Part shown: positions 1 through 64,000 of the stretch, one piece after another | Numbering within the stretch: the first letter of the stretch is position 1 | How the letters are laid out: the number at the start of each line of letters is the position of its first letter | IMG/VR virus record: IMGVR_UViG_3300030085_002462 | Reading direction: 5' to 3' (one strand) | Length of the DNA stretch: 64,000 bases | From: a virus | The notes under the pieces: model-generated | What the model saw: only the letters and a program-made list of their open reading frames with translations | What the model was told of the DNA's origin: nothing | The model's database searches: none | Translations under genes and position numbers: made by a program

Positions 1-839
1 TGAAACTATCTCTTGATGATACATATCTCATGAGTTGTATCGATGGGATGCAACTTATGGATGAGGAGAGTGTTGACTTAGTTGTCACCTCTCCTCCTTA
101 TGATGACTTGAGGACATACAATGATTCCAGTAAGTGGGATCATAATGTGTTTATGCAGGTTGCTGATAACCTCACCCGCGTATTGAAGCAGGGTGGGGTT
201 ATTATGTGGAATGTGAATGACGCTACGATTAAAGGTAGTGAGTCTGGATCCTCTTTCCGTCAGTGTCTATATTTCATGGATAAGTGTGGTCTACGACTAC
301 ACGATACTATGATATATGAGAAGACTGGCACAGCATTCGCGTCAGGTCCTAAGAGTGTGAGATATACTCAAATCTTTGAGTATTGTTTCATACTATCCAA
401 GGGTAAACCTAAGACTATTAATCTTATTCAAGATAAGAAGAATGCATGGGCAGGTTACACCAGTTTTGGCAATGCTAAGACTCGAAAGAAGGATGGCACA
501 ATGCATGATCCTAATCGAAAGAGTAATGTCATCCGTGAATATGGTGTAAGGACTAACATTTGGAAGATCAAAAACTCAGGTGGTTTTGGTCAATCATCCA
601 AAGCAAGTTACAAACATCCTGCCACAATGCCTGAGGAATTGGCAAGGGGTCACATTCAAACATGGTCAAATCCAAACGATTTAGTTTTAGATCCTTTTAT
701 GGGTGCTGGCACCACTGCACAGGTTGCACTTGAGGAGAAGAGACATTTTATTGGATTTGAGATTGATGAAATGTATCATGGCATGTGTGTTGAGCGTGTG
801 CTACCATTTAAGGACAATCTAATCACTCGTTTACAATGA
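1..839 (+). CDS. Site-specific DNA methyltransferase (N4-cytosine/N6-adenine, beta class); 5' end probably begins 1 nt before the window
   Basis: Catalytic VVTSPPY near the N-terminus, HPATMP, and SAM-binding DPFMGAGTT near the C-terminus (beta order). The frame is open to the window edge (TG AAA CTA...), so the true start is probably (M)KLSLDDTYL. Confidence 0.93.
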   Translation, partial: KLSLDDTYLMSCIDGMQLMDEESVDLVVTSPPYDDLRTYNDSSKWDHNVFMQVADNLTRVLKQGGVIMWNVNDATIKGSESGSSFRQCLYFMDKCGLRLHDTMIYEKTGTAFASGPKSVRYTQIFEYCFILSKGKPKTINLIQDKKNAWAGYTSFGNAKTRKKDGTMHDPNRKSNVIREYGVRTNIWKIKNSGGFGQSSKASYKHPATMPEELARGHIQTWSNPNDLVLDPFMGAGTTAQVALEEKRHFIGFEIDEMYHGMCVERVLPFKDNLITRLQ

Positions 840-1117
840 TTCACGAAGTGCCTGAGGGTTACTCACATTATAGTTGTGAGCAATTTAACAAAACATATGA
901 TCGTGTGTGGTTACATCACTCACGAGAATACATATATTCAGAGGGTGCAGAAGTCAAAACAGTATGGGGATTTATCAAGCGTAAAACTGGTGCAATTCAT
1001 TCACCAGTAAATGCTAAAAAGGTCGGTAAGATCATCGATCCCGATCAAACTACGCCCTACACTGCTATGCCACGCCCTAAAGTTAGTCCACTCATGCTAT
1101 TGTGTGATTATGATTAA
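836..1117 (+). CDS. Hypothetical phage protein (VWGFIKRKTGAIHSP motif; probable distant paralogue of 6520..6960)
   Basis: 93-aa ORF with an ATGA overlap with the methyltransferase stop. Confidence 0.75.
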   Translation: MIHEVPEGYSHYSCEQFNKTYDRVWLHHSREYIYSEGAEVKTVWGFIKRKTGAIHSPVNAKKVGKIIDPDQTTPYTAMPRPKVSPLMLLCDYD

Positions 1118-1367
1118 AGATCGTGCGATCGTGACCCCCAAGACCCCTAAGGCAAGGGAAATTCTAACAAATCACTTAAATAATAAGAGTGAGGTTAGAC
1201 TTGAGGCATATAAGATGCGATCAGGCATTAAAAGGTGCTTCGTCAGTGCTATCGACAACCCAGACTTTTGGTTTTGGGTAGATAAGGACTGGGATGAAGA
1301 CTGGGACATTTACATTATTAATGATGACAATACCAAGTTTCACACAGACATCGGACGCCCCATATGA
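1110..1367 (+). CDS. Hypothetical protein (MIKDRAIVTPKTPKAREIL...)
   Basis: The ATG at 1110 overlaps the previous stop. The track's upstream extension (1011) lies inside the previous gene. Confidence 0.7.
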   Translation: MIKDRAIVTPKTPKAREILTNHLNNKSEVRLEAYKMRSGIKRCFVSAIDNPDFWFWVDKDWDEDWDIYIINDDNTKFHTDIGRPI

Positions 1368-1527
1368 CCGTCACTGGTATAAAGTATGGTGCACTGATAA
1401 CTCAGTTAAAATACTACACTCCTATCAAGAAGTGCAAGAAGTGTGGTGGAATTTTAAGCACTTCTTATCACATGTAGAGGTCATCGATGCCAAACGAAAC
1501 AAACAATCAGGATCAGGATTCGGGTGA
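1321..1527 (+). CDS. Hypothetical cyanophage protein (FTQTSDAPYDRH...KGFG-type ending)
   Basis: ORF 1294..1527, with a more plausible start at ATG 1321; fits tight operon packing. Confidence 0.7.
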   Translation: MMTIPSFTQTSDAPYDRHWYKVWCTDNSVKILHSYQEVQEVWWNFKHFLSHVEVIDAKRNKQSGSGFG

Positions 1528-1699
1528 TGGGTTGTCCATCACTGTTGACGATAATGGCAATGTTAGTATAGAATGGGATCACAATGACCCTAGATGGTCA
1601 ATGTTTAATGGATGGAAGTCAGAAGACTTTCTTCAATTAATTAGTGACGGAATTACCAAATACGATTTAAGACACGAATTGAATCATGATGACATCTAA
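1487..1699 (+). CDS. Hypothetical acidic protein
   Basis: 70-aa ORF overlapping both neighbours. Confidence 0.65.
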   Translation: MPNETNNQDQDSGDGLSITVDDNGNVSIEWDHNDPRWSMFNGWKSEDFLQLISDGITKYDLRHELNHDDI

Positions 1700-1958
1700 C
1701 GCTATTAGCGATTTTAATATCAATAATGACCAAACTGGCACTATTGAGAAACACCACGAAAATTTGAAAACATGCAAATCTGCATTTTGTGATATTCTTT
1801 ATGAATTCCTTGATGAAGGTGTGCTAACTCCTGGAGAAACTGTTTCATGCTTCCGTGATGCATTGCAAATGATTGTGGATAATCATCAACAGTCATTGAA
1901 TAACAGTAAAGCAGCACTGGAATTGATCTCTCAAATTAGTAAGAATGAAGATCAATGA
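1686..1958 (+). CDS. Hypothetical protein
   Basis: 90-aa helical ORF within the operon. Confidence 0.7.
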   Translation: MMTSNAISDFNINNDQTGTIEKHHENLKTCKSAFCDILYEFLDEGVLTPGETVSCFRDALQMIVDNHQQSLNNSKAALELISQISKNEDQ

Positions 1959-2181
1959 TGGTGAAGAAGGGAAGAAAGCATCTAAAGAATTGAATGATGC
2001 AATGTGGTCAATAAGGAAATTATATGACCCAGAGAATATCAATTCACTCGAAGATTCACTAGATGACACACTCTCAAAATTCAACAAACTATCAGAAACC
2101 CTGCGAAGATCCGCTGAAGTGTCAGGACTGGCAAAACGCAAACTTAAAAATCCTAGACAGAGTGATGGCAAATTATTCTAA
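1945..2181 (+). CDS. Hypothetical protein
   Basis: 78-aa ORF ending just before an early promoter element. Confidence 0.65.
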   Translation: MKINDGEEGKKASKELNDAMWSIRKLYDPENINSLEDSLDDTLSKFNKLSETLRRSAEVSGLAKRKLKNPRQSDGKLF

Positions 2182-2185
2182 TGAT

Positions 2186-2243
2186 ATGCCAGTGGCAGAA
2201 GTGCACACTGAAGAGAGCGGATCTGCCCCTTAGTGCCTATTAT
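2186..2243 (+). promoter_or_regulatory. Early two-box promoter element, copy 1
   Basis: ATGCCAG-N8-GTGCACAC, then -10 TATTAT at 2238 (37 nt after the start of box 2). Confidence 0.75.
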
Positions 2244-2288
2244 AGGTGCATAGCAAACAACCCAGTGACTTTTCCAATTCTCTCTCGA

Positions 2289-2456
2289 ATGATTCACTCA
2301 AAGAAAACTATCATTGACATCATGAAAACATGTGACAATACTGATATGTTGTCACGAGAAGAGAAGTTTGAAGTATTCTGCAAAGTATGTGATAACATGC
2401 TAAACGAAGGTAGAATCACTAAAGTAAATCACACTCGCTGGACTACTATTTTTTGA
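2289..2456 (+). CDS. Hypothetical protein (MIHSKKTIIDIMK...)
   Basis: Start reassigned to ATG 2289 because the track's start (2181) runs through the promoter. Confidence 0.7.
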   Translation: MIHSKKTIIDIMKTCDNTDMLSREEKFEVFCKVCDNMLNEGRITKVNHTRWTTIF

Positions 2457-2458
2457 TT

Positions 2459-2587
2459 ATGAGCACACTACACCACGAATCTATTCTTGAAACCATCTAT
2501 GATGAAATTTGTGAAGAATTTCCCGAATTGAATGATGATGCCAAATTTGAATTAACACGTCAACGTTTTGAGGATCAGTGTCAATGA
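2459..2587 (+). CDS. Small acidic hypothetical protein (MSTLHHESILETIYDE...RFEDQCQ, 42 aa)
   Basis: Translated by hand; fills the gap exactly, with an ATGA overlap to the next ORF. Confidence 0.75.
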   Translation: MSTLHHESILETIYDEICEEFPELNDDAKFELTRQRFEDQCQ

Positions 2588-2724
2588 GAATCGCACTTGC
2601 TTTTATTGTTGTAATTCTTGGCGCTAACATCGGTTTATCTGTTGTTAACAAATTTCAAGAGATCCAAGACGCTAAAATGGAGCGTCTTTGCAACATTGAT
2701 GAATCTTACTGCACACCACAATGA
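2584..2724 (+). CDS. Small membrane-anchored protein (MRIALAFIVVILGANIGLSVV..., 46 aa)
   Basis: Translated by hand; hydrophobic N-terminus; ATGA overlaps on both sides. Confidence 0.7.
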   Translation: MRIALAFIVVILGANIGLSVVNKFQEIQDAKMERLCNIDESYCTPQ

Positions 2725-2960
2725 CATACGAAGAAAATCGTAAACAATCACTCGATGAAGTAATTCAAGAGTATATTGAAGACGAAAAATGTGGTCCAGA
2801 TCTTTTAGTTAAAGATATTTTGGACACACTAACAACAATCCGTGAGTATCATGAAACACAGGCACGAAAGTGTGATGTAGTTTACATGAAACTTAATGGT
2901 ATCCTGAGGGGTTTCGGGACAGTCGCGGAAGTGCCCACTAACGCCCCCAAAGCACCCTGA
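2721..2960 (+). CDS. Hypothetical protein
   Basis: 79-aa ORF whose C-terminus reads through early element copy 2. Confidence 0.7.
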   Translation: MTYEENRKQSLDEVIQEYIEDEKCGPDLLVKDILDTLTTIREYHETQARKCDVVYMKLNGILRGFGTVAEVPTNAPKAP

Positions 2961-2975
2961 TCGATGCCATACTAT
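2916..2975 (+). promoter_or_regulatory. Early two-box promoter element, copy 2
   Basis: GGGACAG-N8-GTGCCCAC, then -10 TACTAT at 2970 (or CATACT at 2968). Confidence 0.75.
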
Positions 2976-3001
2976 AAAAGTCAAAACAAACGAGGCATTT
3001 C

Positions 3002-3253
3002 ATGCAACTCACTTCCAAAGGTGCAAACATGGTTGTTGATTTCTATCCTGTTAAGTTCGCAGATGGTGAAATCAGCACTCGTTACATTTTGAAGACTGTT
3101 ACATTCATGGGCAAATCTCAATCCAAGCGTTATATCTTAACGAAAGATTTCCGTCGTGAAGTATACTCCCGTGTGGAGGGTTATGGTTACGAAGTGACCG
3201 ATTTTCACACTTATCCTCAACTCTTCAACTCTGCAATGTCTCTTGCCTGCTGA
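3002..3253 (+). CDS. Hypothetical early protein (MQLTSKGANMVVDFYP...)
   Basis: 83-aa ORF directly downstream of the promoter, preceded by GAGG. Confidence 0.8.
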   Translation: MQLTSKGANMVVDFYPVKFADGEISTRYILKTVTFMGKSQSKRYILTKDFRREVYSRVEGYGYEVTDFHTYPQLFNSAMSLAC

Positions 3254-3336
3254 TGTCAACTGAATTCAGTCTCGCTATCACTGGCATTTTATTTGTTGGT
3301 GGTATTATTTTATTCTTCAAAGCAGTTTATCGATGA
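3253..3336 (+). CDS. 27-aa single-TM microprotein (MSTEFSLAITGILFVGGIILFFKAVYR)
   Basis: Translated by hand; TGATG and ATGA overlaps with its neighbours. Confidence 0.6.
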   Translation: MSTEFSLAITGILFVGGIILFFKAVYR

Positions 3337-3461
3337 CACCTGACACTTTCAACTTCACTGGTGATGCAATCACGGTTATTGGATTTATTGGTGTTGCATC
3401 AACTGGAATTATTCTATTCACAGCATTCACACGTTATTTCAATTCACCATTGAGGAAGTAA
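3333..3461 (+). CDS. 42-aa single-TM microprotein (MTPDTFNFTGDAITVIGFIG...RYFNSPLRK)
   Basis: Translated by hand; fills the gap to the next ATG at 3464. Confidence 0.7.
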   Translation: MTPDTFNFTGDAITVIGFIGVASTGIILFTAFTRYFNSPLRK

Positions 3462-3463
3462 AA

Positions 3464-3757
3464 ATGTCATTTTCTCAGGAAGATTCAAAGAAAATCGCAA
3501 ATGCATATTGCGATTATCAAATAGAGCACATGGATTACGACCAATTATCCCATCTTGCTAAAGACCTATTAATGCAAACTTATTCACATTTAGACTACGA
3601 AGAAATTACAGCAGAGATACAAGATCTCTACGATGATGAAGTGTTAGAAACTGTAGTCGAGAATGCGAGGATCTCACGGTCTCCAGTGAAAGATTTTTAT
3701 GAAGAAGTGCTAGACTTTTATCGTAATCCACTTAATCACACTTTCGCCCAAAACTAA
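3464..3757 (+). CDS. Hypothetical acidic protein
   Basis: 97-aa ORF within the operon. Confidence 0.75.
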   Translation: MSFSQEDSKKIANAYCDYQIEHMDYDQLSHLAKDLLMQTYSHLDYEEITAEIQDLYDDEVLETVVENARISRSPVKDFYEEVLDFYRNPLNHTFAQN

Positions 3758-3954
3758 TGCCTAACTACGAAACATCCGATCAACAACACTCGATTGACAA
3801 CATGAGTGACACTTTGATGATCGCATTGCAACGGAATGCTGATAACAGTAATTTCCAGGAAATGAAAGCAATTTATGAAGAGTGGGTTGTTGATGGTCGT
3901 GATCCCGAAGATGGCAGTTACCAGTTTATTTTTGTCCCTAATCTGACCTTATAA
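3757..3954 (+). CDS. Hypothetical protein (YEEWVVDGRDPEDG motif)
   Basis: 65-aa ORF with a TAATG overlap. Confidence 0.75.
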   Translation: MPNYETSDQQHSIDNMSDTLMIALQRNADNSNFQEMKAIYEEWVVDGRDPEDGSYQFIFVPNLTL

Positions 3955-3955
3955 A

Positions 3956-4150
3956 ATGAAAGGCATGTCCAAACAAGAGAGAATTCTACTTGCTATTAAA
4001 CAAGTTGAAAATGTGACCGAATTGTGTGAAAGTTTGGACTATACCTATTACTTAACTCAAAGTTGCACATTGAGACAACTCCCTTATGAATTGCAGAGAC
4101 AATTAAGTCTTCTACAATCACATGAAGATGACACCATATTTGATCGCTAA
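3956..4150 (+). CDS. Hypothetical protein
   Basis: 64-aa ORF ending before element copy 3. Confidence 0.7.
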   Translation: MKGMSKQERILLAIKQVENVTELCESLDYTYYLTQSCTLRQLPYELQRQLSLLQSHEDDTIFDR

Positions 4151-4164
4151 AGTAAAGAGAATTT

Positions 4165-4222
4165 ATGACAGTATACAAACCGCCACACGACAGGTCGCCA
4201 AGGACCCGCTGTGCTCTACAAT
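4165..4222 (+). promoter_or_regulatory. Early two-box promoter element, copy 3
   Basis: ATGACAG-N8-CCGCCAC, then -10 TACAAT at 4217 (37 nt). Confidence 0.7.
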
Positions 4223-4228
4223 GGAGGC

Positions 4229-4432
4229 ATGACAAACGAAACCAACATGATTCACAAAAACGAAGCATTCCTGAGTGCACTCCAAGGACTTCAATCATTC
4301 GTCCTTGATACAAACGCCGATATTGATATGGCATACGATTGGGTTGCTGATCAGTCAGGAATTGCTTCTTTCGTGCATCAAAACCAAGCATGGGATATGT
4401 TTTACGATGCATGGGAGAATGCAAATGTTTGA
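4229..4432 (+). CDS. Hypothetical early protein (MTNETNMIHKNEAF...), possibly leaderless
   Basis: The ATG sits 7 nt after the -10 hexamer. The track's GTG start (4211) lies inside the promoter. Confidence 0.75.
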   Translation: MTNETNMIHKNEAFLSALQGLQSFVLDTNADIDMAYDWVADQSGIASFVHQNQAWDMFYDAWENANV

Positions 4433-4661
4433 TATTTTTGAAGATCTCAACAATCAACTAAACTCCCTGACTATCTACAAACCAAAAATGACAAATCCAT
4501 ACGTTGAAAATCTTGTTGAAATGGGTTACGATCGTGCAGATTGTGAAACCGTAGCAACAGCGGGAATCGAAAAGAAATTTCCCCTAAACATTCACGGTCG
4601 TGTTTATAATACTCAAGAAGAGTATAACGAAGCACTTCACGATTTCATCAACGGACTTTAA
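4425..4661 (+). CDS. Hypothetical protein (alternative start 4488, MTNPYVENL)
   Basis: Coding part of ORF 4275..4661; start reassigned. Confidence 0.7.
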   Translation: MFDIFEDLNNQLNSLTIYKPKMTNPYVENLVEMGYDRADCETVATAGIEKKFPLNIHGRVYNTQEEYNEALHDFINGL

Positions 4662-4667
4662 TCAATC

Positions 4668-4994
4668 ATGACTATTTTCATCGAGCGCGGTATCCGCCAC
4701 AACGACAAATCTATCTACGTTGAAGACATTTTTGTGGAGCAAGATTCTGTTTGGAAGAATGAGCGCAGACTCGCCGCATTTACTATTACTGAAGATGTGA
4801 GTGGTCCGCACGTTGGTGACTTTAATGCGCGTCGGTATCGTGTTAATCAGCGCACACAATTAGACAACGGCGTCTACATCTATCCTAAGATCTACGGCGC
4901 GGAAACTGTTAGCGAGTGCAAGGAATTTATCGAGGGTTATATTAACGAAGATATCACCCAGCGAATCATGAAAACGGATCAAGCAACCAGTTGA
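4668..4994 (+). CDS. Hypothetical protein
   Basis: 108-aa ORF whose stop lies inside element copy 4. Confidence 0.75.
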   Translation: MTIFIERGIRHNDKSIYVEDIFVEQDSVWKNERRLAAFTITEDVSGPHVGDFNARRYRVNQRTQLDNGVYIYPKIYGAETVSECKEFIEGYINEDITQRIMKTDQATS

Positions 4995-5041
4995 CTAAGT
5001 GTCACACAGGTTGTAGGCACCGCCCCTCCATGCTCTATAAT
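4984..5041 (+). promoter_or_regulatory. Early two-box promoter element, copy 4
   Basis: CAACCAG-N8-GTGTCAC, then -10 TATAAT at 5036 (37 nt), followed by a GGGGGA-N6-TCCCCC hairpin at 5052-5069. Confidence 0.8.
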
Positions 5042-5089
5042 AAAGACATCAGGGGGAGAGAGATCCCCCACAATCACTAAATTCCAAAC

Positions 5090-5401
5090 ATGCGTAAAAT
5101 CGAAGCACAAATGAATCAGGCAATCCGCCAGCGTCGTAACTGGAGCAATGCCAACACTTCTGTTGTAGTTGATGACAACAACAACGCCGAAGTTTATCTT
5201 CACGGCAATCACATTGCAACGATTGGTGATGAGATTCAACTCTTTGATGGTGGTTGGCAGTCTAACACCACTAAGTCACGTTTGAATGCTATTTGTTACG
5301 AATTCGCTTATGGTTGTGGTGTTTTTCAAAAGCAATTTGAGTGGTTTGTTAACACAAACAACGGCACAGTTGATTTCGTTAACGGCATCGCAGTATCATG
5401 A
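5090..5401 (+). CDS. Conserved cyanophage hypothetical protein (MRKIEAQM...LHGNHIA...DGGWQSNTTKSRLNA)
   Basis: 103-aa ORF with motifs I recognise from T4-like cyanophage early proteins. Confidence 0.85.
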   Translation: MRKIEAQMNQAIRQRRNWSNANTSVVVDDNNNAEVYLHGNHIATIGDEIQLFDGGWQSNTTKSRLNAICYEFAYGCGVFQKQFEWFVNTNNGTVDFVNGIAVS

Positions 5402-5580
5402 GTTGCCAATTAGATTTTCTCACCGATGTTTACACTGACTGGTGTAACAAAGAAGGGTTAGAATTGATCTCCGCTGATGATCAACTCTACTGCGCTGATG
5501 GTCCTGATCTCACACTACGTCAGCGCGTTTGGTTATCCAACTTCATTGAAGTTTGGGATGTAGTTAACCAAAACACATAA
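5398..5580 (+). CDS. Hypothetical protein
   Basis: 60-aa ORF with an ATGA overlap. Confidence 0.75.
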   Translation: MSCQLDFLTDVYTDWCNKEGLELISADDQLYCADGPDLTLRQRVWLSNFIEVWDVVNQNT

Positions 5581-5643
5581 AAAGCGGGTTTATATAATTG
5601 TATCTCCAACCGCGAGATCTCCCCGCTCTCACTATCACAAACA

Positions 5644-5778
5644 ATGCGCATTTTTCTTCTTGCTCTTCTCGCGATTCTTTGCTATAATAGCAACGACGCG
5701 AGATTTTTCATTTCAGATCAATTACACAATGCCGCTGAGATTGTCCGCCCTGATCCACAACTTCGCATCAACTATTAA
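5644..5778 (+). CDS. 44-aa protein with a hydrophobic N-terminus (MRIFLLALLAILCYNSNDARFFISDQL...)
   Basis: Translated by hand; A/C-rich leader. Confidence 0.65.
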   Translation: MRIFLLALLAILCYNSNDARFFISDQLHNAAEIVRPDPQLRINY

Positions 5779-5807
5779 TATAGATACTTTACAATTTCCC
5801 CATTAAC

Positions 5808-6440
5808 ATGACTGACAAATTAAGTGACAAACTAGAGAAGAAAATCACCCAAGAAACTTATGGGTTGTTTCCTACTGGTGTCACTCGTTATCAACTTGAT
5901 AATAGTGAAGAATTAAAGAAAAAAGTCTTATTGTGGATGAAAGACCAGGAAATCGTTGATGATCATGGTCGCCGTATGTTATGCCACAATATTACACAAG
6001 TAGGAGAGAAAAATAAGATCCTTGATGATATCCCAGAGTTAGAGCAGGCACTCATGAAAGCAGTGGGATTTCACAACAAAAATACTTTCAACTATAGTTG
6101 CAATTTAGCAATTAATGAAGCATACGTTGAATTAGCAACAGAGGGAGCACTTTACGCCCCTCATGAGCATTCAAATTGCCTTTATTCTCTCACTTACTTC
6201 ATTAACTACAATCATGAAAATCATGGATTTTTGAAATTTAGGCGTAATGTCTTGTCTTCAATGTATCCTGTTATGCAGGTGAATTCTAATCAACTCACCC
6301 CATACAATATGCCTGAAGCAACATTCACAATGCGCGAAGGTGATGTTGTAATTTATCCCTCAAATGTTACTCACGGTTATGACTCTAACCAGACTGATGA
6401 GCGTATCACATTAACTGCAAATATCATACCAGTTGAGTGA
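5808..6440 (+). CDS. 2OG-Fe(II) oxygenase superfamily protein (TIGR02466-like)
   Basis: PHEHSNCLYSLTYF (HxH iron ligands), EGDVVIYPSNVTHG (distal His) and RITLTAN (2OG-binding Arg). Confidence 0.88.
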   Translation: MTDKLSDKLEKKITQETYGLFPTGVTRYQLDNSEELKKKVLLWMKDQEIVDDHGRRMLCHNITQVGEKNKILDDIPELEQALMKAVGFHNKNTFNYSCNLAINEAYVELATEGALYAPHEHSNCLYSLTYFINYNHENHGFLKFRRNVLSSMYPVMQVNSNQLTPYNMPEATFTMREGDVVIYPSNVTHGYDSNQTDERITLTANIIPVE

Positions 6441-6494
6441 CACTTTTATTAGTGTCACCTAAGTATGTGCTACCGTGTTTTTTTCCACTATAAT
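6437..6494 (+). promoter_or_regulatory. Early two-box promoter element, copy 5 (perfect inverted repeat)
   Basis: GTGACAC-N8-GTGTCAC (6437-6458), then -10 TATAAT at 6489 (37 nt). Confidence 0.85.
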
Positions 6495-6519
6495 AAGTGT
6501 ATAAGAAACAAACAAACAA

Positions 6520-6960
6520 ATGACTCTTTCAAATCCAACAGTTGAAGCAAACGTCCCAACATGGGCACAAAAGTATTGTGACGCTCTAGAAGCAAATTAC
6601 AAGAATTATCACATTGATTCAATGAAGAGAATGGCATCCCGCCCAGACTCATCAACTTACGCAAATGAGCAACTTGAAAAGATTGAATCAGGTGAAGCAA
6701 AGTTAATGAAATTCAGAGCAAATCCTGGAAAGAAGTATTTCAAGATTATTCAACAGGAAGCAAGAAACGAAGCGGGTGAATATCGCGATCAGTCAGTTGT
6801 TGCTTTCATCGATAAAAAGACAGGTGAAATATACAAACCAGCAGGATGGAAGGGACCAGCGAAGCACGTCAGATTTGACATGAGAATCATCAAAGATCGC
6901 GAATTTGTCCATAACGCTAATAACGTAGATTGGGCAGGTGGTCATCTCTACATGATCTAA
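6520..6960 (+). CDS. Conserved hypothetical early protein (KYFKII...VVAFIDKKTGEIYKPAGWKGPAKHVRF)
   Basis: 146-aa ORF downstream of the promoter; widespread phage motif. Confidence 0.85.
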   Translation: MTLSNPTVEANVPTWAQKYCDALEANYKNYHIDSMKRMASRPDSSTYANEQLEKIESGEAKLMKFRANPGKKYFKIIQQEARNEAGEYRDQSVVAFIDKKTGEIYKPAGWKGPAKHVRFDMRIIKDREFVHNANNVDWAGGHLYMI

Positions 6961-7017
6961 ACCAATACAATAAGTGGCACATCATAACATTGTGCCACAC
7001 ATATTTTCCCTTATAAT
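6959..7017 (+). promoter_or_regulatory. Early two-box promoter element, copy 6
   Basis: AAACCAA-N8-GTGGCAC, then -10 TATAAT at 7012 (38 nt); extra inverted repeat GTGGCACA...TGTGCCAC at 6974-6998. Confidence 0.75.
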
Positions 7018-7043
7018 AGTATTAACAACACCAAAGAAACACA

Positions 7044-7310
7044 ATGGCAAACTTCTCTGAATTCCTTGATTATTGCGAATCATTCTATAACCCTAAGCAC
7101 CCTGATGTGTTATATCCAATAGAAGGATTAACTAGGGGAGAATTAGCACTTGCCACACTTGAATATCTAGATTCATGTAACGATGAAATTACATGGGGTG
7201 GAGGTGATAGTCTAGACAGAGAAAGAGTAAGGGATACGGTATTAGAAATTAGGGAATTAAATGACCTAGTAAATGATGCTACCGAAGCATTAATGAATGA
7301 AGTCAGGTAA
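7044..7310 (+). CDS. Hypothetical early protein (GDSLDRERVRD motif)
   Basis: 88-aa ORF downstream of the promoter. Confidence 0.8.
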   Translation: MANFSEFLDYCESFYNPKHPDVLYPIEGLTRGELALATLEYLDSCNDEITWGGGDSLDRERVRDTVLEIRELNDLVNDATEALMNEVR

Positions 7311-7432
7311 CAACCAAACCATACAGTTTTCCACAGATTTTTGATATTTTGTGGAAAACTAAAAATGGTTAAAAAAATATACTAGAGAGAAATATATCTC
7401 TAGTTAAATGTCTCTAGGTGTAGTCATCTAAG

Positions 7433-7461
7433 AGCGTAACGCAACGAGATTTTTTTGTCAA
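7433..7461 (-). promoter_or_regulatory. Leftward sigma70-type promoter with no associated ORF
   Basis: Minus strand reads TTGACA (7461-7456), N17, TACGCT (7438-7433). Confidence 0.5.
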
Positions 7462-7469
7462 GTATACAC

Positions 7470-7527
7470 AGGACACTTCACAAACCCACACAGATCCCTT
7501 GACATTACTATCATTTTCCTACATAAT
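7470..7527 (+). promoter_or_regulatory. Hybrid promoter: early element copy 7 plus a canonical sigma70 -35
   Basis: AGGACAC-N8-CCCACAC; TTGACA (7499-7504), N17, CATAAT (7522-7527); box 2 to -10 distance is 37 nt. Confidence 0.8.
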
Positions 7528-7568
7528 GTAATCGTCCCAAACAAATCACTTTCCTTTGCTAATCGATC

Positions 7569-7754
7569 ATGGGTAGGACATACAAACGAAACGACCCCTA
7601 TAGAAGCAACAGACCAAAATCACTCAAAGAAAAAAGAAACCAATCACAATCCAATCGTCGCGGGTATAATGATGACAATCCCGCAGACTTTTCCACAGGT
7701 AAACACAAACGCCGCAACCCTGATGACTACACTACACGAGACGATTGGCAATGA
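7569..7754 (+). CDS. Small basic hypothetical protein (MGRTYKRND...)
   Basis: 61-aa Arg/Lys-rich ORF downstream of the promoter. Confidence 0.8.
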   Translation: MGRTYKRNDPYRSNRPKSLKEKRNQSQSNRRGYNDDNPADFSTGKHKRRNPDDYTTRDDWQ

Positions 7755-7873
7755 ATGAGTATACACTACCCGATTGGATCGATGAGTTCCTGGAGGACGA
7801 AAATGCCCCTAGTTGCCCATCTTTGACCGATGACGATCTTTCCCTTATTAACTACACCGAGGACCAGCAATGA
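7751..7873 (+). CDS. 40-aa acidic protein (MNEYTLPDWIDEFLED...)
   Basis: Translated by hand; ATGA overlaps on both sides. Confidence 0.65.
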   Translation: MNEYTLPDWIDEFLEDENAPSCPSLTDDDLSLINYTEDQQ

Positions 7874-8037
7874 GTTTGAATCATCAACTAGCAACTTCTC
7901 CCCCTGTTAATATCAAGATCTGGGAGAAAGGTCGGAAATACTTTTGGGCATACGATTACGACGGATGTCCTAAGAACGGACCTTTCAAGAATGAGCAACA
8001 GGCACTAAACGATGCACGGCACTATTCAACACGATGA
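7870..8037 (+). CDS. 55-aa hypothetical protein (MSLNHQLATSPPVNIKIWEKG...YFWAYDYDGCPKNGPF)
   Basis: Translated by hand; ATGA overlaps on both sides. Confidence 0.75.
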   Translation: MSLNHQLATSPPVNIKIWEKGRKYFWAYDYDGCPKNGPFKNEQQALNDARHYSTR

Positions 8038-8255
8038 AACACACCTATGGCAGCAAAATCGCATCCATTCCTAACAGTTTGGAGCGTCTCCTAGATCTAT
8101 ACGACGAGGGACAATTACCACCCGATGATATCATCGAAATGTGTCAGCAGATGATTGACATGGACCTCGATGACTATCTCCTACAGTATCAACAACTATG
8201 CGACTATTGCATTGCGGAGGGCATGTGTTATGATGTAGAAGTAGGGGACAGTTAG
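8034..8255 (+). CDS. Hypothetical acidic protein
   Basis: 73-aa ORF. Confidence 0.75.
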   Translation: MKHTYGSKIASIPNSLERLLDLYDEGQLPPDDIIEMCQQMIDMDLDDYLLQYQQLCDYCIAEGMCYDVEVGDS

Positions 8256-8257
8256 AG

Positions 8258-8286
8258 TTGACAATCGACAGTTAATTTGTTATCAT
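8258..8286 (+). promoter_or_regulatory. Strong sigma70-type (host-like, middle) promoter
   Basis: TTGACA (8258-8263), N17, TATCAT (8281-8286), with an extended TG at 8278-8279. Confidence 0.85.
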
Positions 8287-8358
8287 ATTGTTGTATATTA
8301 AAAACCGATACTTCCCTAACCTACAAAAGTATCCCAGCGACCTCGCTATATTATTCAA

Positions 8359-8526
8359 ATGAAACTTCGGGTCCCCCCAGACAAAAAATTTTCCCAGTAT
8401 AAAATTTCCACCCAGACCCCTCTGAGAGAGCAAGTGGTGTATATTTGGGAATCTCTCTCAGAGACCGCTAGGATCGCCGCTAAGGCGCTCAGAAACAAAC
8501 TTAGGAGGAATGATGCCCAAGAGTAG
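8359..8526 (+). CDS. 55-aa hypothetical protein (MKLRVPPDKKFSQYK...)
   Basis: Translated by hand; first ORF after the sigma70 promoter; overlaps the next gene by 17 nt. Confidence 0.5.
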   Translation: MKLRVPPDKKFSQYKISTQTPLREQVVYIWESLSETARIAAKALRNKLRRNDAQE

Positions 8527-8995
8527 GGATAAGCAGTATGAAGCACTGCGTGAAGAATACAAAGACTTACTAGACATCCCATGGGAAGGCAAGAAACTCT
8601 ATGGGTGTTATGAGATCATTCGTAAGTATTGGGAGAAAGTGCACAACGAAAAACTGATTGATTTCAACAGTCGTGGAGTCATTCGTTTTCAGGAAGATGC
8701 TATTGCAGAGCAGGGAGCAGCTTGGAAGTTTCATAAGGAGTGGGGGGAAGAGTTAGACTTCTCACTCCTAGAGAAAGAAGATGTCCTATTATTCCGATTG
8801 TTTACCACACCCCTCGGCGGCAACTACTCCGTGCCTAGGGGAGAAGCACCGAATCATGGTGGTATATACCTCGGAGATGGGTGGATGCTTCATCATCCCT
8901 ACAATGATCTTTCTCAACTTGCAGATCTCACTGATAAGTATAACAAGATATATTGCAGCAGTTGTATGGGTGCAATTTATAAAAAGGATAGATAA
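8510..8995 (+). CDS. NlpC/P60-like cysteine hydrolase
   Basis: W.G...YGCYEIIRKY (catalytic Cys) and NHGGIYLGDGWMLHH (His) match the NlpC/P60 pattern; AGGAGG upstream. Confidence 0.75.
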   Translation: MMPKSRDKQYEALREEYKDLLDIPWEGKKLYGCYEIIRKYWEKVHNEKLIDFNSRGVIRFQEDAIAEQGAAWKFHKEWGEELDFSLLEKEDVLLFRLFTTPLGGNYSVPRGEAPNHGGIYLGDGWMLHHPYNDLSQLADLTDKYNKIYCSSCMGAIYKKDR

Positions 8996-9195
8996 TGCTT
9001 AGAGTGGAGAATAACTCTATGAGCAAAAGATTCATAGTCCCTGTACAAGTAGATGATGAGGGGGAATACTTCTTCAATCTTCCCGATGAGATCATGGAGG
9101 ACCTTGACTGGAGGGAAGGTGATGAGTTACACTATGAAGAGGATATCAATGGCGATTTGATCCTTCGTAAGGTAGACCCTGAAAAAAATCCGTAA
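8995..9195 (+). CDS. AbrB/MazE/SpoVT-like small DNA-binding protein
   Basis: FFNLPDEIMEDLDWREGDELHY...LILRK matches the swapped-hairpin pattern (LP..i...l....GD.l); start may be 9019. Confidence 0.7.
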   Translation: MLRVENNSMSKRFIVPVQVDDEGEYFFNLPDEIMEDLDWREGDELHYEEDINGDLILRKVDPEKNP

Positions 9196-9213
9196 AAAAC
9201 CGCGTGGTGACTA

Positions 9214-9471
9214 ATGAGTGAAAAAAACGGCGTCCCCGAATTTGAAAGTGACGCAGAGTATATTGCATGGGCATTTAACCAGATCAGTGAAGGAATGAAG
9301 AATCTAGGCAATCGTATTGCTAACCTAGAGATTGCCTTGTCCCGTCTTCCTGAGCCTGGACCTAACATGATTCAATACAAGATCCCCGAGGATGATAAGT
9401 ATTCAAATCTGAAAGAAGTATTGGACGATCTGTATCTTAAACTAAATAGCAGAAAGTCTGATGATGCGTAA
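9214..9471 (+). CDS. Hypothetical coiled-coil protein
   Basis: 85-aa ORF with a TAATG overlap to the next gene. Confidence 0.8.
   Translation: MSEKNGVPEFESDAEYIAWAFNQISEGMKNLGNRIANLEIALSRLPEPGPNMIQYKIPEDDKYSNLKEVLDDLYLKLNSRKSDDA
9442..9448 (+). promoter_or_regulatory. Probable late promoter
   Basis: CTAAATA 23 nt upstream of the first structural gene. Confidence 0.5.
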
Positions 9472-12400
9472 TGCCCGCATATATTGAATCAACAGGTCGA
9501 TCCTTTCCCAATCCTATTAAGAGCGAAGATTACGCAAAACCTTTCGAGCGTCCCTCTTCTAGTAGATATCGTAGTAGGTCTGGGTATCAACAAGGCACTG
9601 GCACACAATACTACATCGAGTTTGAAGGAATGGGTCCTGGCAGTATGCCACTGGGTAAGGACCAGATACACTATCTCGGTGAAGAGGATGAGCAGTGCGT
9701 AAACGCCTGCGGGTATGAGCGTCAACCCATCTACCGTTGGTATAGAGGTAGTAAAGACGATCACAAGTATTCAACAGGTCCCAAGCTACAAAAGCGGGAC
9801 ATGATTGGTGAGAATGAGAGCAAGGACAAAGCAGCGTCGGGATATAACCCTGAGCCTCGCTCTGGCACACCAGTCTTCTTTACAATGATGACACAGGTCA
9901 GTGGATCTGTGCCACTGTATATCTGGTATAACCATTGGCCTGATGATACTCAGTTGTCATTGAGTAGTAGTGCACCACCTGATAGTAGTGGTCCTGGTCA
10001 GTATAGATTAGTAGGTAAGGCAGGTTATGTGTTTCCAAATGCGGCTGCAGCACAAGCTTATGCTGGCAGCGGAGGTGAGCAGCCTGCTGCTCTATATGAA
10101 TATCTACATCCTGACCCTGATCATTTCTATACTACTGATCCAGCAAACGAAGTCAACCTAGCAGATAACTCTCCCATCCCTCCTAAGAAGAGATATAAGG
10201 GGGAATACTCCTATCAGGGTATACTTTGCTATGTGTTTAGGAATGACACCCCTGACGGTCCTGAGAGACGCCTTGAGGACATCGGTAAGATTGGTGCTAG
10301 TGGACAGTGTATTGACCGATCTGGTTGGTATCAGTATACAGGGACTTGGACATATAGCAGATATCGTCGTAATCAAGACGGTAATGGTAATAGACTAGAG
10401 GGCACACCTGGCGTTAATGGTTGGGGTGACTCGAATAATGCTGCGCTGATCGATACTGATGGTGCGTTTGAATGGTTTTATGGTGCGAATGGTCCAATCA
10501 AAGCAGCAGTGCCGAGATACCTAGGGTTTGAAACATCATATGATTCACAATTCTACTACTATCTCTATGATACTTCATACCCATGGAATGGTCCTATCTT
10601 TGGAATCCAGTATGAATTGAATGATGCGCCATGTTGTCCCAATACAACGTGTCCTGATGGCGATGGATCTAGTCCATGTTGTGTCCCAGTCATCTCATAT
10701 CACTCCCACTTCTATGAAATCCGTGAAGATTCATGGGAAACTACAGAAAGTGAGATCACATTGACGGATGTTTCGACTCGTGGAGTCAATGAATCCTTCT
10801 GGACTGTTGATACAAAGAGTAGAAGAGTCTTTTTCCGCTATCAAACTAGCGTTGGTAAGGTCAGTCAAGGTGAATCTATCAATGGTTGGGAGGTAAATAG
10901 TGTTAGATACTTTGGTGATGAGTTAAAATGCGGTGTAATTGAGTTTGGTGGAGGCGATGGAAACGCATTTCAGCGTGGAGTTACCTACACTGCGGAGGAT
11001 GGTGCGCAATTTGAAGTGCTTGCAGGGTTTGGTATACCCAATAAAGCGGCATATTGCGGTGTATATGAGTTTAATAAGAGGATTGGTTACTACAAAGTAG
11101 AGATTGACCCCGCAGCTTTGATCCCAAAACGCACTTTGGACGTTGCACAACTGGAAGCTAAGGTCAATAAGAAGGGTGAGGTCGTCGAAGTTGAGGTTAT
11201 TAACGGCGGAAGAGGGTATATTAACCCTCAAGTGTCCGTTTCTACGCCTGGTGTGCTCGAAGATTTCAGTGCAGGTGACCTTGCATCGTCTCAAACTGCC
11301 TCATTTACTAAGGAAACTAGCCGTCAAGCATTCCCAGCACCCGAATCTACGAGTAATTTTGACGTAGCAGGTAAGAATATCTTCAAAAAAGTCCGTAACA
11401 AGACAAATAAACTCCAAGCAGAGAATGATTTTGGCGAAAGAGAGGACATTAGACAGGCAGAGATCCGTATTGGAGAGATAGATGAGCTTGGTGTTATCAA
11501 AAGTATCGTTGTTGAAGACCGTGGTAAGGGGTATAACCCTGCTGAGCCACCTGCAGTCTTCGTTGTTGACCCTAAACTAGAGACTATTAACTCCCCAGAT
11601 CTTGATAAAGTTGATTTTGGTGGTGTTGGTAAGGACTTTGCGAGTGCATTTGAGAATTTAGAGCTCCCTCAAGGCGACGATGGTGACTATATTTCACCAG
11701 CAGACATGTTTGAAGAGGGTCAGACGACCACTAAAGGTGGTTTCCAAGCAAATATTCCCACATCTTACCTTAAGATGGCGGAAATTGACGACTCAATGAT
11801 GACATTGTGCCAAGATTTGCCCGCAAATTGCATCAATATTGAGTTTCCGAAGAATTTGAGTAAGGCAATGCCTACTGATGGAGCATTTGATAGCCTCGGA
11901 CAACTAGGAGATGAGGGTTTTGACGAATTTAGGAGCGCAGTTTACCCCGAAGTGCTCAAAAACGTCGCTCAAGCGGATGAAGAAGGCGAAGGATTGAGTC
12001 ATCTTTACGGATTTAACCAGAAAAACCGCTGTATCAAGGTCGCACAACCCAAGGTATACAACATTCAGCGTTGGTTTGACGTGCCTTGTGCGTATTTGGA
12101 CGCTAATGAGGACGGAGATACGGTTGCATATGGATTTTTGATCTATAAATACTGTGCACCTAAGGATGATAATGCGTCATTCAAGGTAAATCTGAAATTT
12201 AACGGTAAAACTACGGGTAGTCAGGGTCAAGATTTCCTTGATTGGTTGATGAGTATGCCAAAACCGAAGCTTACTGACGCAAGAGACTATACAGATCCAA
12301 ATACAGGCAATAAAAAGAAGGTTTGGAATTGCGCTCGTGCTGATGTTGCGGGTAGATGCTATGAAGATAACGGAAATATTGTCTTCCTTGCGGTTGGTGG

Positions 12401-13064
12401 TGATGAAAATACGTTTGACTACAACCAATCTTCCTATAGTGAAGGTCAGCAACTAGAATTGTGGTTGGGTGACAACCTAGTTTCACATGCTCCTGGCTCT
12501 ACGAGGAATTGGCAATGGTCAACATCGTCTACTGACCCTGAAACTGGGCAGACTACGACTACAACTAACAATGGATCCTTCCAATACACTGCATTGGAAG
12601 TTGATTGCAACAACGTTGTATCAAATCAGATGGCAAATCACCCATGTTGGGACAATTTTGTTAGATCGAGTACTAATCCTGACGGACCTTTAGACGTTTA
12701 CTGTGGATGGGATGCAGATGGAAACACAATCGCGGGGACTACCTGGTGGAATACTTCTGCTAGGGGTATATCTAATATCTTCTGCTCCACTTGCACTAAT
12801 ACATATTGGGCTGGCACTGCTTCTGCGGCAGGTTTGGCATATGTCTACGACGCATCCATCGCAATCGATCCAAGCAGAATCACAGCAGGAAACTATGAAA
12901 TCCTGATGGGTCCATACTCTGGTGTGATGTCTATCAAGAATTATCTGACAGGTGGTATCAATGCCCTTAGTAGTGCTATAGATAATCTAGGGAATCCATT
13001 CTTCTCAGAGTGTGAGGTGGATGTCCCATGGACTGCAGGAAGGGAAATTAACGACGACGTTTAA
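9471..13064 (+). CDS. Large virion structural protein (1197 aa) with HFYT-type (DUF5648-like) repeats and Cys clusters
   Basis: PIYRWY...DDHKYST / PLYIWY / LYEY...DHFYTTD repeats; V.V...GRGY..P baseplate-type repeats; sits next to the PAAR gene. Confidence 0.75.
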   Translation: MPAYIESTGRSFPNPIKSEDYAKPFERPSSSRYRSRSGYQQGTGTQYYIEFEGMGPGSMPLGKDQIHYLGEEDEQCVNACGYERQPIYRWYRGSKDDHKYSTGPKLQKRDMIGENESKDKAASGYNPEPRSGTPVFFTMMTQVSGSVPLYIWYNHWPDDTQLSLSSSAPPDSSGPGQYRLVGKAGYVFPNAAAAQAYAGSGGEQPAALYEYLHPDPDHFYTTDPANEVNLADNSPIPPKKRYKGEYSYQGILCYVFRNDTPDGPERRLEDIGKIGASGQCIDRSGWYQYTGTWTYSRYRRNQDGNGNRLEGTPGVNGWGDSNNAALIDTDGAFEWFYGANGPIKAAVPRYLGFETSYDSQFYYYLYDTSYPWNGPIFGIQYELNDAPCCPNTTCPDGDGSSPCCVPVISYHSHFYEIREDSWETTESEITLTDVSTRGVNESFWTVDTKSRRVFFRYQTSVGKVSQGESINGWEVNSVRYFGDELKCGVIEFGGGDGNAFQRGVTYTAEDGAQFEVLAGFGIPNKAAYCGVYEFNKRIGYYKVEIDPAALIPKRTLDVAQLEAKVNKKGEVVEVEVINGGRGYINPQVSVSTPGVLEDFSAGDLASSQTASFTKETSRQAFPAPESTSNFDVAGKNIFKKVRNKTNKLQAENDFGEREDIRQAEIRIGEIDELGVIKSIVVEDRGKGYNPAEPPAVFVVDPKLETINSPDLDKVDFGGVGKDFASAFENLELPQGDDGDYISPADMFEEGQTTTKGGFQANIPTSYLKMAEIDDSMMTLCQDLPANCINIEFPKNLSKAMPTDGAFDSLGQLGDEGFDEFRSAVYPEVLKNVAQADEEGEGLSHLYGFNQKNRCIKVAQPKVYNIQRWFDVPCAYLDANEDGDTVAYGFLIYKYCAPKDDNASFKVNLKFNGKTTGSQGQDFLDWLMSMPKPKLTDARDYTDPNTGNKKKVWNCARADVAGRCYEDNGNIVFLAVGGDENTFDYNQSSYSEGQQLELWLGDNLVSHAPGSTRNWQWSTSSTDPETGQTTTTTNNGSFQYTALEVDCNNVVSNQMANHPCWDNFVRSSTNPDGPLDVYCGWDADGNTIAGTTWWNTSARGISNIFCSTCTNTYWAGTASAAGLAYVYDASIAIDPSRITAGNYEILMGPYSGVMSIKNYLTGGINALSSAIDNLGNPFFSECEVDVPWTAGREINDDV

Positions 13065-13597
13065 TGGCATACGGATTTCTAAAACCACTAGCATCCCTAA
13101 ATGGTCTGCCTTGCTCAGGTCATGGTCTCTGTCTGCCATCTACTGTGCACTCAATTCAAGCGTGTGGGACGCCTCCAGTGCCCTACTCTATTGTTATTAA
13201 GAATTTTACATGTTGGTGGCCACCCTTCCCCCTAATTCCCCTAGAGGCGGTTAATCCACTCAGGGCAACATTGCTGGTGAATTTCATTCCAGTGATGTTG
13301 GAAGCAGATATGTTTGTTACACATGTATCACCATGCACTAACATTGTGATATACTTGTGTCCATGCGGAAAGTCTATCTGCGCTATCCCAACTCCCATTA
13401 TTTGTAGTATACTTACTGCAGAGGACATGGGTGGTGTTGGACACGTCCGTACCCTCTTTGCAACAACGTTTACAGTCTTTGGATTGAAACGTAGAGTTGC
13501 AAGAGTCCTCGACCCCTTGGGTGCAGGTTTTCCTGGTTTCTCTATTCCATGCTCATCTGTTGTTGCTTGGGGTCATCCTACTGTTTTAGCATCTTAA
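13064..13597 (+). CDS. PAAR-like spike tip protein (gp5.4-like), extended and Cys-rich
   Basis: CSGHG...WPP...LLVN...D.F.TH...GH.R...T.TV...VARVLDPLG...CSSVVA.G..TV matches the PAAR layout. Confidence 0.8.
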   Translation: MAYGFLKPLASLNGLPCSGHGLCLPSTVHSIQACGTPPVPYSIVIKNFTCWWPPFPLIPLEAVNPLRATLLVNFIPVMLEADMFVTHVSPCTNIVIYLCPCGKSICAIPTPIICSILTAEDMGGVGHVRTLFATTFTVFGLKRRVARVLDPLGAGFPGFSIPCSSVVAWGHPTVLAS

Positions 13598-13603
13598 AAA
13601 ATT

Positions 13604-13753
13604 ATGGCAATGCGATCTAAAGTTGGTCTGTCTGGTGGGACGTTTATCCCCAGTCGTCCAAAACAAACTCGTCAAGGCAGCTCTAAGAATACTAAGTATT
13701 CTGCCACTTCTCGTAATAATGCGAAGAAGCGTTATCGTGGGCAGGGTCGATGA
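13604..13753 (+). CDS. 49-aa basic conserved cyanophage protein (PKQTRQG...SRN..KKRYRGQG)
   Basis: Translated by hand; fills the gap, with an ATGA overlap. Confidence 0.8.
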   Translation: MAMRSKVGLSGGTFIPSRPKQTRQGSSKNTKYSATSRNNAKKRYRGQGR

Positions 13754-13953
13754 GACCTGAGACCAGAGAAGCAATGGAAATGCTTTGGTCTGCTAAATGG
13801 AATCTTCCAACAGCAGCAGAGCATTGTAACCTTACCAATAAGGAGATGAAAATCACATTTAACGAATATTGTGCTTTTCATCCTCCTACTTTTCAGGTAA
13901 AATCAGATGAAGATCTGAAATCTATATACAGTGATTCTGATCACATCCAATAA
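13750..13953 (+). CDS. Conserved hypothetical protein (AMEMLWSAKWNLPTAAEHC)
   Basis: 67-aa ORF. Confidence 0.8.
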   Translation: MRPETREAMEMLWSAKWNLPTAAEHCNLTNKEMKITFNEYCAFHPPTFQVKSDEDLKSIYSDSDHIQ

Positions 13954-13958
13954 ACTTG

Positions 13959-13969
13959 ATAAATAAATA
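13959..13969 (+). promoter_or_regulatory. Late promoter (two overlapping ATAAATA)
   Basis: Intergenic ATAAATAAATA upstream of the baseplate genes; a further ATAAATA at 14072-14078. Confidence 0.7.
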
Positions 13970-13992
13970 TATCGCACCAGCGGGAGACTGAA

Positions 13993-14121
13993 ATGGCTGT
14001 AAAACCAATTCCTGATCAGAGCAAGGAGTTTATCAAGTCGGGGATGGTGCTAATAACCGACCCACGGAGTGATAAATACCTCAATAAGCATCAAAGCAAA
14101 GAAAAACCAAAGAAGCAGTAA
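13993..14121 (+). CDS. 42-aa hypothetical protein (MAVKPIPDQSKEFIKSGMVLITDPRSDKYL...)
   Basis: Translated by hand; GGGAG upstream; stop abuts the gp25 ATG. Confidence 0.7.
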   Translation: MAVKPIPDQSKEFIKSGMVLITDPRSDKYLNKHQSKEKPKKQ

Positions 14122-14535
14122 ATGGCATCATACAGATTCAGATCTGAAAAATATGTTTCTAGGGGGTTTAAGGATTTCGCCATATCTTTCATGGCAAATC
14201 CTAACACCAACGACTTTGGTGTGGTTAAAAATGAAAATGCCATTAAGCAAGCGGTCAAAAATCTTATTTTGACCTCTTTTTTGGAAAGACCCTTCCAACC
14301 TGACACTGGATCTAGAATTAAAGATTTAATGTTTGAGCCTTATGACCCATTTGTGGGTGAGGCAATGAGAAATGAGCTTAGAAACGTATTACAACGTCTC
14401 GAACCTCGTGTTGAAGTGACCAGAGTGTATATTAGAGAAGAAATTGACATCAATTCTCTACACTTTGAGCTGGATTATAAGATTGTCGGTGAAAACGTCG
14501 TTAAAACCGTAGACTTTCTTTTAGAGAAGACTTAA
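14122..14535 (+). CDS. gp25: Baseplate wedge subunit gp25
   Basis: NENAIKQAVKNLILT...ERPFQP..GS.I..L.FEP...EPRV is the gp25 signature. Confidence 0.93.
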   Translation: MASYRFRSEKYVSRGFKDFAISFMANPNTNDFGVVKNENAIKQAVKNLILTSFLERPFQPDTGSRIKDLMFEPYDPFVGEAMRNELRNVLQRLEPRVEVTRVYIREEIDINSLHFELDYKIVGENVVKTVDFLLEKT

Positions 14536-14536
14536 A

Positions 14537-16648
14537 ATGTCAGCAATCCCTTCACAATTAACTTCCCTTGACTTTTTTGAGATCAAGGAATCAATCAGAT
14601 CATACTTAAGGACTCGCAAAGAGTTTTCAGACTATGATTTTGAGGGATCTGCTGCGTCATACCTGATTGATACCCTTGCTTACAATACTTACTACACAGC
14701 ATTCAACGCCAACATGGCAATGAATGAGGCATTTCTTGAAACTGCCACTGTAAGAGATAATATTGTCCGTATTGCTAAGCAACTTAACTATACACCTCGC
14801 TCTGTTAAGGCATCCAGAGCATGTGTTGAATTGCATGTACAAACAAATCAATCCACTAACGGTGTTACCTATCCAGAATTCGTAACATTGGGTGCTGGTG
14901 ACGTTTTTGTCGCTAGAAACGAAGCAGACGCTTATACGTTTGCAATGCCACAAGATATTCAAGTGCCCGTCAACCAGCAAAATGGTATGGCGATGTTTAA
15001 CAGCGTACTAATCTACCAAGGCAACCTTTTGAAGGCAGATTACGTTGTTGACTACACTAAGAAGCAAGATTATATTGTCCCATCCGAAGATGTGGACACA
15101 GAAACACTAATTGTCCAAATTTCACCAAGTGTGCAGTCATCCGAGACTGATACTTACAATAAAGTGACCAATGCGGTTGCAATTATCAGCACTTCCCGTA
15201 TTTACTACTTGGAAGAGACTGATGATCTTAGATATCGTCTTATTTTCGGTGATGGAGTCCTAGGACGTAAGTTGATTGACGGTGAGCACATCAAATTAAC
15301 CTATATTCGCACAGATGGTCCTCTTGCTAACGGTTGTAAGGACTTTTCGTTTGTTGGTGTTGCTAGAGACTCTGATGGCAGAGCGATTGCACCTCAAAAC
15401 ATTACTGTAAAGACAAAACTTGCCGCGGCCGATGGTGAAGAGATGGAAACACCTCTTTCTATCAAGTTTAGAGCACCTAGAGCATTTGCAACACAGAATA
15501 GAGCAGTTACTGAGTCTGATTATGAGCACATTGTGTCTGAGATCTATCCTCAGGCAGCATCTGTGACTGCATATGGTGGTGAGAAGTTGGTGCCACCTGT
15601 TTACGGTAAAGTTTACATTGCTATTCGTCCTAAAACAGGCACTAAGCTTAATGAGTCAACAAAAGTTGGCATTAAGCAAGATTTATTGAGATATTCAGTT
15701 GCATCGATTGAGCCAGTCATCATCGATCCTACAACTTACTACATTATTCCAAAATCCTACGTTTACTACAACGGAAACCAAACATCTTCCGCTGGTAGTG
15801 ACATTTCAAGTAAAGTCCTCAAGTCTATTGACAACTTTAACCGTAATGGTGTTACAAACCGCTTTGGAAACCGTTTAGAAGCATCTCGCTTTGGTGCGAT
15901 GGTTGACTCTGCTGATAACTCAATCTCTGGTAACGTTACTCAAACAACATTGGGTCAAAACCTTGATCAATTCGCTTTTGGTAACGTTTTCACCCAATGT
16001 CTTGATTTTGGCAATCCTCTATATGATCCTAACAACTTTGCTGGCACGGATCCTAATGGTGGTGCTAATGCTGGCAATGGTGATGATGGGACTGGAAAGT
16101 GCACACCTTCCTTCTCAACGGTTAAATCAGGCACATTCTATGCAACTGGATACACTGAGGATTTGGTTGCCCTTGCAGCGGCAGATGGGACCGTTACAGC
16201 GTCCTTTGGCAGTGCTGTAGTATCAACAAGTGAAGAGAATCAAGTCCTAGTCCCCGTCAATCTAAGAGATGACGGAAAAGGCGGAATCATGCTTGTGACT
16301 AAGCGTGATGAAACAGAATTAATCCTTAACCCTGCAGCAGGTACTGTGGACTACGGCACTGGTAAAGTTTGTGTCGGTCCTATCGCAATCTCAGGTACAC
16401 CAGATGGCACCACTAGAGTGCCATTGCAGGTTCTTCCATATGGTGGTGCAATCAACATTCCACCTGGCGTTGATCCTGTTATCTTTAACCCAGAAGTTTT
16501 CGCAATCGATTATACAGTGAATGACACCCCTGTCCCCATCTTCGATCCTAATAATTTCAGTGGATTTAACTTCGGAGATTTGAATATAAATATTCTTGAT
16601 TATCCTTCGGATACGTTTGTATATCCTGAAATCGATAACTGCTTCTGA
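14537..16648 (+). CDS. gp6: Baseplate wedge subunit gp6
   Basis: LDFFEIKESIRSYL...DYDFEGS...LAYNTYY...NEAFLETA..RDNIV..AKQLNYTPRS; QNRAVT..DY. Confidence 0.95.
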   Translation: MSAIPSQLTSLDFFEIKESIRSYLRTRKEFSDYDFEGSAASYLIDTLAYNTYYTAFNANMAMNEAFLETATVRDNIVRIAKQLNYTPRSVKASRACVELHVQTNQSTNGVTYPEFVTLGAGDVFVARNEADAYTFAMPQDIQVPVNQQNGMAMFNSVLIYQGNLLKADYVVDYTKKQDYIVPSEDVDTETLIVQISPSVQSSETDTYNKVTNAVAIISTSRIYYLEETDDLRYRLIFGDGVLGRKLIDGEHIKLTYIRTDGPLANGCKDFSFVGVARDSDGRAIAPQNITVKTKLAAADGEEMETPLSIKFRAPRAFATQNRAVTESDYEHIVSEIYPQAASVTAYGGEKLVPPVYGKVYIAIRPKTGTKLNESTKVGIKQDLLRYSVASIEPVIIDPTTYYIIPKSYVYYNGNQTSSAGSDISSKVLKSIDNFNRNGVTNRFGNRLEASRFGAMVDSADNSISGNVTQTTLGQNLDQFAFGNVFTQCLDFGNPLYDPNNFAGTDPNGGANAGNGDDGTGKCTPSFSTVKSGTFYATGYTEDLVALAAADGTVTASFGSAVVSTSEENQVLVPVNLRDDGKGGIMLVTKRDETELILNPAAGTVDYGTGKVCVGPIAISGTPDGTTRVPLQVLPYGGAINIPPGVDPVIFNPEVFAIDYTVNDTPVPIFDPNNFSGFNFGDLNINILDYPSDTFVYPEIDNCF
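16585..16592 (+). promoter_or_regulatory. Late promoter inside the gp6 3' end, serving gp7
   Basis: Exact T4 late consensus TATAAATA, 68 nt upstream of the gp7 ATG. Confidence 0.6.
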
Positions 16649-16659
16649 CCTAGAGAGAT

Positions 16660-19600
16660 ATGTCTTCACAACTGGCAAAAAGAGTCAACGTATCCGATAG
16701 AGTTGAATATCAACTTCCTGAGTTTATTAGAGAGGACGATAGACAATTCGTTAACCTTCTTCTTGAATACTACAGATCTCAAGAGAAAACAGGGCGTCCT
16801 TACGATGTTCTAAACAACATCATCAATTATCTTGATCTTGACAACTATGGATCTGAAGGGTTGTCAGCTGAAACTCTTTTGCTTCGTGATATTGGTATAA
16901 CTGACCAATCGATTGAAGTTGAGACCATTGATGGTTTCACAGAGAAAAATGGATCGATTCTGATCGATAATGAAATCATTTATTATGAATCTGTATCTAG
17001 AGGTCCTGACGCTATCCTGACGCCAGGTATTTCCTACGATCAGTTTAAGAAAAAGGAGCAGCAACTAGAGAATCCCTTTTCCCTCTTTGACGGCACTCGT
17101 AGAAGGTTTGATTTAAGCAACCTAGGCACCCCTGTAGCGCCCCCTACTGCCAATCACCTCCTAGTTACCACATATAACAACTTCCTCATCCCTAACGTTG
17201 ATTATACCGTTGATGGTGATGAAATTGTGTTTACCACACCACCTCGTTTGAGGACTGGTGTTGATGATTCAGAATTTACTCAACTCGTTTACCTTGTAGG
17301 TTATGCTGATCAGAGCGTCCTTGAAATGGACGACATCAACTATGAAGTCTATCAAGGTAAGTCAGAATATCCTCTAAAACTGAATGGGTCTAACTATTAT
17401 CCCACTTCAGAGATCGGTCTGATTGTTAATAAGAATGGCAACCTTCTTGTGCCATTTCAAGACTACGTTATTTTCCAAACCAACGATGGAAGCTCTTTTG
17501 TTTCCTTTAATGCTGGTGCTTTGGGTGCTGCTGATGTAATTCATATTAGATCTGTCGAATATAACGCACCTCAGTATGGATCTGGTGCAAAACTAATTTG
17601 TGAAGTTAACGAATCCTCTAAAGCACTCTCTGGATTGCAAGTTAAGAGTGGCGGTAGTGGATATCGTCTAGATTTTGCTCCTAAGGTCGCTATTGTCTCC
17701 ACAACTGGTGAAGGTGCTGCAGCAAGATCACTTGTTGGTGGTATTAAAGATATTCAACTTATTAGTGGTGGTCAAGGTTACACATCCTTCAACCCACCCA
17801 TTCCTTTTGTATCTGCTCCAACAAATCCTAATGGATCTAGAGCAGAGATCGAAATTGAGGTAGATGATACATCTGGACAAGTCTCTTCTATCAGAATTAC
17901 TAACTCTGGTAGTGGATATGACTTTATTCCTGCAATTTCTTTCATCAATCCTGCTGGTGCAAAGATTAGTGATCCAACAATCGACTCTGAAGGTCGTGTC
18001 AACGTTGATAGCATTCAGGTTACTAAAACTGGTGTAGGATATAAGAATGCTCCTGTTGTTTACATTGATCCAGCACCTGACGGTGGTATCAATGCTCAAG
18101 CAACTTCTAGAATCAACTCTGATGGTCAAGTTATTGAGATTCAAGTCAATAACAGAGGTAGAGGATATGTAACTCCTCCTAGAGCAAGAATTATCGATCC
18201 AGTTGGTGCTCAAGTCCTTGATGTAACTGTTGCATCAGGTGCTGTCACTGAAATTGAAATGTTGACTGGTGGTATGGGTTATACTGATCCACCATCTGTG
18301 TATATTGTTGATGATCGCAAAGATGCTTACGGTAATCCCGTTGGTGGACAAGGTGCTAAGGCAGTTGCGACTATTTTTAACGGTGAGATCACTGATATCA
18401 ACATTACTGACTTTGGTAGTGGATATTCTGATCAATTCCCTCCAAAAATCTATATTGCTGAGCCTGCTGCTGCTAAAGCATCTGTAAATATCGGATATGA
18501 TGAAGTTACTGGTTTTGAAATCATTAGAGGTGGTAAAGAGTATTCTCCATCAGCACTTTTAGGTTGTGCTCGTGGTGTTTCTAATGTTATTGGTTTTGAT
18601 GACCTTGGAAACCAAATTTATGCAAGAGAAGAGCAACTTGCTAACACTAACCATAATGCAGGGACCAGAATTGTTAATCTGGACTCTATTTTCGTTAAAG
18701 AGGTCTTTGATCGTTTTAGAAGGCAGTATCTGCCAACTCTAGAGATCAACTATGACAGAATTAACCCTGTCCAAGTAATTAAGACCATTAGAGACTTCTA
18801 TGCCTCTAAAGGCACTAAGATGTCTACTCAATACCTCTTCAAAATTCTGTTTGGAGAGGATGTTGATGTTTTCTATCCAAAAGACGAAATTATCAGTCCT
18901 TCCCATGCAACTTGGGTTGTTGACACGATTCTTCGTGCAGAATTGATTTCTGGTGATCCTAGAAACCTAATTGATGGTCAACTTAACCAATATAGAGATG
19001 AAGTTGACACAAACATTAGAGAAGCATCTGCTTTGATCGAAAACGTCATTTCTATCATTCAAGGCACCGATACAATCTACGAATTGGCGATTTCTGAGGA
19101 AACGCTCGTTGGTCAGTTTATAATTCCTTATAAGACTCGTCTTGTCGAGCCTTTGAATACAACTGGTCAAATTATCACGGTTGACTCGACGATTGGATGG
19201 CCTGAGAGAAATGGCACCATCCTAATCAACGATGAAGAGCAAGTCCAGTATAAAGAGAAGTCTCTTAACCAATTCATCGAATGTACTCGCTCTAAAAACG
19301 GTATTGTAGAAGATTGGGATCCTGGCACTATTGTCCAGTCCGATATCTTCGTTTATGTCAATAAAGACACTCCTACAGAGTGTAAGTTGAGAATTCTTGG
19401 TATTGCTGAAGCAGGCACCACTGTTTTGGATGATACTGGATCTTACTACCTTCCTAGTGACAAATTGAAGGTTGCATCTCTGGGATCTTCTGCAGAAGAT
19501 GAAAGACTGTCTTCTTGGCTTTATAATGTTAAAAAACTAATCCAGGTCTCCAGTGTTACGCCTGGTGGTGATAATAATCAAACTGCAACTGTTGTTTGCG

Positions 19601-22600
19601 ATAACCCTCATGGTTTGTTGGTTTCTGACCAAGTTACGATTTATGGTGCAAACCCTGTTATCTACAACGGCACATTTGCTGTTACTTCTCGTATTGACGA
19701 ATATCAATTCTCATACCGTCTAGCACAGCCTACAGACATTATTCCACAGGGTAACATTCTACTTTCGGTGGACCTCAACCGAGGAAAATCTGATGTTACT
19801 TCAATCAACAAGGTTGTTTCTGAGTTTACAACTAATATCCAAAACTCCTTCTTTAACGATGATTATGTCTATGTTGCTGCTAGTGGCTTACCTAATTACA
19901 AGATTGGCCCTTTCACAGGATCCGCGTTAATTCCTGGCAACCAGCGTAAGTTGATGCGTTTCCCAAGAAACGTATTGACTGTTTCTGAAAGACAAGACAT
20001 TCAACCCAATACCTCAATCGGATCATGGGTTAATGGTGTTTCTATCTGGTCTTACAAGTCTTCTGAGTATGTCCAGTTTGGTCCTCTTACCAATATCACT
20101 GTAGATGGTGGTGGTGAAGGATATGATGCTGGCGCTAAACCCAACCTTGAAATTATTGGTGGTGGCGGCACAGGAGCATCAGGTAGTGTTGTTGTTAACG
20201 GTAGTCTCACATCTTTCGATGTTACTGAAGGTGGTAGTGGATATACCGATTCACCTCTAATCTCCATCGTTGGCGGTGGTGGTAGTGGAGGCACAGCAAG
20301 AGCCGTCGTTACTGGTGGTCGCGTCACCAGAATTCTGGTTGATTCACCAGGTACAGGATATACATCACAACCTGACGTTGCTATTACAGGTGGTGGTGGA
20401 TCTGGTGCTGCAGCGACTGCAAACGTCCGTGGTCCAATCTCATCTGTGATGATTGACAGTTTTGGTAGTGGATATACTTCACTGCCTCAAATCAGAGTTA
20501 ACTCTGGTGAAAATGCTTTGGCACAACCTATTGTTATTAATGGTCGTATTGTTTCAATCGCTATTATTAACTCTGGTAACTCTTACACCACAGCACCTAA
20601 CGTCATTATTAATGGTGATGGTTTCGGTGCTATTGCTCAAGCAACCATTGGCACATTTGGTGAAGATAAGGGTAAAGTGCTTAGTATTCAAATCCTTAAC
20701 AGAGGTATTGGATATACTCAAGGAAACACTACTGTTAGACTGGAAGCAGTTGGTCAGAATGCAACATTCACACCTACTGTTTACAGATGGTATAGAAACA
20801 ATCAGTATGACCTTGGTAGTAACTATGACTTTGCTAGAGGTTATGTCTTTACTGGTCTTAATAACGCATTCGGTGGTGAGTATGCTCACCTAAGTGATCC
20901 TAAGGAATTGCGTTATGTGGTTGGTGATAACGTATTCTTGAATCCTGTTACCCAACAATTCCAAGAGCTTTCTTCCAATTTTAGTCATTCTCCTATTCTT
21001 GGATGGGCATTTGATGGTAACCCCATCTATGGTCCTTATGCATATGCAGATCCAACTGATCAAAACAGTGGTATCCGTCGTATGCGCACTTCATACAAAT
21101 TGAAGACAAATGTCGTATTTGACGCTGCAACTAATCCCAATCCTTCAAGGACAGATGGTCCTCCACTGGCATCCTATCCTGCAGGACAATTTGTTGCTGA
21201 TTACTACTACGATTTCCAATCTGGTGACCTAGACAACTATAACGGTCGTTTCTGTAAGACACCTGAGTATCCTGATGGTGTATATGCATATTTCATCACT
21301 GTTGATGCTTCTGAAGCTGGTGTTGCAGAATTCCCTTATATCCTTGGTCCTCAGTTTAACTCTCTTCCAGATCAGTGGAATTTGGGTCAAGGTGCAACTC
21401 AGGAAAATATTCCTCAAGATGTTGTCCGTTATAGAGATCCTTATGTCAATGTTGACATTGATATTGATCGTCAACCAAACCAAGAGTCAGATGTCCTAAC
21501 AACTGAGATTGAAGGATATCCTCTCATCTTTGAGATTCAAGATAGCAACAATGATGGTGTTATTGATGCTTCTGAGCAGCAAGAGACCTTAGAGATGACT
21601 ACAGAGGCAACTCTGCAGATCTATGACTACTTCCCTCAAGTCCCACCTGAATCAAGAGTTGACATTGAAGTTGAGACAACTACTCAGTTTGAAGATGCTC
21701 AAATTGACGGATTTGTTATTGAAAACCCTGGCGTTTCTTATCAGGTTAATGATACTGTTTTCTTCAACAATGAAGGCACAGAGGGTTATGGTGCGTCCGC
21801 AATTATTGATTCTGTTAAGGGTCAAGTAATTCAAGCATATCAAAAAGAAATTATTGGTGACCAACCTTATGGTAAGATCACCACTGCTGAAATTCACGAT
21901 TTGAAACAGCAAGACGGTATTATTGTTAACTCTAGACCTATTGCTGATAATACCAACAAAGCATTTAAGAATGTTGTTGTATCTGGTATTGAGACTGTTT
22001 CTATCGATCAGGTTGGTAGAGGTTATAATTCAGACCTCCCTCCTGTCTATGAATTGATCACATCACAAGGTAGTGATGCTGAATTTAGAATTAATCTAGA
22101 ATCTAATGGTGGTATTAGCACCGTTGATATTCTTAACTCTGGTAATGGATACGATGTTGATAATCCTCCTCAGATTCGTGTTACCCATCCTCAACAGTAT
22201 AAGAAGACTCGTTACTGGTTGAGTGAGTATATTGAAGCTGATGGTCAGTTGATGATCCATGATAGTAAGATCACTGCGGATCGCTATCTGTATATTTGTG
22301 GATCTATTGAAATCGGCAATGGTAACATGGCAGGTTTCCTTGCTAAGTTTGATGATCTTGGAAGACTTGTTTGGGAAAGACACTTACAACCTATTAACAC
22401 TGGTGATAAGAGAAGTGAATTCCTTAGAATGTATATCAATGAGTCTTATGAAAACGACCGTATTTATGTTGCAGGCCAAACTTATTCTCCTACAAACGAC
22501 CTGTTTAACCCAGATATTTGGGTTGGTATGTATGAGTCTGGATTTAACACTGCAAACGCTCCAGACGGTCTTCTTCAATGGCAGAAGTCTATTGCAGGTA

Positions 22601-25600
22601 TCTCTGGCACAACTAGAAGAGACTACATTACTTCTATCAGTCTAGATGCCGAAGAGCGTATCTACCTTGCAGGTTATACTAATACTAACTCACCTGATCC
22701 CGATGATATTTGGGTTATTCAGGCAGACCAAGATGGTGACGTTGTTGAGAAGCGTAAGTTTGCCTCTATTGATGGTAATGAGAGACTTGAGCAAATTGCT
22801 GATCTTGGTAATAACAGATTCTTCTGGGTTGGTGTTAACGAAGATAATGATGACTGCTTATATGGTGTCTTCTTCTATGATGGTGCAAACCTTGAGATGG
22901 AATATGCCAAGCAGGTTACTGTTACTGGTGGTTATGTAAGAAATCCAAGATTCGTCATCGATGAATATCAAGATGTCTTCATTCTTTGGGATTTCTATAA
23001 TAATGCTACTAGCGTTTGGGAAAAGGTCCAGCTCAGCAGAATTTCACTTGCTAATACAGCATCTGGTGGATCCTTTACATGGTCTAAGACTATTGCTCTT
23101 ACACCAATGGATTCTGTTACACCTATCAGTATCCAACATGCTGGTCTCAACCTAGATGAGTTTGGTAATATCAGTGTTGTTACTGATATGAAGTATAAGC
23201 AGAATGTCCGAGTGGCAGGTCTGACATACTTTAAGTATGACGGCACAGTGCTCCGTCAATCCTATCTTGAGGATACCAATAGTGCTGGTTTCTCCGTTAA
23301 GTCTCACGTTGTTGATTCTTCTGGTGACCCAATCATGGTTTGTGAGCGTCAGCTTCCAGATCAGGCTGCAGCATTCAGATTTACTGAAGATGGTAATAAT
23401 TGGAATGAAGATTTCACCAAGCGTAAGTTGGCACCTCTTTCAGTTATTGATACTGCTGCAAGTGCTTGGGAGCGTGATACAACTGCATATAAGTGGGGTC
23501 CTGCATCACTCAAACTCAAGACATCTAATGCTGTAAAGGCAACTAACTTTAATAGAAATGTCCAACCAGAATGGTGTGTTGAAGGTTGGTATTCTATGGA
23601 TGGCACCAATCATGGTGTTAACCATCAACCTAAAATGATGACCGTTGTGCCTGTCGCAGGTAAGACAGCACATTTCATTATCGATGGTGATTCAACATCT
23701 GCAAACTATCAGAAAGTCCTACTTTACTTTGATGGTGTTGAGGTTGCTTCCTCTACTACTGCATACAACTGGACTACATTTGCATCTAGTGCATGGGTCC
23801 ATCTATCATTCTCTAAAGAGAATCCTACTGTTGGTAGTTACACTTATAGAGTGTTTGTCAACGGTGTTGCAATGATCGAATTGGTCTCTACTGAAGATAT
23901 CGGTCTTGATGACGTTTACTGGGCAAGTGATTCTACTCCTAGTGCTTCCGATGCCTTCCTTGGTAACCTTGACGATCTCGTTGTTTCTGAAACAGCAAAA
24001 TATACTGCAACTTATACTGTCCCTGCTGATTACGTTGAAATTACAACTCAAGCATCTGATGTTGCAATCTATAAGGTTGACAGACTGCATACCGAGCGTG
24101 GTGATAAGACACTTACAACTCTCAACAACTATACACAATTCTCATTCAGTGAAAACTTCAACGTTAATGTCCAGACTGTAACCAACGGTGCTATTAGTAA
24201 TTGGGAAGAAGGTCCTGGCGGTCTGCAGATTCTTGACATGTCGTATACTATTGCGACTATGATTCCAGCAACAGTTGCTCTGTCTACTAATGTTGAAATC
24301 TTTGGATCTAAGACATCTACTGTCCCAACACCTAGAGGTCAGAAACTTAAACTGTCTTCTAACGTTGTGCCAAAATTCTATATTAGAGATGCACTGTATA
24401 GTAAGATTGATAACGTTAAGGAATTTACTTTCAACCAAGATTGTAAATTCACAAAAGGTAGTATTATCCAACAGGTGAATGCTGCTGGTGTTGTCCAAGC
24501 ATACGGCACTATTGTTGAATCTCCTGCAGGTGGAATCAATACTCCTGGTCTCGGCACCAAATATAAGGTTGGTAAGATCTTCGGCACATTTAATAATACA
24601 GATCTGTTTAAGAATGATCTTGATGAGATCAATCATATCACTGGTGTTTATTTCGATACTGAGGAAGCAGAGATTCCATGGGCATCTGGTACTGCATATG
24701 CTCAGGGTGATAGAGTTTATAGTGATAAGAAAATCTATGAGGCACAGGGTGCTGGCACATCTGGCACAATTACACCTATCCACACTGCTGGTGTTGCTTC
24801 TGATGGTGTAATTAACTGGGCATTCATTGATGATTCAGGTAAGTTTACTATTGATGCTGCAAACCATCCATATCAGATTCCTGAATACCAAGGATCCGAT
24901 ATGATTGAATGGGATGCACACATCCTGTATGCACCTGGTTATAGAATTTGGAAAGGTCTTAATGTGTATGAAACCACCAATGGTGGTGTTTCTGGCACAA
25001 CTCCTCCCACTCATACAACTGGCACAGTTAACGACGGTAACGTAGATTGGACATTTGTTGAGACTAGAGAGGCACTTGGCACATATGCTAGATTCATGGC
25101 ATATGATGAAGATTTCTATACAGTTAGAATTGAAGAGATTCAACCTGGATCTACTTACATTCCTGGCGATGTTATCAGTATTAGATCTGATAATATTGAA
25201 ATTGATGAAACTGAGAAGATCCTTAGAGTTGTAAATCTTCCTTCAGTTAAAAAGATTCGTGTAACTTCTACCGTTAAGAAAGATATTATTCGCACCGCTG
25301 AGGTCCGCACTGATCAAGTTTATGCAACATCAGTTACTAGACATAATTATAATAACGGTGAGATTCTTTATACAACTGGATTCTCTCAGACAGCATTTAA
25401 CGGATCATTCTTTGTTAAAGAAGTATTTGGTAGTAGAGAATTCACATTTACTATCAGAGATACTGCTGTAGAAGAGCCTGCATTCTTGCAGAGCGCTATT
25501 TCTAATGTCAACATTTATGCTAAGCACCCAACTCTGACATTTACCAGAGGTCATGCATATGTGTTTGATCTAGCAGATCCTTCTAACTTTGGTTATTACT

Positions 25601-28600
25601 TGTCCTTCTCTCAGGACAACCAGTATAAACTGGAGTATTCATTCAACAATATTACTAGAGAAGGCACACCTGGTGTTCCAACAACCAGCACTGCACCTTT
25701 TGTTAAGTTTACTGTATTGGGTGACGTTACAAATATTTCTTACTACTTTGACCCATCAAGAGTTGGAGCTAATTCTCCTGTTGGTGATAAGTCGTTTATT
25801 GATGTCATCAAGACACCTTATGATGGCACATTTACAATTTCTGAAATTATTACAGATACTGAGTTTAGATTCCCACTCGTTAGAGAGCCTGAGCAAACAT
25901 CTGCTGAGGTTGGCACTGATGAGTTTGACAATGCATACTCATATTATTCAACGACATCTACCAAAGCAGTTGGTCCTATCAACAGCATCAAACTGGTATC
26001 ACCTGGTGGATTCTATAAGAGACTTCCTATCATCTCTGATATTGCATCTTATCGTCAAATTGAGAAGATCAACATCACAGATGGTGGCACAGAATATGCA
26101 CCTGGCGTCTACTATGATGTAGGCATCCTTGGTGATGGTGAAGGTGCTAAAGCAACTATCACTGTTGAGATTGATGATGAGACAGGATCAGGCACCATTA
26201 CAGGTGTTGCTATTACAGATCCTGGCAAAGGTTACACTACCGCTTCGATTGATATTGATGCTATTCCTGGCATTCTTGGTCCAACTCTTGCTGGATCTGG
26301 TGCTGCATTAGAAGTGGTGATCCCCGAAGAGGGATCTGGCGCGTCTGTTTTCCTCACTGGTAGGAATATTGGTAAGATTAAGAGACTGAAGAATAATGAG
26401 TTTGGTTATGGTTATTCTCATGACTATACTCTACGTCCTGAAATCTCCTTCCCAGTTAACCTACAACTCTTTAATACTTCGATCCTAACTCAGATTAAGA
26501 TCACCAATCCAGGTTCTGGTTATACCTCTGCTCCTGCCGTTGTCATTGAAGGTGGCGGTGGTGAAGGTGCACAGGCAGAAGCGATTGTTAAAAACAACCG
26601 TCTTTCTGAAATTGTAATTAAGAATCCAGGTCAAGGTTATTCATCTGAGCCCATAGTCACACTTAAGTCTGAGTTTAACTACGTTGTTAACCTCGACCTC
26701 AACTATCTGCAGTTTAACTTCCCTCACGGTATCACCACTGGTGCTGCTGTCCAATTCCGTGCTGATGATGTTGGCACAACTGAGGGTGAGCTCCCCAAAC
26801 CTAGCAGCGTTGGTTTGACCTCTTTGGTTGAAGGTCAGATCTACTATGCAATCGCTGGTAACCAAAACTCTCTTGAATCTGATCAAATCAGATTTGCTTT
26901 GACACCTCAAGCAGCGGCAACTGGTGACTTTATTACCTTCTTGACTCAAGGTAGTGGTCGTCAAGTCCTTCTTACTGAAGTCTTTGGAGGCACAGCAGAA
27001 GCAATCGTTTCTACTTCCAGATTCTTGGAAGGTGAAGAGGTATTCCAAGGTCCTAGCCTTGAGCAAGCAACTGCAACCGCTGTTGTGTCTACAAACACTG
27101 GTTGGCAGATTGGTCCTAAGATTCTAAAACTTGTCAACAACCAAGGCGATTTTGTCCAAGGTGAAAAAGTTACAGGCACAGTTTCTAAGGCATCTGGTGT
27201 TATCGATAACTTGAATATTGCTAAGGGCGTCCTGAATATTGGATCTCTTACCAAGACACCTGGTAAGTTTATTGATGACGTTGGTAAACCTTCTGAAATT
27301 GTCCAGAAAATTCAAGACTCTTTCTTCTACCAAAACTTCTCTTATGTTATTAAGTCTGAGATTCCTATCACAGAGTGGAAAACTCAGATTCTTGAAAACA
27401 ACCACCCTGCAGGTTTCAACCTCTTCGGTCAATTACAACTGACTGGTGGTAAAGACGTTTCTGGTCGTAAGATCGGCACTGAGTTTATTAAGAATGTTAA
27501 TATCTTTGATTATGCAAATGTCAACCAGATTACATCCTTCGGTGCTGCACAACCTATCTACACCGATTATAACAACACTGAGGTGCTTTTCCGTAAGAGA
27601 AGACTGACTTCTTCTGAGGAAATTCTTACTTCTATTGTTAAGAAACTGGATGATATCTCTGGTCAATTTGATGGTGTCCAGAAGAGTTTCCCACTTACAG
27701 TGGAGAATGAAAGTGTCATTGTTAAAGATGACCAGTTGATGATTACAATTAACGGTATCATCCAGTCTCCTAGAATCTCTTACAGCATTGTTGGTGGTAA
27801 CATCGTATTTGCTGAAGCACCTAAACCACCTTCTAAGGTTGTTTATAGAAATATCAGAGTTACACCTGTTGAGATCTATAGAATTGAGTTGTATCAAGTT
27901 GGTGGTATTTTCCCAACATTAGGTCAGCAAATCCAAGGTCAGGCAAATGATACATTTGCAACTGTGATTGACACAGGAGCAAGTAGTATTGATGTTATTA
28001 ATATCACTGGCACTCCATTCCAACTTAATGAGCAATTAAGAAGAGGCACTATATTCTCAGCATTGGTCCAATCTGTGACTCTGCTGAATTCAGATACCAT
28101 CTTTGAATTTGGTGAGTCTATCACCAATCTCAATGGTGATACTGCTAAGATTGAAGAGACTAACCTCAATGATGGTGTTGTTACTGATGCTTTGGTTATC
28201 AGTAAAACTTCTGGTACATCTGACGAAGAAACTGGTCAGTTTAACATTAGATTGAATGATTACGTCTACTCTGCAGCTACTAAGATTGCAGGTCAGGTTT
28301 CCTTCATCTCTCCATACTTAGATCCTAATACTGGTGAGCCAGTTGACACTCTAACAATTAACGCTGGATCAACATTCTTTGGTCTGTTGTTTGAGCGTCT
28401 GCTTTCTATCACCAATCCTAACGTTGTCTTGGATGATATTTCCAAGTCTACGATTACACCTACTGAATTGTATAACGCAGATAATAGAATCAACGCTGAC
28501 TTCCTTGACTTTGAAGATGTAAGATCTTCTGAGGTTGTCATGACAGATCTCACTGGTGGACAATTCTCAGAAGGTGAGTTGATTCGTAACAAGAAAGTTG

Positions 28601-31600
28601 ATTATATTAACGAAGTTACTACAGCAATTAGTCGTTACTATGATGCTGGAAACAGAATCATTGATAATAGACAAGAAATTATTGATTTTGCTGAAGCACA
28701 GATCACAGTTGATCATCCTGGTTTCTACTATCCTGGTGCTCAACAAACTGATCAATGGGGTAGATTCCGTGATGCATATCGTTTGATTATCAAGAATAAA
28801 GACCTCATTGTTGATTACACTTATGAATTGATGGTTGCACAATTCCCATCATTGGTTGTGCCTAGTGCTGATAAGTGTAAGAGAGATCTTGGTAAGTTTA
28901 TCGATGCTGTTGCTAGAGATACACACTCTGGTGGTAACGTCTATGGACGTAAATTTACCATGCAATATTTTGATTCCAACAGTGGTTTGGCATACATCTC
29001 CAGTGAGATTGCTGAGACACGTTGGGCATATGAGAAAGCAAAAGATTTGATGCTTCTTGCTATTACCAACCAACTTTCTGGTAACTATGGTAGTGGCAAC
29101 TTCGGTCCTGCTTATAACGAGATTTCTGTTGGTGGTAGCGGCGGCACTGGTATTACTATTGACCCTGCACCTGGCAATCCTTATGGCACTGCAGGATCTA
29201 ATACTACTGCTAACGATCCTGGCAACTGCTCTGATGTCCAGTCTGCAATTACAACTACTTGGACATATATTGATGAAACTCTTGGAGCAGGTAACATGGA
29301 TGACCTGCCTGATGAAGTGCTTCCTACAGAATTCACTCTTAACCAAACCAAGTGTCGTCGTGATATCGGAATCTTTGTTGATGCAATCGTTGAAGATCTT
29401 AAGTCCAACGGTAACTGGGGCGTCGTTAAGTTTACTAAGAAATACTTCGATGGTGCTGGTGCACCTATCTCCAACGGTCTAGTTGGCGAAGTTGCTGAAT
29501 CTATCACAGCATTTAACCATGCTCGCACACTGATGTATAGTGCGATCAACAACTTGCTGTATGGAAAGGATCTTACCATCACTGCAGATCCTGCATCTTA
29601 TGGTGGTAGTGCTCCTGGTCATAAGTATGATCCTAACTATGCAAATGGCAGCAATCAGTTGCTCACTAACTGTGCAGATGTTAAGGCATCGATCGATACA
29701 TTGTTGGCAGTTGCAACAACAGCAATTAGTGCTGGTAACCTTAATAATATTGTTGCTCTTGAGCAAGCAAATCAGGTTACTGATGGCACATACACTATCG
29801 GTGAAACGATTCGTGTTAATAAGATTGCATACCAAGAAAAAGGCGATGGTCTCTTCTTCAGAGATGACGTTATTAAGGGTATGTCTAGCAATGCATCCTT
29901 CACTGCACTCGGTGTTAACACTGGTTTCAGATGGTTGTTTGCTGGTAATGTAACTGGATCATTCCAGTCTAGAGAGTATATTACTAACAGTCAGTTGGAT
30001 GTTGGTAGTGGTGTTTCTCAGACTGTAATTAACGTTGCTGCTGGATCTAAATCACTCAAGTTTGATGGATCTTCAAACTCTTATATCAACATGCCTAACA
30101 GCTATGATTATGAGTTTGGCACTGGTGACTTTACAATCGAAGGTTGGTATTATTTCCCTGCAACAACTGCTAGCCCACAGCAAGTCCTCTTCGACGTTGG
30201 TTATCAAACTGACTATCAGATTGTAGTTGTTTGGGATACAGTTATTAGAGCATATACTGCAACTAACGGTCAAGGCACAGATCTCTACAATACTGCTAAT
30301 AAGGTAACACCTTCAGCAAATACATGGCACCACATCGCTCTTGTTAAGGGTAGTAATGTGATGACTCTGTATGTTGATGGTGTCGTTACTGGTCAGGTTG
30401 GTGATACTGGCACATATAACTATGGTCACGTCACTATCGGTGCATCTGCTGCTACTAACGCAGGTAACTTTAATGGTGGTGTCGATCACTTCATCGTTTC
30501 TAATGCTGCAAGGTATACTCAACCATTTACACCTAGCGCTGTCTACGATTCTACTGCTGATGACGTTATTACATCCTTCAATAATGAGCATCCAATTTTG
30601 GTTGCTGATCAGGATGTTTATGCGAAGTATACTGACACTATTACAGCCAACGCAACTGCTACTTACGTTGACTACGATGATGACAGAATTACAATTCAGG
30701 AATGGGATATTGGTAGACAGGAATATAGAGATGCCGCTGATATCATCGAGAAGAATGCTGCATGGATTGCAGAAGAAGCAGTCGGTAGACTGAAACTCCG
30801 TTATCCTGATTTCGTCTTCCCTGGCGATAACCCTGCTGCAAATACTTACGGTGGCACAAACTATTGTATTCGTGACACTAGAGACTACATCGTTCCTGCA
30901 ATGGTCAAAGACCTCAGAAATGGTGGTAATTATAATGTAACTACTACTGCAAGATTCTATCTGACTAAGGGTGGAGAGCTGGAGTTTATCGGCAATGAAT
31001 TGCTACAAACTCTGTATACATGGGATCAAGTTGCTGATATTGCTAAAGAAGTCGTTACTTCCACAAGTCTTGATCTTTCTGGCACATACAGCACAATTCT
31101 TCGTATTCCTAACAACTTCTCTTCTCCTGCATCTCAACCAGTCCTAGACGAAATTCAAGCACTCTCTGATGAGATTGCTACTATTCTGTCTCCAACAGGT
31201 CACAGATATCGTGATGCTGGTGATCTCATTTGGAAGAATAAGGACTACATTGCAGATGAAGCAGTTGGTTATATTCAAGACAAGTATACTAAAGATATCG
31301 CTGGCACCCTCACAGACTTCCTTATCATGCCTGGTAATGGAGAGCCTAGCTGCCATCGCGATCTTTCCGACCATGTTATCCCTGCAATTATCGGTGACCT
31401 CTGCACTGGCGGTAACGCTAACACCCAGACGATCATCAGTAAGTATCTGAATAACCAAGATCAGATCCTACACGTACAGGATGAGTTGTCACCTATGCTT
31501 GATGCGTTGCATTTCTGCAACGATCTTGCACAGAAAGCAATTAATAATCTCCTCTTGAGTCCTGGCGAAACTGCTTCTAGTTTGGGAATTGATGTTAGAT

Positions 31601-34600
31601 ATCAAGATGATTACTATGAGCCTCAGTGGACAACTAGAGATGCATTCAGAGGTGCTTCTACTACTATTGATAGTAAGGCATATCCTCAGGCAACTCGTGC
31701 ACAGAATGATAGATTCCTCGACGCTGCAGATCTACTACAAGCCAATAAGAAACTGATCGCTCATGAAGCAGTTGCATTCATGAATGATCTTGGTAAGTAT
31801 GGATCCTTCAACGTGCCTGGTGGAGCAATCAACTGTGTTGATGACGTTGTAGATATCCTCGATGCAGTAACCCATGACCTTTCTTATGACTGTAATGAAA
31901 GGACATATGATGCATCTGCACTTTACTTGCGTGAAGAAGATAATGCACTGCTCCACGTTTCTACTGAAGCAGAAGCAACTCGCACAGTCCTAAGAGTTGC
32001 CAGAGACATGGCAATCCTAACCATGAGAAATGGTTTCGGTCGCCCCCATGTCGATGGTAACAACCCAGATTTCAGACCTGTTGAATCCTACGAGCAAAAC
32101 ACTGTCCATCAAGACGTGTATGATGCTTATCATTATCTCGATTCGCATATCAGATGGATTGCTAATGAGTCTGTGAAGCGTATGAAGGCTAACTACCCTA
32201 ACTTCACTGTTAATGGTGGTGCTGGTGCAATGTGGTGGAAGGAATTCACTCCAACAAATGCATCATATACTGCATCAACTGGTGTGTTGACTCTCACTAT
32301 TCCAGATCACAGACTTAACGTTGGTGAGTATATCAGTCTCGCTGCAAATGGTATTACATTTACCTGCAGTATGGATAGTAATGCAACTAACCATCCATAT
32401 CCACGAAATACTGATCCTGCTTACGAGAAACGTCTGCTAATCACAGATACAACTCCAGATACACTCACAATTAATGTCGGTGCATCTCCTTCAGGCCAGC
32501 AATACGACCACACATTTGTATCTGCTGTTACTGGTGCTGTCCGTTATGGATGGAATGATGGTGGAGAGCACTTCACTCCAACTGCTGTTAACTACACAGC
32601 AAGCACAGGTGAGATGGTCCTGACCATTCCTAACCACTCCTTCAACGTTGGTAGCAGAATGTCTATCGAGCCTCATAGCTTGGTATTCACTTGTGCTATG
32701 GATAATAACCAAAGCGAGCACGCATATCCTCGTAATGGTGATCCAGCATATGGCACAACTCGCGCTATCACTGCTATTGGCACTTCTACTCAAGATATTA
32801 CCAATGCAACTTATGATCCTGTCTCAGGTAAGATGGTTATCACAACAAGTGGCAACCATGGATTGGTAACTGGCAACAGAATTAAACTTGCTGCTAACTC
32901 CTTGACATTCACATGCACAATGGATAGCAATGGTAGTAACCATACTTATCCTCGTGCTACAGACCCTGCAAATGAGAAGTGGTTGCTTGTCAGCCGCGAG
33001 AGTGATACAACATTCTCTTGCTATGTGGGTGTTGCTGCAAACAATAACCAATATGCTCACACCTTTGTAAGTGCTACTGCTGGTGCACTTATCAAGCAAA
33101 ATGGCACTGTTACAGTTAACGTTGGTGCATCTCCTTCTAACAATCAATACGCTCACACTTTCGTGAGAGCTGTCCAAGGCGGAATCATTTCTGCTGGCGC
33201 TATCGATTGTGTCCATGACGTTGCAGATCTAATCCGTGCTGTCCTCTGGAATGCTGAGAATGGCGGTGACAACTATGTTGGTTTGGCAACTGAATTCTAC
33301 TTAAGTGGTCCTGCTATTATTCACGTTACTTCACAGGTAACTGAGACGCTTTACGCTATTCAGCAAGCGAAGAATATTATGATCAACATGGCGCTGGGTG
33401 CAGGTGTTGGATCTATTGTTGGTGAAGTTGCACAACCTCCAGCAAATACATTTAACGGCACTTCAGATCAGAATACAGAAATTCAGAATCGTTTGACATA
33501 TCTCTGGGATATTGTCGAAGATACAATGCAAGATCCTAATGGACAAAATGCTTCAACGTATCCTAATTCTGCTTCTAGTAAGAATTTCCAGTGGGAATTG
33601 CCTAACTTCTGGCCAATCAAATACACAAGCGAAATCGCTGATAGAGATCTCACCATCACCTTTGACTCCGCTAATGGTGGTCTAGGAAACAATGGTACAT
33701 GGAATCAAACTTGTCCACAAGTTGCGTCTTCTATCACTACCTTGATGGAAATTGTTGATAGCACCATTGTTGGTGGTTTGACAAATACAAATTATCTTAG
33801 CGGTATTACTCGCACAACGGCATACTCCTCTAACACCAACTATCAAGAAGGTACATGTGAGAATGTCAGATCGATGATTGATAACCTCTTCGTCTTGATG
33901 ACAGAATCTCTAACTGCTGACAATAGAAACTTGCGTCAGTATGCAGACCTCATGAGATTCAATGGTCCTGCAATTTACAGACGTGCGTATGATGAGACTG
34001 TTATTTCCTATCCTCAATTCGCTACACAGATCCTAACTTACAATTCAGATCCATATCTTCTTGGTAAGGAAATCGTTGATGCTATTCAGTATGACCTTAT
34101 TACTAAGGGTAACGCTGGTGCATTTAAGTTGATCGGTGATTGGTTTGATGGTGATGGTGCATTCATTGCATTCCCAAATATTATTAGATCTTTCCTCTTG
34201 GAATTCTTGTCCAAGATCAGAGAAATGGCCAAGTCTGTTATCTACCTCTCACAGACCGAACCTGAGTGGGCAGCATATTCAAATTACATCTATAACATTC
34301 CTATCAATACTCGCCTTGAGTGGAATCAAGAGCACGCTGAGTTTATCCTCGACTCCTCTTTGAATGTGATTCGCTATGCGATGTCAAGATCTGAATTCCC
34401 AACAGAAAACAGAGTCAACTTTGTCCCAAGCACTGACGTTGTTAATATTAGCAATAAGTATAATCTTGGTTACGATTGGAATACTGATCCTGCACTTGTC
34501 CTTCTTACACCTACAGTCCCTGTTGGTTATGACAGAGCAGAATACAGAATCAGAATCAACAAGCCTAACAACTTTAGAAGAGGTGACATTGTTACCTACA

Positions 34601-37248
34601 TCCCTGCATCTCAGACATCACTACAAACTCTGAATAAACCAGAATATTTTGTGATCGCGTCTGATTCCTCTTCGTGGTTTGAAATTGCAGAATCTCCTAT
34701 TCATGATGGTAGATTCCATAATTTCTTCATCGATATTACCAATAATGGTGCACAGCAATTTGCTTTGACACTCAGAAGTGGAATTACTAGAGCAACCACC
34801 ACATACGGCACAAGAGAAAACTTCACTCCTCTTGAGGGTGGATTCCTCCCCGCAGACGTGCTTTATGGATCTACCTCCCAAGCATACGCTGAAGTTGGTA
34901 GTGTGCTTCAGAATGAGGCAGAAATTATTCAGTCTTACAAGCACTATGAATTGAATAATCTCTCAACCAACCTGCAAGAATTTGCAAATGGTGAGACTCT
35001 GGTTGTCCAAGGTAACACAAGTGTTAATGGTAAGATTCTGCAAACAAGATTGCAGGATGCACAAGCAACTTCATTCGTTAAACTTATTAATCAACAAGGC
35101 ACCATCAGTCAAAATGATGTGCTTCTTTCACAAGAAAGTAACTTGGAGGGCACTGTCACAGATATTAGTGATCGCTTCCTAATCAACGTTAAGAAAGGTG
35201 CATTTGCTACAGGCGACTGGTTCTTCAGTAAGACTGCTGCAACTTACGCCAAGATGAGTGAATACTCCAATAAGTCTGGTGCTATCGTTGATAACACTGG
35301 CGGTAAGATCACAATGGACGTTGAGACCATTGATGGAGCATGGAATTCTGGCGATATCATTTATGGTAACCAGACATCTTACATCTTGGAAGTCAAGGGT
35401 GTTTCTGGATCTAGTCCACTAACTCTCAACTCTTATGTCCACGGCACTAACGTGTATGAGTTGAATCTTGGCACTGCAATTATTGACACTGGTATTACAG
35501 ATACCTTCTCACCTGGCGATACCGTCTACATGCTGCAAGGCACCGTTATTAAGGAGCCTGGATTCAGCGCAACGGTCACCAAATATGTTAATGGATTGAA
35601 TCTTGATCCAGGCGAGCCAAATTACGGTGTCCACAAACTTTGGATTGCTAATCCCATTGATGTTGGATCTGGTGAGCCAGTTAGCGCAGTTGCCAATACA
35701 ATCTACTCGATTGGTAAGTATGACATTAACTCTAACTTCCCAACTATCTACGCGCCTGTAACATCACTGACAGACACAACATATACCTCTTACGGACGTG
35801 TTGTTAAGATCGATATCGCAGGTGTTACTGGCACCATCTGGATTGAGAATGCAGTTGGCGATTTCCTTGATAACATGTCTCTCGCCGCTAATGACGGATG
35901 GGGTGCTGCTGTTACCAGAGCCGCTAAACTTCAAGGTCGCGTTGATCGTTACTTCAGAGGTTTCGACGGCACACAAACAGAATTCTCACTCACCATCTCC
36001 AATGGTGAATCCTACTTCCCTGATCCTGCAGGTCATCTGCTCGTCTTTGTTAATGGTATTCTCCAACCACCTGGCGGTAACTTCGCTTATAACGCATTCT
36101 CTGATCAGATTCGCTTCACTGAAGCACCTGAGATTGGATCCGAATTCGTTGGTTACTACATCGGTAAGATGCGTCAGTTGGATGATATCTCCTTCGAGTT
36201 TGACTCATTGAGATCTTCCTTCAACCTCCGTTACTTGGGTATTTACTACTCCTTGACACTGACTGAAGGTGTTTCCTCTAACGTTATTAGACCTGAAAAT
36301 AATATTATTGTTTCTCTCAACGGTGTTATACAGGAGCCTGGCGTTTCATATGAGATCGTTGGTTCTAGAATCATCTTCTCTGAAGTGCCTCGCGCAGGCG
36401 GCACATTCGTGGCATTCTCCTACATTGGATCTGATGCTGACGTGATCGCTGCAACTGTTGTGCCTCCTATCGAGACGGGTGACTCACTCTTTATCGAAGG
36501 TGAGGAATTCAACAGAGAGGTTGCTTTGATCGAATCTTCCAACTCTCTAATCACCTTTGAATACACTGGATCTGTTAAGGGTCGTAACGCTGAGGCACTT
36601 GCCAGAATCAAGAAAGGTAAGGTTACCGAAGCACTTCTCACCAATCCTGGCGATGGTTATACCTCCAGACCTAACGTTGACATCATCTCCTCTTCTGGAT
36701 TTGATGGTCGCATCAAGGCACTGAATGGTATCGCACGCATTGACGTGAAGACTGCAGGCACAGGATATGCAATGCCTAATGTGTTGGTTGAGACTACTGT
36801 CCCTGATGACTACACAGAACCTCAAGGCACACCTGTCAACGGTGGTTTTGATGTCCTCGCAGGCGAAGGTGCAGAATACTATGGTGGTGGCGCACAGATC
36901 GATCCTGGCACAATCGCTATCACATACAACCCTGTTAACGTAACTGTTAACCAAGGTCAGACAGCATCCTTCACAGTTATTGCTACTGTTAGCAATGGTC
37001 AGCAACTGAATTATCAGTGGCAGAAGAAGGACTACGGCACAACTGTTTGGAGTAATATCATTGGCGCTAACCAAGCGACATTTAGTACGATCTCCGCAGC
37101 GCAGGCAGACGATGGTGATGAATATAGAGTGGCAATCACAGCAGCAGGTGCAACACCTGTCTACTCCAACTCTGCGATCCTCACAGTCCAGACTGGTGCT
37201 ACTGTCTTGAGCAACTTCAGTCCTGCACAAATCTTTGACGACGCCTAA
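16660..37248 (+). CDS. gp7: Giant baseplate wedge initiator gp7-like protein (6862 aa), multidomain
   Basis: N-terminal QLPEFIRED..FV.LL.EYY and IRDFYASKGT..S..YLFKILFGEDV motifs; position after gp6; contains GxGY repeats, a split YHYH domain, a propeller-like region, two LamG-like domains, CBM-like repeats, helical repeats and a C-terminal Ig domain. Confidence 0.85.
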   Translation: MSSQLAKRVNVSDRVEYQLPEFIREDDRQFVNLLLEYYRSQEKTGRPYDVLNNIINYLDLDNYGSEGLSAETLLLRDIGITDQSIEVETIDGFTEKNGSILIDNEIIYYESVSRGPDAILTPGISYDQFKKKEQQLENPFSLFDGTRRRFDLSNLGTPVAPPTANHLLVTTYNNFLIPNVDYTVDGDEIVFTTPPRLRTGVDDSEFTQLVYLVGYADQSVLEMDDINYEVYQGKSEYPLKLNGSNYYPTSEIGLIVNKNGNLLVPFQDYVIFQTNDGSSFVSFNAGALGAADVIHIRSVEYNAPQYGSGAKLICEVNESSKALSGLQVKSGGSGYRLDFAPKVAIVSTTGEGAAARSLVGGIKDIQLISGGQGYTSFNPPIPFVSAPTNPNGSRAEIEIEVDDTSGQVSSIRITNSGSGYDFIPAISFINPAGAKISDPTIDSEGRVNVDSIQVTKTGVGYKNAPVVYIDPAPDGGINAQATSRINSDGQVIEIQVNNRGRGYVTPPRARIIDPVGAQVLDVTVASGAVTEIEMLTGGMGYTDPPSVYIVDDRKDAYGNPVGGQGAKAVATIFNGEITDINITDFGSGYSDQFPPKIYIAEPAAAKASVNIGYDEVTGFEIIRGGKEYSPSALLGCARGVSNVIGFDDLGNQIYAREEQLANTNHNAGTRIVNLDSIFVKEVFDRFRRQYLPTLEINYDRINPVQVIKTIRDFYASKGTKMSTQYLFKILFGEDVDVFYPKDEIISPSHATWVVDTILRAELISGDPRNLIDGQLNQYRDEVDTNIREASALIENVISIIQGTDTIYELAISEETLVGQFIIPYKTRLVEPLNTTGQIITVDSTIGWPERNGTILINDEEQVQYKEKSLNQFIECTRSKNGIVEDWDPGTIVQSDIFVYVNKDTPTECKLRILGIAEAGTTVLDDTGSYYLPSDKLKVASLGSSAEDERLSSWLYNVKKLIQVSSVTPGGDNNQTATVVCDNPHGLLVSDQVTIYGANPVIYNGTFAVTSRIDEYQFSYRLAQPTDIIPQGNILLSVDLNRGKSDVTSINKVVSEFTTNIQNSFFNDDYVYVAASGLPNYKIGPFTGSALIPGNQRKLMRFPRNVLTVSERQDIQPNTSIGSWVNGVSIWSYKSSEYVQFGPLTNITVDGGGEGYDAGAKPNLEIIGGGGTGASGSVVVNGSLTSFDVTEGGSGYTDSPLISIVGGGGSGGTARAVVTGGRVTRILVDSPGTGYTSQPDVAITGGGGSGAAATANVRGPISSVMIDSFGSGYTSLPQIRVNSGENALAQPIVINGRIVSIAIINSGNSYTTAPNVIINGDGFGAIAQATIGTFGEDKGKVLSIQILNRGIGYTQGNTTVRLEAVGQNATFTPTVYRWYRNNQYDLGSNYDFARGYVFTGLNNAFGGEYAHLSDPKELRYVVGDNVFLNPVTQQFQELSSNFSHSPILGWAFDGNPIYGPYAYADPTDQNSGIRRMRTSYKLKTNVVFDAATNPNPSRTDGPPLASYPAGQFVADYYYDFQSGDLDNYNGRFCKTPEYPDGVYAYFITVDASEAGVAEFPYILGPQFNSLPDQWNLGQGATQENIPQDVVRYRDPYVNVDIDIDRQPNQESDVLTTEIEGYPLIFEIQDSNNDGVIDASEQQETLEMTTEATLQIYDYFPQVPPESRVDIEVETTTQFEDAQIDGFVIENPGVSYQVNDTVFFNNEGTEGYGASAIIDSVKGQVIQAYQKEIIGDQPYGKITTAEIHDLKQQDGIIVNSRPIADNTNKAFKNVVVSGIETVSIDQVGRGYNSDLPPVYELITSQGSDAEFRINLESNGGISTVDILNSGNGYDVDNPPQIRVTHPQQYKKTRYWLSEYIEADGQLMIHDSKITADRYLYICGSIEIGNGNMAGFLAKFDDLGRLVWERHLQPINTGDKRSEFLRMYINESYENDRIYVAGQTYSPTNDLFNPDIWVGMYESGFNTANAPDGLLQWQKSIAGISGTTRRDYITSISLDAEERIYLAGYTNTNSPDPDDIWVIQADQDGDVVEKRKFASIDGNERLEQIADLGNNRFFWVGVNEDNDDCLYGVFFYDGANLEMEYAKQVTVTGGYVRNPRFVIDEYQDVFILWDFYNNATSVWEKVQLSRISLANTASGGSFTWSKTIALTPMDSVTPISIQHAGLNLDEFGNISVVTDMKYKQNVRVAGLTYFKYDGTVLRQSYLEDTNSAGFSVKSHVVDSSGDPIMVCERQLPDQAAAFRFTEDGNNWNEDFTKRKLAPLSVIDTAASAWERDTTAYKWGPASLKLKTSNAVKATNFNRNVQPEWCVEGWYSMDGTNHGVNHQPKMMTVVPVAGKTAHFIIDGDSTSANYQKVLLYFDGVEVASSTTAYNWTTFASSAWVHLSFSKENPTVGSYTYRVFVNGVAMIELVSTEDIGLDDVYWASDSTPSASDAFLGNLDDLVVSETAKYTATYTVPADYVEITTQASDVAIYKVDRLHTERGDKTLTTLNNYTQFSFSENFNVNVQTVTNGAISNWEEGPGGLQILDMSYTIATMIPATVALSTNVEIFGSKTSTVPTPRGQKLKLSSNVVPKFYIRDALYSKIDNVKEFTFNQDCKFTKGSIIQQVNAAGVVQAYGTIVESPAGGINTPGLGTKYKVGKIFGTFNNTDLFKNDLDEINHITGVYFDTEEAEIPWASGTAYAQGDRVYSDKKIYEAQGAGTSGTITPIHTAGVASDGVINWAFIDDSGKFTIDAANHPYQIPEYQGSDMIEWDAHILYAPGYRIWKGLNVYETTNGGVSGTTPPTHTTGTVNDGNVDWTFVETREALGTYARFMAYDEDFYTVRIEEIQPGSTYIPGDVISIRSDNIEIDETEKILRVVNLPSVKKIRVTSTVKKDIIRTAEVRTDQVYATSVTRHNYNNGEILYTTGFSQTAFNGSFFVKEVFGSREFTFTIRDTAVEEPAFLQSAISNVNIYAKHPTLTFTRGHAYVFDLADPSNFGYYLSFSQDNQYKLEYSFNNITREGTPGVPTTSTAPFVKFTVLGDVTNISYYFDPSRVGANSPVGDKSFIDVIKTPYDGTFTISEIITDTEFRFPLVREPEQTSAEVGTDEFDNAYSYYSTTSTKAVGPINSIKLVSPGGFYKRLPIISDIASYRQIEKINITDGGTEYAPGVYYDVGILGDGEGAKATITVEIDDETGSGTITGVAITDPGKGYTTASIDIDAIPGILGPTLAGSGAALEVVIPEEGSGASVFLTGRNIGKIKRLKNNEFGYGYSHDYTLRPEISFPVNLQLFNTSILTQIKITNPGSGYTSAPAVVIEGGGGEGAQAEAIVKNNRLSEIVIKNPGQGYSSEPIVTLKSEFNYVVNLDLNYLQFNFPHGITTGAAVQFRADDVGTTEGELPKPSSVGLTSLVEGQIYYAIAGNQNSLESDQIRFALTPQAAATGDFITFLTQGSGRQVLLTEVFGGTAEAIVSTSRFLEGEEVFQGPSLEQATATAVVSTNTGWQIGPKILKLVNNQGDFVQGEKVTGTVSKASGVIDNLNIAKGVLNIGSLTKTPGKFIDDVGKPSEIVQKIQDSFFYQNFSYVIKSEIPITEWKTQILENNHPAGFNLFGQLQLTGGKDVSGRKIGTEFIKNVNIFDYANVNQITSFGAAQPIYTDYNNTEVLFRKRRLTSSEEILTSIVKKLDDISGQFDGVQKSFPLTVENESVIVKDDQLMITINGIIQSPRISYSIVGGNIVFAEAPKPPSKVVYRNIRVTPVEIYRIELYQVGGIFPTLGQQIQGQANDTFATVIDTGASSIDVINITGTPFQLNEQLRRGTIFSALVQSVTLLNSDTIFEFGESITNLNGDTAKIEETNLNDGVVTDALVISKTSGTSDEETGQFNIRLNDYVYSAATKIAGQVSFISPYLDPNTGEPVDTLTINAGSTFFGLLFERLLSITNPNVVLDDISKSTITPTELYNADNRINADFLDFEDVRSSEVVMTDLTGGQFSEGELIRNKKVDYINEVTTAISRYYDAGNRIIDNRQEIIDFAEAQITVDHPGFYYPGAQQTDQWGRFRDAYRLIIKNKDLIVDYTYELMVAQFPSLVVPSADKCKRDLGKFIDAVARDTHSGGNVYGRKFTMQYFDSNSGLAYISSEIAETRWAYEKAKDLMLLAITNQLSGNYGSGNFGPAYNEISVGGSGGTGITIDPAPGNPYGTAGSNTTANDPGNCSDVQSAITTTWTYIDETLGAGNMDDLPDEVLPTEFTLNQTKCRRDIGIFVDAIVEDLKSNGNWGVVKFTKKYFDGAGAPISNGLVGEVAESITAFNHARTLMYSAINNLLYGKDLTITADPASYGGSAPGHKYDPNYANGSNQLLTNCADVKASIDTLLAVATTAISAGNLNNIVALEQANQVTDGTYTIGETIRVNKIAYQEKGDGLFFRDDVIKGMSSNASFTALGVNTGFRWLFAGNVTGSFQSREYITNSQLDVGSGVSQTVINVAAGSKSLKFDGSSNSYINMPNSYDYEFGTGDFTIEGWYYFPATTASPQQVLFDVGYQTDYQIVVVWDTVIRAYTATNGQGTDLYNTANKVTPSANTWHHIALVKGSNVMTLYVDGVVTGQVGDTGTYNYGHVTIGASAATNAGNFNGGVDHFIVSNAARYTQPFTPSAVYDSTADDVITSFNNEHPILVADQDVYAKYTDTITANATATYVDYDDDRITIQEWDIGRQEYRDAADIIEKNAAWIAEEAVGRLKLRYPDFVFPGDNPAANTYGGTNYCIRDTRDYIVPAMVKDLRNGGNYNVTTTARFYLTKGGELEFIGNELLQTLYTWDQVADIAKEVVTSTSLDLSGTYSTILRIPNNFSSPASQPVLDEIQALSDEIATILSPTGHRYRDAGDLIWKNKDYIADEAVGYIQDKYTKDIAGTLTDFLIMPGNGEPSCHRDLSDHVIPAIIGDLCTGGNANTQTIISKYLNNQDQILHVQDELSPMLDALHFCNDLAQKAINNLLLSPGETASSLGIDVRYQDDYYEPQWTTRDAFRGASTTIDSKAYPQATRAQNDRFLDAADLLQANKKLIAHEAVAFMNDLGKYGSFNVPGGAINCVDDVVDILDAVTHDLSYDCNERTYDASALYLREEDNALLHVSTEAEATRTVLRVARDMAILTMRNGFGRPHVDGNNPDFRPVESYEQNTVHQDVYDAYHYLDSHIRWIANESVKRMKANYPNFTVNGGAGAMWWKEFTPTNASYTASTGVLTLTIPDHRLNVGEYISLAANGITFTCSMDSNATNHPYPRNTDPAYEKRLLITDTTPDTLTINVGASPSGQQYDHTFVSAVTGAVRYGWNDGGEHFTPTAVNYTASTGEMVLTIPNHSFNVGSRMSIEPHSLVFTCAMDNNQSEHAYPRNGDPAYGTTRAITAIGTSTQDITNATYDPVSGKMVITTSGNHGLVTGNRIKLAANSLTFTCTMDSNGSNHTYPRATDPANEKWLLVSRESDTTFSCYVGVAANNNQYAHTFVSATAGALIKQNGTVTVNVGASPSNNQYAHTFVRAVQGGIISAGAIDCVHDVADLIRAVLWNAENGGDNYVGLATEFYLSGPAIIHVTSQVTETLYAIQQAKNIMINMALGAGVGSIVGEVAQPPANTFNGTSDQNTEIQNRLTYLWDIVEDTMQDPNGQNASTYPNSASSKNFQWELPNFWPIKYTSEIADRDLTITFDSANGGLGNNGTWNQTCPQVASSITTLMEIVDSTIVGGLTNTNYLSGITRTTAYSSNTNYQEGTCENVRSMIDNLFVLMTESLTADNRNLRQYADLMRFNGPAIYRRAYDETVISYPQFATQILTYNSDPYLLGKEIVDAIQYDLITKGNAGAFKLIGDWFDGDGAFIAFPNIIRSFLLEFLSKIREMAKSVIYLSQTEPEWAAYSNYIYNIPINTRLEWNQEHAEFILDSSLNVIRYAMSRSEFPTENRVNFVPSTDVVNISNKYNLGYDWNTDPALVLLTPTVPVGYDRAEYRIRINKPNNFRRGDIVTYIPASQTSLQTLNKPEYFVIASDSSSWFEIAESPIHDGRFHNFFIDITNNGAQQFALTLRSGITRATTTYGTRENFTPLEGGFLPADVLYGSTSQAYAEVGSVLQNEAEIIQSYKHYELNNLSTNLQEFANGETLVVQGNTSVNGKILQTRLQDAQATSFVKLINQQGTISQNDVLLSQESNLEGTVTDISDRFLINVKKGAFATGDWFFSKTAATYAKMSEYSNKSGAIVDNTGGKITMDVETIDGAWNSGDIIYGNQTSYILEVKGVSGSSPLTLNSYVHGTNVYELNLGTAIIDTGITDTFSPGDTVYMLQGTVIKEPGFSATVTKYVNGLNLDPGEPNYGVHKLWIANPIDVGSGEPVSAVANTIYSIGKYDINSNFPTIYAPVTSLTDTTYTSYGRVVKIDIAGVTGTIWIENAVGDFLDNMSLAANDGWGAAVTRAAKLQGRVDRYFRGFDGTQTEFSLTISNGESYFPDPAGHLLVFVNGILQPPGGNFAYNAFSDQIRFTEAPEIGSEFVGYYIGKMRQLDDISFEFDSLRSSFNLRYLGIYYSLTLTEGVSSNVIRPENNIIVSLNGVIQEPGVSYEIVGSRIIFSEVPRAGGTFVAFSYIGSDADVIAATVVPPIETGDSLFIEGEEFNREVALIESSNSLITFEYTGSVKGRNAEALARIKKGKVTEALLTNPGDGYTSRPNVDIISSSGFDGRIKALNGIARIDVKTAGTGYAMPNVLVETTVPDDYTEPQGTPVNGGFDVLAGEGAEYYGGGAQIDPGTIAITYNPVNVTVNQGQTASFTVIATVSNGQQLNYQWQKKDYGTTVWSNIIGANQATFSTISAAQADDGDEYRVAITAAGATPVYSNSAILTVQTGATVLSNFSPAQIFDDA
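28620..34300 (+). repeat. About seven degenerate helical repeats in gp7 (R(Y/F)RDA..LI..N..(F/W)I ... C.RD....DA...DL..GGN)
   Basis: Examples: KCKRDLGKFIDA, KCRRDIGIFVDA, YCIRDTRDYIVPA, SCHRDLSDHVIPA, NCVDDVVDILDA, DCVHDVADLIRA. Confidence 0.8.
32245..33171 (+). repeat. Three ~95-aa modules (FTC.MD.N...H.YPR..DP...Y.HTFV) in gp7, the third nested inside the second
   Basis: Copies start at 32245, 32572 and 32791; copy 2 resumes at 33100. Confidence 0.85.
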
Positions 37249-37251
37249 ATA
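37245..37251 (+). promoter_or_regulatory. Late promoter
   Basis: CTAAATA overlapping the gp7 stop. Confidence 0.6.
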
Positions 37252-37262
37252 CAAGTAAAAAG

Positions 37263-38846
37263 ATGACCGCTACCGCAACATACGATAGCTCTACTAGGAC
37301 ACTGGCAGTTACTGGTGACGGTCTGCCAGACCCCGTGAGTTACGGCACTTTCCCAAATGTTAACAACCCAAACTCTGTAACTGAGCAAGCATTTGCTCAT
37401 ACCTTCTATTACAGAGGTGGGACTTTTGGCATCTCTAGGACTTTTGATGATACTTCTTGGACACAAGAAGGTTTTATTAGAAGTGTCAATATTAGTGTTA
37501 ATGATAACTCTTTGTTTGATAATCAAATTCAGAGTGGTGATCATCTTTTGTTTGTTTTTTCTGACGGATTAAAACAAAGATTTGTCTATCAAGGCACAAC
37601 ATTTACAAGCACAGCTGGTAATTGTTGGTTAGCGACAGATCAAAGACTTGATCTGATTATGGAAAATAGTGAAAGTGGCACATCTGGTACTTGTGAATAT
37701 TATGACCAAAGAAACGGTAGGGCAGCTACTCCTCTTGGTGCTATTGGGATTGCTGCTAACGGGGTCGTTATGTTTAATCCTAGCGCTGGAAACGGTGGCA
37801 ATCCTCCAGCAGGATTTAATTGGAATGCACATTATCCCACTTCTCCTGTAGATTTTGGTGATGATGAATGTGGGGGACATCCAGAGCAAACAGGACAGTA
37901 TCACTATCATGATACTCATTTCCTAGATTGCTGGAAAGACAATTCCATTATGGCAACCTACAATGACTATTATGGATCAACCCAATACAACGGAAATAAC
38001 CTCAGACACCCTGACGGACACTCCAAGATGGTCGGAGTTGCATTTGATGGATTCCCAATCTATGGACCATTTGGTTACAACAACCCTTGGGATAATCTCT
38101 CTGGTACAGACTCTATGGTCTCGTCTTATAGGGTTAAATCAGAAGAAGCACTAGGTAGACCTGAGTATGGTCAGACCCAAGCAAACCCCCCTGCAGGGTC
38201 TCTCATGCAGGACTGGGAGTATGTTGAGGGTATAGGTGACCTAGACTACCATAATGGTAGATTTTGCCTTACACCAGAATTCCCAAATGGCACTTATGCC
38301 TATTTTTTAAGTCTTGATGAGAATGATGCTACTGAGGCAGCATTCCCATATTTGATTGGCACTACTACTAGAGAAGGTGTTAATCAACCTGTTAATAATG
38401 GTGCCGCAACTCCACCTAGTCAAGGTGGCGGTGGTGAGCAGCAAGGTCCTGCACCAACATTGCAGATTGGTGCTCAACCTCAGAATGTTACAACTGCGAG
38501 TGGTCTTGTTGCAACATTCACACTTACAGCACAAGTGCTACCAGAAAATGGACCTATTGCCTATCAGTGGCAGAGATCTACAGACGGTGGTTTCTCGTTT
38601 GCAACTATTACAGGTGCAACGTCAAATACTTACGCTGTAACTGCTCAAGGTTACATGACAGGATATCGTTATCGTTGTGAATTGCGTGGACCTCTCGGTG
38701 CACCTCAAGCAGCACAAAACTCACCATTGCTGTCTAGTGTTGCAACATTGACAGTAACTGGTAATGAGGGTGGCGGTAGTGGTGCCGACTTCTCCTTCAC
38801 TAATGCTACATTCGATAGCACAGGTATTACCTTTGATGGCACCTAA
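37263..38846 (+). CDS. YHYH-domain virion protein with a C-terminal Ig-like domain
   Basis: GAIGIAANGVVMF, CGGHPEQTGQYHYH, GHSKMVGVAFDGFPIYGP, GDLDYHNGRF..TPEFP..TYAYF; Ig motif AYQWQRSTDGG...YRC. Confidence 0.88.
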   Translation: MTATATYDSSTRTLAVTGDGLPDPVSYGTFPNVNNPNSVTEQAFAHTFYYRGGTFGISRTFDDTSWTQEGFIRSVNISVNDNSLFDNQIQSGDHLLFVFSDGLKQRFVYQGTTFTSTAGNCWLATDQRLDLIMENSESGTSGTCEYYDQRNGRAATPLGAIGIAANGVVMFNPSAGNGGNPPAGFNWNAHYPTSPVDFGDDECGGHPEQTGQYHYHDTHFLDCWKDNSIMATYNDYYGSTQYNGNNLRHPDGHSKMVGVAFDGFPIYGPFGYNNPWDNLSGTDSMVSSYRVKSEEALGRPEYGQTQANPPAGSLMQDWEYVEGIGDLDYHNGRFCLTPEFPNGTYAYFLSLDENDATEAAFPYLIGTTTREGVNQPVNNGAATPPSQGGGGEQQGPAPTLQIGAQPQNVTTASGLVATFTLTAQVLPENGPIAYQWQRSTDGGFSFATITGATSNTYAVTAQGYMTGYRYRCELRGPLGAPQAAQNSPLLSSVATLTVTGNEGGGSGADFSFTNATFDSTGITFDGT

Positions 38847-38849
38847 ATA
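38843..38849 (+). promoter_or_regulatory. Late promoter
   Basis: CTAAATA overlapping the stop, 23 nt before the next ATG. Confidence 0.6.
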
Positions 38850-38871
38850 AAACTGTAGAAATCCAAGCACG

Positions 38872-40788
38872 ATGGCAAAGGAAAATCTAAATATCGGTTC
38901 TGCCGCCAACGATGGCACTGGCGATACTCTGCGAGATGGCGCTATTAAACTTAATAACGTCATTAATGAGGTCTACAATGCACTTGGCGATGGCACAAAT
39001 GTGCAAATCGACATCGCTACTCCAGCAGCTGGTCAAGTTTTGCGCTGGAATGGTAGCACTGCATTTGTTGGCAGTCACTACGACGCATTGAGTAGTAACC
39101 TCGATGTAGCAGGAAACCAAATTACTTCGTCATCTGACGGTAATATTGTTGTTAAACCACATGGCACTGGCGATATTCACCTTTGGGCTGGATCTTCTGG
39201 AAGTCCTTTAACATATATTGATGGCGCTGATGGAAAGCTGAAATGGTCTGCAGTGTATCAAAACCTAGCAGATCTACCTGATGCTACGACACACCACGGT
39301 ATGTTTGCTCATGTCCATAGCACAGAACATGGATATTTTGCACATTCTCCATCTGGAGAAACTGTTAACGTTGCAGTTACAGTTGGTGTAGATACTGTAG
39401 GTGGACAAGCAACTGGTGTTTTCTATCTCGATGGCACAGAAAAACCAGCTAACTTCCCATTGGTAAGAGGAAATACATACGTCTTCGATCAGTCTGACGC
39501 CTCAAACGAAAATTATAATAGTATGACTCACCCCTTGATGTTTAGCACAGGGGCTGATGGCGACCATAATGGTAATGGTCATTACATGTCTGGTGTGCAA
39601 TACAAGTTGGATGGATCCAACGTCACCATGGCAGGGTATACTACTGGATTTGCTGCAGCTACAACTAGGACAGTTGAATGGACTATTCCTTCTGATGCTC
39701 CTGCTGCTCTTTATTACTGGTGTCATCACCATACAGGACAAGGTAACAGTTTTGCCGTTAGTGATCCTGTTAGATGGAGACAACTTCTCGATGTCTTCTC
39801 ATCTATCGGTGAGTTGAAAGATGTTGACATGGCTGCCAATGGTGGTCCTAGTGATGGTCAAGTCCTTAAGTGGGTTGCATCTGCCAATGCTTTCCAAGCA
39901 GCGAATGACGATTCATCAACTGGTGGCGGTGGCGGCACAACACAGAATCTTTTTGAAACTGTTAATGCTGACACAGGCACTACAACTGCTTCTGCTGCAA
40001 ATGACACCCTTATCATTGCTGGTGGGTCAAGTATCTCTACTTCAATTAGTGGTGACACTGTAACTATTGCTTACACTGGAGCAGCTGGCGCACCTGATCA
40101 AAATATATTTGAAACTTTTAATGCAGATTCTGGCACCAGATCTGCATCCGCTACGGATGATTCTTTTACATTCACTGGCGGCACAGGTATTACGACATCG
40201 ATCAGTGGTGCTGCTATAACAATCACTAACGACGCACCTAACGTTGTCCAAAATCTTTTTGAGACACTTTCTGGTGATAGTGGATCTGTTACAGCTTCTA
40301 CATCAACTGGTGAGCTGTCGGTTGTTGGTGGCACTAACATCCAAACAGTAGTGTCTGGCACTGGTGCAAATACGGTCCTTACTATTAATAACTCTGCTGC
40401 TGCACTTCCTACAGCATCTGATGGTCAAAGTTTGATCCACAATGGAAGTGGATATGAAGGAGTTGCATCTCCTACAATCTCTTTCCAAATCACTGCTAAT
40501 GGATCTTCTGCATACAGATTTGCAGGTGGTGGCGTTGATTCAAACACAGACGATCCTACAATCTACGTTTATCGTGGTTTTACATATCGTTTTGATAATA
40601 CAGTTGGTGGTCCTCACCCATTTGCTCTGAGAATAACAAGTGGTGGATCTGCTGTTACTGAAGGCGTGAGTGGATCTCAGAATGGTGTCCAATATTGGAC
40701 AGTGCCTATGGATCTTGCTCCTGGCACAACATATGTGTATCAATGCACTCAACATCCATTGATGGTCGGTAATCTTACAGTTGTCTAA
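38872..40788 (+). CDS. Baseplate-attached fibre protein with a gp9/gp10-type N-terminus and two cupredoxin-like domains
   Basis: MAKENLNIGSAANDGTGDTLRDGAIKLN; LYYWCHHHTGQG and YVYQCTQHPLMVG; three QNLFET..AD.G repeats. Confidence 0.8.
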   Translation: MAKENLNIGSAANDGTGDTLRDGAIKLNNVINEVYNALGDGTNVQIDIATPAAGQVLRWNGSTAFVGSHYDALSSNLDVAGNQITSSSDGNIVVKPHGTGDIHLWAGSSGSPLTYIDGADGKLKWSAVYQNLADLPDATTHHGMFAHVHSTEHGYFAHSPSGETVNVAVTVGVDTVGGQATGVFYLDGTEKPANFPLVRGNTYVFDQSDASNENYNSMTHPLMFSTGADGDHNGNGHYMSGVQYKLDGSNVTMAGYTTGFAAATTRTVEWTIPSDAPAALYYWCHHHTGQGNSFAVSDPVRWRQLLDVFSSIGELKDVDMAANGGPSDGQVLKWVASANAFQAANDDSSTGGGGGTTQNLFETVNADTGTTTASAANDTLIIAGGSSISTSISGDTVTIAYTGAAGAPDQNIFETFNADSGTRSASATDDSFTFTGGTGITTSISGAAITITNDAPNVVQNLFETLSGDSGSVTASTSTGELSVVGGTNIQTVVSGTGANTVLTINNSAAALPTASDGQSLIHNGSGYEGVASPTISFQITANGSSAYRFAGGGVDSNTDDPTIYVYRGFTYRFDNTVGGPHPFALRITSGGSAVTEGVSGSQNGVQYWTVPMDLAPGTTYVYQCTQHPLMVGNLTVV

Positions 40789-40790
40789 TA

Positions 40791-42662
40791 ATGCCAAGAG
40801 TAGTTCCTGGTTCTGGTGCATCGATCGAGCCCATATTCAATAGCATATATGGGGTCAGAGATGTCTATGTCACAAACGGTGGATCTGGGTATGACCCCAA
40901 CGATCCTCCTAGACTTCGTATTACTAATTGTGGCACACCTATCCGTGAGGCTGTCCTTAGAGCAGTTATCGAAGGAGATCTAGGTGAGATTACTGCTGTT
41001 GAAGTTTTAGATCCTGGTGAGGGTTACGATCCCCTCAGAATGGTGATTGATAGTGAAGATGATGGTTATGGTGCTGACGCAAAAGTATTTCTGAATGCTT
41101 CAGGTGGTATTGACTACATTCAGGTTACAAAAAATGGCGATCAATACTTTGATACTACTACTGCTGAAATTAAAGGTGGTGGTGGATCTGGATCAGAATT
41201 GGTCCCTATTACAGGTTTGTTAACTGGTCTCTCTATTGAGCAGTTTGGACAAAATTATACTAATGATGATATCAACCTTGTTATCAGTGGTGGCGGTGGA
41301 CAAAACGCTACTGGTGTTGCAAACGTAAATGAGTTTGGTGAAGTTGATCAGATTCTTATTACGAATCAAGGTGAGTTTTTTGAGACACCTCCTCTCATTC
41401 AAATTATCGGTGGTGGCGGTAATGGTGCTACTGCTGAAGCAAATATTAATCTAGGTGTTATTGATGATATTAGTCTGCTACAAAAAGGTGGTGGATATGT
41501 CAATGATCCTCAGGTTATTTTTACAAGAGATACTAACCTAATCAGGACTGCAAGAAATAGACAGTCTTTGAATAGTGTGATGTATAACTTGACTGGTCTT
41601 CTAAAAGATGTTACTCCTTCTGAGCAGACCGTATATGTGCAGTCAACAGCTCCATATCCAGGATCTGGAAAACTTTTGATTGGTAGAGAAGTTGTTAGAT
41701 ATACTGGTAAAACTGCAAACTCTTTTACTGGTATTGATAGAGCAACAAATTTCCGTTTTGATCAGAAGGTTATTCTAGATAATCTACAGGATGATCCTGT
41801 TACAGGTCAGACTTCATATCAATTTAGAGTTACTGACCGCGTAAAAAGAGTCGTTGAAAACTCTAACAACAGAATTGCTATCGTTTATGACTGGGTGCCT
41901 GAAGAGCGTGCCCTATATCTTGTGTTTGAGATTGACGAGCTGGCATTTATTGATGCTGGTAGATCTAATGAAAAGTCTCAAGCAATTAGATTTATTTGCG
42001 GTAGTGCATCTTCATCTGGCACAGGTGTTGAGCCACATGTTTTGATTGAAGCAGAAGGTCAAAATATTGTTGCATTTACAAATCCACTCAGCTTGATTCT
42101 TAATAGAAAGTTTGAGGATGATGATGAGGAATACACTGATGAGTTTGGAAACCCAGCCTTTGGTGATGGAATTCCTGATTTGGTGAATGCAAATACAGAT
42201 TATGCTAACGATACTTCTTTGGACGGTGGTATTGCCTCGTCTAAATATGGTATTGAGGAGACACTTGGTGGACAGAATACTACTCTGCTCCAAACAGGTG
42301 ATCAAATCTATGATGGTAATGCACAACCTTTGGTTGCTGCCATCAGTGATGCTGGACAACTTGGAGATGGTGACGCTCATGTTTCTACAGCAAGTGTCAT
42401 TGTCGAATTCTCTGGAGCATCAAGATATTCTGCATCAGAATCGCTGAGTGGAGCAACTACAGGTGTTACAGCAACATTTGTTTCTGTTGCGGAAAACACA
42501 CCTAAAACAAATCAGCAAACTGTCCAAATAAAAACAATCGTCAATAATGGTGCAACTTACCTATTCCAAGTGGGTGAAACACTTAATGGCGTAACAAGTG
42601 GCGTCACTGCCACTATCAAAGCTATTGAATATAACAGCTTCGTAAGAAACGAGGACGATTAA
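40791..42662 (+). CDS. Virion structural (baseplate-associated) protein with GxGY repeats
   Basis: V.V.NGGSGY / GGGG..A.A repeats like those in gp7; lies between the fibre gene and gp8. Confidence 0.75.
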   Translation: MPRVVPGSGASIEPIFNSIYGVRDVYVTNGGSGYDPNDPPRLRITNCGTPIREAVLRAVIEGDLGEITAVEVLDPGEGYDPLRMVIDSEDDGYGADAKVFLNASGGIDYIQVTKNGDQYFDTTTAEIKGGGGSGSELVPITGLLTGLSIEQFGQNYTNDDINLVISGGGGQNATGVANVNEFGEVDQILITNQGEFFETPPLIQIIGGGGNGATAEANINLGVIDDISLLQKGGGYVNDPQVIFTRDTNLIRTARNRQSLNSVMYNLTGLLKDVTPSEQTVYVQSTAPYPGSGKLLIGREVVRYTGKTANSFTGIDRATNFRFDQKVILDNLQDDPVTGQTSYQFRVTDRVKRVVENSNNRIAIVYDWVPEERALYLVFEIDELAFIDAGRSNEKSQAIRFICGSASSSGTGVEPHVLIEAEGQNIVAFTNPLSLILNRKFEDDDEEYTDEFGNPAFGDGIPDLVNANTDYANDTSLDGGIASSKYGIEETLGGQNTTLLQTGDQIYDGNAQPLVAAISDAGQLGDGDAHVSTASVIVEFSGASRYSASESLSGATTGVTATFVSVAENTPKTNQQTVQIKTIVNNGATYLFQVGETLNGVTSGVTATIKAIEYNSFVRNEDD

Positions 42663-42666
42663 GTCC

Positions 42667-42674
42667 CATAAATA
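42667..42674 (+). promoter_or_regulatory. Late promoter
   Basis: Intergenic CATAAATA upstream of gp8. Confidence 0.7.
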
Positions 42675-42695
42675 AAAAGAAGGTATCGGTAGAAA

Positions 42696-44231
42696 ATGGC
42701 ACTACTTACTGACCAATTTAGAATTTTCACGGCACAGAGATTCAAAAAATCTCTGGAAGGTCCTGACCCAACTCAGTCGGACCTAGATGCTGGTGCAAAT
42801 CGTGATCGACTGTATGTTTTCATTGGTCGTCCCCAACCGTGGGATAACGAAAACGCAGCACCTGATCCTGTGGATTCTTTCCAAGAATTCTCGGATGACT
42901 ATTCTGACATGATCTCTCTTAAGAGAGTCCTTGCTAACGATACCATTCAAGTGGTCCGTCGTATTGACTGGATTCCCCCAGAGCAAACCACTGGTGGTCT
43001 GGGTTATGTTTATGACATGTATCGCCATGATTACTCCGCCACAAAGACGGCATCGTCGGGTGCGACGAAGCTTTATGATGCAGACTTTTATGTCGTTAAC
43101 TCGTCCTATCAGGTCTATAAGTGCATCTACAACGGGACCAGTCCTAGTGATCCTAACGGTAAACCTTCTACTGTTGAGCCTACTGGTACTTCCACATCCA
43201 TTATTACAACTGCCGATGGTTATCGTTGGAAGTATTTGTATACGATCCCTGTTGGTCAGGTTTTGAAATTCTTCTCGAATGAATATATGCCTGTGTTGAC
43301 AGATACCGCTGTTATCTCAGACGCTATCGGTGGTGAAATCGACACAGTTGTTATCGCAGCATCAGGAAACGGTTATAACAATGGCACATATGAAAATGTC
43401 CCCATTAAAGGTGATGGCACTGGCGGGCGTGTTTCGCTTGTTGTTGATGGTGGGCGCATTGTGTCTGCCACTGTTACGTCAGGTGGATCGGGATACACCT
43501 TCGGTAAAGTCATCATCGATGAAGTCAACGGTATCGGTGCAGGTGCAGGATCAGGCGGTAGCGTCGAAGTAGTTATCCCTCCTGTTACTGGTCACGGTGC
43601 AGATCCCAAAGTTGAATTGGGTGGATATCGTATCATGATCAACACCAAATTCACCTACGCTGAAGGTAGTGGTGACTTCCCAACTGATAACGATTACCGT
43701 CGTATTGGACTCGTTATCAACCCATACAAGAATGGCACACAAGAGTTGACATCGGATCTAACTCTTTCTGCTACAAAAGCTGTTATCTTCTCTCCTACAT
43801 TTACGGGCAACTTCCAAACTGATGAGATTATCACACAATCTCGTACCATTGGTGGTCAGCAAGTTACTGCTCGTGGACGTGTTATTTCTTGGAATAACAC
43901 AACGAAGGTCCTTAAGTATTACCAAAATAGAATTGACGGGGTATTCCCTGAAATTACAGGTAACCTGATTGACTTTGAAGGTGGTAACCCTGTGGTTGGT
44001 AGCACCTCTGGTGCATCCGCCGACCCCGATATCAACTTCCCAATTATTTCTGGTGAGTCTACCAGAATTATTAACAACACTGAATATGACCTTGGTATGT
44101 CATTTACCAATGGATATGCGAGACCTGAGATCGAGCCAGATTCGGGTAGCGTAATCTACATAGATAATAGAGGCGCGATCACTCGTGCTGGTGACCAAAT
44201 CGAGGATATCAAAATCGTAATCGAGTTCTAA
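42696..44231 (+). CDS. gp8: Baseplate wedge subunit gp8
   Basis: LYVFIGRPQPW..E..P.P; YDMYRHDY; FYVVNSSYQVYKCIYN; DGYRWKYLYTIP; EDIKIVIEF C-terminus. Confidence 0.95.
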   Translation: MALLTDQFRIFTAQRFKKSLEGPDPTQSDLDAGANRDRLYVFIGRPQPWDNENAAPDPVDSFQEFSDDYSDMISLKRVLANDTIQVVRRIDWIPPEQTTGGLGYVYDMYRHDYSATKTASSGATKLYDADFYVVNSSYQVYKCIYNGTSPSDPNGKPSTVEPTGTSTSIITTADGYRWKYLYTIPVGQVLKFFSNEYMPVLTDTAVISDAIGGEIDTVVIAASGNGYNNGTYENVPIKGDGTGGRVSLVVDGGRIVSATVTSGGSGYTFGKVIIDEVNGIGAGAGSGGSVEVVIPPVTGHGADPKVELGGYRIMINTKFTYAEGSGDFPTDNDYRRIGLVINPYKNGTQELTSDLTLSATKAVIFSPTFTGNFQTDEIITQSRTIGGQQVTARGRVISWNNTTKVLKYYQNRIDGVFPEITGNLIDFEGGNPVVGSTSGASADPDINFPIISGESTRIINNTEYDLGMSFTNGYARPEIEPDSGSVIYIDNRGAITRAGDQIEDIKIVIEF

Positions 44232-44232
44232 G

Positions 44233-47200
44233 ATGCCCCAGAATACTAATCTAAATATTGCTCCTTATTTTGACGACTTCGATAAGGACAAAAACTTTTA
44301 TAGAGTCCTCTTTCGACCAGGATACCCCATTCAGGCGAGAGAGCTTACAACGATGCAATCGATTCTACAGAATCAGGTTGAAAGCATCGGCACGCACTTC
44401 TTCAAAGAAGGTGCGATGGTCATTCCTGGTCAAATTGGTTATGACCTTAATGTGCAGGCAGTTATTCTGCAGCAATCTTTCCTTGGTGTAGACGTAGAGA
44501 CATATAGGACACAACTTAACGGTCAGATTATTGAGGGCATCACAACTGGCGTTAAGGCAAAGGTCCTTTATTCTATTCCTTCTACAGAATCAGAGCGTGG
44601 TTATATTACACTGTATGTAAAATATATTGACTCTGGTGACACAACTTCTAGTGAATCTCTTAAAGGATTCCAACCCAACGAGCAGTTGCTTGCCGAGAAT
44701 GAAATTACTTTTGGCACAACTCTGATTGAAATTGGGTCTCCATTTGCACAGTTGCTTCCTGTTGATGCAACTGCTGTAGCATCTTCTGCTTATATCAATG
44801 CGGGTGTTTATTTTATTAGAGGTCATTTTGTTGATGTACCTTCCTCTTATTTGATTCTTGAGCAGTATTCAAACAACCCTTCCTATAGAGTTGGTCTTGA
44901 AGTTTCAGAATCCATTATTACTCCTGAAGATGATCCTTCTCTTAATGATAATGCCGCTGGCACTTCTAATTATTCTGCGCCAGGCGGACATCGTTTCAGA
45001 ATTCGTACCTCTCTCGTCAAGAAAGCAATTAACGATGAGACAGATAAGAATTTTATCGAGCTACTCAGAATTAATAACTCCAAACTAGAGCAGTTTGTTA
45101 ATAATACTGAATACTCTGAGCTGGAGAGATCTCTGGCACGCCGCACATATGAAGAAAGTGGCGACTATGTTATTGATACCTTTGACATCAAGATGCGTGA
45201 GCACCTTGACGATGGTTTTAACAATGGTGTTTATAGAGCAGGTGCACAATCCAGAGAAGGCAATGCTGCCTCTGAGGATATGCTTGCCATTGAGGTTTCA
45301 CCAGGTAGAGCATATGTTAAAGGTTACAGGACTGAATTCCTTGTGCCTCAGTATGTTGATGCTCCTAAACCTAGAGATTTCAACTCCGAAGAAAACGCTA
45401 TTGTATCTTTTAACCTAGGTCAGTTTGTTAAGGTCTACGATGTATATGGATGGCCTGATCTAACTGGTGAAGGTGTTACTGATGCATATCAAGTCCTTGA
45501 GATGAGAGACGACTGGGCTCTCAATCCAGGCTCCAGTGTAACTGGTAGACAGATTGGTCGTTGTCGCACCATTCAGATCCAAGAAGATCAGACTGGCATC
45601 TATGACCTTTATATGTTTGATATTCAAATGTATACTGCCGTTAACTTGGCAGCTGGTAACCAATCTGTGCAGGTTGGTGATGTTATTGTCGGCAGGACTT
45701 CTAATGCTAGAGGTTTTGTTGCTGATGCTGGATCTGGTAACTATTTCTCCCTTGAGCAAGTCTCTGGTAGATTTGTTAACGGTGAGGTGATGGAGAGAGA
45801 TGGTCGTGTTATCGGCACACTGGAAGCAGCATGGACATTTGAGCCTACTGATACAAGATCTTGTGTTGGTAGAAACAGTAGCAACCAAGTTATCTTTGGT
45901 TGTAACTGGTTGTTGAATGATCAAAGAGAAATCGAAGCAACTACTGTTACTCTTGATCAGTCTGCATTTACTTTGACTGGTTTTAGGACTAAGTTTGAAA
46001 ACGATCTTAGACCAGGTGAAGTTGTAACTGTATCTGGCACAAGTGCAGAAGGTGAGACATCTTTCCGTATTGAGAGAGTTGACCCACAATATATTAAGAC
46101 ACAATCTGGTAACTCTCACACAGGCGCTTCCTATAATGTGTTTGATTATGCTACTCAAGTAGCGAGAGTTGATCCTACTCTCAATAAAGGATCTATTTCC
46201 AATGGAGAATATTCTGTATTGGCACGTCTTCGTCCATACATTTTCCAAAAAGATTATCAGAATGGTGAGCTGACGATTGATACTCCTAAGACTTCAATGA
46301 AGTCTATCAGTGATGAATCATTCTTTGTCTATCGCACATTCACAAACAAAACTGTTGTGTCTGGTGGTGTTACTGTTACTCTGCCTGAATCTGAGCAGTT
46401 TGCATCTCTTGACGGTGAAAACTATGTCTTGACTATTCTGTCCCAATCTGGATCTGCATATACAGTTGGACAAAACCTTGACATTGATGCTCTAAATGAT
46501 GGTGGACAGTTGACTGTTACCTTCGGTGCATCTAGACAGTCCATCACGATTGACGGTTTGACAAATGTCCAGACTGTTAAATTGACTGCACTGGTTTCTA
46601 AGAATATCGTTTCTAAGAAAATTAAGACTGCTGCAAAGATGCGTGCCATGAAAGTGGTCCGCACACAAAATAATAATGACCAGCAAAAATTCGGTCTTGC
46701 TTACGGTAACTTGTATGGCACCCGTATTGAAGATAGAGAAATTTCTTTTGCTCTAAATGACGTTTATAAGATTCATGCAATCTATGAATCTGAAGACGAC
46801 CAAGATGCAGAAGCACCTTTCCTGACACTGCAAGAAGCAACCTTCTTTGATTCTGGTAGTGTTGTTATTGGTAGGACATCTGGTGCTCGTGGTCGTGTTA
46901 TTCAATTTATTAACGCAACTCTAAAACTACACATCGTCGCATTGAATGAAATTCCATTCTTGCCTGGCGAAACTATTGATGGTGTAGATGATGATAGTCA
47001 ACCTCTCTCAGCAATCATTGATGATGCTGAAGGATCTATCGGTAGAGGTAGTAAAGTTATCACAACACAGTATGAGTTGGATCCTGGTCAAAAAGCACAT
47101 TTCTATGATGTTTGTAAGATCACTAGAATTCCAGGATTTACAGCACCTACAAGAAAACTACTTGTTATCTTTGACTACTTCATTCATGAATCTTCAGGTG

Positions 47201-50200
47201 ACTATTTTGCTGCACAATCTTATACAGGTATTCCTTTCAAAGAGATTCCAAATTACAAACTTGATGGATCTATTAACTTCCTGAGAGACCAGTTGGACTT
47301 CCGTCCTGCTGTTGGTGAATTGGCATCTGGTAACGGCACTATTGGTGCACCATACTTTGTTAACTGTGCATCTCTTGACTTTGCTGCACGCACATTTAAC
47401 ACTTCTGGTGGCACGGGCGGCGCAACAATCTTCGACATCATGAAGGTTGATACGGAATTTAGAATGGATTATTCCTACTATCTTCCTAGAATCGACAAAC
47501 TGTTTATTACCCATGACAACAAACTGCAAGTTGTAAAGGGTGTCTCTGGTGAGGATCTTCTCCCACCTGAGGGCATTGAAAATGCTATGTTGTTGGCAGT
47601 GCTTGAGCACAAACCATACAACTACGATGTGGAGCGAGATACTCTGATCTTCCCTGAGATCATTCGTCGCTACACTATGAAAGATATTGGTGATCTTGAG
47701 ACTCGTCTTACTCATGTTGAGTATTATACATCTCTGTCACTGTTGGAAGTCCAAGCAGATAACGCTAAGTCATATGACGACAATGGTTTCGACCGTCTGA
47801 AGAATGGTTATGTGGTTGATGACTTTACCGACCACACTATTGGCGACGTGCTTAACGTTGACTATAAGTGCTCCATGGACTTCAAAGAAGGTCTGTTGAG
47901 ACCTGCTCACTATACTACTAATGTCCCTCTTGAGTTTAATGCTTCAGCATCTAACAATGTTGTAAGGACTGAAAGTAATATGATCTTCCTGCCTTGGCAG
48001 GATGTTGAGATTGTTAAGCAACCTTATGCATCTAGGACTGAGAATGTTAACCCATTTAACGTGTTTACATTCATTGGTCGTGTTGACCTAACTCCAGCAT
48101 CTGACGATTGGATTGATATTGAGCGTCTTCCTGCTCGTGTTGAAAACGTCGAGGGTGATTTCTCTGCTGTTGCTAGAGACCTTCAGATTGACCAGAATGG
48201 TTTTGCTCCTATCCAATGGGGATCTTGGCAAACCAACTGGACTGGTGAGTCACTTCAATCATCTTCTTCCTTCCAGTCTAGATCAGGTACATATGGTATT
48301 GGTCGTCAGTTAGGTCGTGCTGGTCACGGTCAGCGTCGTCAGGGTCTTTTCTACCTGCACGAAAGACGCACATATCGTGTTGTTAACAACCAAGCAAGAC
48401 AAGGTATCAGGACTCGTGTTGTGCCCAAGATTGACAGAAAGTCTCTTGGTGACACTATCCTGTCTCAAACAGCAATTCCTTGGATTAGATCTCGTAACAT
48501 TGGTTTCAACGTTGATCGTTTGAAGCCTCGCACCAGAATGTATGCATTCTTTGATGGTGTTGATGTTACCAACTATATTACTCCTAAGGTTATTGAGCTG
48601 ATCAAAAACTCTTCTGAAGACACTCGCACAAACGAAACACCTTTCGTTGTTGGCGAAACTGTCATTGGTGAATCTTCCAAGTGTCAACTTCAGGTCGTCG
48701 CTGCAAATGACGGTTATAAGACTGACCCTTATGGTGTTGGTGAGGCAACTCTTCCCGAGTCATATGCATCTCAAACACCAGTACTTAATATTGACTTGAA
48801 GGCACTTGCTGAAACTGTCAATCCTAACTTCTTCGGTAATGCACAAACAGGTGAAGTGTTGGTGGGTCAAACCTCTGGTGCTCGCGCTGTTGTGAAAGAT
48901 CGCCGTCTGCTCTCTGATAACATCGGTAACCTGCAGGGCACATTCTTCATTCCTTCTCCTAAGAATGATGCAAACCCACGTTGGGCAACTGGCACAAGGA
49001 CATTTAGATTCACAACATCTAATACTAATAGTAGATCACCTGGCGAAGTTGATTCTTCTGCAGATACTGAATATAAAGCAACAGGTACTTTACAGACTGT
49101 TAGAGAAAATATTCTTGCAATCAGAAACGCTCAAATCGTTAGAGATACTGTTACTGATGAAAGACAAGTTATTACAACTAGGACTGAGACACGTCAGGTT
49201 GGTTGGTATGACCCTCTTGCACAATCCTTCATCGTTGATGAAGAAGGTGGTATCTTCCTGACAGGTGTTGATATCTTCTTTAACACTAAAGATAGCAACA
49301 TTCCTATCTCTATGCAGATCAGGACTATGGAGAATGGTTATCCTACTAAGGATATTCTTCCTTTCTCTGACGTGACAATCGATCCTTCTCAGGTTGAATT
49401 GTCTGATAACGCTGCAATCCCAACACGATTTACATTCCAATCTCCTGTTTATATTAAGCAGTCGATTGAATATTGCTTCGTGCTTCTGTCTGACTCCAAC
49501 GAATATAAAGTTTGGATCTCCAGAATGGGTGACGTTGAAGTCAGCGGGACAAGGACCATCTCTGACCAACCATATGCTGGTGTGCTCTTTAAGTCACAAA
49601 ACGCATCTACATGGACTGCTGACCAGTATGAGGATTTGAAGTTTACCATCTATCGTGCTGATTTCACAGCAAGTATTGGTAACGCTGTATTTAATAACGC
49701 TGAGTTGGGTCTTGGTAACGGTGGTGTCCATAACTTGATTGAGAATCCAATTCAAACTCTCAAACCAAAGCAACAACTGTTGCTCCCTACAGGCACAAAT
49801 AATAATTTCACTATTGGTGCTCGTATCATTCAGACACCTTCTAACGCAGAAGGCACCATTGTTGAGTTTGACTCAACATCTGATCCTGAAGTGATTACGA
49901 TTTCCGATATTGTTGGATCTTGGCAGGCAGGTTTCTTGGATGCAAATGGTAATCCATTCCAAGGTATTAAATCCTCTCAGTCAACAGCAACCATTGTGTT
50001 GTCCGCTATCTTTAACGGTGTCTTTGAAGTTAATAATACTATCACAGGATCTACATCCAACGCTACCGCTAAAGTAACCAACTATGATGCAGGCACACAA
50101 ACTTTGAGTGTCAACTTCGTTGATGGTGCATTCGACTTGGCAGATACACTATCTGAGCCAGGCGGCACATCTGCAACTATTACTAGCGTTTCTTATGCTG

Positions 50201-51519
50201 GTGATACTTATGACACTTATCCTACTGCCGCTCCTACATATTCAAATGATGATAAGGAAGTCTTGGTGTATCACAGAAACCACTGTATGCATCAACGCAC
50301 AAACAACGTAGAGGTTTCTGGAATTGTTTCTGAGATCCCTTCTACTACTCTGACTTCTACTCTGTCAGTTGGTGCTGGTAGTATTCAGGTGCAGGATGCT
50401 TCTGCATTCCATACGATTATTAATGGCACAGGAATTGGTAACTTGAATCCTGGCTTTATTAAGATCGGCACAGAAATTATTAAATACTCTGCTATTTCTA
50501 CTAGCGGACAAACCATTACAGTTGCAACTTCTGGTAGAGGATCTAACTCTACTGCTGAGCAAGAGCATCCCTCTGGCACAGTTGTTGAATGTTACAACCT
50601 TGATGGTATTCCTCTGACAGAAATCAATAAGGTCCATACCAGCATTTCTTGCCCATGGTTGGATACTTATATGTTGCACGTTGATAGTGTTGCAACAAAT
50701 GGAATTCGTGCAGGTGGCACAGGCGTTATTGCTTCTCAGAATGTCCAGTATGAGACTTTGACACCTACTGTCTCCACCATGAATCTCCCAGAGACTAATA
50801 TTCTTGCTCGTGTAAATACTACTACGGGCACGTCAATCGGTGATGGATCTACCAACATCGACCAAGCGTCCTTTGTTAACAATGGCACATACGAGGATGT
50901 TGTCCTCAATGAGCAAAATAGATTCTATTCACCTCAGTTGATCTGCTCCAAGATTAACGAGCAAAACAAACTTGATGGTGGTAAGTCATTTAACATGATT
51001 ATTGAGTTGTCTACTGATAAGCCATCTCTATCCCCATGTATTGACTTGGATCGTTGCTCTCTGATTACAACCACCAACCGTATCAATGCATGGCCAGGCG
51101 GTCCTGATCCTTATGGACAACAGTCTAATATTGATAGGGATCAAGATGTTTCGACACTTCCTACGGGTGATCAAAACGACGCAGTATACATCACACGTCT
51201 CGCCCGCTTGGGTCAAGAGGCTAGATCTCTCAAGGTTGATTTCCAAATCACCAGACATCCTGCTTCTGAAGTCCGCGTATACTACCGTGCATTTAAGATC
51301 GGTAATGCTACATCCAGCGAAGAGACAGGTTGGACTCTGTTAGGTCTGCCTACGAATTATGACTCTACTCCTTCCGAGGAAATTCTTTATAAGGATTATG
51401 CCTATGAAGCAAGAGGTCTTAACTTCAACGCATTCCAAGTGAAGATCGTTATGAGATCTACTAACCAAGCAAGAGTACCTCTAATTGCTGATCTTCGTGC
51501 TACTGCTTTAGCTACTTAA
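44233..51519 (+). CDS. Large virion structural protein (2428 aa; DUF4815/VrlC-like)
   Basis: MPQNTNLNIAPYFDDFD..KNFYRVLFRPGYPIQARELT..QSILQNQ; DRLKNGYVVDDF; YDPLAQSF; SQNASTWTA.QYEDLKF. Confidence 0.88.
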   Translation: MPQNTNLNIAPYFDDFDKDKNFYRVLFRPGYPIQARELTTMQSILQNQVESIGTHFFKEGAMVIPGQIGYDLNVQAVILQQSFLGVDVETYRTQLNGQIIEGITTGVKAKVLYSIPSTESERGYITLYVKYIDSGDTTSSESLKGFQPNEQLLAENEITFGTTLIEIGSPFAQLLPVDATAVASSAYINAGVYFIRGHFVDVPSSYLILEQYSNNPSYRVGLEVSESIITPEDDPSLNDNAAGTSNYSAPGGHRFRIRTSLVKKAINDETDKNFIELLRINNSKLEQFVNNTEYSELERSLARRTYEESGDYVIDTFDIKMREHLDDGFNNGVYRAGAQSREGNAASEDMLAIEVSPGRAYVKGYRTEFLVPQYVDAPKPRDFNSEENAIVSFNLGQFVKVYDVYGWPDLTGEGVTDAYQVLEMRDDWALNPGSSVTGRQIGRCRTIQIQEDQTGIYDLYMFDIQMYTAVNLAAGNQSVQVGDVIVGRTSNARGFVADAGSGNYFSLEQVSGRFVNGEVMERDGRVIGTLEAAWTFEPTDTRSCVGRNSSNQVIFGCNWLLNDQREIEATTVTLDQSAFTLTGFRTKFENDLRPGEVVTVSGTSAEGETSFRIERVDPQYIKTQSGNSHTGASYNVFDYATQVARVDPTLNKGSISNGEYSVLARLRPYIFQKDYQNGELTIDTPKTSMKSISDESFFVYRTFTNKTVVSGGVTVTLPESEQFASLDGENYVLTILSQSGSAYTVGQNLDIDALNDGGQLTVTFGASRQSITIDGLTNVQTVKLTALVSKNIVSKKIKTAAKMRAMKVVRTQNNNDQQKFGLAYGNLYGTRIEDREISFALNDVYKIHAIYESEDDQDAEAPFLTLQEATFFDSGSVVIGRTSGARGRVIQFINATLKLHIVALNEIPFLPGETIDGVDDDSQPLSAIIDDAEGSIGRGSKVITTQYELDPGQKAHFYDVCKITRIPGFTAPTRKLLVIFDYFIHESSGDYFAAQSYTGIPFKEIPNYKLDGSINFLRDQLDFRPAVGELASGNGTIGAPYFVNCASLDFAARTFNTSGGTGGATIFDIMKVDTEFRMDYSYYLPRIDKLFITHDNKLQVVKGVSGEDLLPPEGIENAMLLAVLEHKPYNYDVERDTLIFPEIIRRYTMKDIGDLETRLTHVEYYTSLSLLEVQADNAKSYDDNGFDRLKNGYVVDDFTDHTIGDVLNVDYKCSMDFKEGLLRPAHYTTNVPLEFNASASNNVVRTESNMIFLPWQDVEIVKQPYASRTENVNPFNVFTFIGRVDLTPASDDWIDIERLPARVENVEGDFSAVARDLQIDQNGFAPIQWGSWQTNWTGESLQSSSSFQSRSGTYGIGRQLGRAGHGQRRQGLFYLHERRTYRVVNNQARQGIRTRVVPKIDRKSLGDTILSQTAIPWIRSRNIGFNVDRLKPRTRMYAFFDGVDVTNYITPKVIELIKNSSEDTRTNETPFVVGETVIGESSKCQLQVVAANDGYKTDPYGVGEATLPESYASQTPVLNIDLKALAETVNPNFFGNAQTGEVLVGQTSGARAVVKDRRLLSDNIGNLQGTFFIPSPKNDANPRWATGTRTFRFTTSNTNSRSPGEVDSSADTEYKATGTLQTVRENILAIRNAQIVRDTVTDERQVITTRTETRQVGWYDPLAQSFIVDEEGGIFLTGVDIFFNTKDSNIPISMQIRTMENGYPTKDILPFSDVTIDPSQVELSDNAAIPTRFTFQSPVYIKQSIEYCFVLLSDSNEYKVWISRMGDVEVSGTRTISDQPYAGVLFKSQNASTWTADQYEDLKFTIYRADFTASIGNAVFNNAELGLGNGGVHNLIENPIQTLKPKQQLLLPTGTNNNFTIGARIIQTPSNAEGTIVEFDSTSDPEVITISDIVGSWQAGFLDANGNPFQGIKSSQSTATIVLSAIFNGVFEVNNTITGSTSNATAKVTNYDAGTQTLSVNFVDGAFDLADTLSEPGGTSATITSVSYAGDTYDTYPTAAPTYSNDDKEVLVYHRNHCMHQRTNNVEVSGIVSEIPSTTLTSTLSVGAGSIQVQDASAFHTIINGTGIGNLNPGFIKIGTEIIKYSAISTSGQTITVATSGRGSNSTAEQEHPSGTVVECYNLDGIPLTEINKVHTSISCPWLDTYMLHVDSVATNGIRAGGTGVIASQNVQYETLTPTVSTMNLPETNILARVNTTTGTSIGDGSTNIDQASFVNNGTYEDVVLNEQNRFYSPQLICSKINEQNKLDGGKSFNMIIELSTDKPSLSPCIDLDRCSLITTTNRINAWPGGPDPYGQQSNIDRDQDVSTLPTGDQNDAVYITRLARLGQEARSLKVDFQITRHPASEVRVYYRAFKIGNATSSEETGWTLLGLPTNYDSTPSEEILYKDYAYEARGLNFNAFQVKIVMRSTNQARVPLIADLRATALAT

Positions 51520-51546
51520 AGCTCCTTTGCAACCCTTACATGGTTG

Positions 51547-51575
51547 ATTATAATAATAATTGAGGCACTTGTCAA
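51547..51575 (-). promoter_or_regulatory. Perfect-consensus sigma70 promoter, antisense to the late structural module
   Basis: Minus strand reads TTGACA (51575-51570), N17, TATAAT (51552-51547); no minus-strand gene follows. Confidence 0.7.
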
Positions 51576-51577
51576 GT

Positions 51578-51835
51578 ATGGCACAAACCAACCCCTATGA
51601 TCCAGATCTCATCCCCGTTGAGGGGAAAGAAGGCTGGTATCGTGACCCATACTCCAATGCAATCGTGAATTGCAATAAAAGTGAGTATGATAAATATATG
51701 GCAGCGCATGATAAGCGCACCAAAAAAGATGAATCCTTCTCTACTTTACAAGATGAAGTAAAAGGGTTAAAATCTGAATTGAATGACATCAAACGTTTAC
51801 TACACATTATTGCTAACGGAGATCAATCTAAATGA
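51578..51835 (+). CDS. Conserved hypothetical coiled-coil protein (IPVEG..GWYRDP.SNAIVN.NKSEY)
   Basis: ATG 51578 preferred over the track's TTG at 51560. Confidence 0.85.
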   Translation: MAQTNPYDPDLIPVEGKEGWYRDPYSNAIVNCNKSEYDKYMAAHDKRTKKDESFSTLQDEVKGLKSELNDIKRLLHIIANGDQSK

Positions 51836-52041
51836 CACTTGACGTACCTGAAACAATGGACCAATCAGAATTGCTTGAGCAATTCAAGACACGCTATCAG
51901 AATTTGGTAACTGAGAACCAGAAACTCCAAAAACAAATTCGTGATAATGAAGCAACAGCACTGAAACTCATGGGTGCTATTGAAACTCTTGAATATCTGG
52001 ACAGTCCACCCGAGGACAAAACTGAGGAAGCGGGTGAATAA
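51832..52041 (+). CDS. Small coiled-coil hypothetical protein (KLMGAIETLEYL)
   Basis: 69-aa ORF followed by a terminator. Confidence 0.8.
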   Translation: MTLDVPETMDQSELLEQFKTRYQNLVTENQKLQKQIRDNEATALKLMGAIETLEYLDSPPEDKTEEAGE

Positions 52042-52046
52042 GATAT

Positions 52047-52070
52047 AGCCCCCGTAAAGGGGGTTTTCTT
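52047..52070 (+). terminator. Rho-independent terminator
   Basis: CCCCC-GTAAA-GGGGG hairpin followed by TTTTCTT. Confidence 0.8.
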
Positions 52071-52077
52071 ATAGACA

Positions 52078-52085
52078 TATAAATA
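52078..52085 (+). promoter_or_regulatory. Late promoter
   Basis: Exact TATAAATA, intergenic, upstream of the long fibre gene. Confidence 0.85.
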
Positions 52086-52126
52086 AACCAGCAGACAATG
52101 TGTGCAGTTGCAGGATCCTTTAAGCA

Positions 52127-55100
52127 ATGGCAAATAGAATACAACTAAGAAGAGACGGTGCTCAGCAATGGGCAAACGTCAACCCTATCCTTGCCCAAGG
52201 TGAATTGGGTATCGAGATCGATACGTCGCGTATCAAAATCGGTGATGGCGTTACGCCGTGGAACTCGCTTAAATATGAGCGACCACTAGAAACCGAATCT
52301 AATACCGCCAACACTCTGGTAAAGAGGGATGCTGACGGTAACTTTGAGGCGGGTGCAATTACTGCATCGCTGATTGGTAATGCTGCGACTGCAACAAGAC
52401 TGGCAAACTCCAGACAGATCCAACTGGGTGGTGACATGTCTGGTAGTGGCACGTTTGATGGATCCTCAAACTTGACCATTACTGCAGAATTGAATTATGT
52501 TACAACTCTGCCACACTATGATCAGAATGATCTTGACGCACAAGGCACATATACAAAACTAACTATTGACTCTCGTGGTCGTATTGTTAACGCATTCAAT
52601 CCCACGACTCTAAACGATTATGGAATCGTTGACGCGCAACCTCTTGATAGCGACCTGACATCCGTTGCTAGTATGACCACTTTCGGTCTGATGTCTCGTC
52701 AGGCAGAAGGTAGTATTGTCACTCGCACCATCACTGGTGGTAGTGGTCGTATTATTGTACAGAATGGTAACGCACAAACCAACAACCCCTTCCTTGATCT
52801 TGCTGATACGGCAGTTGTTGTTGGCACATATAACCCTGTAGGACTTGGAGATACCCCTCTTGTTTCTGTAGGCACAGGTTCTCAGACTGTTAATACTACA
52901 AACTTCACAGTTGACAGATACGGTCGTTTGACTTATGCTCAAACCAGTCCTATCGCAACTGCAACGGAGGGAGCGAAGTCTGGCACATCTTTCACCACTT
53001 ACGATAACGCTGTTGCGTATCCTAGATTTTCAAAGATTATTGCTCCTAATGGTAGAGTATATCAAGCTGCTATTCGGGATGTCGGAGCAGGACTCGGAGC
53101 TCCAACGCACAACACAAACAATGGTGATGCAGACGATCAAGGTGGATGGAGAGATCTGGGTGCTGATTCCGTCGAGCAAAAGGGTCTTGCGAGTTTCGAC
53201 CAAGAAGACTTCAATGTAGATGACAATGGTCATGTAACGATTGCTGCAGACGCAATCGAAAATACTCAGTTACAATCTGCTGGTAAACTTATGTTTACCG
53301 ACCAAAATGCAACTGAAGAGTTTATTCTCGACAAAGAGCGCACAACTGACAATGCCTATCATGGCATCACTAAAGTAAACCATGTTAACATCAACAACCG
53401 CACTGGTAATTCTGTTTTCAGAGTTGTTGGCTACGATACTGCTGAGTATCCCTTCCAACCTTCCATCTTGTCGCAGGGTAATTCTTACCCCGCTATTAAT
53501 GCTGATGATGCTAACGGCAATGGGAGCGCCACAAGCGGTTCTTCTCTTACTGGCGCTGTTGACATTAATCTTGACACTACCCTTTCTGGTAATCTTACCC
53601 TCGACGTTGCAAAAGCCGATCAATTCATAAAGAGGACTAGCGGCAATCTTGAGGTTGCTCTAGAGATTAATGAAACTAACAACCGCTCGATGGATGTTAA
53701 TGTCACCAACGCAGGTTCTGGTGATGCAACATTCAATCTGACTGTTGATCAAGACATTACTATTAACGTTACCGATGTTGATCATCGCGTTAACGTAGAA
53801 GACTTCCACATTCAGGATAATGTGTTGTCAACCACCAATTCCATCATGGTGCTTGACCCTGCTGATGACGATGACATTAGTGGCACAGTCCGTATCCGTG
53901 GAGACTTGACTGTTGATGGCACCACGACTACAGTTAACTCAACTACAGTCACCATCGATGATGTCATTCTTACCTTGGGCGGAGACACAACACCAACGCT
54001 CGATGATGGAAAAGACAGAGGTGTTGAATTCCACTATTATGATTCACAAGCAAGAAAAGGATTCTTCGGGTGGGACGAAAATTACGCGGATGCTAACATA
54101 TGGTCTGGCACTGGCGGGTATAGGTTCCTCTACAACGCGACTAACACAAGCGAAGTTTATTCTGGTACTGACGCTCCTCTCATTGCTGGTAACCTCAGAC
54201 TAACAACTAATACGTCTTCTACTTGGAAGACACCTACAACTGGCACATTGGTAGTAACTGGTGGTGCAGGTATTTCTGAAAACCTCAACGTGGGTGGCAC
54301 AACTCACCTGAATGGTAACGTTGAGATTGATGGCACACTTGATATTGATGCCAACTTTGCTATCAGAGATGGCAGCACTGATAAGTTTACTGTTGCCAGT
54401 GCTACAGGTAATACTGTTATTGAAGGCACACTGGATGTCCAGCTGGAAACTGAAATTACAGATAACCTAATTGTAAGAGCAGATAATAAAGTATTTGATA
54501 TTAAGACAGATGCTGGCGTATCTAAGTTTACTGTAGATACCGATAATGGTAATACTGTCATTGAAGGCACAGTTAATGTCAAGCAAGGCGTTGACTTTGA
54601 TAGCACACTGAATGTCGATAGCGATGTAACCTTCAACGCAACATTGGATGTTGACGATGATGCTACATTCCACAACGACATTACACTTGATACCACTGGT
54701 AAATTCTTTACAATTACCAATGGTAGTAGTCAGACTTTCCGTGTAACATCGACAAATGGTAACACAGATATTGAGGGTAGTCTTAATGTTGGTGGCATCA
54801 ACACTTTTGAGCGCACTAACAATATCGTTATTGCTGAAACTACAGACGATATCACATTAAGCAGTGTAGGTAACGCTACCTTTGCTGGTGGTGTAAACAT
54901 CGATAAGGATGTAAGAATCGGCACCGATCTGTACGTGGCCGATCGTTTAGTCGTCAAAGACGCTGGCACAGCACGCACACGTCCTTCACTTCTCAACAAC
55001 GTTGATGTCCTGTATCGCACCTATCTGGGTGGTGGCACAGCACACAACGCATCTTTCGCAGATGATGCTGATGCTCAACTTAGAGTTGCAGGTGGCGTAG

Positions 55101-58100
55101 GTATCGTCCAAGACTTGTATGTCGGTGACGATTTCTATATTGGTAAGGTTTCCAACACAGACACTATTGAATTCCAAGTCCTTGGTGAGTCTGGTGCTAC
55201 TACAATCGGTCGTGTTGGACAGGGTGGCACAACAGATGGATCACTTACAGTCCACGGTGATGTCACATTTAACCGTGATGTCACATTTAATGGTGACGCT
55301 CTAACCTTTGGTGTTGATGCAACTGATGTATTGACAGTCAATGCTATCTCCACATTTACTGACAACGTTACTGTTAACGGTGACTTGGATGTTGATGGTA
55401 ATACCGTTATCGAAGGTAACCTGACTGTTAACGGCACAACTACAACTATTAACTCTACAACTCAGACTCTGGACGATCCCGTCTTTACTCTGGGTGGCGA
55501 TACTGCTCCTTCTCAGGCAGATGCTAAGGATAGAGGTATTGAGTTTAGATATTATTCTGGCAGCGCACAGATTGGTTTCTTTGGTTGGGATAACTCTGCT
55601 GGTCGCTATGCTTTCTATCATGGAGCGACTAATTCTTCAGAGGCATTCTCTGGCACCCGCTCTGGTATTGACGCTGGATCACTCAAACTATTTGATACAA
55701 CCAATTCCACATCAGCATCTACAGGTGCACTGATTGTTGGTGGTGGTGTTGGTATTGGTCTAGACCTTACTGTTGGTGATGATCTTATTGTTACCGATGA
55801 CGGTAGTTTCGGTGGCAACGTAGATATTACTGGCACATTAGATGTCACTAATGACCTTGCAGTCAATGGTAATAAATTTACTGTTGTTGCCAGCAACGGT
55901 AACACATATGTTGCAGGCACTTTCCAAGTTGATGGTAACGCTACCATCGGTAATGCTGGATCTGATAACCACATTGTTACTGGCACAGTAACATTCAACC
56001 AAGCAATTACATCTACTGACATCACTGCTGATCAGATTGAGATTGGTGTTGATGGTCCTACTGAAATCAGCACTACTTCTGGTAACCTGATTCTTGATTC
56101 TGATGGCGGCACTGTCAACATCACAGATAATGCTGACGTAGACGGTAACCTCAATGTTGATGGCAATACACAGATTGATGGCACGCTCACGGTCGATGGC
56201 AACACAACTATCGGTAATGCTGCTGGGGATGCTCACAGCGTCACGGGTACTGTCCAATTCAACCAAGCGATTACTTCCACCGACATCACGGCGGACAACA
56301 TCAAGATCGGCGTTGATGGTGCGACCGAAATCTCCACCACATCAGGAGACCTGATCCTTGATTCTCAATCAGGTAAAGTCCATATCACAGACAATGCTGA
56401 GGTTGATGGTAACCTTCAGATAGATGGCAACACAACTCTTGGTGACGCTTCTAGCGATACTCTGACAGTTAACGCTACATCTACATTTAACGCTCAAGTT
56501 AATGGTAACGCAGCGATCTGGAATAACCTAAGAATTGGTTTTACAAACAATAATGAGATTGATACCTCAACTGGTAATCTGACTCTGGATTCTGCTGGTG
56601 GATCAACTACTATCGATGATGATCTTTCCGTAACTGGTGCGTCAACTTTAACTGGTCAACTTACAGTTAATGATAGCATCTTGATTGATGCTACCAATGA
56701 GCAATTCCGTGTTAGAAGTAGTCTGGTTGATAGATTTACTATTGACAGTGATAACGGTAACACCTTCATTGCTGGCACAACTCAGATCGAAGGTCTGACA
56801 ACCATCAATGATAACCTTGATCTTAATGGTAATGGTGATGTATCTGGCACTCTGAATGTTGCTAATATTGTCTATGCTGATAGCACTGATGGTGCTAACC
56901 TTGGTAATAATTTCGCTGCTGATGGTGCTCTAAGAGTTGCAGGTGGTGCAACAGTTGCACAAAACCTTGGGGTTGGTGGAAATCTTCAGGTCTATGGTGA
57001 CCTTGAGATTGATGGTAATCAGGTCAGTAAAGGTAACCAAGAATTCCGTGGTCGTGTTGAATTCTCCAAGTCTGATAATCCTAACAGTCTGACTGCTAAT
57101 GCAGCAATTATGGTCACCGCTGGTGGTGTCACTGTTGCTGAGGATATGTTTGTTGGATCTGACCTCTTCCTTGGTCCTAACAACGGCACAACCATTACAC
57201 TTAATGGTGCTACAGGTAATGCTTCTATTGGTGGCACACTCGGTATCACAGGCACAACAACTGCTGCTGTAATTAACGCTTCGTCGGTCAATACATCTGC
57301 ATCTGTTGGTATCGGTGGATCGCTGCTGATTAACACTGATAAGTTTACTGTCCAAGGTAGCACAGGTAATACAGACATCGCTGGCACACTTGATGTTGAT
57401 GGTGCAACAGTTATTGATGACACCCTGAATGTTACTCAGGCAGTTGACTTTGATAGCACACTTAATGTTGATGGTGAGTCTACCTTCAACGCTGCTATTA
57501 CACAAAACAGCACTTCACTGTTTAAGGATAATTTCGTCCTTCGCGGTGCATCTAAGACACTTAAGTTACAAAACGGTAGTGGCACTGACAAGATTACTCT
57601 TGCTTCTACAACTGGTAATATTACTGCCGCTGGTCTCACAACCACTAACACCTTTGAGTCTGTTTCTAACGCTACCATCGGTGGCACATTGGGTGTTACT
57701 GGACAAATCACTGGTAACATCACTGGTGATCTTACAGGTACTGCTGATAAGGCAGATCTGGTTGAAATCACTGAGACTGCTTCTTCTAACCTTACTTACT
57801 TCATTCCATTCGTTTCTACGAATACTGGATACACTGAAGTCCGCACAGACTCTAGCAACCTTAGCTACAACCCATCAACTAACAGACTGACTGTTAATAA
57901 CTTCAGATCAACAACTGACTTTGAAGTCCAAGGTAACTTGACTATTACAGGTAATATCTTGTATGGTCAGTCACAGGTTGGTAGTATTGCTAACCATGAC
58001 ACTGACGCTCTGTCAGAAGGCACCTCTAATCTCTACTTCACTGATGAGAGAGTTGATGATCGTGTTGCTGGTTTGATCAACGCTGGCACTGGCATCTCTG

Positions 58101-59146
58101 CTACTTATGATGATGCAGGCAATATGCTTACATTGTCTGCCGTCCAAGCAGATCTGAATACTGATAATATTACTGAAGGTAGCACAGCACTGTTTACTAC
58201 TGCTGCACGCACTCGCTCCCACTTCACATACGGCGTGGGTATTGAGTTGTCTGGTGCTGGTGAGTTGAGTGTCACTCAAGCAGATATCAATACTGATAAC
58301 GTCACGGAGGGATCAACAAATGTCTTCTTTACGAACGCTCGCGCTAGGGGTGCATTTAGCGTTGGTGGCGATCTCGGTTACAACGCTTCTACTGGCGAAT
58401 TCTCATTCACTGAGCGCACAGATGCTGAGGTAAATGCACTTGCTGATACTCGTATCGCACTGAATGTTGGCACAAACCTTGACCTGAGCAATCAGGACAC
58501 TGGTGATCTGGCAGAGGGCACTAACCTCTACTACACCAACGCTCGTGCTGATGCTCGCATTGCACTTCAAGTTGGTGCAAACCTTGATATTAGCAACCAG
58601 TCCACAAGCGACCTGTCTGAAGGCACTAACCTTTACTACACACAAGCTCGTGCTGATGCAAGAGTTGATGCAGGATTTGCTGCTAAGGACACTGGTGACC
58701 TTGCAGAAGGCACTAACCTTTACTACACAGACGCACGCGCTGATGCTCGTGTCGCCGCTGCTGCTAGTAACTATGCTACTGCTGCACAAGGCACGCTGGC
58801 AGATTCCGCTACACAACCAGGAGATCTGGCAACTGTAGCAACCAGCGGATCTTACAATGATCTGTCTAACTTGCCTACGCTCTTCTCTGGTGCATATGCT
58901 GATCTAACTGGCAAACCTACATTATTCTCTGGTGATTATGATGACCTAACCAACAAACCTACGTTGGGCACTGCTGCTGCAACCGCAGCAACTGCATATG
59001 CAACTGCTGCACAGGGATCTAAAGCAGACGCTAACGATACTGACATAGATGACATCTATACTCAGTTGGTTGCGATTGGTAATGACACTAACATCTCAAC
59101 AGTCGCACAACTCAAGACTGCACTACTCGCACTCGCTAGAAGTTAA
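52127..59146 (+). CDS. Long tail-fibre-like protein (2339 aa)
   Basis: N-terminal RIQLRRD.A.QW...NPILAQGELGIEIDT.RIKIGDG (Mtd-N/hyaluronidase-type); extensive TL.V.G beta-repeats; C-terminal EGTNLYYT.ARA repeats. Confidence 0.88.
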   Translation: MANRIQLRRDGAQQWANVNPILAQGELGIEIDTSRIKIGDGVTPWNSLKYERPLETESNTANTLVKRDADGNFEAGAITASLIGNAATATRLANSRQIQLGGDMSGSGTFDGSSNLTITAELNYVTTLPHYDQNDLDAQGTYTKLTIDSRGRIVNAFNPTTLNDYGIVDAQPLDSDLTSVASMTTFGLMSRQAEGSIVTRTITGGSGRIIVQNGNAQTNNPFLDLADTAVVVGTYNPVGLGDTPLVSVGTGSQTVNTTNFTVDRYGRLTYAQTSPIATATEGAKSGTSFTTYDNAVAYPRFSKIIAPNGRVYQAAIRDVGAGLGAPTHNTNNGDADDQGGWRDLGADSVEQKGLASFDQEDFNVDDNGHVTIAADAIENTQLQSAGKLMFTDQNATEEFILDKERTTDNAYHGITKVNHVNINNRTGNSVFRVVGYDTAEYPFQPSILSQGNSYPAINADDANGNGSATSGSSLTGAVDINLDTTLSGNLTLDVAKADQFIKRTSGNLEVALEINETNNRSMDVNVTNAGSGDATFNLTVDQDITINVTDVDHRVNVEDFHIQDNVLSTTNSIMVLDPADDDDISGTVRIRGDLTVDGTTTTVNSTTVTIDDVILTLGGDTTPTLDDGKDRGVEFHYYDSQARKGFFGWDENYADANIWSGTGGYRFLYNATNTSEVYSGTDAPLIAGNLRLTTNTSSTWKTPTTGTLVVTGGAGISENLNVGGTTHLNGNVEIDGTLDIDANFAIRDGSTDKFTVASATGNTVIEGTLDVQLETEITDNLIVRADNKVFDIKTDAGVSKFTVDTDNGNTVIEGTVNVKQGVDFDSTLNVDSDVTFNATLDVDDDATFHNDITLDTTGKFFTITNGSSQTFRVTSTNGNTDIEGSLNVGGINTFERTNNIVIAETTDDITLSSVGNATFAGGVNIDKDVRIGTDLYVADRLVVKDAGTARTRPSLLNNVDVLYRTYLGGGTAHNASFADDADAQLRVAGGVGIVQDLYVGDDFYIGKVSNTDTIEFQVLGESGATTIGRVGQGGTTDGSLTVHGDVTFNRDVTFNGDALTFGVDATDVLTVNAISTFTDNVTVNGDLDVDGNTVIEGNLTVNGTTTTINSTTQTLDDPVFTLGGDTAPSQADAKDRGIEFRYYSGSAQIGFFGWDNSAGRYAFYHGATNSSEAFSGTRSGIDAGSLKLFDTTNSTSASTGALIVGGGVGIGLDLTVGDDLIVTDDGSFGGNVDITGTLDVTNDLAVNGNKFTVVASNGNTYVAGTFQVDGNATIGNAGSDNHIVTGTVTFNQAITSTDITADQIEIGVDGPTEISTTSGNLILDSDGGTVNITDNADVDGNLNVDGNTQIDGTLTVDGNTTIGNAAGDAHSVTGTVQFNQAITSTDITADNIKIGVDGATEISTTSGDLILDSQSGKVHITDNAEVDGNLQIDGNTTLGDASSDTLTVNATSTFNAQVNGNAAIWNNLRIGFTNNNEIDTSTGNLTLDSAGGSTTIDDDLSVTGASTLTGQLTVNDSILIDATNEQFRVRSSLVDRFTIDSDNGNTFIAGTTQIEGLTTINDNLDLNGNGDVSGTLNVANIVYADSTDGANLGNNFAADGALRVAGGATVAQNLGVGGNLQVYGDLEIDGNQVSKGNQEFRGRVEFSKSDNPNSLTANAAIMVTAGGVTVAEDMFVGSDLFLGPNNGTTITLNGATGNASIGGTLGITGTTTAAVINASSVNTSASVGIGGSLLINTDKFTVQGSTGNTDIAGTLDVDGATVIDDTLNVTQAVDFDSTLNVDGESTFNAAITQNSTSLFKDNFVLRGASKTLKLQNGSGTDKITLASTTGNITAAGLTTTNTFESVSNATIGGTLGVTGQITGNITGDLTGTADKADLVEITETASSNLTYFIPFVSTNTGYTEVRTDSSNLSYNPSTNRLTVNNFRSTTDFEVQGNLTITGNILYGQSQVGSIANHDTDALSEGTSNLYFTDERVDDRVAGLINAGTGISATYDDAGNMLTLSAVQADLNTDNITEGSTALFTTAARTRSHFTYGVGIELSGAGELSVTQADINTDNVTEGSTNVFFTNARARGAFSVGGDLGYNASTGEFSFTERTDAEVNALADTRIALNVGTNLDLSNQDTGDLAEGTNLYYTNARADARIALQVGANLDISNQSTSDLSEGTNLYYTQARADARVDAGFAAKDTGDLAEGTNLYYTDARADARVAAAASNYATAAQGTLADSATQPGDLATVATSGSYNDLSNLPTLFSGAYADLTGKPTLFSGDYDDLTNKPTLGTAAATAATAYATAAQGSKADANDTDIDDIYTQLVAIGNDTNISTVAQLKTALLALARS
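57990..58960 (+). repeat. Tandem repeats in the fibre C-terminus (TDxLxEGxxNLY(Y/F)TxARAxAR, about 6-7 copies; then SGxYxDLxxKP, 3 copies)
   Basis: Near-identical DNA, e.g. ggacactggtga...gaaggcactaacct(c/t)tactacac at about 58495, 58615 and 58690. Confidence 0.85.
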
Positions 59147-59150
59147 TTAA

Positions 59151-59951
59151 ATGGCTAAACCTACCTCCAAAGCAGAATTAAAGGAGTACTGCCTCCGTAG
59201 ACTGGGTAAACCAGTCTTGGAGGTTAATGTCTCTGATGATCAGATAGACGACGCTATCGATTATTCTCTGCAAAAATTCCAACAATTCCACTATGATGGA
59301 TGTGAGAGAGTTTATCTGAAACACCAGATTACTCAGGATGTTATTGATCGTGCAAAAGCACACACCACTCATACCTCTTCTGCAGGTAATGATAGTTGGA
59401 AAGAGGGCACTGGTTATATTGAGATCCCAGAGCATATTTTGGCAGTAGAAGGACTCTTCTCTTTTACTGATAAAGGGACGGCAAATATATTTGATATTCG
59501 TTATCAGATGAGACTGAATGATTTGTATGATTTTACATCTACTCAGTTTTATCACTACTACATGATCCAACAGCATTTGGAAACTATTGATTTCCTATTG
59601 GAAGGTTTGAAACCAGTCCGTTATCATGCTGTGCAAGATCGTTTGTATATTGATTTCGACTGGGCAGCAGATGCGTTGCTTGATAACTTCATTGTTATTA
59701 AGGCATATCGTGCTCTGCAACCTACTACATGGACAGAAATTTATGACCAGATGTGGGTGAAGGATTATACTACTGCTAAAATTAAAAAGCAGTGGGGTCA
59801 AAATCTTACCAAATTCCAGAATGTGCAAATGCCAGGCGGAGTTACACTTAACGGTGAGATGATTTATAACGATGCTGTTGAGGAATTAAAAATCCTTGAC
59901 GAGCAACTTCGCTCACAATGGGAATTACCACCTCTAGACATGATTGGCTGA
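59151..59951 (+). CDS. gp13: Neck protein gp13
   Basis: MAKPTSKAELKEYCLRRLG.PV.E.NV...Q; KKQWGQNLTKF...MPGGVTLNG. Confidence 0.95.
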   Translation: MAKPTSKAELKEYCLRRLGKPVLEVNVSDDQIDDAIDYSLQKFQQFHYDGCERVYLKHQITQDVIDRAKAHTTHTSSAGNDSWKEGTGYIEIPEHILAVEGLFSFTDKGTANIFDIRYQMRLNDLYDFTSTQFYHYYMIQQHLETIDFLLEGLKPVRYHAVQDRLYIDFDWAADALLDNFIVIKAYRALQPTTWTEIYDQMWVKDYTTAKIKKQWGQNLTKFQNVQMPGGVTLNGEMIYNDAVEELKILDEQLRSQWELPPLDMIG

Positions 59952-60828
59952 TATGGCAACTAACTCCTACTTCACACAAGGCACCACTGGTGAGCAAGAT
60001 CTTGTAGAAGATCTAGTCATCGAGCAGATCAAGATGTTTGGGAAGGATGTGTATTACATCCCTCGCACACTTGTGAATGAGGATACTGTTTTTGGAGAGG
60101 ATAGTCTATCTGCCTTCAATGGTGCACATTTAATTGAAGCATACATTGAAGATGCATCAGGTTTCCGTGGTGACGGAGACATGTTTTCAAAGTTTGGTAT
60201 TAGAATCTCTGATCAAGTTACGTTTATCATCTCGCGTAAAAGATTTACCGAGGCAGTCGATGATAACGCCACCTTAATCGTGGAGGGCAGACCCAATGAA
60301 GGCGATCTCATTCATTTCCCCCTCGCTAACAAAACATTTGAAATCCAATTCGTGGAGCACGAAGTGCCATTCTACCAGTTGGGCAAGATTCATGTATGGG
60401 GTTTACGTTGTGAGCTGTTTGAGTACAGCAATGAAGACTTCAACACGGGCGTTGCGGAAGTCGATGCAGTGGAAGTTAACTTTGCAAATGCAATCACAGT
60501 CACCGTCGCTTCGGGTGGGACAGGAGACTTTACCGTTGGTGAGACTGTTACGGGAGGTACCACAAACGTAACTGCAGATGTGAAGTCTTGGGATTCCTCT
60601 ACTGGTAAGTTGATTGTTATCAATCGCTCTGGTAGATTTACAATCCCTGAAACCCTAACAGGTAACACGTCTTCAGCGTCTTGGACTACCGCGTCTTACA
60701 ACACGCTAAATAATGTTAATGATGATACTGACCTTAATTTCACTATTGAGACTCAGGCAGATAACATCATCGACTTCACTCAGACGAATCCGTTTGGTGA
60801 ATTTGGCAATCAAGGAAGTAGTATCTGA
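59944..60828 (+). CDS. gp14: Neck protein gp14 (start may be 59953)
   Basis: EQDLVEDLVIEQIKMFGKDVYYIPR; FSKFG; RPNEGDLIHFPL; PFYQLG; NPFGE. Confidence 0.95.
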   Translation: MADMATNSYFTQGTTGEQDLVEDLVIEQIKMFGKDVYYIPRTLVNEDTVFGEDSLSAFNGAHLIEAYIEDASGFRGDGDMFSKFGIRISDQVTFIISRKRFTEAVDDNATLIVEGRPNEGDLIHFPLANKTFEIQFVEHEVPFYQLGKIHVWGLRCELFEYSNEDFNTGVAEVDAVEVNFANAITVTVASGGTGDFTVGETVTGGTTNVTADVKSWDSSTGKLIVINRSGRFTIPETLTGNTSSASWTTASYNTLNNVNDDTDLNFTIETQADNIIDFTQTNPFGEFGNQGSSI

Positions 60829-61625
60829 TGTTAGGCACTTATTCATATCACGAGATTATTAAGAAGACGGTTGTTGCATTCGGCACCCTCTTCAATAATA
60901 TCGAGCTGAGACGCACTAGCGGATCTAAAACTGAGGTTATGAAAGTGCCTCTTGCATATGGTCCCAGACAGAAGTTTCTAGCACGTCTCAGAGGCGTTGG
61001 AGACTTGTCTACTAAGGATCAGGTGCAGATCACCCTTCCACGTCTTTATTTTGAAATCAATAGTATTTCTTACGATGCAACTCGCAAAGTAAGTCCTACT
61101 CAGATTGTCAGAAATACAAAGGCAGATGGAAAGGAGATGAAGAGTTTCATGCCTATTCCTTATAACATTGGATTTGAATTAGGTATTCTATCAAAAAATC
61201 AAGATGATGCCCTGCAGATTCTTGAGCAGATCCTACCATTCTTCCAACCTTCTTTTAACATCACAATGAATCTGGTCCCAGATTTGGATGCTAAGAAAGA
61301 TTATCCTGTGACTTTGCAGTCTATTGATTATCAGGATGAGTATGAAGGAGACTATGATACACGTCGCACATTGATCTATACTTTACAGTTTGTCGCAAAA
61401 ACATATCTGTATGGTCCTGTTACAGATGTCAGTGGCGAGGTTATCAAGAAGGTCCAACTTGACTACAGTGCAGAAGCTGTTAGGACCGCACCTCGTGAAG
61501 TTCGTTATACCGTCACCCCCGATCCGATTACAGCGGATCCCGATGACAATTTCGGATTCAACGAGTTTACATCTACATTTGTAGATTCTAAAGATTGGAA
61601 TCCAGTGACGGGGCAAGATGAATAA
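60828..61625 (+). CDS. gp15: Tail sheath stabiliser / tail terminator gp15
   Basis: YHEIIKKTVVAFGTLFN; KVPLAYGP.QKFLAR; LQILEQILPFFQP; YLYGP. Confidence 0.95.
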   Translation: MLGTYSYHEIIKKTVVAFGTLFNNIELRRTSGSKTEVMKVPLAYGPRQKFLARLRGVGDLSTKDQVQITLPRLYFEINSISYDATRKVSPTQIVRNTKADGKEMKSFMPIPYNIGFELGILSKNQDDALQILEQILPFFQPSFNITMNLVPDLDAKKDYPVTLQSIDYQDEYEGDYDTRRTLIYTLQFVAKTYLYGPVTDVSGEVIKKVQLDYSAEAVRTAPREVRYTVTPDPITADPDDNFGFNEFTSTFVDSKDWNPVTGQDE

Positions 61626-62034
61626 CTACGATGGGATTGAGGATGCATTGCAGGTGGAGACGGATATCGTCCCTACCAACAAAGCTATTGAGAAGAGTGA
61701 CGTGGTGGAGATACCAACTGCGACGAAGGATCAACTCAAAAAAGATTATGAATACACCAGAGGGCACCTTTATTCGCTTATTGAAAAAGGTCAAGAAGCG
61801 GTTGATGGGATCCTAGAGTTAGCTCAAGAATCTGAGCAACCAAGAGCATTCGAGGTTGCTGGACAACTAATCAAACATGTGGGAGACGTTGCTGACAAAC
61901 TTGTAGATCTTCAAAAGAAGGTCAATGAGATTGAGAATCCCAAAAAAGGCAAAGAAGTTAATACTACCAACAACACCATGTTTGTCGGTAGCACTGCAGA
62001 CCTTGCTAAATTCCTTAAGCAGCAAAAAGAATAA
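61618..62034 (+). CDS. gp16: Terminase small subunit gp16
   Basis: DYEYTRGHLYSLIEKGQEA..GILELA.ES..PRAFEVAGQLIK; NNTMFVGSTADL. Confidence 0.95.
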   Translation: MNNYDGIEDALQVETDIVPTNKAIEKSDVVEIPTATKDQLKKDYEYTRGHLYSLIEKGQEAVDGILELAQESEQPRAFEVAGQLIKHVGDVADKLVDLQKKVNEIENPKKGKEVNTTNNTMFVGSTADLAKFLKQQKE

Positions 62035-62037
62035 ATA
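62031..62037 (+). promoter_or_regulatory. Late promoter
   Basis: ATAAATA overlapping the gp16 stop. Confidence 0.6.
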
Positions 62038-62061
62038 GCATAGTAGGAGTAAGTATTAACA

Positions 62062-62595
62062 ATGTCAGTATTAAATGTTCTTGACACCCAAACAATTAGC
62101 GGCAGTGGCACTGGCTACATCGTCGTAAAGAGTGGTGTCGTTCGTGCTTATGCAGCCTCTGCATCTTCGATTCAATTTGATGCTGGTCCTGCTATCACGT
62201 TGGCTGCTGGTGAAGCAATTCTTCTTTCTGTAGGAAAGTCAAAGAGTAGCACTATTTCTGCTGCAACAGATGCAGCGACAATGGTAGTTACTGTTGACGG
62301 CGGTGGCACACCTGCCCATCGTTTCGTGGTCGGAGATTACATTGCTACATCTGCAAATGGTGATACTGCTTTTACTTCTGATTTTGTATCTGCTGCTGGC
62401 GGCGGGAAGAAGGTAACTGCTGTTACTAACACCACCATCACAACAGACTACGATAGTAGCGCTGCATCGGGGGATTATGGATTATCATCTGCCAAAACTG
62501 CCGCTGGGACTATTCCAGTTATTCAAAGAGCAGTCAAACTCACCGCTGGATCTGCTGACGTTGTTGTCGAGCAAGTCCAAGTCGTCGGAGGATAA
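62062..62595 (+). CDS. Conserved hypothetical late (probably structural) protein
   Basis: 177-aa Ala/Ser/Thr/Gly-rich ORF with AGGAG upstream. Confidence 0.8.
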   Translation: MSVLNVLDTQTISGSGTGYIVVKSGVVRAYAASASSIQFDAGPAITLAAGEAILLSVGKSKSSTISAATDAATMVVTVDGGGTPAHRFVVGDYIATSANGDTAFTSDFVSAAGGGKKVTAVTNTTITTDYDSSAASGDYGLSSAKTAAGTIPVIQRAVKLTAGSADVVVEQVQVVGG

Positions 62596-62598
62596 AGA

Positions 62599-64000
62599 AT
62601 GCCCGCCGTCTCCAGAAAACAACAAAGATTCTTCGGGATGGTTAGAGCGGCTCAGAAGGGGGAATTGGGGCAAGCGTCGCCTGAGGTTTCCAGAGTTGCT
62701 GCCGACATAAGTAAGAAAGACGCAAAGGATTTTGCATCCACTAAACACAAAGGTCTGCCTGAGAAAAAAATGAAAAAGGAAGATTACAAGTATCCTCTAT
62801 ACGCACCATACACTAAGGTGGATGAGTTTCATGCCAACAAAAAACCGTTGGATGAAGAAGGATATGATCATATGCGTGATCGCAAACTTGAGAAGTATGG
62901 CTCAGGTTACAGATCTGCAGGCAGTAGCCGCAGTGTTGCAAGGTCTGGTGGGACGCAACCCAAACCCATGCCTAAGAAGAAGGATGGTCCTTCTGCTCTG
63001 GACTATGTGAAGAAGTCCATCGAAGCAAAGTATGGCAAGGGTGCCATCATGGATACTTCTAAGAAGAAGAATGAAGAATATGTAGCTGAGAAAAAAGATT
63101 GCGTCAAGAAAGAAAAGAAGACCATGCACAACTGTGCTAAGAAGGTCTGCTCTGAGCAATGGGGTGTTGGTGAGTGTATTTACGGACAACATGCTGTCCC
63201 TGATGCTGATGGCAATGTCGCGTGGTATGACGTAATGTTTGAGCATGGCATCGAGAAAGGTGTGGATGTATCAACACTAGAAGTTTTGGAAGAAGGATCT
63301 CACGGTGAGCATGTTGAGCATGAAGGTGAGATGGTTGAAGCAAAGGTTGACACCTATAAAAAATTAGATGATGAAGGTAAAGAAGATGCAAGAAACTTGC
63401 GTAAGTTTGGCACCTCTCACAATCAGCATGGACATGCTGTTTTAAGGAGAGCACTTCATCGCTCACGCCGTGGAGATAAGAAGGTGAAAGGTGAAAAACC
63501 AGTATATGAGAAAGAGAGCGTAGAGCATATCGAAGAGAAGAAGAAAGGTCTCTGGGATAACATTCATGCCAAGCGTAAGCGTGGTGAGAAACCTGCTAAG
63601 CCTGGTGACAAAGATTATCCTAAGACTCTCAACGTCGAAGGTTATGATAAACCAGACGAGAAGTTGAAGACTGATCGGGATATGTTTAACATCCCTAAGG
63701 AAAAGCAGAATGCTGCAAAGGAGCGTCTTCTCGCTAAAGCAAAAGCAAAGCGTGCAAAACTGAAAGAAGATGTTTGGGATCAGGTTGACATCTTTGCGGA
63801 GATGAATGACTGGGAGATCTCACTCCTTAATGATACTATTATCGAAGATATCGTTACTGATGTCTTCATCGAAGAATTACAAGAAGGTAGAGATATTGAT
63901 AGCGTCACAGATATGCTCTGTGAGTCTGTTGATTACTCTCTGAATCTTCTGACAGAAGTATCTGACTCATACTATGATTCTGCTGTTAAGTCTTCTAAAG
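62599..64000 (+). CDS. Modular, highly charged late protein with a DUF3008-like N-terminus; 3'-truncated; probable internal head protein
   Basis: Missed by the track. Hand translation is open from ATG 62599 to the window end: MPAVSRKQQRFFGMV...DFASTKHKGLPEK... Confidence 0.85.
   Translation, partial: MPAVSRKQQRFFGMVRAAQKGELGQASPEVSRVAADISKKDAKDFASTKHKGLPEKKMKKEDYKYPLYAPYTKVDEFHANKKPLDEEGYDHMRDRKLEKYGSGYRSAGSSRSVARSGGTQPKPMPKKKDGPSALDYVKKSIEAKYGKGAIMDTSKKKNEEYVAEKKDCVKKEKKTMHNCAKKVCSEQWGVGECIYGQHAVPDADGNVAWYDVMFEHGIEKGVDVSTLEVLEEGSHGEHVEHEGEMVEAKVDTYKKLDDEGKEDARNLRKFGTSHNQHGHAVLRRALHRSRRGDKKVKGEKPVYEKESVEHIEEKKKGLWDNIHAKRKRGEKPAKPGDKDYPKTLNVEGYDKPDEKLKTDRDMFNIPKEKQNAAKERLLAKAKAKRAKLKEDVWDQVDIFAEMNDWEISLLNDTIIEDIVTDVFIEELQEGRDIDSVTDMLCESVDYSLNLLTEVSDSYYDSAVKSSK

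Follow-up and report, generated by a model that had tools for sequence, protein, structure and literature searches.

The main primary producers of the ocean are infected by T4-like cyanophages, which rank among their most abundant viruses, and in cyanophages, DNA synthesis is dependent on light as well as on the physiology of the host. We know of no mapped replication origin in these phages, and T4-type phages are not known to use host initiators to start replication; recombination accounts for most of the replication of T4-like phages, so that a fixed origin need not exist. A gap in the early region of one such genome raises the question of whether a host initiator may take part: it had been annotated as a candidate hybrid origin, in which T4-style R-loop priming would be joined to the recruitment or titration of host DnaA.

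Features of the locus

The source is a complete 186,016-bp IMG/VR record (IMGVR_UViG_3300030085_002462) of a T4-like cyanophage, the closest isolates of which are Kyanoviridae, e.g., P-TIM40 and S-SZBM1. The window, i.e., the whole stretch of 64,000 nucleotides that was analysed, has its position 1 at genome position 123,081, and window positions are used below. The locus sits among small plus-strand early genes, near a gene (5090–5401) encoding a Pfam Kyano_Gp96 protein (E = 7e-45), and a run of very large structural genes follows about 2 kb further on. An Rfam search of the whole window at gathering thresholds revealed no family, and a tRNA scan found no tRNA genes.

The initial annotation had described 7311–7700 as the largest gap of the early region and as free of genes. 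A scan of open reading frames in the first 16 kb bore out both statements for 7311–7568 (258 bp), the largest stretch there without a plus-strand ATG reading frame of at least 38 aa; the remainder, 7569–7700, is not gene-free, a 61-aa gene at 7569–7754 having been overlooked. The positions assigned to the sequence features were each confirmed in the sequence. The features of the locus are as follows:

7325–7360, no strand: convergent box pair with 11-bp arms and a 14-bp gap between the boxes; left edge of the conserved cassette
7327–7335, plus strand: putative DnaA box 1, perfect TTTTCCACA (exact match)
7350–7358, minus strand: putative DnaA box 2, perfect TTTTCCACA (exact match)
7337–7410, no strand: AT-rich tract, candidate DNA unwinding element, with the least stable and most AT-rich 60-mer
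7371–7404, minus strand: terminator-like hairpin (7404→7381) with a U-run behind it (7380→7371); called by terminator score, fold z = −3.05 against shuffles
7372–7427, minus strand: predicted leftward RNA of about 50–55 nt, its ends deduced from promoter and terminator
7435–7463, minus strand: leftward sigma-70-type promoter, TTGACA (7463–7458)-N17-TACGCT (7440–7435); best conserved block of the cassette
7499–7527, plus strand: rightward sigma-70-type promoter, TTGACA (7499)-N17-CATAAT (7527); 11 of 12 consensus positions
7569–7754, plus strand: gene of a small basic protein (61 aa, MGRTYKRND...), with a conserved N-terminus and a weak match to phrog_1464
7689–7697, plus strand: putative DnaA box 3, perfect TTTTCCACA (exact match), in frame in the small gene (Phe-Ser-Thr)

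The 186,016-bp genome contains just three copies of the word TTTTCCACA, all within one stretch of 371 bp, and two of the reversed control word. Boxes 1 and 2, reported initially as two perfect 9-mers inverted within 11-bp arms and present as such, are the arms of a single inverted repeat, AGTTTTCCACA-N12-TGTGGAAAACT, and were therefore counted as one event; the chance of one further copy within ±371 bp of the repeat is about 0.004, by our own arithmetic from the genome counts. The third copy lies where it had been placed, although within a coding frame and not in the gene-free setting assumed for it. A DnaA-box cluster is marked by at least two 9-mers of the form TT(A/T)TNCACA that are clustered above chance, as the three perfect copies are. 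The loose consensus taken by itself (TTWTNCACA) shows no enrichment across the window (six matches against 9.5 expected), so that the signal is carried by the exact host-type word only. In cyanobacteria, among them the Synechococcus group, the DnaA box reads TTTTCCACA (PMC4674748, PMC2275245), which supports the assignment of the boxes to the host (cyanobacterial) DnaA type.

The AT-rich tract at 7337–7410 is more notable than had been claimed. The 60-mer that starts at 7337 is the most AT-rich in the 186-kb genome (81.7% AT) and also the least stable (rank 1; −63.7 kcal/mol against a genome mean of −79.2, s.d. 4.3), and it overlaps the right-hand box of the convergent pair; a candidate AT-rich unwinding element is found directly beside the boxes, as expected of an oriC-type arrangement. 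Repeats of the 13-mer or DnaA-trio kind were not obvious by eye in 7359–7410. The block AAAATGGTTAAAAAAATATAC (7362–7383) within the tract is kept in all cassette lineages, with boxes or without them, and the AT-rich block reads AAATG..TAAAWAAAYATA in the lineage alignment.

The two promoters that had been described, a minus-strand TTGACA-N17-TACGCT sequence back-to-back with a plus-strand one, are both present. The leftward promoter, gene-less and pointing into the AT-rich tract as annotated, is strongly conserved in relatives: the block AGAGCGTARC-N8-ATTTTTTTGTCAA was found in at least 42 IMG/VR loci and in P-TIM40, and CTWAGAGCGTARC-N8-ATTTTTTTGTCAA corresponds to minus-strand TTGACA-N17-(TGn)TACGCT, with an extended TGn −10 element in most relatives. 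This promoter is single-copy in the genome; it leads from a predicted start near 7427 into the putative downstream unwinding element, the layout of a T4 oriF/oriG-type origin, and its −35 element is the sigma-70 consensus and not that of a MotA-dependent middle-mode promoter. In the rightward promoter, the −35 and −10 elements are both conserved across lineages (TTGACA-N17-TAnAAT). A dyad promoter element, GTGACAC-N8-GTGTCAC, was also considered at 7470, where the sequence departs from the ideal by more than three mismatches, and it was consequently excluded from the cassette.

The palindrome at 7381–7404, seen already in the initial annotation, scores as a minus-strand terminator together with its T-run. 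Related lineages keep a hairpin and a U-rich tail with different stems (ACUAGAGA/UCUCUAGU versus CUCCG.AGA/UCUCGGAG), which suggests, for the present lineage and those near to it, a leftward RNA about 50 nt long that stops short of the boxes. No clear equivalent of the terminator was seen in the large D lineage.

Boxes and core cassette in related phages

Relatives of the locus were metagenomic contigs and two isolates, the lineages of which are not independent samples, and they were collected in three sets. The first set resulted from an exact scan of IMG/VR for TTTTCCACA-N8-22-TGTGGAAAA (at least 120 loci). The second comprised 80 loci (660 kb) picked by the gp96 protein alone, blind to the boxes, and the third, also blind to the boxes, was defined by an exact IUPAC scan for the conserved leftward promoter block (at least 42 loci, 39 of them non-redundant). 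The cassette alignment included 12 lineages.

Among the matches listed for the first set, 87 of 120 loci have proteins in common with the phage, the repeat is mostly located 0.3–2 kb from a gp96 homologue, and the gap between the two boxes is 14 bp in 56 of 124 cases and 15 bp in 27 of 124. The 116 inverted-repeat loci listed (1.04 Mb) contain 167 extra perfect boxes, 142 of which lie no more than 1 kb from the repeat, and control 9-mers occur 7–28 times in the same 1.04 Mb of listed matches. The gp96-anchored loci contain 108 perfect boxes versus 3–13 occurrences of control 9-mers, an approximately tenfold enrichment, and the exact cyanobacterial word prevails over TTATCCACA (108 versus 9); at least one box is present in 36 of the 80 loci, and at least two boxes in 31.

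The arrangement of the boxes follows a limited set of rules. Convergent pairs in the unbiased sets have a gap of 14–15 bp in 25 of 35 cases, and direct pairs have a gap of 2–3 bp in 8 of 12; divergent pairs are absent from these sets. Some lineages carry a direct pair, TTTTCCACA-nn-TTTTCCACA, in place of the inverted one, and direct pairs 2–3 bp apart are those preferred by E. coli DnaA (PMC11317965). The arm variants found among relatives are TTATCCACA (the perfect E. coli box), GTTTCCACA and TTTTCAACA, all within the DnaA consensus, so the variation is confined to positions that DnaA tolerates and to DnaA-like spacing.

The same comparison bears on a simpler reading of the inverted repeat, namely that of an RNA hairpin or terminator following the upstream gene, with the third copy of the word arising by chance. 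The repeat does begin 15 bp past a stop codon, and its RNA folds at −18.1 and −17.1 kcal/mol on the two strands (z about −5.5). The stem, however, has 11–13 bp with about four GC pairs and a loop of 10–14 nt, a U-tail is absent on both strands, and the repeat lacks the properties of an intrinsic terminator and is missing from the terminator scan. Across more than 100 loci, among the matches listed, the arms are conserved and the spacer or loop is free to vary; changes in one arm are not compensated in the other in any of the variants seen among relatives, direct double boxes substitute for the repeat in some lineages, and the third copy is kept against codon drift. The plain hairpin reading is contradicted by these comparative data and is hardly credible.

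The third box is located in a gene that is evidently real, to judge by its N-terminus, where the initial 25 residues, MGR(T/S)YKRND..KSLREKR, are conserved despite drift at synonymous sites. A search of Pfam assigned the small basic protein to no family, its homologues are unnamed, and there was no lead to its function. In most box-bearing lineages, a perfect box is present at nucleotides 105–122 of the gene. This lineage and three others spell it on the plus strand as TTT TCC ACA (Phe-Ser-Thr), and the D lineage has a minus-strand box, T GTG GAA AA (x-Val-Glu-Lys/Asn), where the codon preceding the box encodes Asn, Tyr, Ser or Pro and always ends in T, and the following codon differs at its third base only. 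In phage S-SZBM1, the residues DFST are duplicated (DFSTDFST), creating two boxes 3 bp apart. With the codon usage of this genome, Phe-Ser-Thr would be spelt TTTTCCACA by chance with a probability of 0.02. The codon-embedded box illustrates cleanly how a coding sequence can carry an overprinted regulatory word.

Conservation of the boxes and their spacing in the syntenic gap of relatives, which the initial annotation had proposed to look for by alignment, took the form of enrichment, fixed gaps and signs of selection at the DNA level. The comparison shows the 9-mer itself to be under such selection.

The boxes are not found everywhere. The core of the cassette is present without any box in P-TIM40 and in three contigs (L332, L351 and L369). 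A single cluster of three or four boxes within 900 bp is found in each of the complete genomes G005, G006, G007 and S-SZBM1, the last having four perfect boxes at positions 557–1006 of NC_070839, and the complete genomes G001, G002 and G004 contain the small gene, yet no box cluster. These cases show the putative boxes to be optional, if frequent, additions to a core that is itself conserved. Of the promoter-defined loci, 25 carry boxes both upstream and inside the gene, three carry none at either place, and none is discordant. Strict co-occurrence breaks down in the wider set, where L256/L257 have the upstream boxes without a gene-internal box, and where L270 has its second perfect box in the spacer between the −35 and −10 elements of the rightward promoter; it is therefore not claimed as a rule.

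The convergent arrangement with a spacing of 14 or 15 bp is also present in at least 120 bacterial genomes of many phyla. Among the matches listed, the DnaA signatures GLGKTHL and NIRELEG are encoded within the same 8-kb locus in 51 of 120 bacterial loci, and the bacterial loci often have three boxes, TTTTCCACA-nnn-TTTTCCACA-nn-TGTGGAAAA, with an outer gap of 14 bp. This bears on another possibility, in which the word is the operator of a different DNA-binding protein, encoded by the phage or by the host, and coincides with the DnaA box by chance; one candidate is the small basic protein. Its gene travels with the cassette, and T4 oriE has private repeats with adjacent small rep genes (PMC3016281). 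Against such an operator, the word is identical to the host DnaA box, its TTATCCACA variant and the 2–3-bp spacing are DnaA-like (PMC11317965), and bacteria of many phyla have this arrangement next to dnaA. Moreover, the small gene is also present in cassettes and genomes that lack boxes, 23 gp96-anchored loci have at least two boxes with no small gene nearby, and the phage encodes no DnaA-type DNA-binding domain. An operator of this kind seems improbable.

Proposed function of the cassette

The elements succeed one another in the order boxes, AT-rich block, hairpin, leftward promoter, rightward promoter and small gene, and the whole cassette is single-copy in the genome. In L349, which has a different upstream gene, homology starts exactly at the left-edge boxes. 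The best explanation is that T4-like cyanophages (Kyanoviridae) have a control cassette, present in a single copy, of which 7325–7754 is one version. The core of all versions consists of back-to-back sigma-70-type promoters, predicted to be early ones, the AT-rich block, which the leftward promoter would transcribe into a short RNA, and the small basic gene, which the rightward promoter is predicted to drive; most cassette lineages add perfect boxes of the host DnaA type that bracket this core. Comparative data firmly support the view that the 9-mers are selected, putative binding sites with a DnaA-like grammar, placed at both ends of a cassette of promoters and candidate unwinding element. 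We infer that the protein that binds them is very probably host DnaA.

As for the function, the cassette may be an early replication origin similar to T4 oriF/oriG, at which DnaA would play an accessory part in opening or gating the DNA, a reading to which we would assign a probability of about 0.4. DnaA bound at both ends of the cassette would help to open or gate the AT-rich block, and the T4-type replisome of the phage would then take over either the opened DNA or, as R-loop or primer in the manner of T4 oriF/oriG, the short leftward RNA. The boxes would be accessory elements that raise origin firing, or time it, according to the state of the host initiator. The single-copy cassette, the promoter leading into the least stable DNA and the boxes all count in favour of an origin; a DnaB-family helicase encoded by the phage, combined with the lack of a DnaA-like DNA-binding domain of its own, counts for an origin assisted by host DnaA. 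Pfam searches of the genome for gp59_N and MotA_activ were negative, and both carry little weight, having been run with no positive control.

Other observations weaken the reading as an origin. The cumulative GC and AT skews of the genome are monotonic or uninformative, with no origin signal. The predicted leftward RNA is AU-rich and would be a poor basis for a stable R-loop, although this composition and the conserved terminator about 50 nt downstream do not speak clearly either way on a persistent R-loop as primer. Since the boxes are optional, origin function of the cassette is only plausible. The hybrid origin of the initial annotation is upheld in its host-type and conserved boxes, its meltable DNA and its conserved leftward promoter; it has to be qualified insofar as the boxes are optional and the RNA is, in this lineage, probably terminated before it reaches them. 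We know of no loading of a T4-type helicase by DnaA. A stronger statement, that host DnaA serves a lytic T4-like phage as a working initiation factor, opening the weakest duplex and handing the RNA or bubble to the helicase-primase, is tentative and, in our view, doubtful.

DnaA is also a transcription factor that controls its own regulon and the lambda promoters pR and pO, and the cassette could be a DnaA-responsive transcription switch, where host DnaA would block, terminate or stimulate the transcripts of the two divergent early promoters; the small protein and the short leftward RNA would then track the replication or energy state of the host. Each of the two box sites is downstream of a promoter, one at about +70 relative to the leftward start and the other at about +165 relative to the rightward start, and the box of L270 occupies a classic repressor position within the rightward promoter, which points to transcription control. 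In lambda, a short leftward RNA starts from pO, and footprinted DnaA boxes lie downstream of that promoter (PMC3985674); E. coli DnaA runs a compact regulon via double boxes (PMC11317965), and optional boxes would suit a modulator. A precise promoter mechanism, on the other hand, predicts a fixed right-hand box, whereas this box differs by lineage (plus or minus strand of the gene, promoter, or absent), and the adjacency of the boxes to the most meltable DNA of the genome is left unexplained. The interplay of DnaA with promoters in lambda serves origin activation, so a switch is not fully separate from an origin. The switch is a serious rival of the origin and the main one, although it seems the less probable of the two.

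The boxes could also act as a sink: multiplied by phage replication, they would titrate host DnaA and halt initiation on the host chromosome, in the way of datA. Perfect, presumably high-affinity boxes in a cluster would serve such a purpose, and their optional occurrence fits an accessory trait of host takeover. Just three or four boxes per genome would be available, however, and titration requires neither a fixed geometry, nor the bracketing of promoters and of an AT-rich block, nor placement in a single-copy cassette, which makes the sink very improbable. An early origin with DnaA in an accessory role remains our preferred reading.

Meaning and comparison with known systems

A literature search, in which subscription journals were incompletely covered, brought up no description of DnaA boxes in T4-like cyanophages. 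That foreign replicons and phage control regions can contain host DnaA sites is known as such; what appears to be new is the occurrence of these sites in the T4 superfamily and the overprinting of one of them on a gene. If the stronger statement above, of DnaA as a working initiation factor, is true, the T4 superfamily would have its first DnaA-assisted origin and the cyanomyoviruses their first mapped one, and phage DNA synthesis would be coupled to the DnaA state of the host and through it to light, energy and the cell cycle in picocyanobacteria. Use of DnaA would tie infection to the replication and energy state of the host and could help to explain the dependence of cyanophage DNA synthesis on light and host physiology. 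The conserved candidate DnaA-site array offers a concrete single-copy locus and a concrete host factor for study, with natural controls in the cassettes with and without boxes; the box-bearing isolate S-SZBM1 has a cultured host, Synechococcus CB0101, and the box-less P-TIM40 grows on Prochlorococcus NATL2A.

T4 oriF (in uvsY) and oriG (in gene 34) consist of a promoter and a downstream unwinding element and are primed by an R-loop (PMC3016281). The cyanophage cassette resembles them in the promoter that leads into an easily melted block, in the lack of an evident phage initiator and in the T4-type replisome. It differs from them in its plain sigma-70-type promoter, those of oriF and oriG being MotA-dependent (middle mode), in its DnaA boxes, which T4 origins do not have, in the absence of synteny with T4 uvsY or gene 34, and in an RNA that is apparently terminated after about 50 nt.

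Cyanobacterial oriC is a cluster of 1–12 DnaA boxes beside dnaN (PMC4674748, PMC2275245). It has in common with the cyanophage module the 9-mer TTTTCCACA, found in small clusters by AT-rich DNA; the module, unlike oriC, is viral, carries promoters and has one of its boxes in a coding gene. The double DnaA boxes of E. coli are direct pairs 2–3 bp apart, and such pairs are present in several phage lineages and in the S-SZBM1 gene (PMC11317965). The pair of the phage studied here is not a direct but a convergent one, with a 14-bp gap, and the 9-mer in the middle, TTTTTGATA, matches at 6 of 9 positions.

The plasmid origins of P1, F, RK2, pSC101 and R1 contain accessory boxes for host DnaA (PMC4980987). 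In R1, DnaA raises efficiency and is dispensable, which parallels the optional boxes of the cyanophages, and in RK2, the position and orientation of the boxes matter, which parallels their fixed geometry (PMC4980987). Plasmid origins, however, have iterons and a Rep protein, and neither was found in the cyanophage cassette.

By analogy, phage lambda is the closest phage precedent, even though it differs in several respects. Lambda has its own initiator O, iterons and the helicase loader P, no equivalents of which were seen in the cyanophage, itself a lytic T4-like myovirus; its boxes merely resemble the consensus, whereas those of the cyanophage are perfect, and its promoters are convergent, whereas those of the cyanophage are back-to-back. 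The likeness consists in DnaA boxes that follow the promoter of a short leftward RNA, in a second, opposed promoter and in transcription near the origin, which governs initiation in lambda: there, the footprinted boxes lie downstream of pO, from which the short oop RNA is made leftwards, and ori-lambda is activated by transcription that DnaA stimulates (PMC3985674).

The small basic gene in Kyanoviridae

The small basic gene (MGRTYKRND...; window 7569–7754) is conserved throughout the comparison in Kyanoviridae. In P-TIM40, one of the nearest isolate phages, the homologue is annotated as gp087; in the record of another, S-SZBM1 (L372, NC_070839), a 470-bp annotation "gap" spans it.

S-SZBM1 2501–2686: homologue of the small basic gene, unannotated in the record
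S-SZBM1 2609–2629: duplicated DnaA box, inside the small basic gene
L270 about 6700–6740: perfect TTTTCCACA, 65 nt upstream of the small gene

In the S-SZBM1 protein, Asp-Phe-Ser-Thr is duplicated, which yields a pair of perfect DnaA boxes separated by 3 bp, a spacing preferred by E. coli DnaA. At locus L270, a perfect TTTTCCACA fills the spacer of the rightward promoter, between the -35 (TTGACA) and -10 (TATACT) elements; this repressor-like position differs from that in other lineages, where the box is gene-internal.

Layout of the window

A perfect dyad lies between two early genes, and three very long ORFs, which presumably encode virion or fibre proteins, are located downstream of the early region.

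6437–6458: perfect dyad GTGACAC-N8-GTGTCAC
16660–37248, plus strand: ORF, 6862 aa
44233–51519, plus strand: ORF, 2428 aa
52127–59146, plus strand: ORF, 2339 aa

With up to three mismatches allowed, the dyad has 8 matches in the window versus 3.7 expected; none of the 8 is a proposed copy at 7470. Positions 62937–64000 (the last ~1 kb) extend beyond the 186,016-bp record, consistent with a circularly permuted assembly.

Box pairs in other phages and near bacterial dnaA

Among the matches listed, TTTTCCACA-N18-TGTGGAAAA adjoining CAAAAAACGCCGCGC was found in L047, L048, L054, L067, L076, L085 and L086, GC-rich viral contigs (56–60% GC), mostly with no relation to cyanophages; other phage groups may, on this sequence pattern, also use DnaA-box pairs. 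The matches listed also include a triple, TTTTCCACA-nnn-TTTTCCACA-nn-TGTGGAAAA, situated ~0.5–0.7 kb upstream of dnaA in Acidobacteriota and relatives (bacterial genomes L136, L137, L172, L186, L192, L198, L208, L210, L217, L230, L239 and L240); the outer gap of this bacterial triple, 14 bp, is the commonest spacing in the phage loci.

Follow-up and report, generated by a model that had tools for sequence, protein, structure and literature searches.

Genome-wide depletion of GAAC/GTTC and GTAC in a marine T4-like cyanophage and its probable origin in self-avoidance by a phage-borne restriction-modification-like gene pair

The words GAAC/GTTC and GTAC are strongly depleted in the 186-kb genome of a marine T4-like cyanophage (IMG/VR record IMGVR_UViG_3300030085_002462), from which a stretch of 64,000 nucleotides, here called the window, was analysed. 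The loss of GAAC/GTTC, and probably the accompanying loss of GTAC, is best explained as self-avoidance of the target of a restriction-modification (R-M) system encoded by the phage itself, a reading that is assigned a probability of about two in three. The candidate agent is a pair of adjacent genes at the border of the window, encoding a restriction-endonuclease-like protein of 200 aa (ORF200) and a DNA methyltransferase. Motif avoidance in a phage hence need not mean host defence, since a nuclease of the phage's own can cause the same footprint. A megablast search with 5.4 kb of the window against a phage collection gave no match, and the phage was recognised from its proteins. Literature searches yielded no account of a GAAC/GTTC-GTAC purge or of an enzyme for GWAC/GTWC, nor of marine viruses with methylated GAAC/GTTC. 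The features are compiled in Table 1.

Table 1. Features of the window (positions 1 to 64,000) and the evidence or remarks that belong to them.
Feature	Position	Strand	Evidence or remark
ORF200, 3' end	1..16	+	200-aa restriction-endonuclease-like gene; G000 122494-123096 = L084:843-1445
Beta-class DNA methyltransferase	1..839	+	TSPPY motif IV; ATG 1 nt before window
Early-gene region	1..8500		zero GTAC, zero RGCY
Baseplate and fibre gene block	14537..59146	+	ORF list, Pfam, context-specific codon tallies
gp6-like	14537-16648	+	
gp7-like ORF	16660-37248	+	6862 aa
YHYH protein	37263-38846	+	
gp9/10-like	38872-40788	+	
gp8-like	42696-44231	+	
Large ORFs	44233-51519 and 52127-59146	+	
GAAC/GTTC (28 sites) and GTAC (34 sites) depletion	1..64000		window-wide; continues through the rest of the 186-kb genome

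On the + strand, the window holds 8 GAAC, 20 GTTC, and 34 GTAC sites (6, 15, and 28 in the baseplate and fibre gene block), whereas a second-order Markov model predicts ~527 GAAC/GTTC and ~196 GTAC sites over the whole 64,000 nucleotides. A second null was obtained by shuffling synonymous codons within genes, with the protein and the per-gene codon usage kept (200 shuffles, whole genome). Against it, 160 GAAC/GTTC sites were observed where 1270 +/- 28 are expected (ratio 0.126, z -40), and 133 GTAC sites where 581 +/- 17 are expected (ratio 0.23, z -26). Between genome positions 138001 and 180000, corresponding to 14921-56920 of the window, the counts are 20 versus 341 for GAAC/GTTC and 26 versus 164 for GTAC, and the observed/expected ratios (O/E) of the gene block under the codon shuffle are ~0.06 and ~0.16, respectively. 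Counts thus lie far below both nulls, and the depletion is strong yet incomplete, as the initial annotation had described it. It had been placed in the structural genes but proved to be genome-wide. Depletion is nearly even over every 5' and 3' neighbouring base, which argues that the avoided cores comprise 4 bp. Site density comes closest to normal in the host-derived metabolic genes zwf, gnd, and PTOX and in an SNase-like gene, as would fit recently gained DNA being purged only slowly.

The codon choices by which sites are removed had been tallied by hand in the initial annotation, and these tallies turned out to be near exact on recount. Within the gp7-like ORF, Gly codons ahead of ACN are GGC 60 times, GGT 5 times, and never GGA (claimed: about 60, about 5, and 0), and Glu before C is GAG in 35 cases and GAA in 2 (claimed: about 30 against 1). 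After a G-ending codon, the counts are 0/50 for AAC/AAT, 0/47 for TAC/TAT, and 1/39 for TTC/TTT, and Gly before TCN is GGA 32 times and GGT twice. Site-removing changes hit motif positions 2, 3, and 4, all three codon phases and both strands are depleted, and the coding strand has lost GAAC and GTTC to the same degree. The agent of the depletion is selection on double-stranded DNA, in agreement with the earlier preference for selection over decay. Codon-pair bias and selection at the mRNA level are ruled out because the depletion holds regardless of phase and strand, and the bias is absent from candidate host loci and from 13 related phages. Single-base deamination is ruled out by the changes at three different motif positions.

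The start of ORF200 lies 587 nt ahead of the window, and its end shares 17 nt with the methylase gene. The latter matches Pfam N6_N4_Mtase (5.6e-42), with SPPY visible in the translation, and its closest solved sequence relatives are cytosine-N4 methyltransferases (8s9m/8s9n, M.MboIIA, and M.PvuII), so the modification is probably N4-cytosine. ORF200 itself had no match in Pfam, NCBIfam, or the PDB sequences, and its identity is therefore known from its fold alone. The AF2 model (pLDDT 89) retrieved type II restriction endonucleases as almost all of its Foldseek matches, and VIA-align placed NaeI first (Z 10.3, rmsd 3.6, 152 aa), with further Z values of 7.5 for 3ndh, 7.4 for DpnI, 7.2 for BglI, and 5.6 for EcoRV. 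Residues D84, E93, and K95 are invariant across 34 homologues (GYD..x8-16..ExK), as are the motifs TGNNHSK and NNNGF, and the catalytic residues are kept among homologues that are just 40% identical. Fold and conserved residues mark ORF200 as a PD-(D/E)XK restriction-endonuclease-like protein with a NaeI/EcoRV-like fold and a D-ExK triad. With the NaeI/EcoRV branch it shares the fold (HincII also lies within Z 5-7.5) and the D...ExK triad, and a symmetric homodimer is predicted for it; it differs in its low identity in structural alignments (8-16%) and in lacking the second, Topo-like domain of NaeI. The homodimer prediction reached an ipSAE of 0.67, compared with 0.00 for the best control, a score that may partly mirror likeness to solved restriction endonuclease dimers; between runs, at least 77% of the contacts recur, and pLDDT is at least 84. 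The same ipSAE mark was attained for 20 of 30 solved homodimers, as against 1 of 23 monomers. GAAC is asymmetric and as such not naturally read by a symmetric dimer, an observation that counts against self-avoidance.

Methylase orthologues of 80-84% identity are confined to the 17 phage records with ORF200, each of which has one, and in each of the six named carriers looked at the methylase gene directly follows ORF200. Among carriers, identity is 80-84% for the methylase and 42-52% for the nuclease, and R-M pairs generally show this same pattern of a better conserved methylase. With a nuclease core and an adjacent conserved methylase both present, the pair may be regarded as a putative early-region type II R-M-like system. 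A scan for promoters and terminators around the pair performed no better than shuffled sequences.

The depletion was compared with the distribution of this pair in 60-kb samples of complete cyanophage genomes, 8 ORF200-positive (this genome, P-TIM40, S-MbCM6, Syn9, S-H35, S-RIM4, S-MS29, and G403) and 13 ORF200-negative. GAAC/GTTC O/E is 0.05-0.28 in all carriers and 0.84-1.10 in all non-carriers. Among 136 4-mer classes scanned, GAAC/GTTC is the best discriminator of carriers (log2 difference -2.87, MWU p 1e-5), followed by GTAC (-0.96, p 2e-3), whose O/E is 0.07-0.29 in 8/8 carriers and often near-equal to the GAAC/GTTC value. The relationship extends to metagenomic loci: the 24 IMG/VR loci with an ORF200 homologue of at least 70% identity all have GAAC/GTTC ratios of 0.00-0.22, and 37 further loci of the family have a median of 0.23. 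Against self-avoidance stand the more remote ORF200 subfamilies, in which the depletion is milder (0.45-0.87), and the genome G404, 87% complete and without an ORF200 homologue, with a ratio of 0.72. Carriers and non-carriers share isolation hosts, i.e. WH7803 for the carrier S-MbCM25 and the non-carrier S-PM2, and NATL2A for the carrier P-TIM40 and the non-carriers P-SSM4 and P-RSM6; the non-carriers isolated on these two strains have a GAAC/GTTC O/E of ~1. On a gp15 tree, carriers and non-carriers are interleaved and at least three state changes are required. Because carriers are interrelated, independent pairs for ORF200 and depletion amount to just 2-3 contrasts, and a sign test is non-significant.

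The initial annotation had proposed a single GWAC motif. This view is supported in part, by the GTAC ratios of 0.07-0.29 in all GAAC/GTTC-depleted genomes and by the correlation between the two ratios (rho 0.82 over 57 related loci, 0.59 over 6-kb bins of this genome), neither of which correlates with RGCY, GATC, or CATG; it does not account for genomes in which GTAC is purged alone. Such a purge with normal GAAC/GTTC is found in Syn1 (0/192), P-HM1 (0.24), S-RSM4 (0.36), and S-SM2 (0.40), and since Syn1 and P-HM1 lack ORF200, part of the GTAC signal in the present genome could have another cause. Two agents might accordingly be at work, a phage nuclease that targets GAAC/GTTC only and an ordinary RsaI-type enzyme, met by many cyanophage lineages, that purges GTAC. 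Several ORF200-bearing loci with lowered GAAC/GTTC and near-normal GTAC speak for this division (0.13/0.71 in L311, 0.23/0.74 in L315, and 0.47-0.49/0.78-0.88 in L298-299). It is nevertheless considered rather unlikely in view of the GTAC loss in every carrier, of the correlated ratios, and of the independent pairs on the gp15 tree, in which GAAC and GTAC change in the same direction in five cases, in opposite directions in none, and are tied in two, too few for significance.

From the correlation with the words purged in carriers, we infer a short degenerate nuclease site that includes GAAC/GTTC and GTAC. Such a site might read GWAC; alternatively, it might be GWWC, if the Dam methylase of the phage protects GATC. 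Since 7/7 carriers and 12/13 non-carriers encode a D12 Dam-like methylase, its distribution is uninformative on the GWWC alternative. All four GWWC words are low in G411 and in several loci with distant ORF200 subfamilies, the contigs of which are fragments (L290-297, L314, and L316).

The same footprint could be left by a host. Avoidance of host R-M sites is the standard account of site avoidance in phages and carries the same statistical signature (PMC6286503), and the present genome also offers cases of this ordinary kind. The initial annotation had treated GWAC as the avoided set, but it is not the only one. Under the whole-genome codon shuffle, CCGG occurs 0 times versus 168 expected, and the ratios are 0.21 for GGCC, 0.34 for AGCC/GGCT, and 0.37 for AGCT. 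Among the 6-mers, CAATTG is seen 0 times versus 75 expected, TTTAAA 0 versus 46, and TTCGAA 3 versus 44. RGCY occurs twice versus ~137 expected in a ~24-kb stretch at genome positions 108-132 kb, which includes the early-gene region of the window. No nuclease for CCGG, RGCY, CAATTG, or TTTAAA was found in the genome. By analogy, GWAC might be the target of a non-Dnd defence in some host populations, with the phage pair serving as counter-defence or representing a captured host copy; natural hosts may moreover differ from isolation hosts. This explanation is judged improbable. GAAC/GTTC avoidance is absent from all 13 phages that lack the pair, several of which come from the same strains as carriers, the DNA of candidate hosts is undepleted (GAAC/GTTC O/E 0.83-1.00), and the ORF200 nuclease family was found in 0/401 sampled genomes of the host family. 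Furthermore, a protective methylase would by itself make a purge needless. For GAAC/GTTC, the agent appears to travel with the phage and not with its host, and the host-borne agent suggested earlier, Dnd or GWAC-specific, is not borne out.

The methylase could alternatively drive the purge, if self-methylated sites drew a host type IV nuclease or mutated faster. Its association with the purge is as tight as that of ORF200, yet this alternative is very improbable, since the changes are spread over motif positions 2, 3, and 4 instead of affecting one methylated base, dropping the methylase would be a simpler escape, and the catalytic residues of the nuclease are invariant in its divergent homologues. 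Least credible of all is a phosphorothioation-restriction footprint of a host Dnd system, either alone or alongside a distinct GTAC enzyme: the depleted word is indeed the canonical Dnd consensus, as the initial annotation had noted, within the GNNC-type motifs that Dnd systems select by DNA shape (PMC12914056), but DndC (TIGR03183) was detected in 0/401 sampled genomes of the picocyanobacterial family of Synechococcus RCC307, which holds the hosts of the phage's relatives, although the same search exceeded the cut-off in 111/401 genomes across the cyanobacterial phylum, where DndC is common in large-genome species, non-carrier phages on the same hosts are not depleted, and just 10-15% of consensus sites are modified by Dnd systems, and no cleavage at the motif is known for DndFGH (PMC10853773).

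Self-avoidance by the phage's own pair would operate as follows. The nuclease would cut the DNA of hosts and rival cyanophages often, given about one GAAC/GTTC per 100 bp in both, while the methylase would protect the phage's own DNA. Freshly replicated DNA would be briefly unmethylated, which would impose a small cost for each remaining site, and this cost could drive a slow synonymous purge, strong (5-10 fold) but incomplete. With ~290 GWAC sites remaining in the genome, however, most of the protection must come from the methylase, which makes it less than obvious why the purge should be so strong. The pair would probably methylate cytosine at N4, and its presumed roles are the breakdown of host DNA, the shutting out of rival phages, or both. 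Tentatively, the R-M pairs (gp61/gp62 of Syn9 and their relatives) can be imagined as an offensive weapon, in which a homodimeric nuclease acting at GWAC, or at GWWC with Dam masking GATC, would cut host and co-infecting rival genomes about every 100 bp and the carrier would be spared by m4C and purge.

Genomes that carry an R-M system are reportedly prone to avoid its site (Gelfand and Koonin, 1997; Rocha et al., 2001). The present case shares with such self-avoidance the confinement of the depletion to carriers, the synonymous nature of the changes, and their presence on both strands. Here, however, a virulent T4-like phage takes the place of the cell as carrier, and the site set, whose specificity is deduced from the purge, is a 4-bp word other than a simple palindrome (GAAC/GTTC plus GTAC). 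Self-avoidance in bacteria is usually also far weaker than the 5-20 fold depletion seen here. Chloroviruses likewise encode R-M systems that break down the DNA of their hosts, e.g. R.CviAII/M.CviAII of PBCV-1, and are described as relying on methylation. They have in common with the present phage a lytic life with a type II nuclease and a methylase, and the proposed host-DNA degradation and self-protection. The cyanophage differs in that its genome is also purged of the site, in its unrelated proteins and bacterial host, and in that its R-M system is a predicted one. In a survey of phages, asymmetric sites were found to lack systematic avoidance (Rusinov et al., 2018; PMC6286503). Dnd systems have the same 4-bp consensus as the purge; unlike what a Dnd origin would imply, the sampled genomes of the host family yielded no dndC and the purge is not linked to the host.

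Comparative genomics by itself thus provides a candidate specificity (GAAC/GTTC plus GTAC) for an uncharacterised nuclease family and its methylase, and as the pair is present in cultured phages (Syn9 with gp61/gp62, P-TIM40, S-MbCM6/25, and S-H35), the prediction is directly testable. It bears on the handling of host DNA by T4-like cyanophages and on the competition among co-infecting marine phages. Cyanomyoviruses are devoid of denA, denB, and ndd of T4, and a route of host-DNA degradation not yet described has been postulated for them (PMC2984593). If the pair is indeed a weapon, it would supply this missing route, and the purge would record segments that recently arrived from non-carrier phages or hosts. 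Site density within a genome would then mark recent imports, such as zwf, gnd, and PTOX, and could serve as a tracer of mosaic evolution.

The window corresponds to positions 123081-186016 of G000, the record of the same phage (186,016 bp, GC content 42.6%, complete according to CheckV), plus about 1 kb beyond the contig end. These last 1064 bases (window 62937-64000) are genuine sequence off the G000 contig and differ from its beginning; hence, G000 is either not the exact source or not circularly closed there. Pfam identified gp6, gp8, gp9/10, gp14, and gp15 in the window, which are baseplate, neck, and tail proteins of the T4 type, and the closest named phages by gp15 (70-79% identity) are the T4-like cyanomyoviruses (Kyanoviridae) S-SZBM1, P-TIM40, S-WAM1, and P-RSM6. 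G000 also harbors psbA. Its Dam-like and CcrM-like methyltransferase genes each adjoin a 2OG-Fe(II) oxygenase gene; GATC shows an observed/expected ratio (O/E) of about 1 in G000, thus no depletion.

Very large ORFs, the nuclease-like gene, and DNA methyltransferase genes of the phage
Feature	Position	Remark
ORF200, 200 aa	G000 122494-123096	overlaps methyltransferase gene
SPPY beta-class methyltransferase	window 1-839	partner of ORF200
ORF at gp7 position, baseplate cluster	window 16660-37248	single 6862-aa ORF
Very large ORF	window 44233-51519	2428 aa
Very large ORF	window 52127-59146	2339 aa
Two more DNA methyltransferases: D12 Dam-like and CcrM-like beta-class	G000 34650-35585 and 67582-68412	outside window

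The initial annotation had described a depletion of GAAC/GTTC and GTAC (together GWAC), ascribed it to selection and not to deamination decay, and proposed a comparison with shuffled synonymous codons. Raw plus-strand counts in the window are 8 GAAC, 20 GTTC, and 34 GTAC. With synonymous codons shuffled inside each gene, a procedure that leaves all protein sequences and the per-gene codon usage unchanged, the depletion is confirmed: whole-genome counts lie far below the null for GAAC/GTTC (160 observed, 1270 expected, z -40) and GTAC (133 observed, 581 expected, z -26). The earlier hand tallies proved near-exact, with 60 GGC, 5 GGT, and no GGA in Gly-Thr of the gp7-like ORF and 35 GAG against 2 GAA for Glu preceding C; AAC, TAC, and TTC are nearly never placed after a G-ending codon. 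The depletion is seen in all three codon phases, affects GAAC and GTTC on the coding strand to an equal degree, and holds with every flanking base, while the site-removing changes are located at motif positions 2, 3, and 4. The purge is therefore selection, as had been suggested, and acts on a 4-bp word of double-stranded DNA. Codon-pair bias, an mRNA effect, and decay of one base are ruled out by the phases, the coding-strand symmetry, the flanks, and the changed positions. Genome loci of Cyanobium and Synechococcus show GAAC/GTTC ratios of 0.83-1.00.

The purge follows a phage gene pair, ORF200 and the methylase gene it overlaps. Of the four closest named phages, only P-TIM40 encodes ORF200; S-SZBM1, S-WAM1, and P-RSM6 lack it. 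Only 17 named-phage records harbor a homologue (P-TIM40, S-MbCM6/25, S-MS29, S-RIM4, S-H35, Syn10, and Syn9 gp61 among them); the methylase directly follows it in every such record inspected, and methylase orthologues (80-84% identity) occur in exactly these 17, the nuclease-like protein itself being only 42-52% identical between genera. In 60-kb samples, the GAAC/GTTC ratio is 0.05-0.28 in eight carriers of the pair, which by the gp15 tree represent no more than 2-3 independent groups, versus 0.84-1.10 in 13 non-carriers. Depletion (0.00-0.22) is likewise seen in each of the 17 IMG/VR contigs bearing a close homologue. An unbiased scan of 136 4-mer classes ranked GAAC/GTTC first and GTAC second as discriminators between carriers and non-carriers; otherwise, only one-step mutational neighbours of these words stand out. 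A profile search extended the family to 54 loci. The purge is strong in all loci with at least 70% identity to ORF200; in more distant subfamilies, the ratios span 0.09-0.87 (median 0.23), and GATC is low too in some of them. Intermediate values occur in these subfamilies and in two further virus genomes, G404 and G406, the latter with a homologue of only 33% identity (GAAC 0.38, GTAC 0.58, GATC 0.49). The family was not found among 401 genomes of the host family. Very unlike GAAC/GTTC depletion (e.g. 0.09 vs 0.62) accompanies near-identical gp15 in the contig pairs L058/L071, L040/L043, and G404/G406, as if purged genomes had recombined with unpurged ones.

ORF200 yielded no match in Pfam, NCBIfam, or PDB sequences. 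Residues D84, E93, and K95 are invariant in 34 aligned homologues, in a GYD...ExK arrangement. AlphaFold modelled the protein with confidence (pLDDT 89, pTM 0.86), and Foldseek matches to this model are almost exclusively type II restriction endonucleases; on structural alignment with VIA-align, NaeI ranks first (Z 10.3, rmsd 3.6 A over 152 residues), followed by 3ndh, DpnI, BglI, EcoRV, and HincII. A two-copy model reached an ipSAE of 0.67 (best control 0.00), a mark attained by 20 of 30 solved homodimers and 1 of 23 monomers. The two-copy runs have at least 77% of contacts in common with pLDDT of at least 84, and the modelled interface is symmetric and built from N-terminal helices. This supports a predicted homodimer, although the model may partly be recall of solved restriction endonuclease dimers. 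A perfect palindrome with 9-bp arms, AGGTGCACA...TGTGCACCT, lies about 40 nt upstream of ORF200 (L084:776-801, genome 122427-122452).

Concerning the proposal of one GWAC motif, the GAAC/GTTC and GTAC ratios correlate across 57 IMG/VR loci around gp15 (rho 0.82), where RGCY, GATC, and CATG correlate with neither, and in 6-kb bins of G000 (rho 0.59). In seven independent pairs on the gp15 tree that are unlike in GAAC/GTTC, GTAC differs the same way in five, the opposite way in none, and is tied in two (p 0.06). However, GTAC is purged alone in Syn1 (0 vs 192 expected, GAAC/GTTC normal) and in P-HM1 (0.24). The single-motif proposal is partly supported, and some of the GTAC depletion may have a cause other than the nuclease-methylase pair.

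A host Dnd footprint, also suggested initially, is rejected. DndC (TIGR03183) was found in none of 401 genomes from the family of Synechococcus RCC307, versus 111 of 401 over the cut-off in the same search of a phylum-wide sample, all with larger genomes. Moreover, non-carriers from the same hosts stay near 1: among Prochlorococcus NATL2A phages, P-TIM40 is depleted (0.11), whereas P-RSM6 (0.88) and P-SSM4 (1.10) are not. S-PM2, a WH7803 isolate like S-MbCM25, shows 1.01; S-MbCM25 matches ORF200 at the same identity as S-MbCM6 (0.28). S-RSM4, a record without a named host, shows 1.06.

It is supposed instead that the phage bears its own type II restriction-modification pair, ORF200 and the methylase, with a nuclease target that would include GAAC/GTTC and probably GTAC. 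Such sites occur once per about 100-110 bp in host DNA and non-carrier phages. Since G000 retains about 290 of them, the methylase must protect the phage, and the purge would lower the residual risk on freshly replicated DNA; both together would make it strong yet incomplete. If imported DNA is purged slowly, host-derived genes are expected nearest to normal density; the genes that come nearest to normal GWAC density, at G000 2164-6933 (outside the window), encode host-type PTOX/alternative oxidase, 6-phosphogluconate dehydrogenase (gnd), and glucose-6-phosphate dehydrogenase (zwf), and a staphylococcal-nuclease-like (SNase-like) protein. A symmetric dimer would fit GWWC with GATC masked by the phage Dam, or GTAC with one relaxed half-site; almost all members of the family have Dam, so its presence does not discriminate between the two options. 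Cyanomyoviruses are devoid of denA, denB, and ndd, which has led to the postulate that they break down host DNA by some other route (PMC2984593). The pair is a candidate for this route, or for the exclusion of rival phages. Site avoidance by phages and bacterial avoidance of own restriction-modification sites are already known; literature searches turned up neither a lytic cyanophage that has rid its genome of its own nuclease's target nor a description of the ORF200 nuclease family.

Avoidance extends beyond GWAC. Unlike the incomplete GWAC purge, CCGG is wholly absent from G000 (168 sites expected by codon shuffle), where no phage methylase for it was found. It is missing from every related cyanomyovirus locus examined (L001-L081) and occurs once per about 60-230 bp in candidate host DNA; S-SM2 departs from this pattern, with 23 sites in 60 kb. 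GGCC (0.21), AGCC/GGCT (0.34), and AGCT (0.37) are depleted against the same null, the next word, TCGA, only to 0.59. Among the 6-mers of G000, CAATTG (0 vs 75 expected), TTTAAA (0 vs 46), and TTCGAA (3 vs 44) are avoided, as are the CCWGG-containing words CCTGGA (29 vs 92) and CCCAGG (3 vs 40). RGCY is almost nil in the early-gene region (genome 108000-132000, including window 1-8500; 2 vs about 137 expected) and only about 3-fold depleted in the rest of the genome; GTAC is likewise absent from window 1-8500. Harder purging of early-entering DNA could account for this RGCY void; alternatively, the segment could derive from a lineage in which RGCY is fully purged. In a comparison of cyanomyovirus lineages (L048, L050-052, L057, L061, L065, L079; L033, L035, L037, L044; W15, W16, W17), the fully purged words differ, with CATG in one clade, GATC in another, and AGCT/RGCY in a third; further lineage-specific purges concern CTAG in S-SM2, GCGC in P-HM1 and P-TIM40, and GTAC in Syn1.
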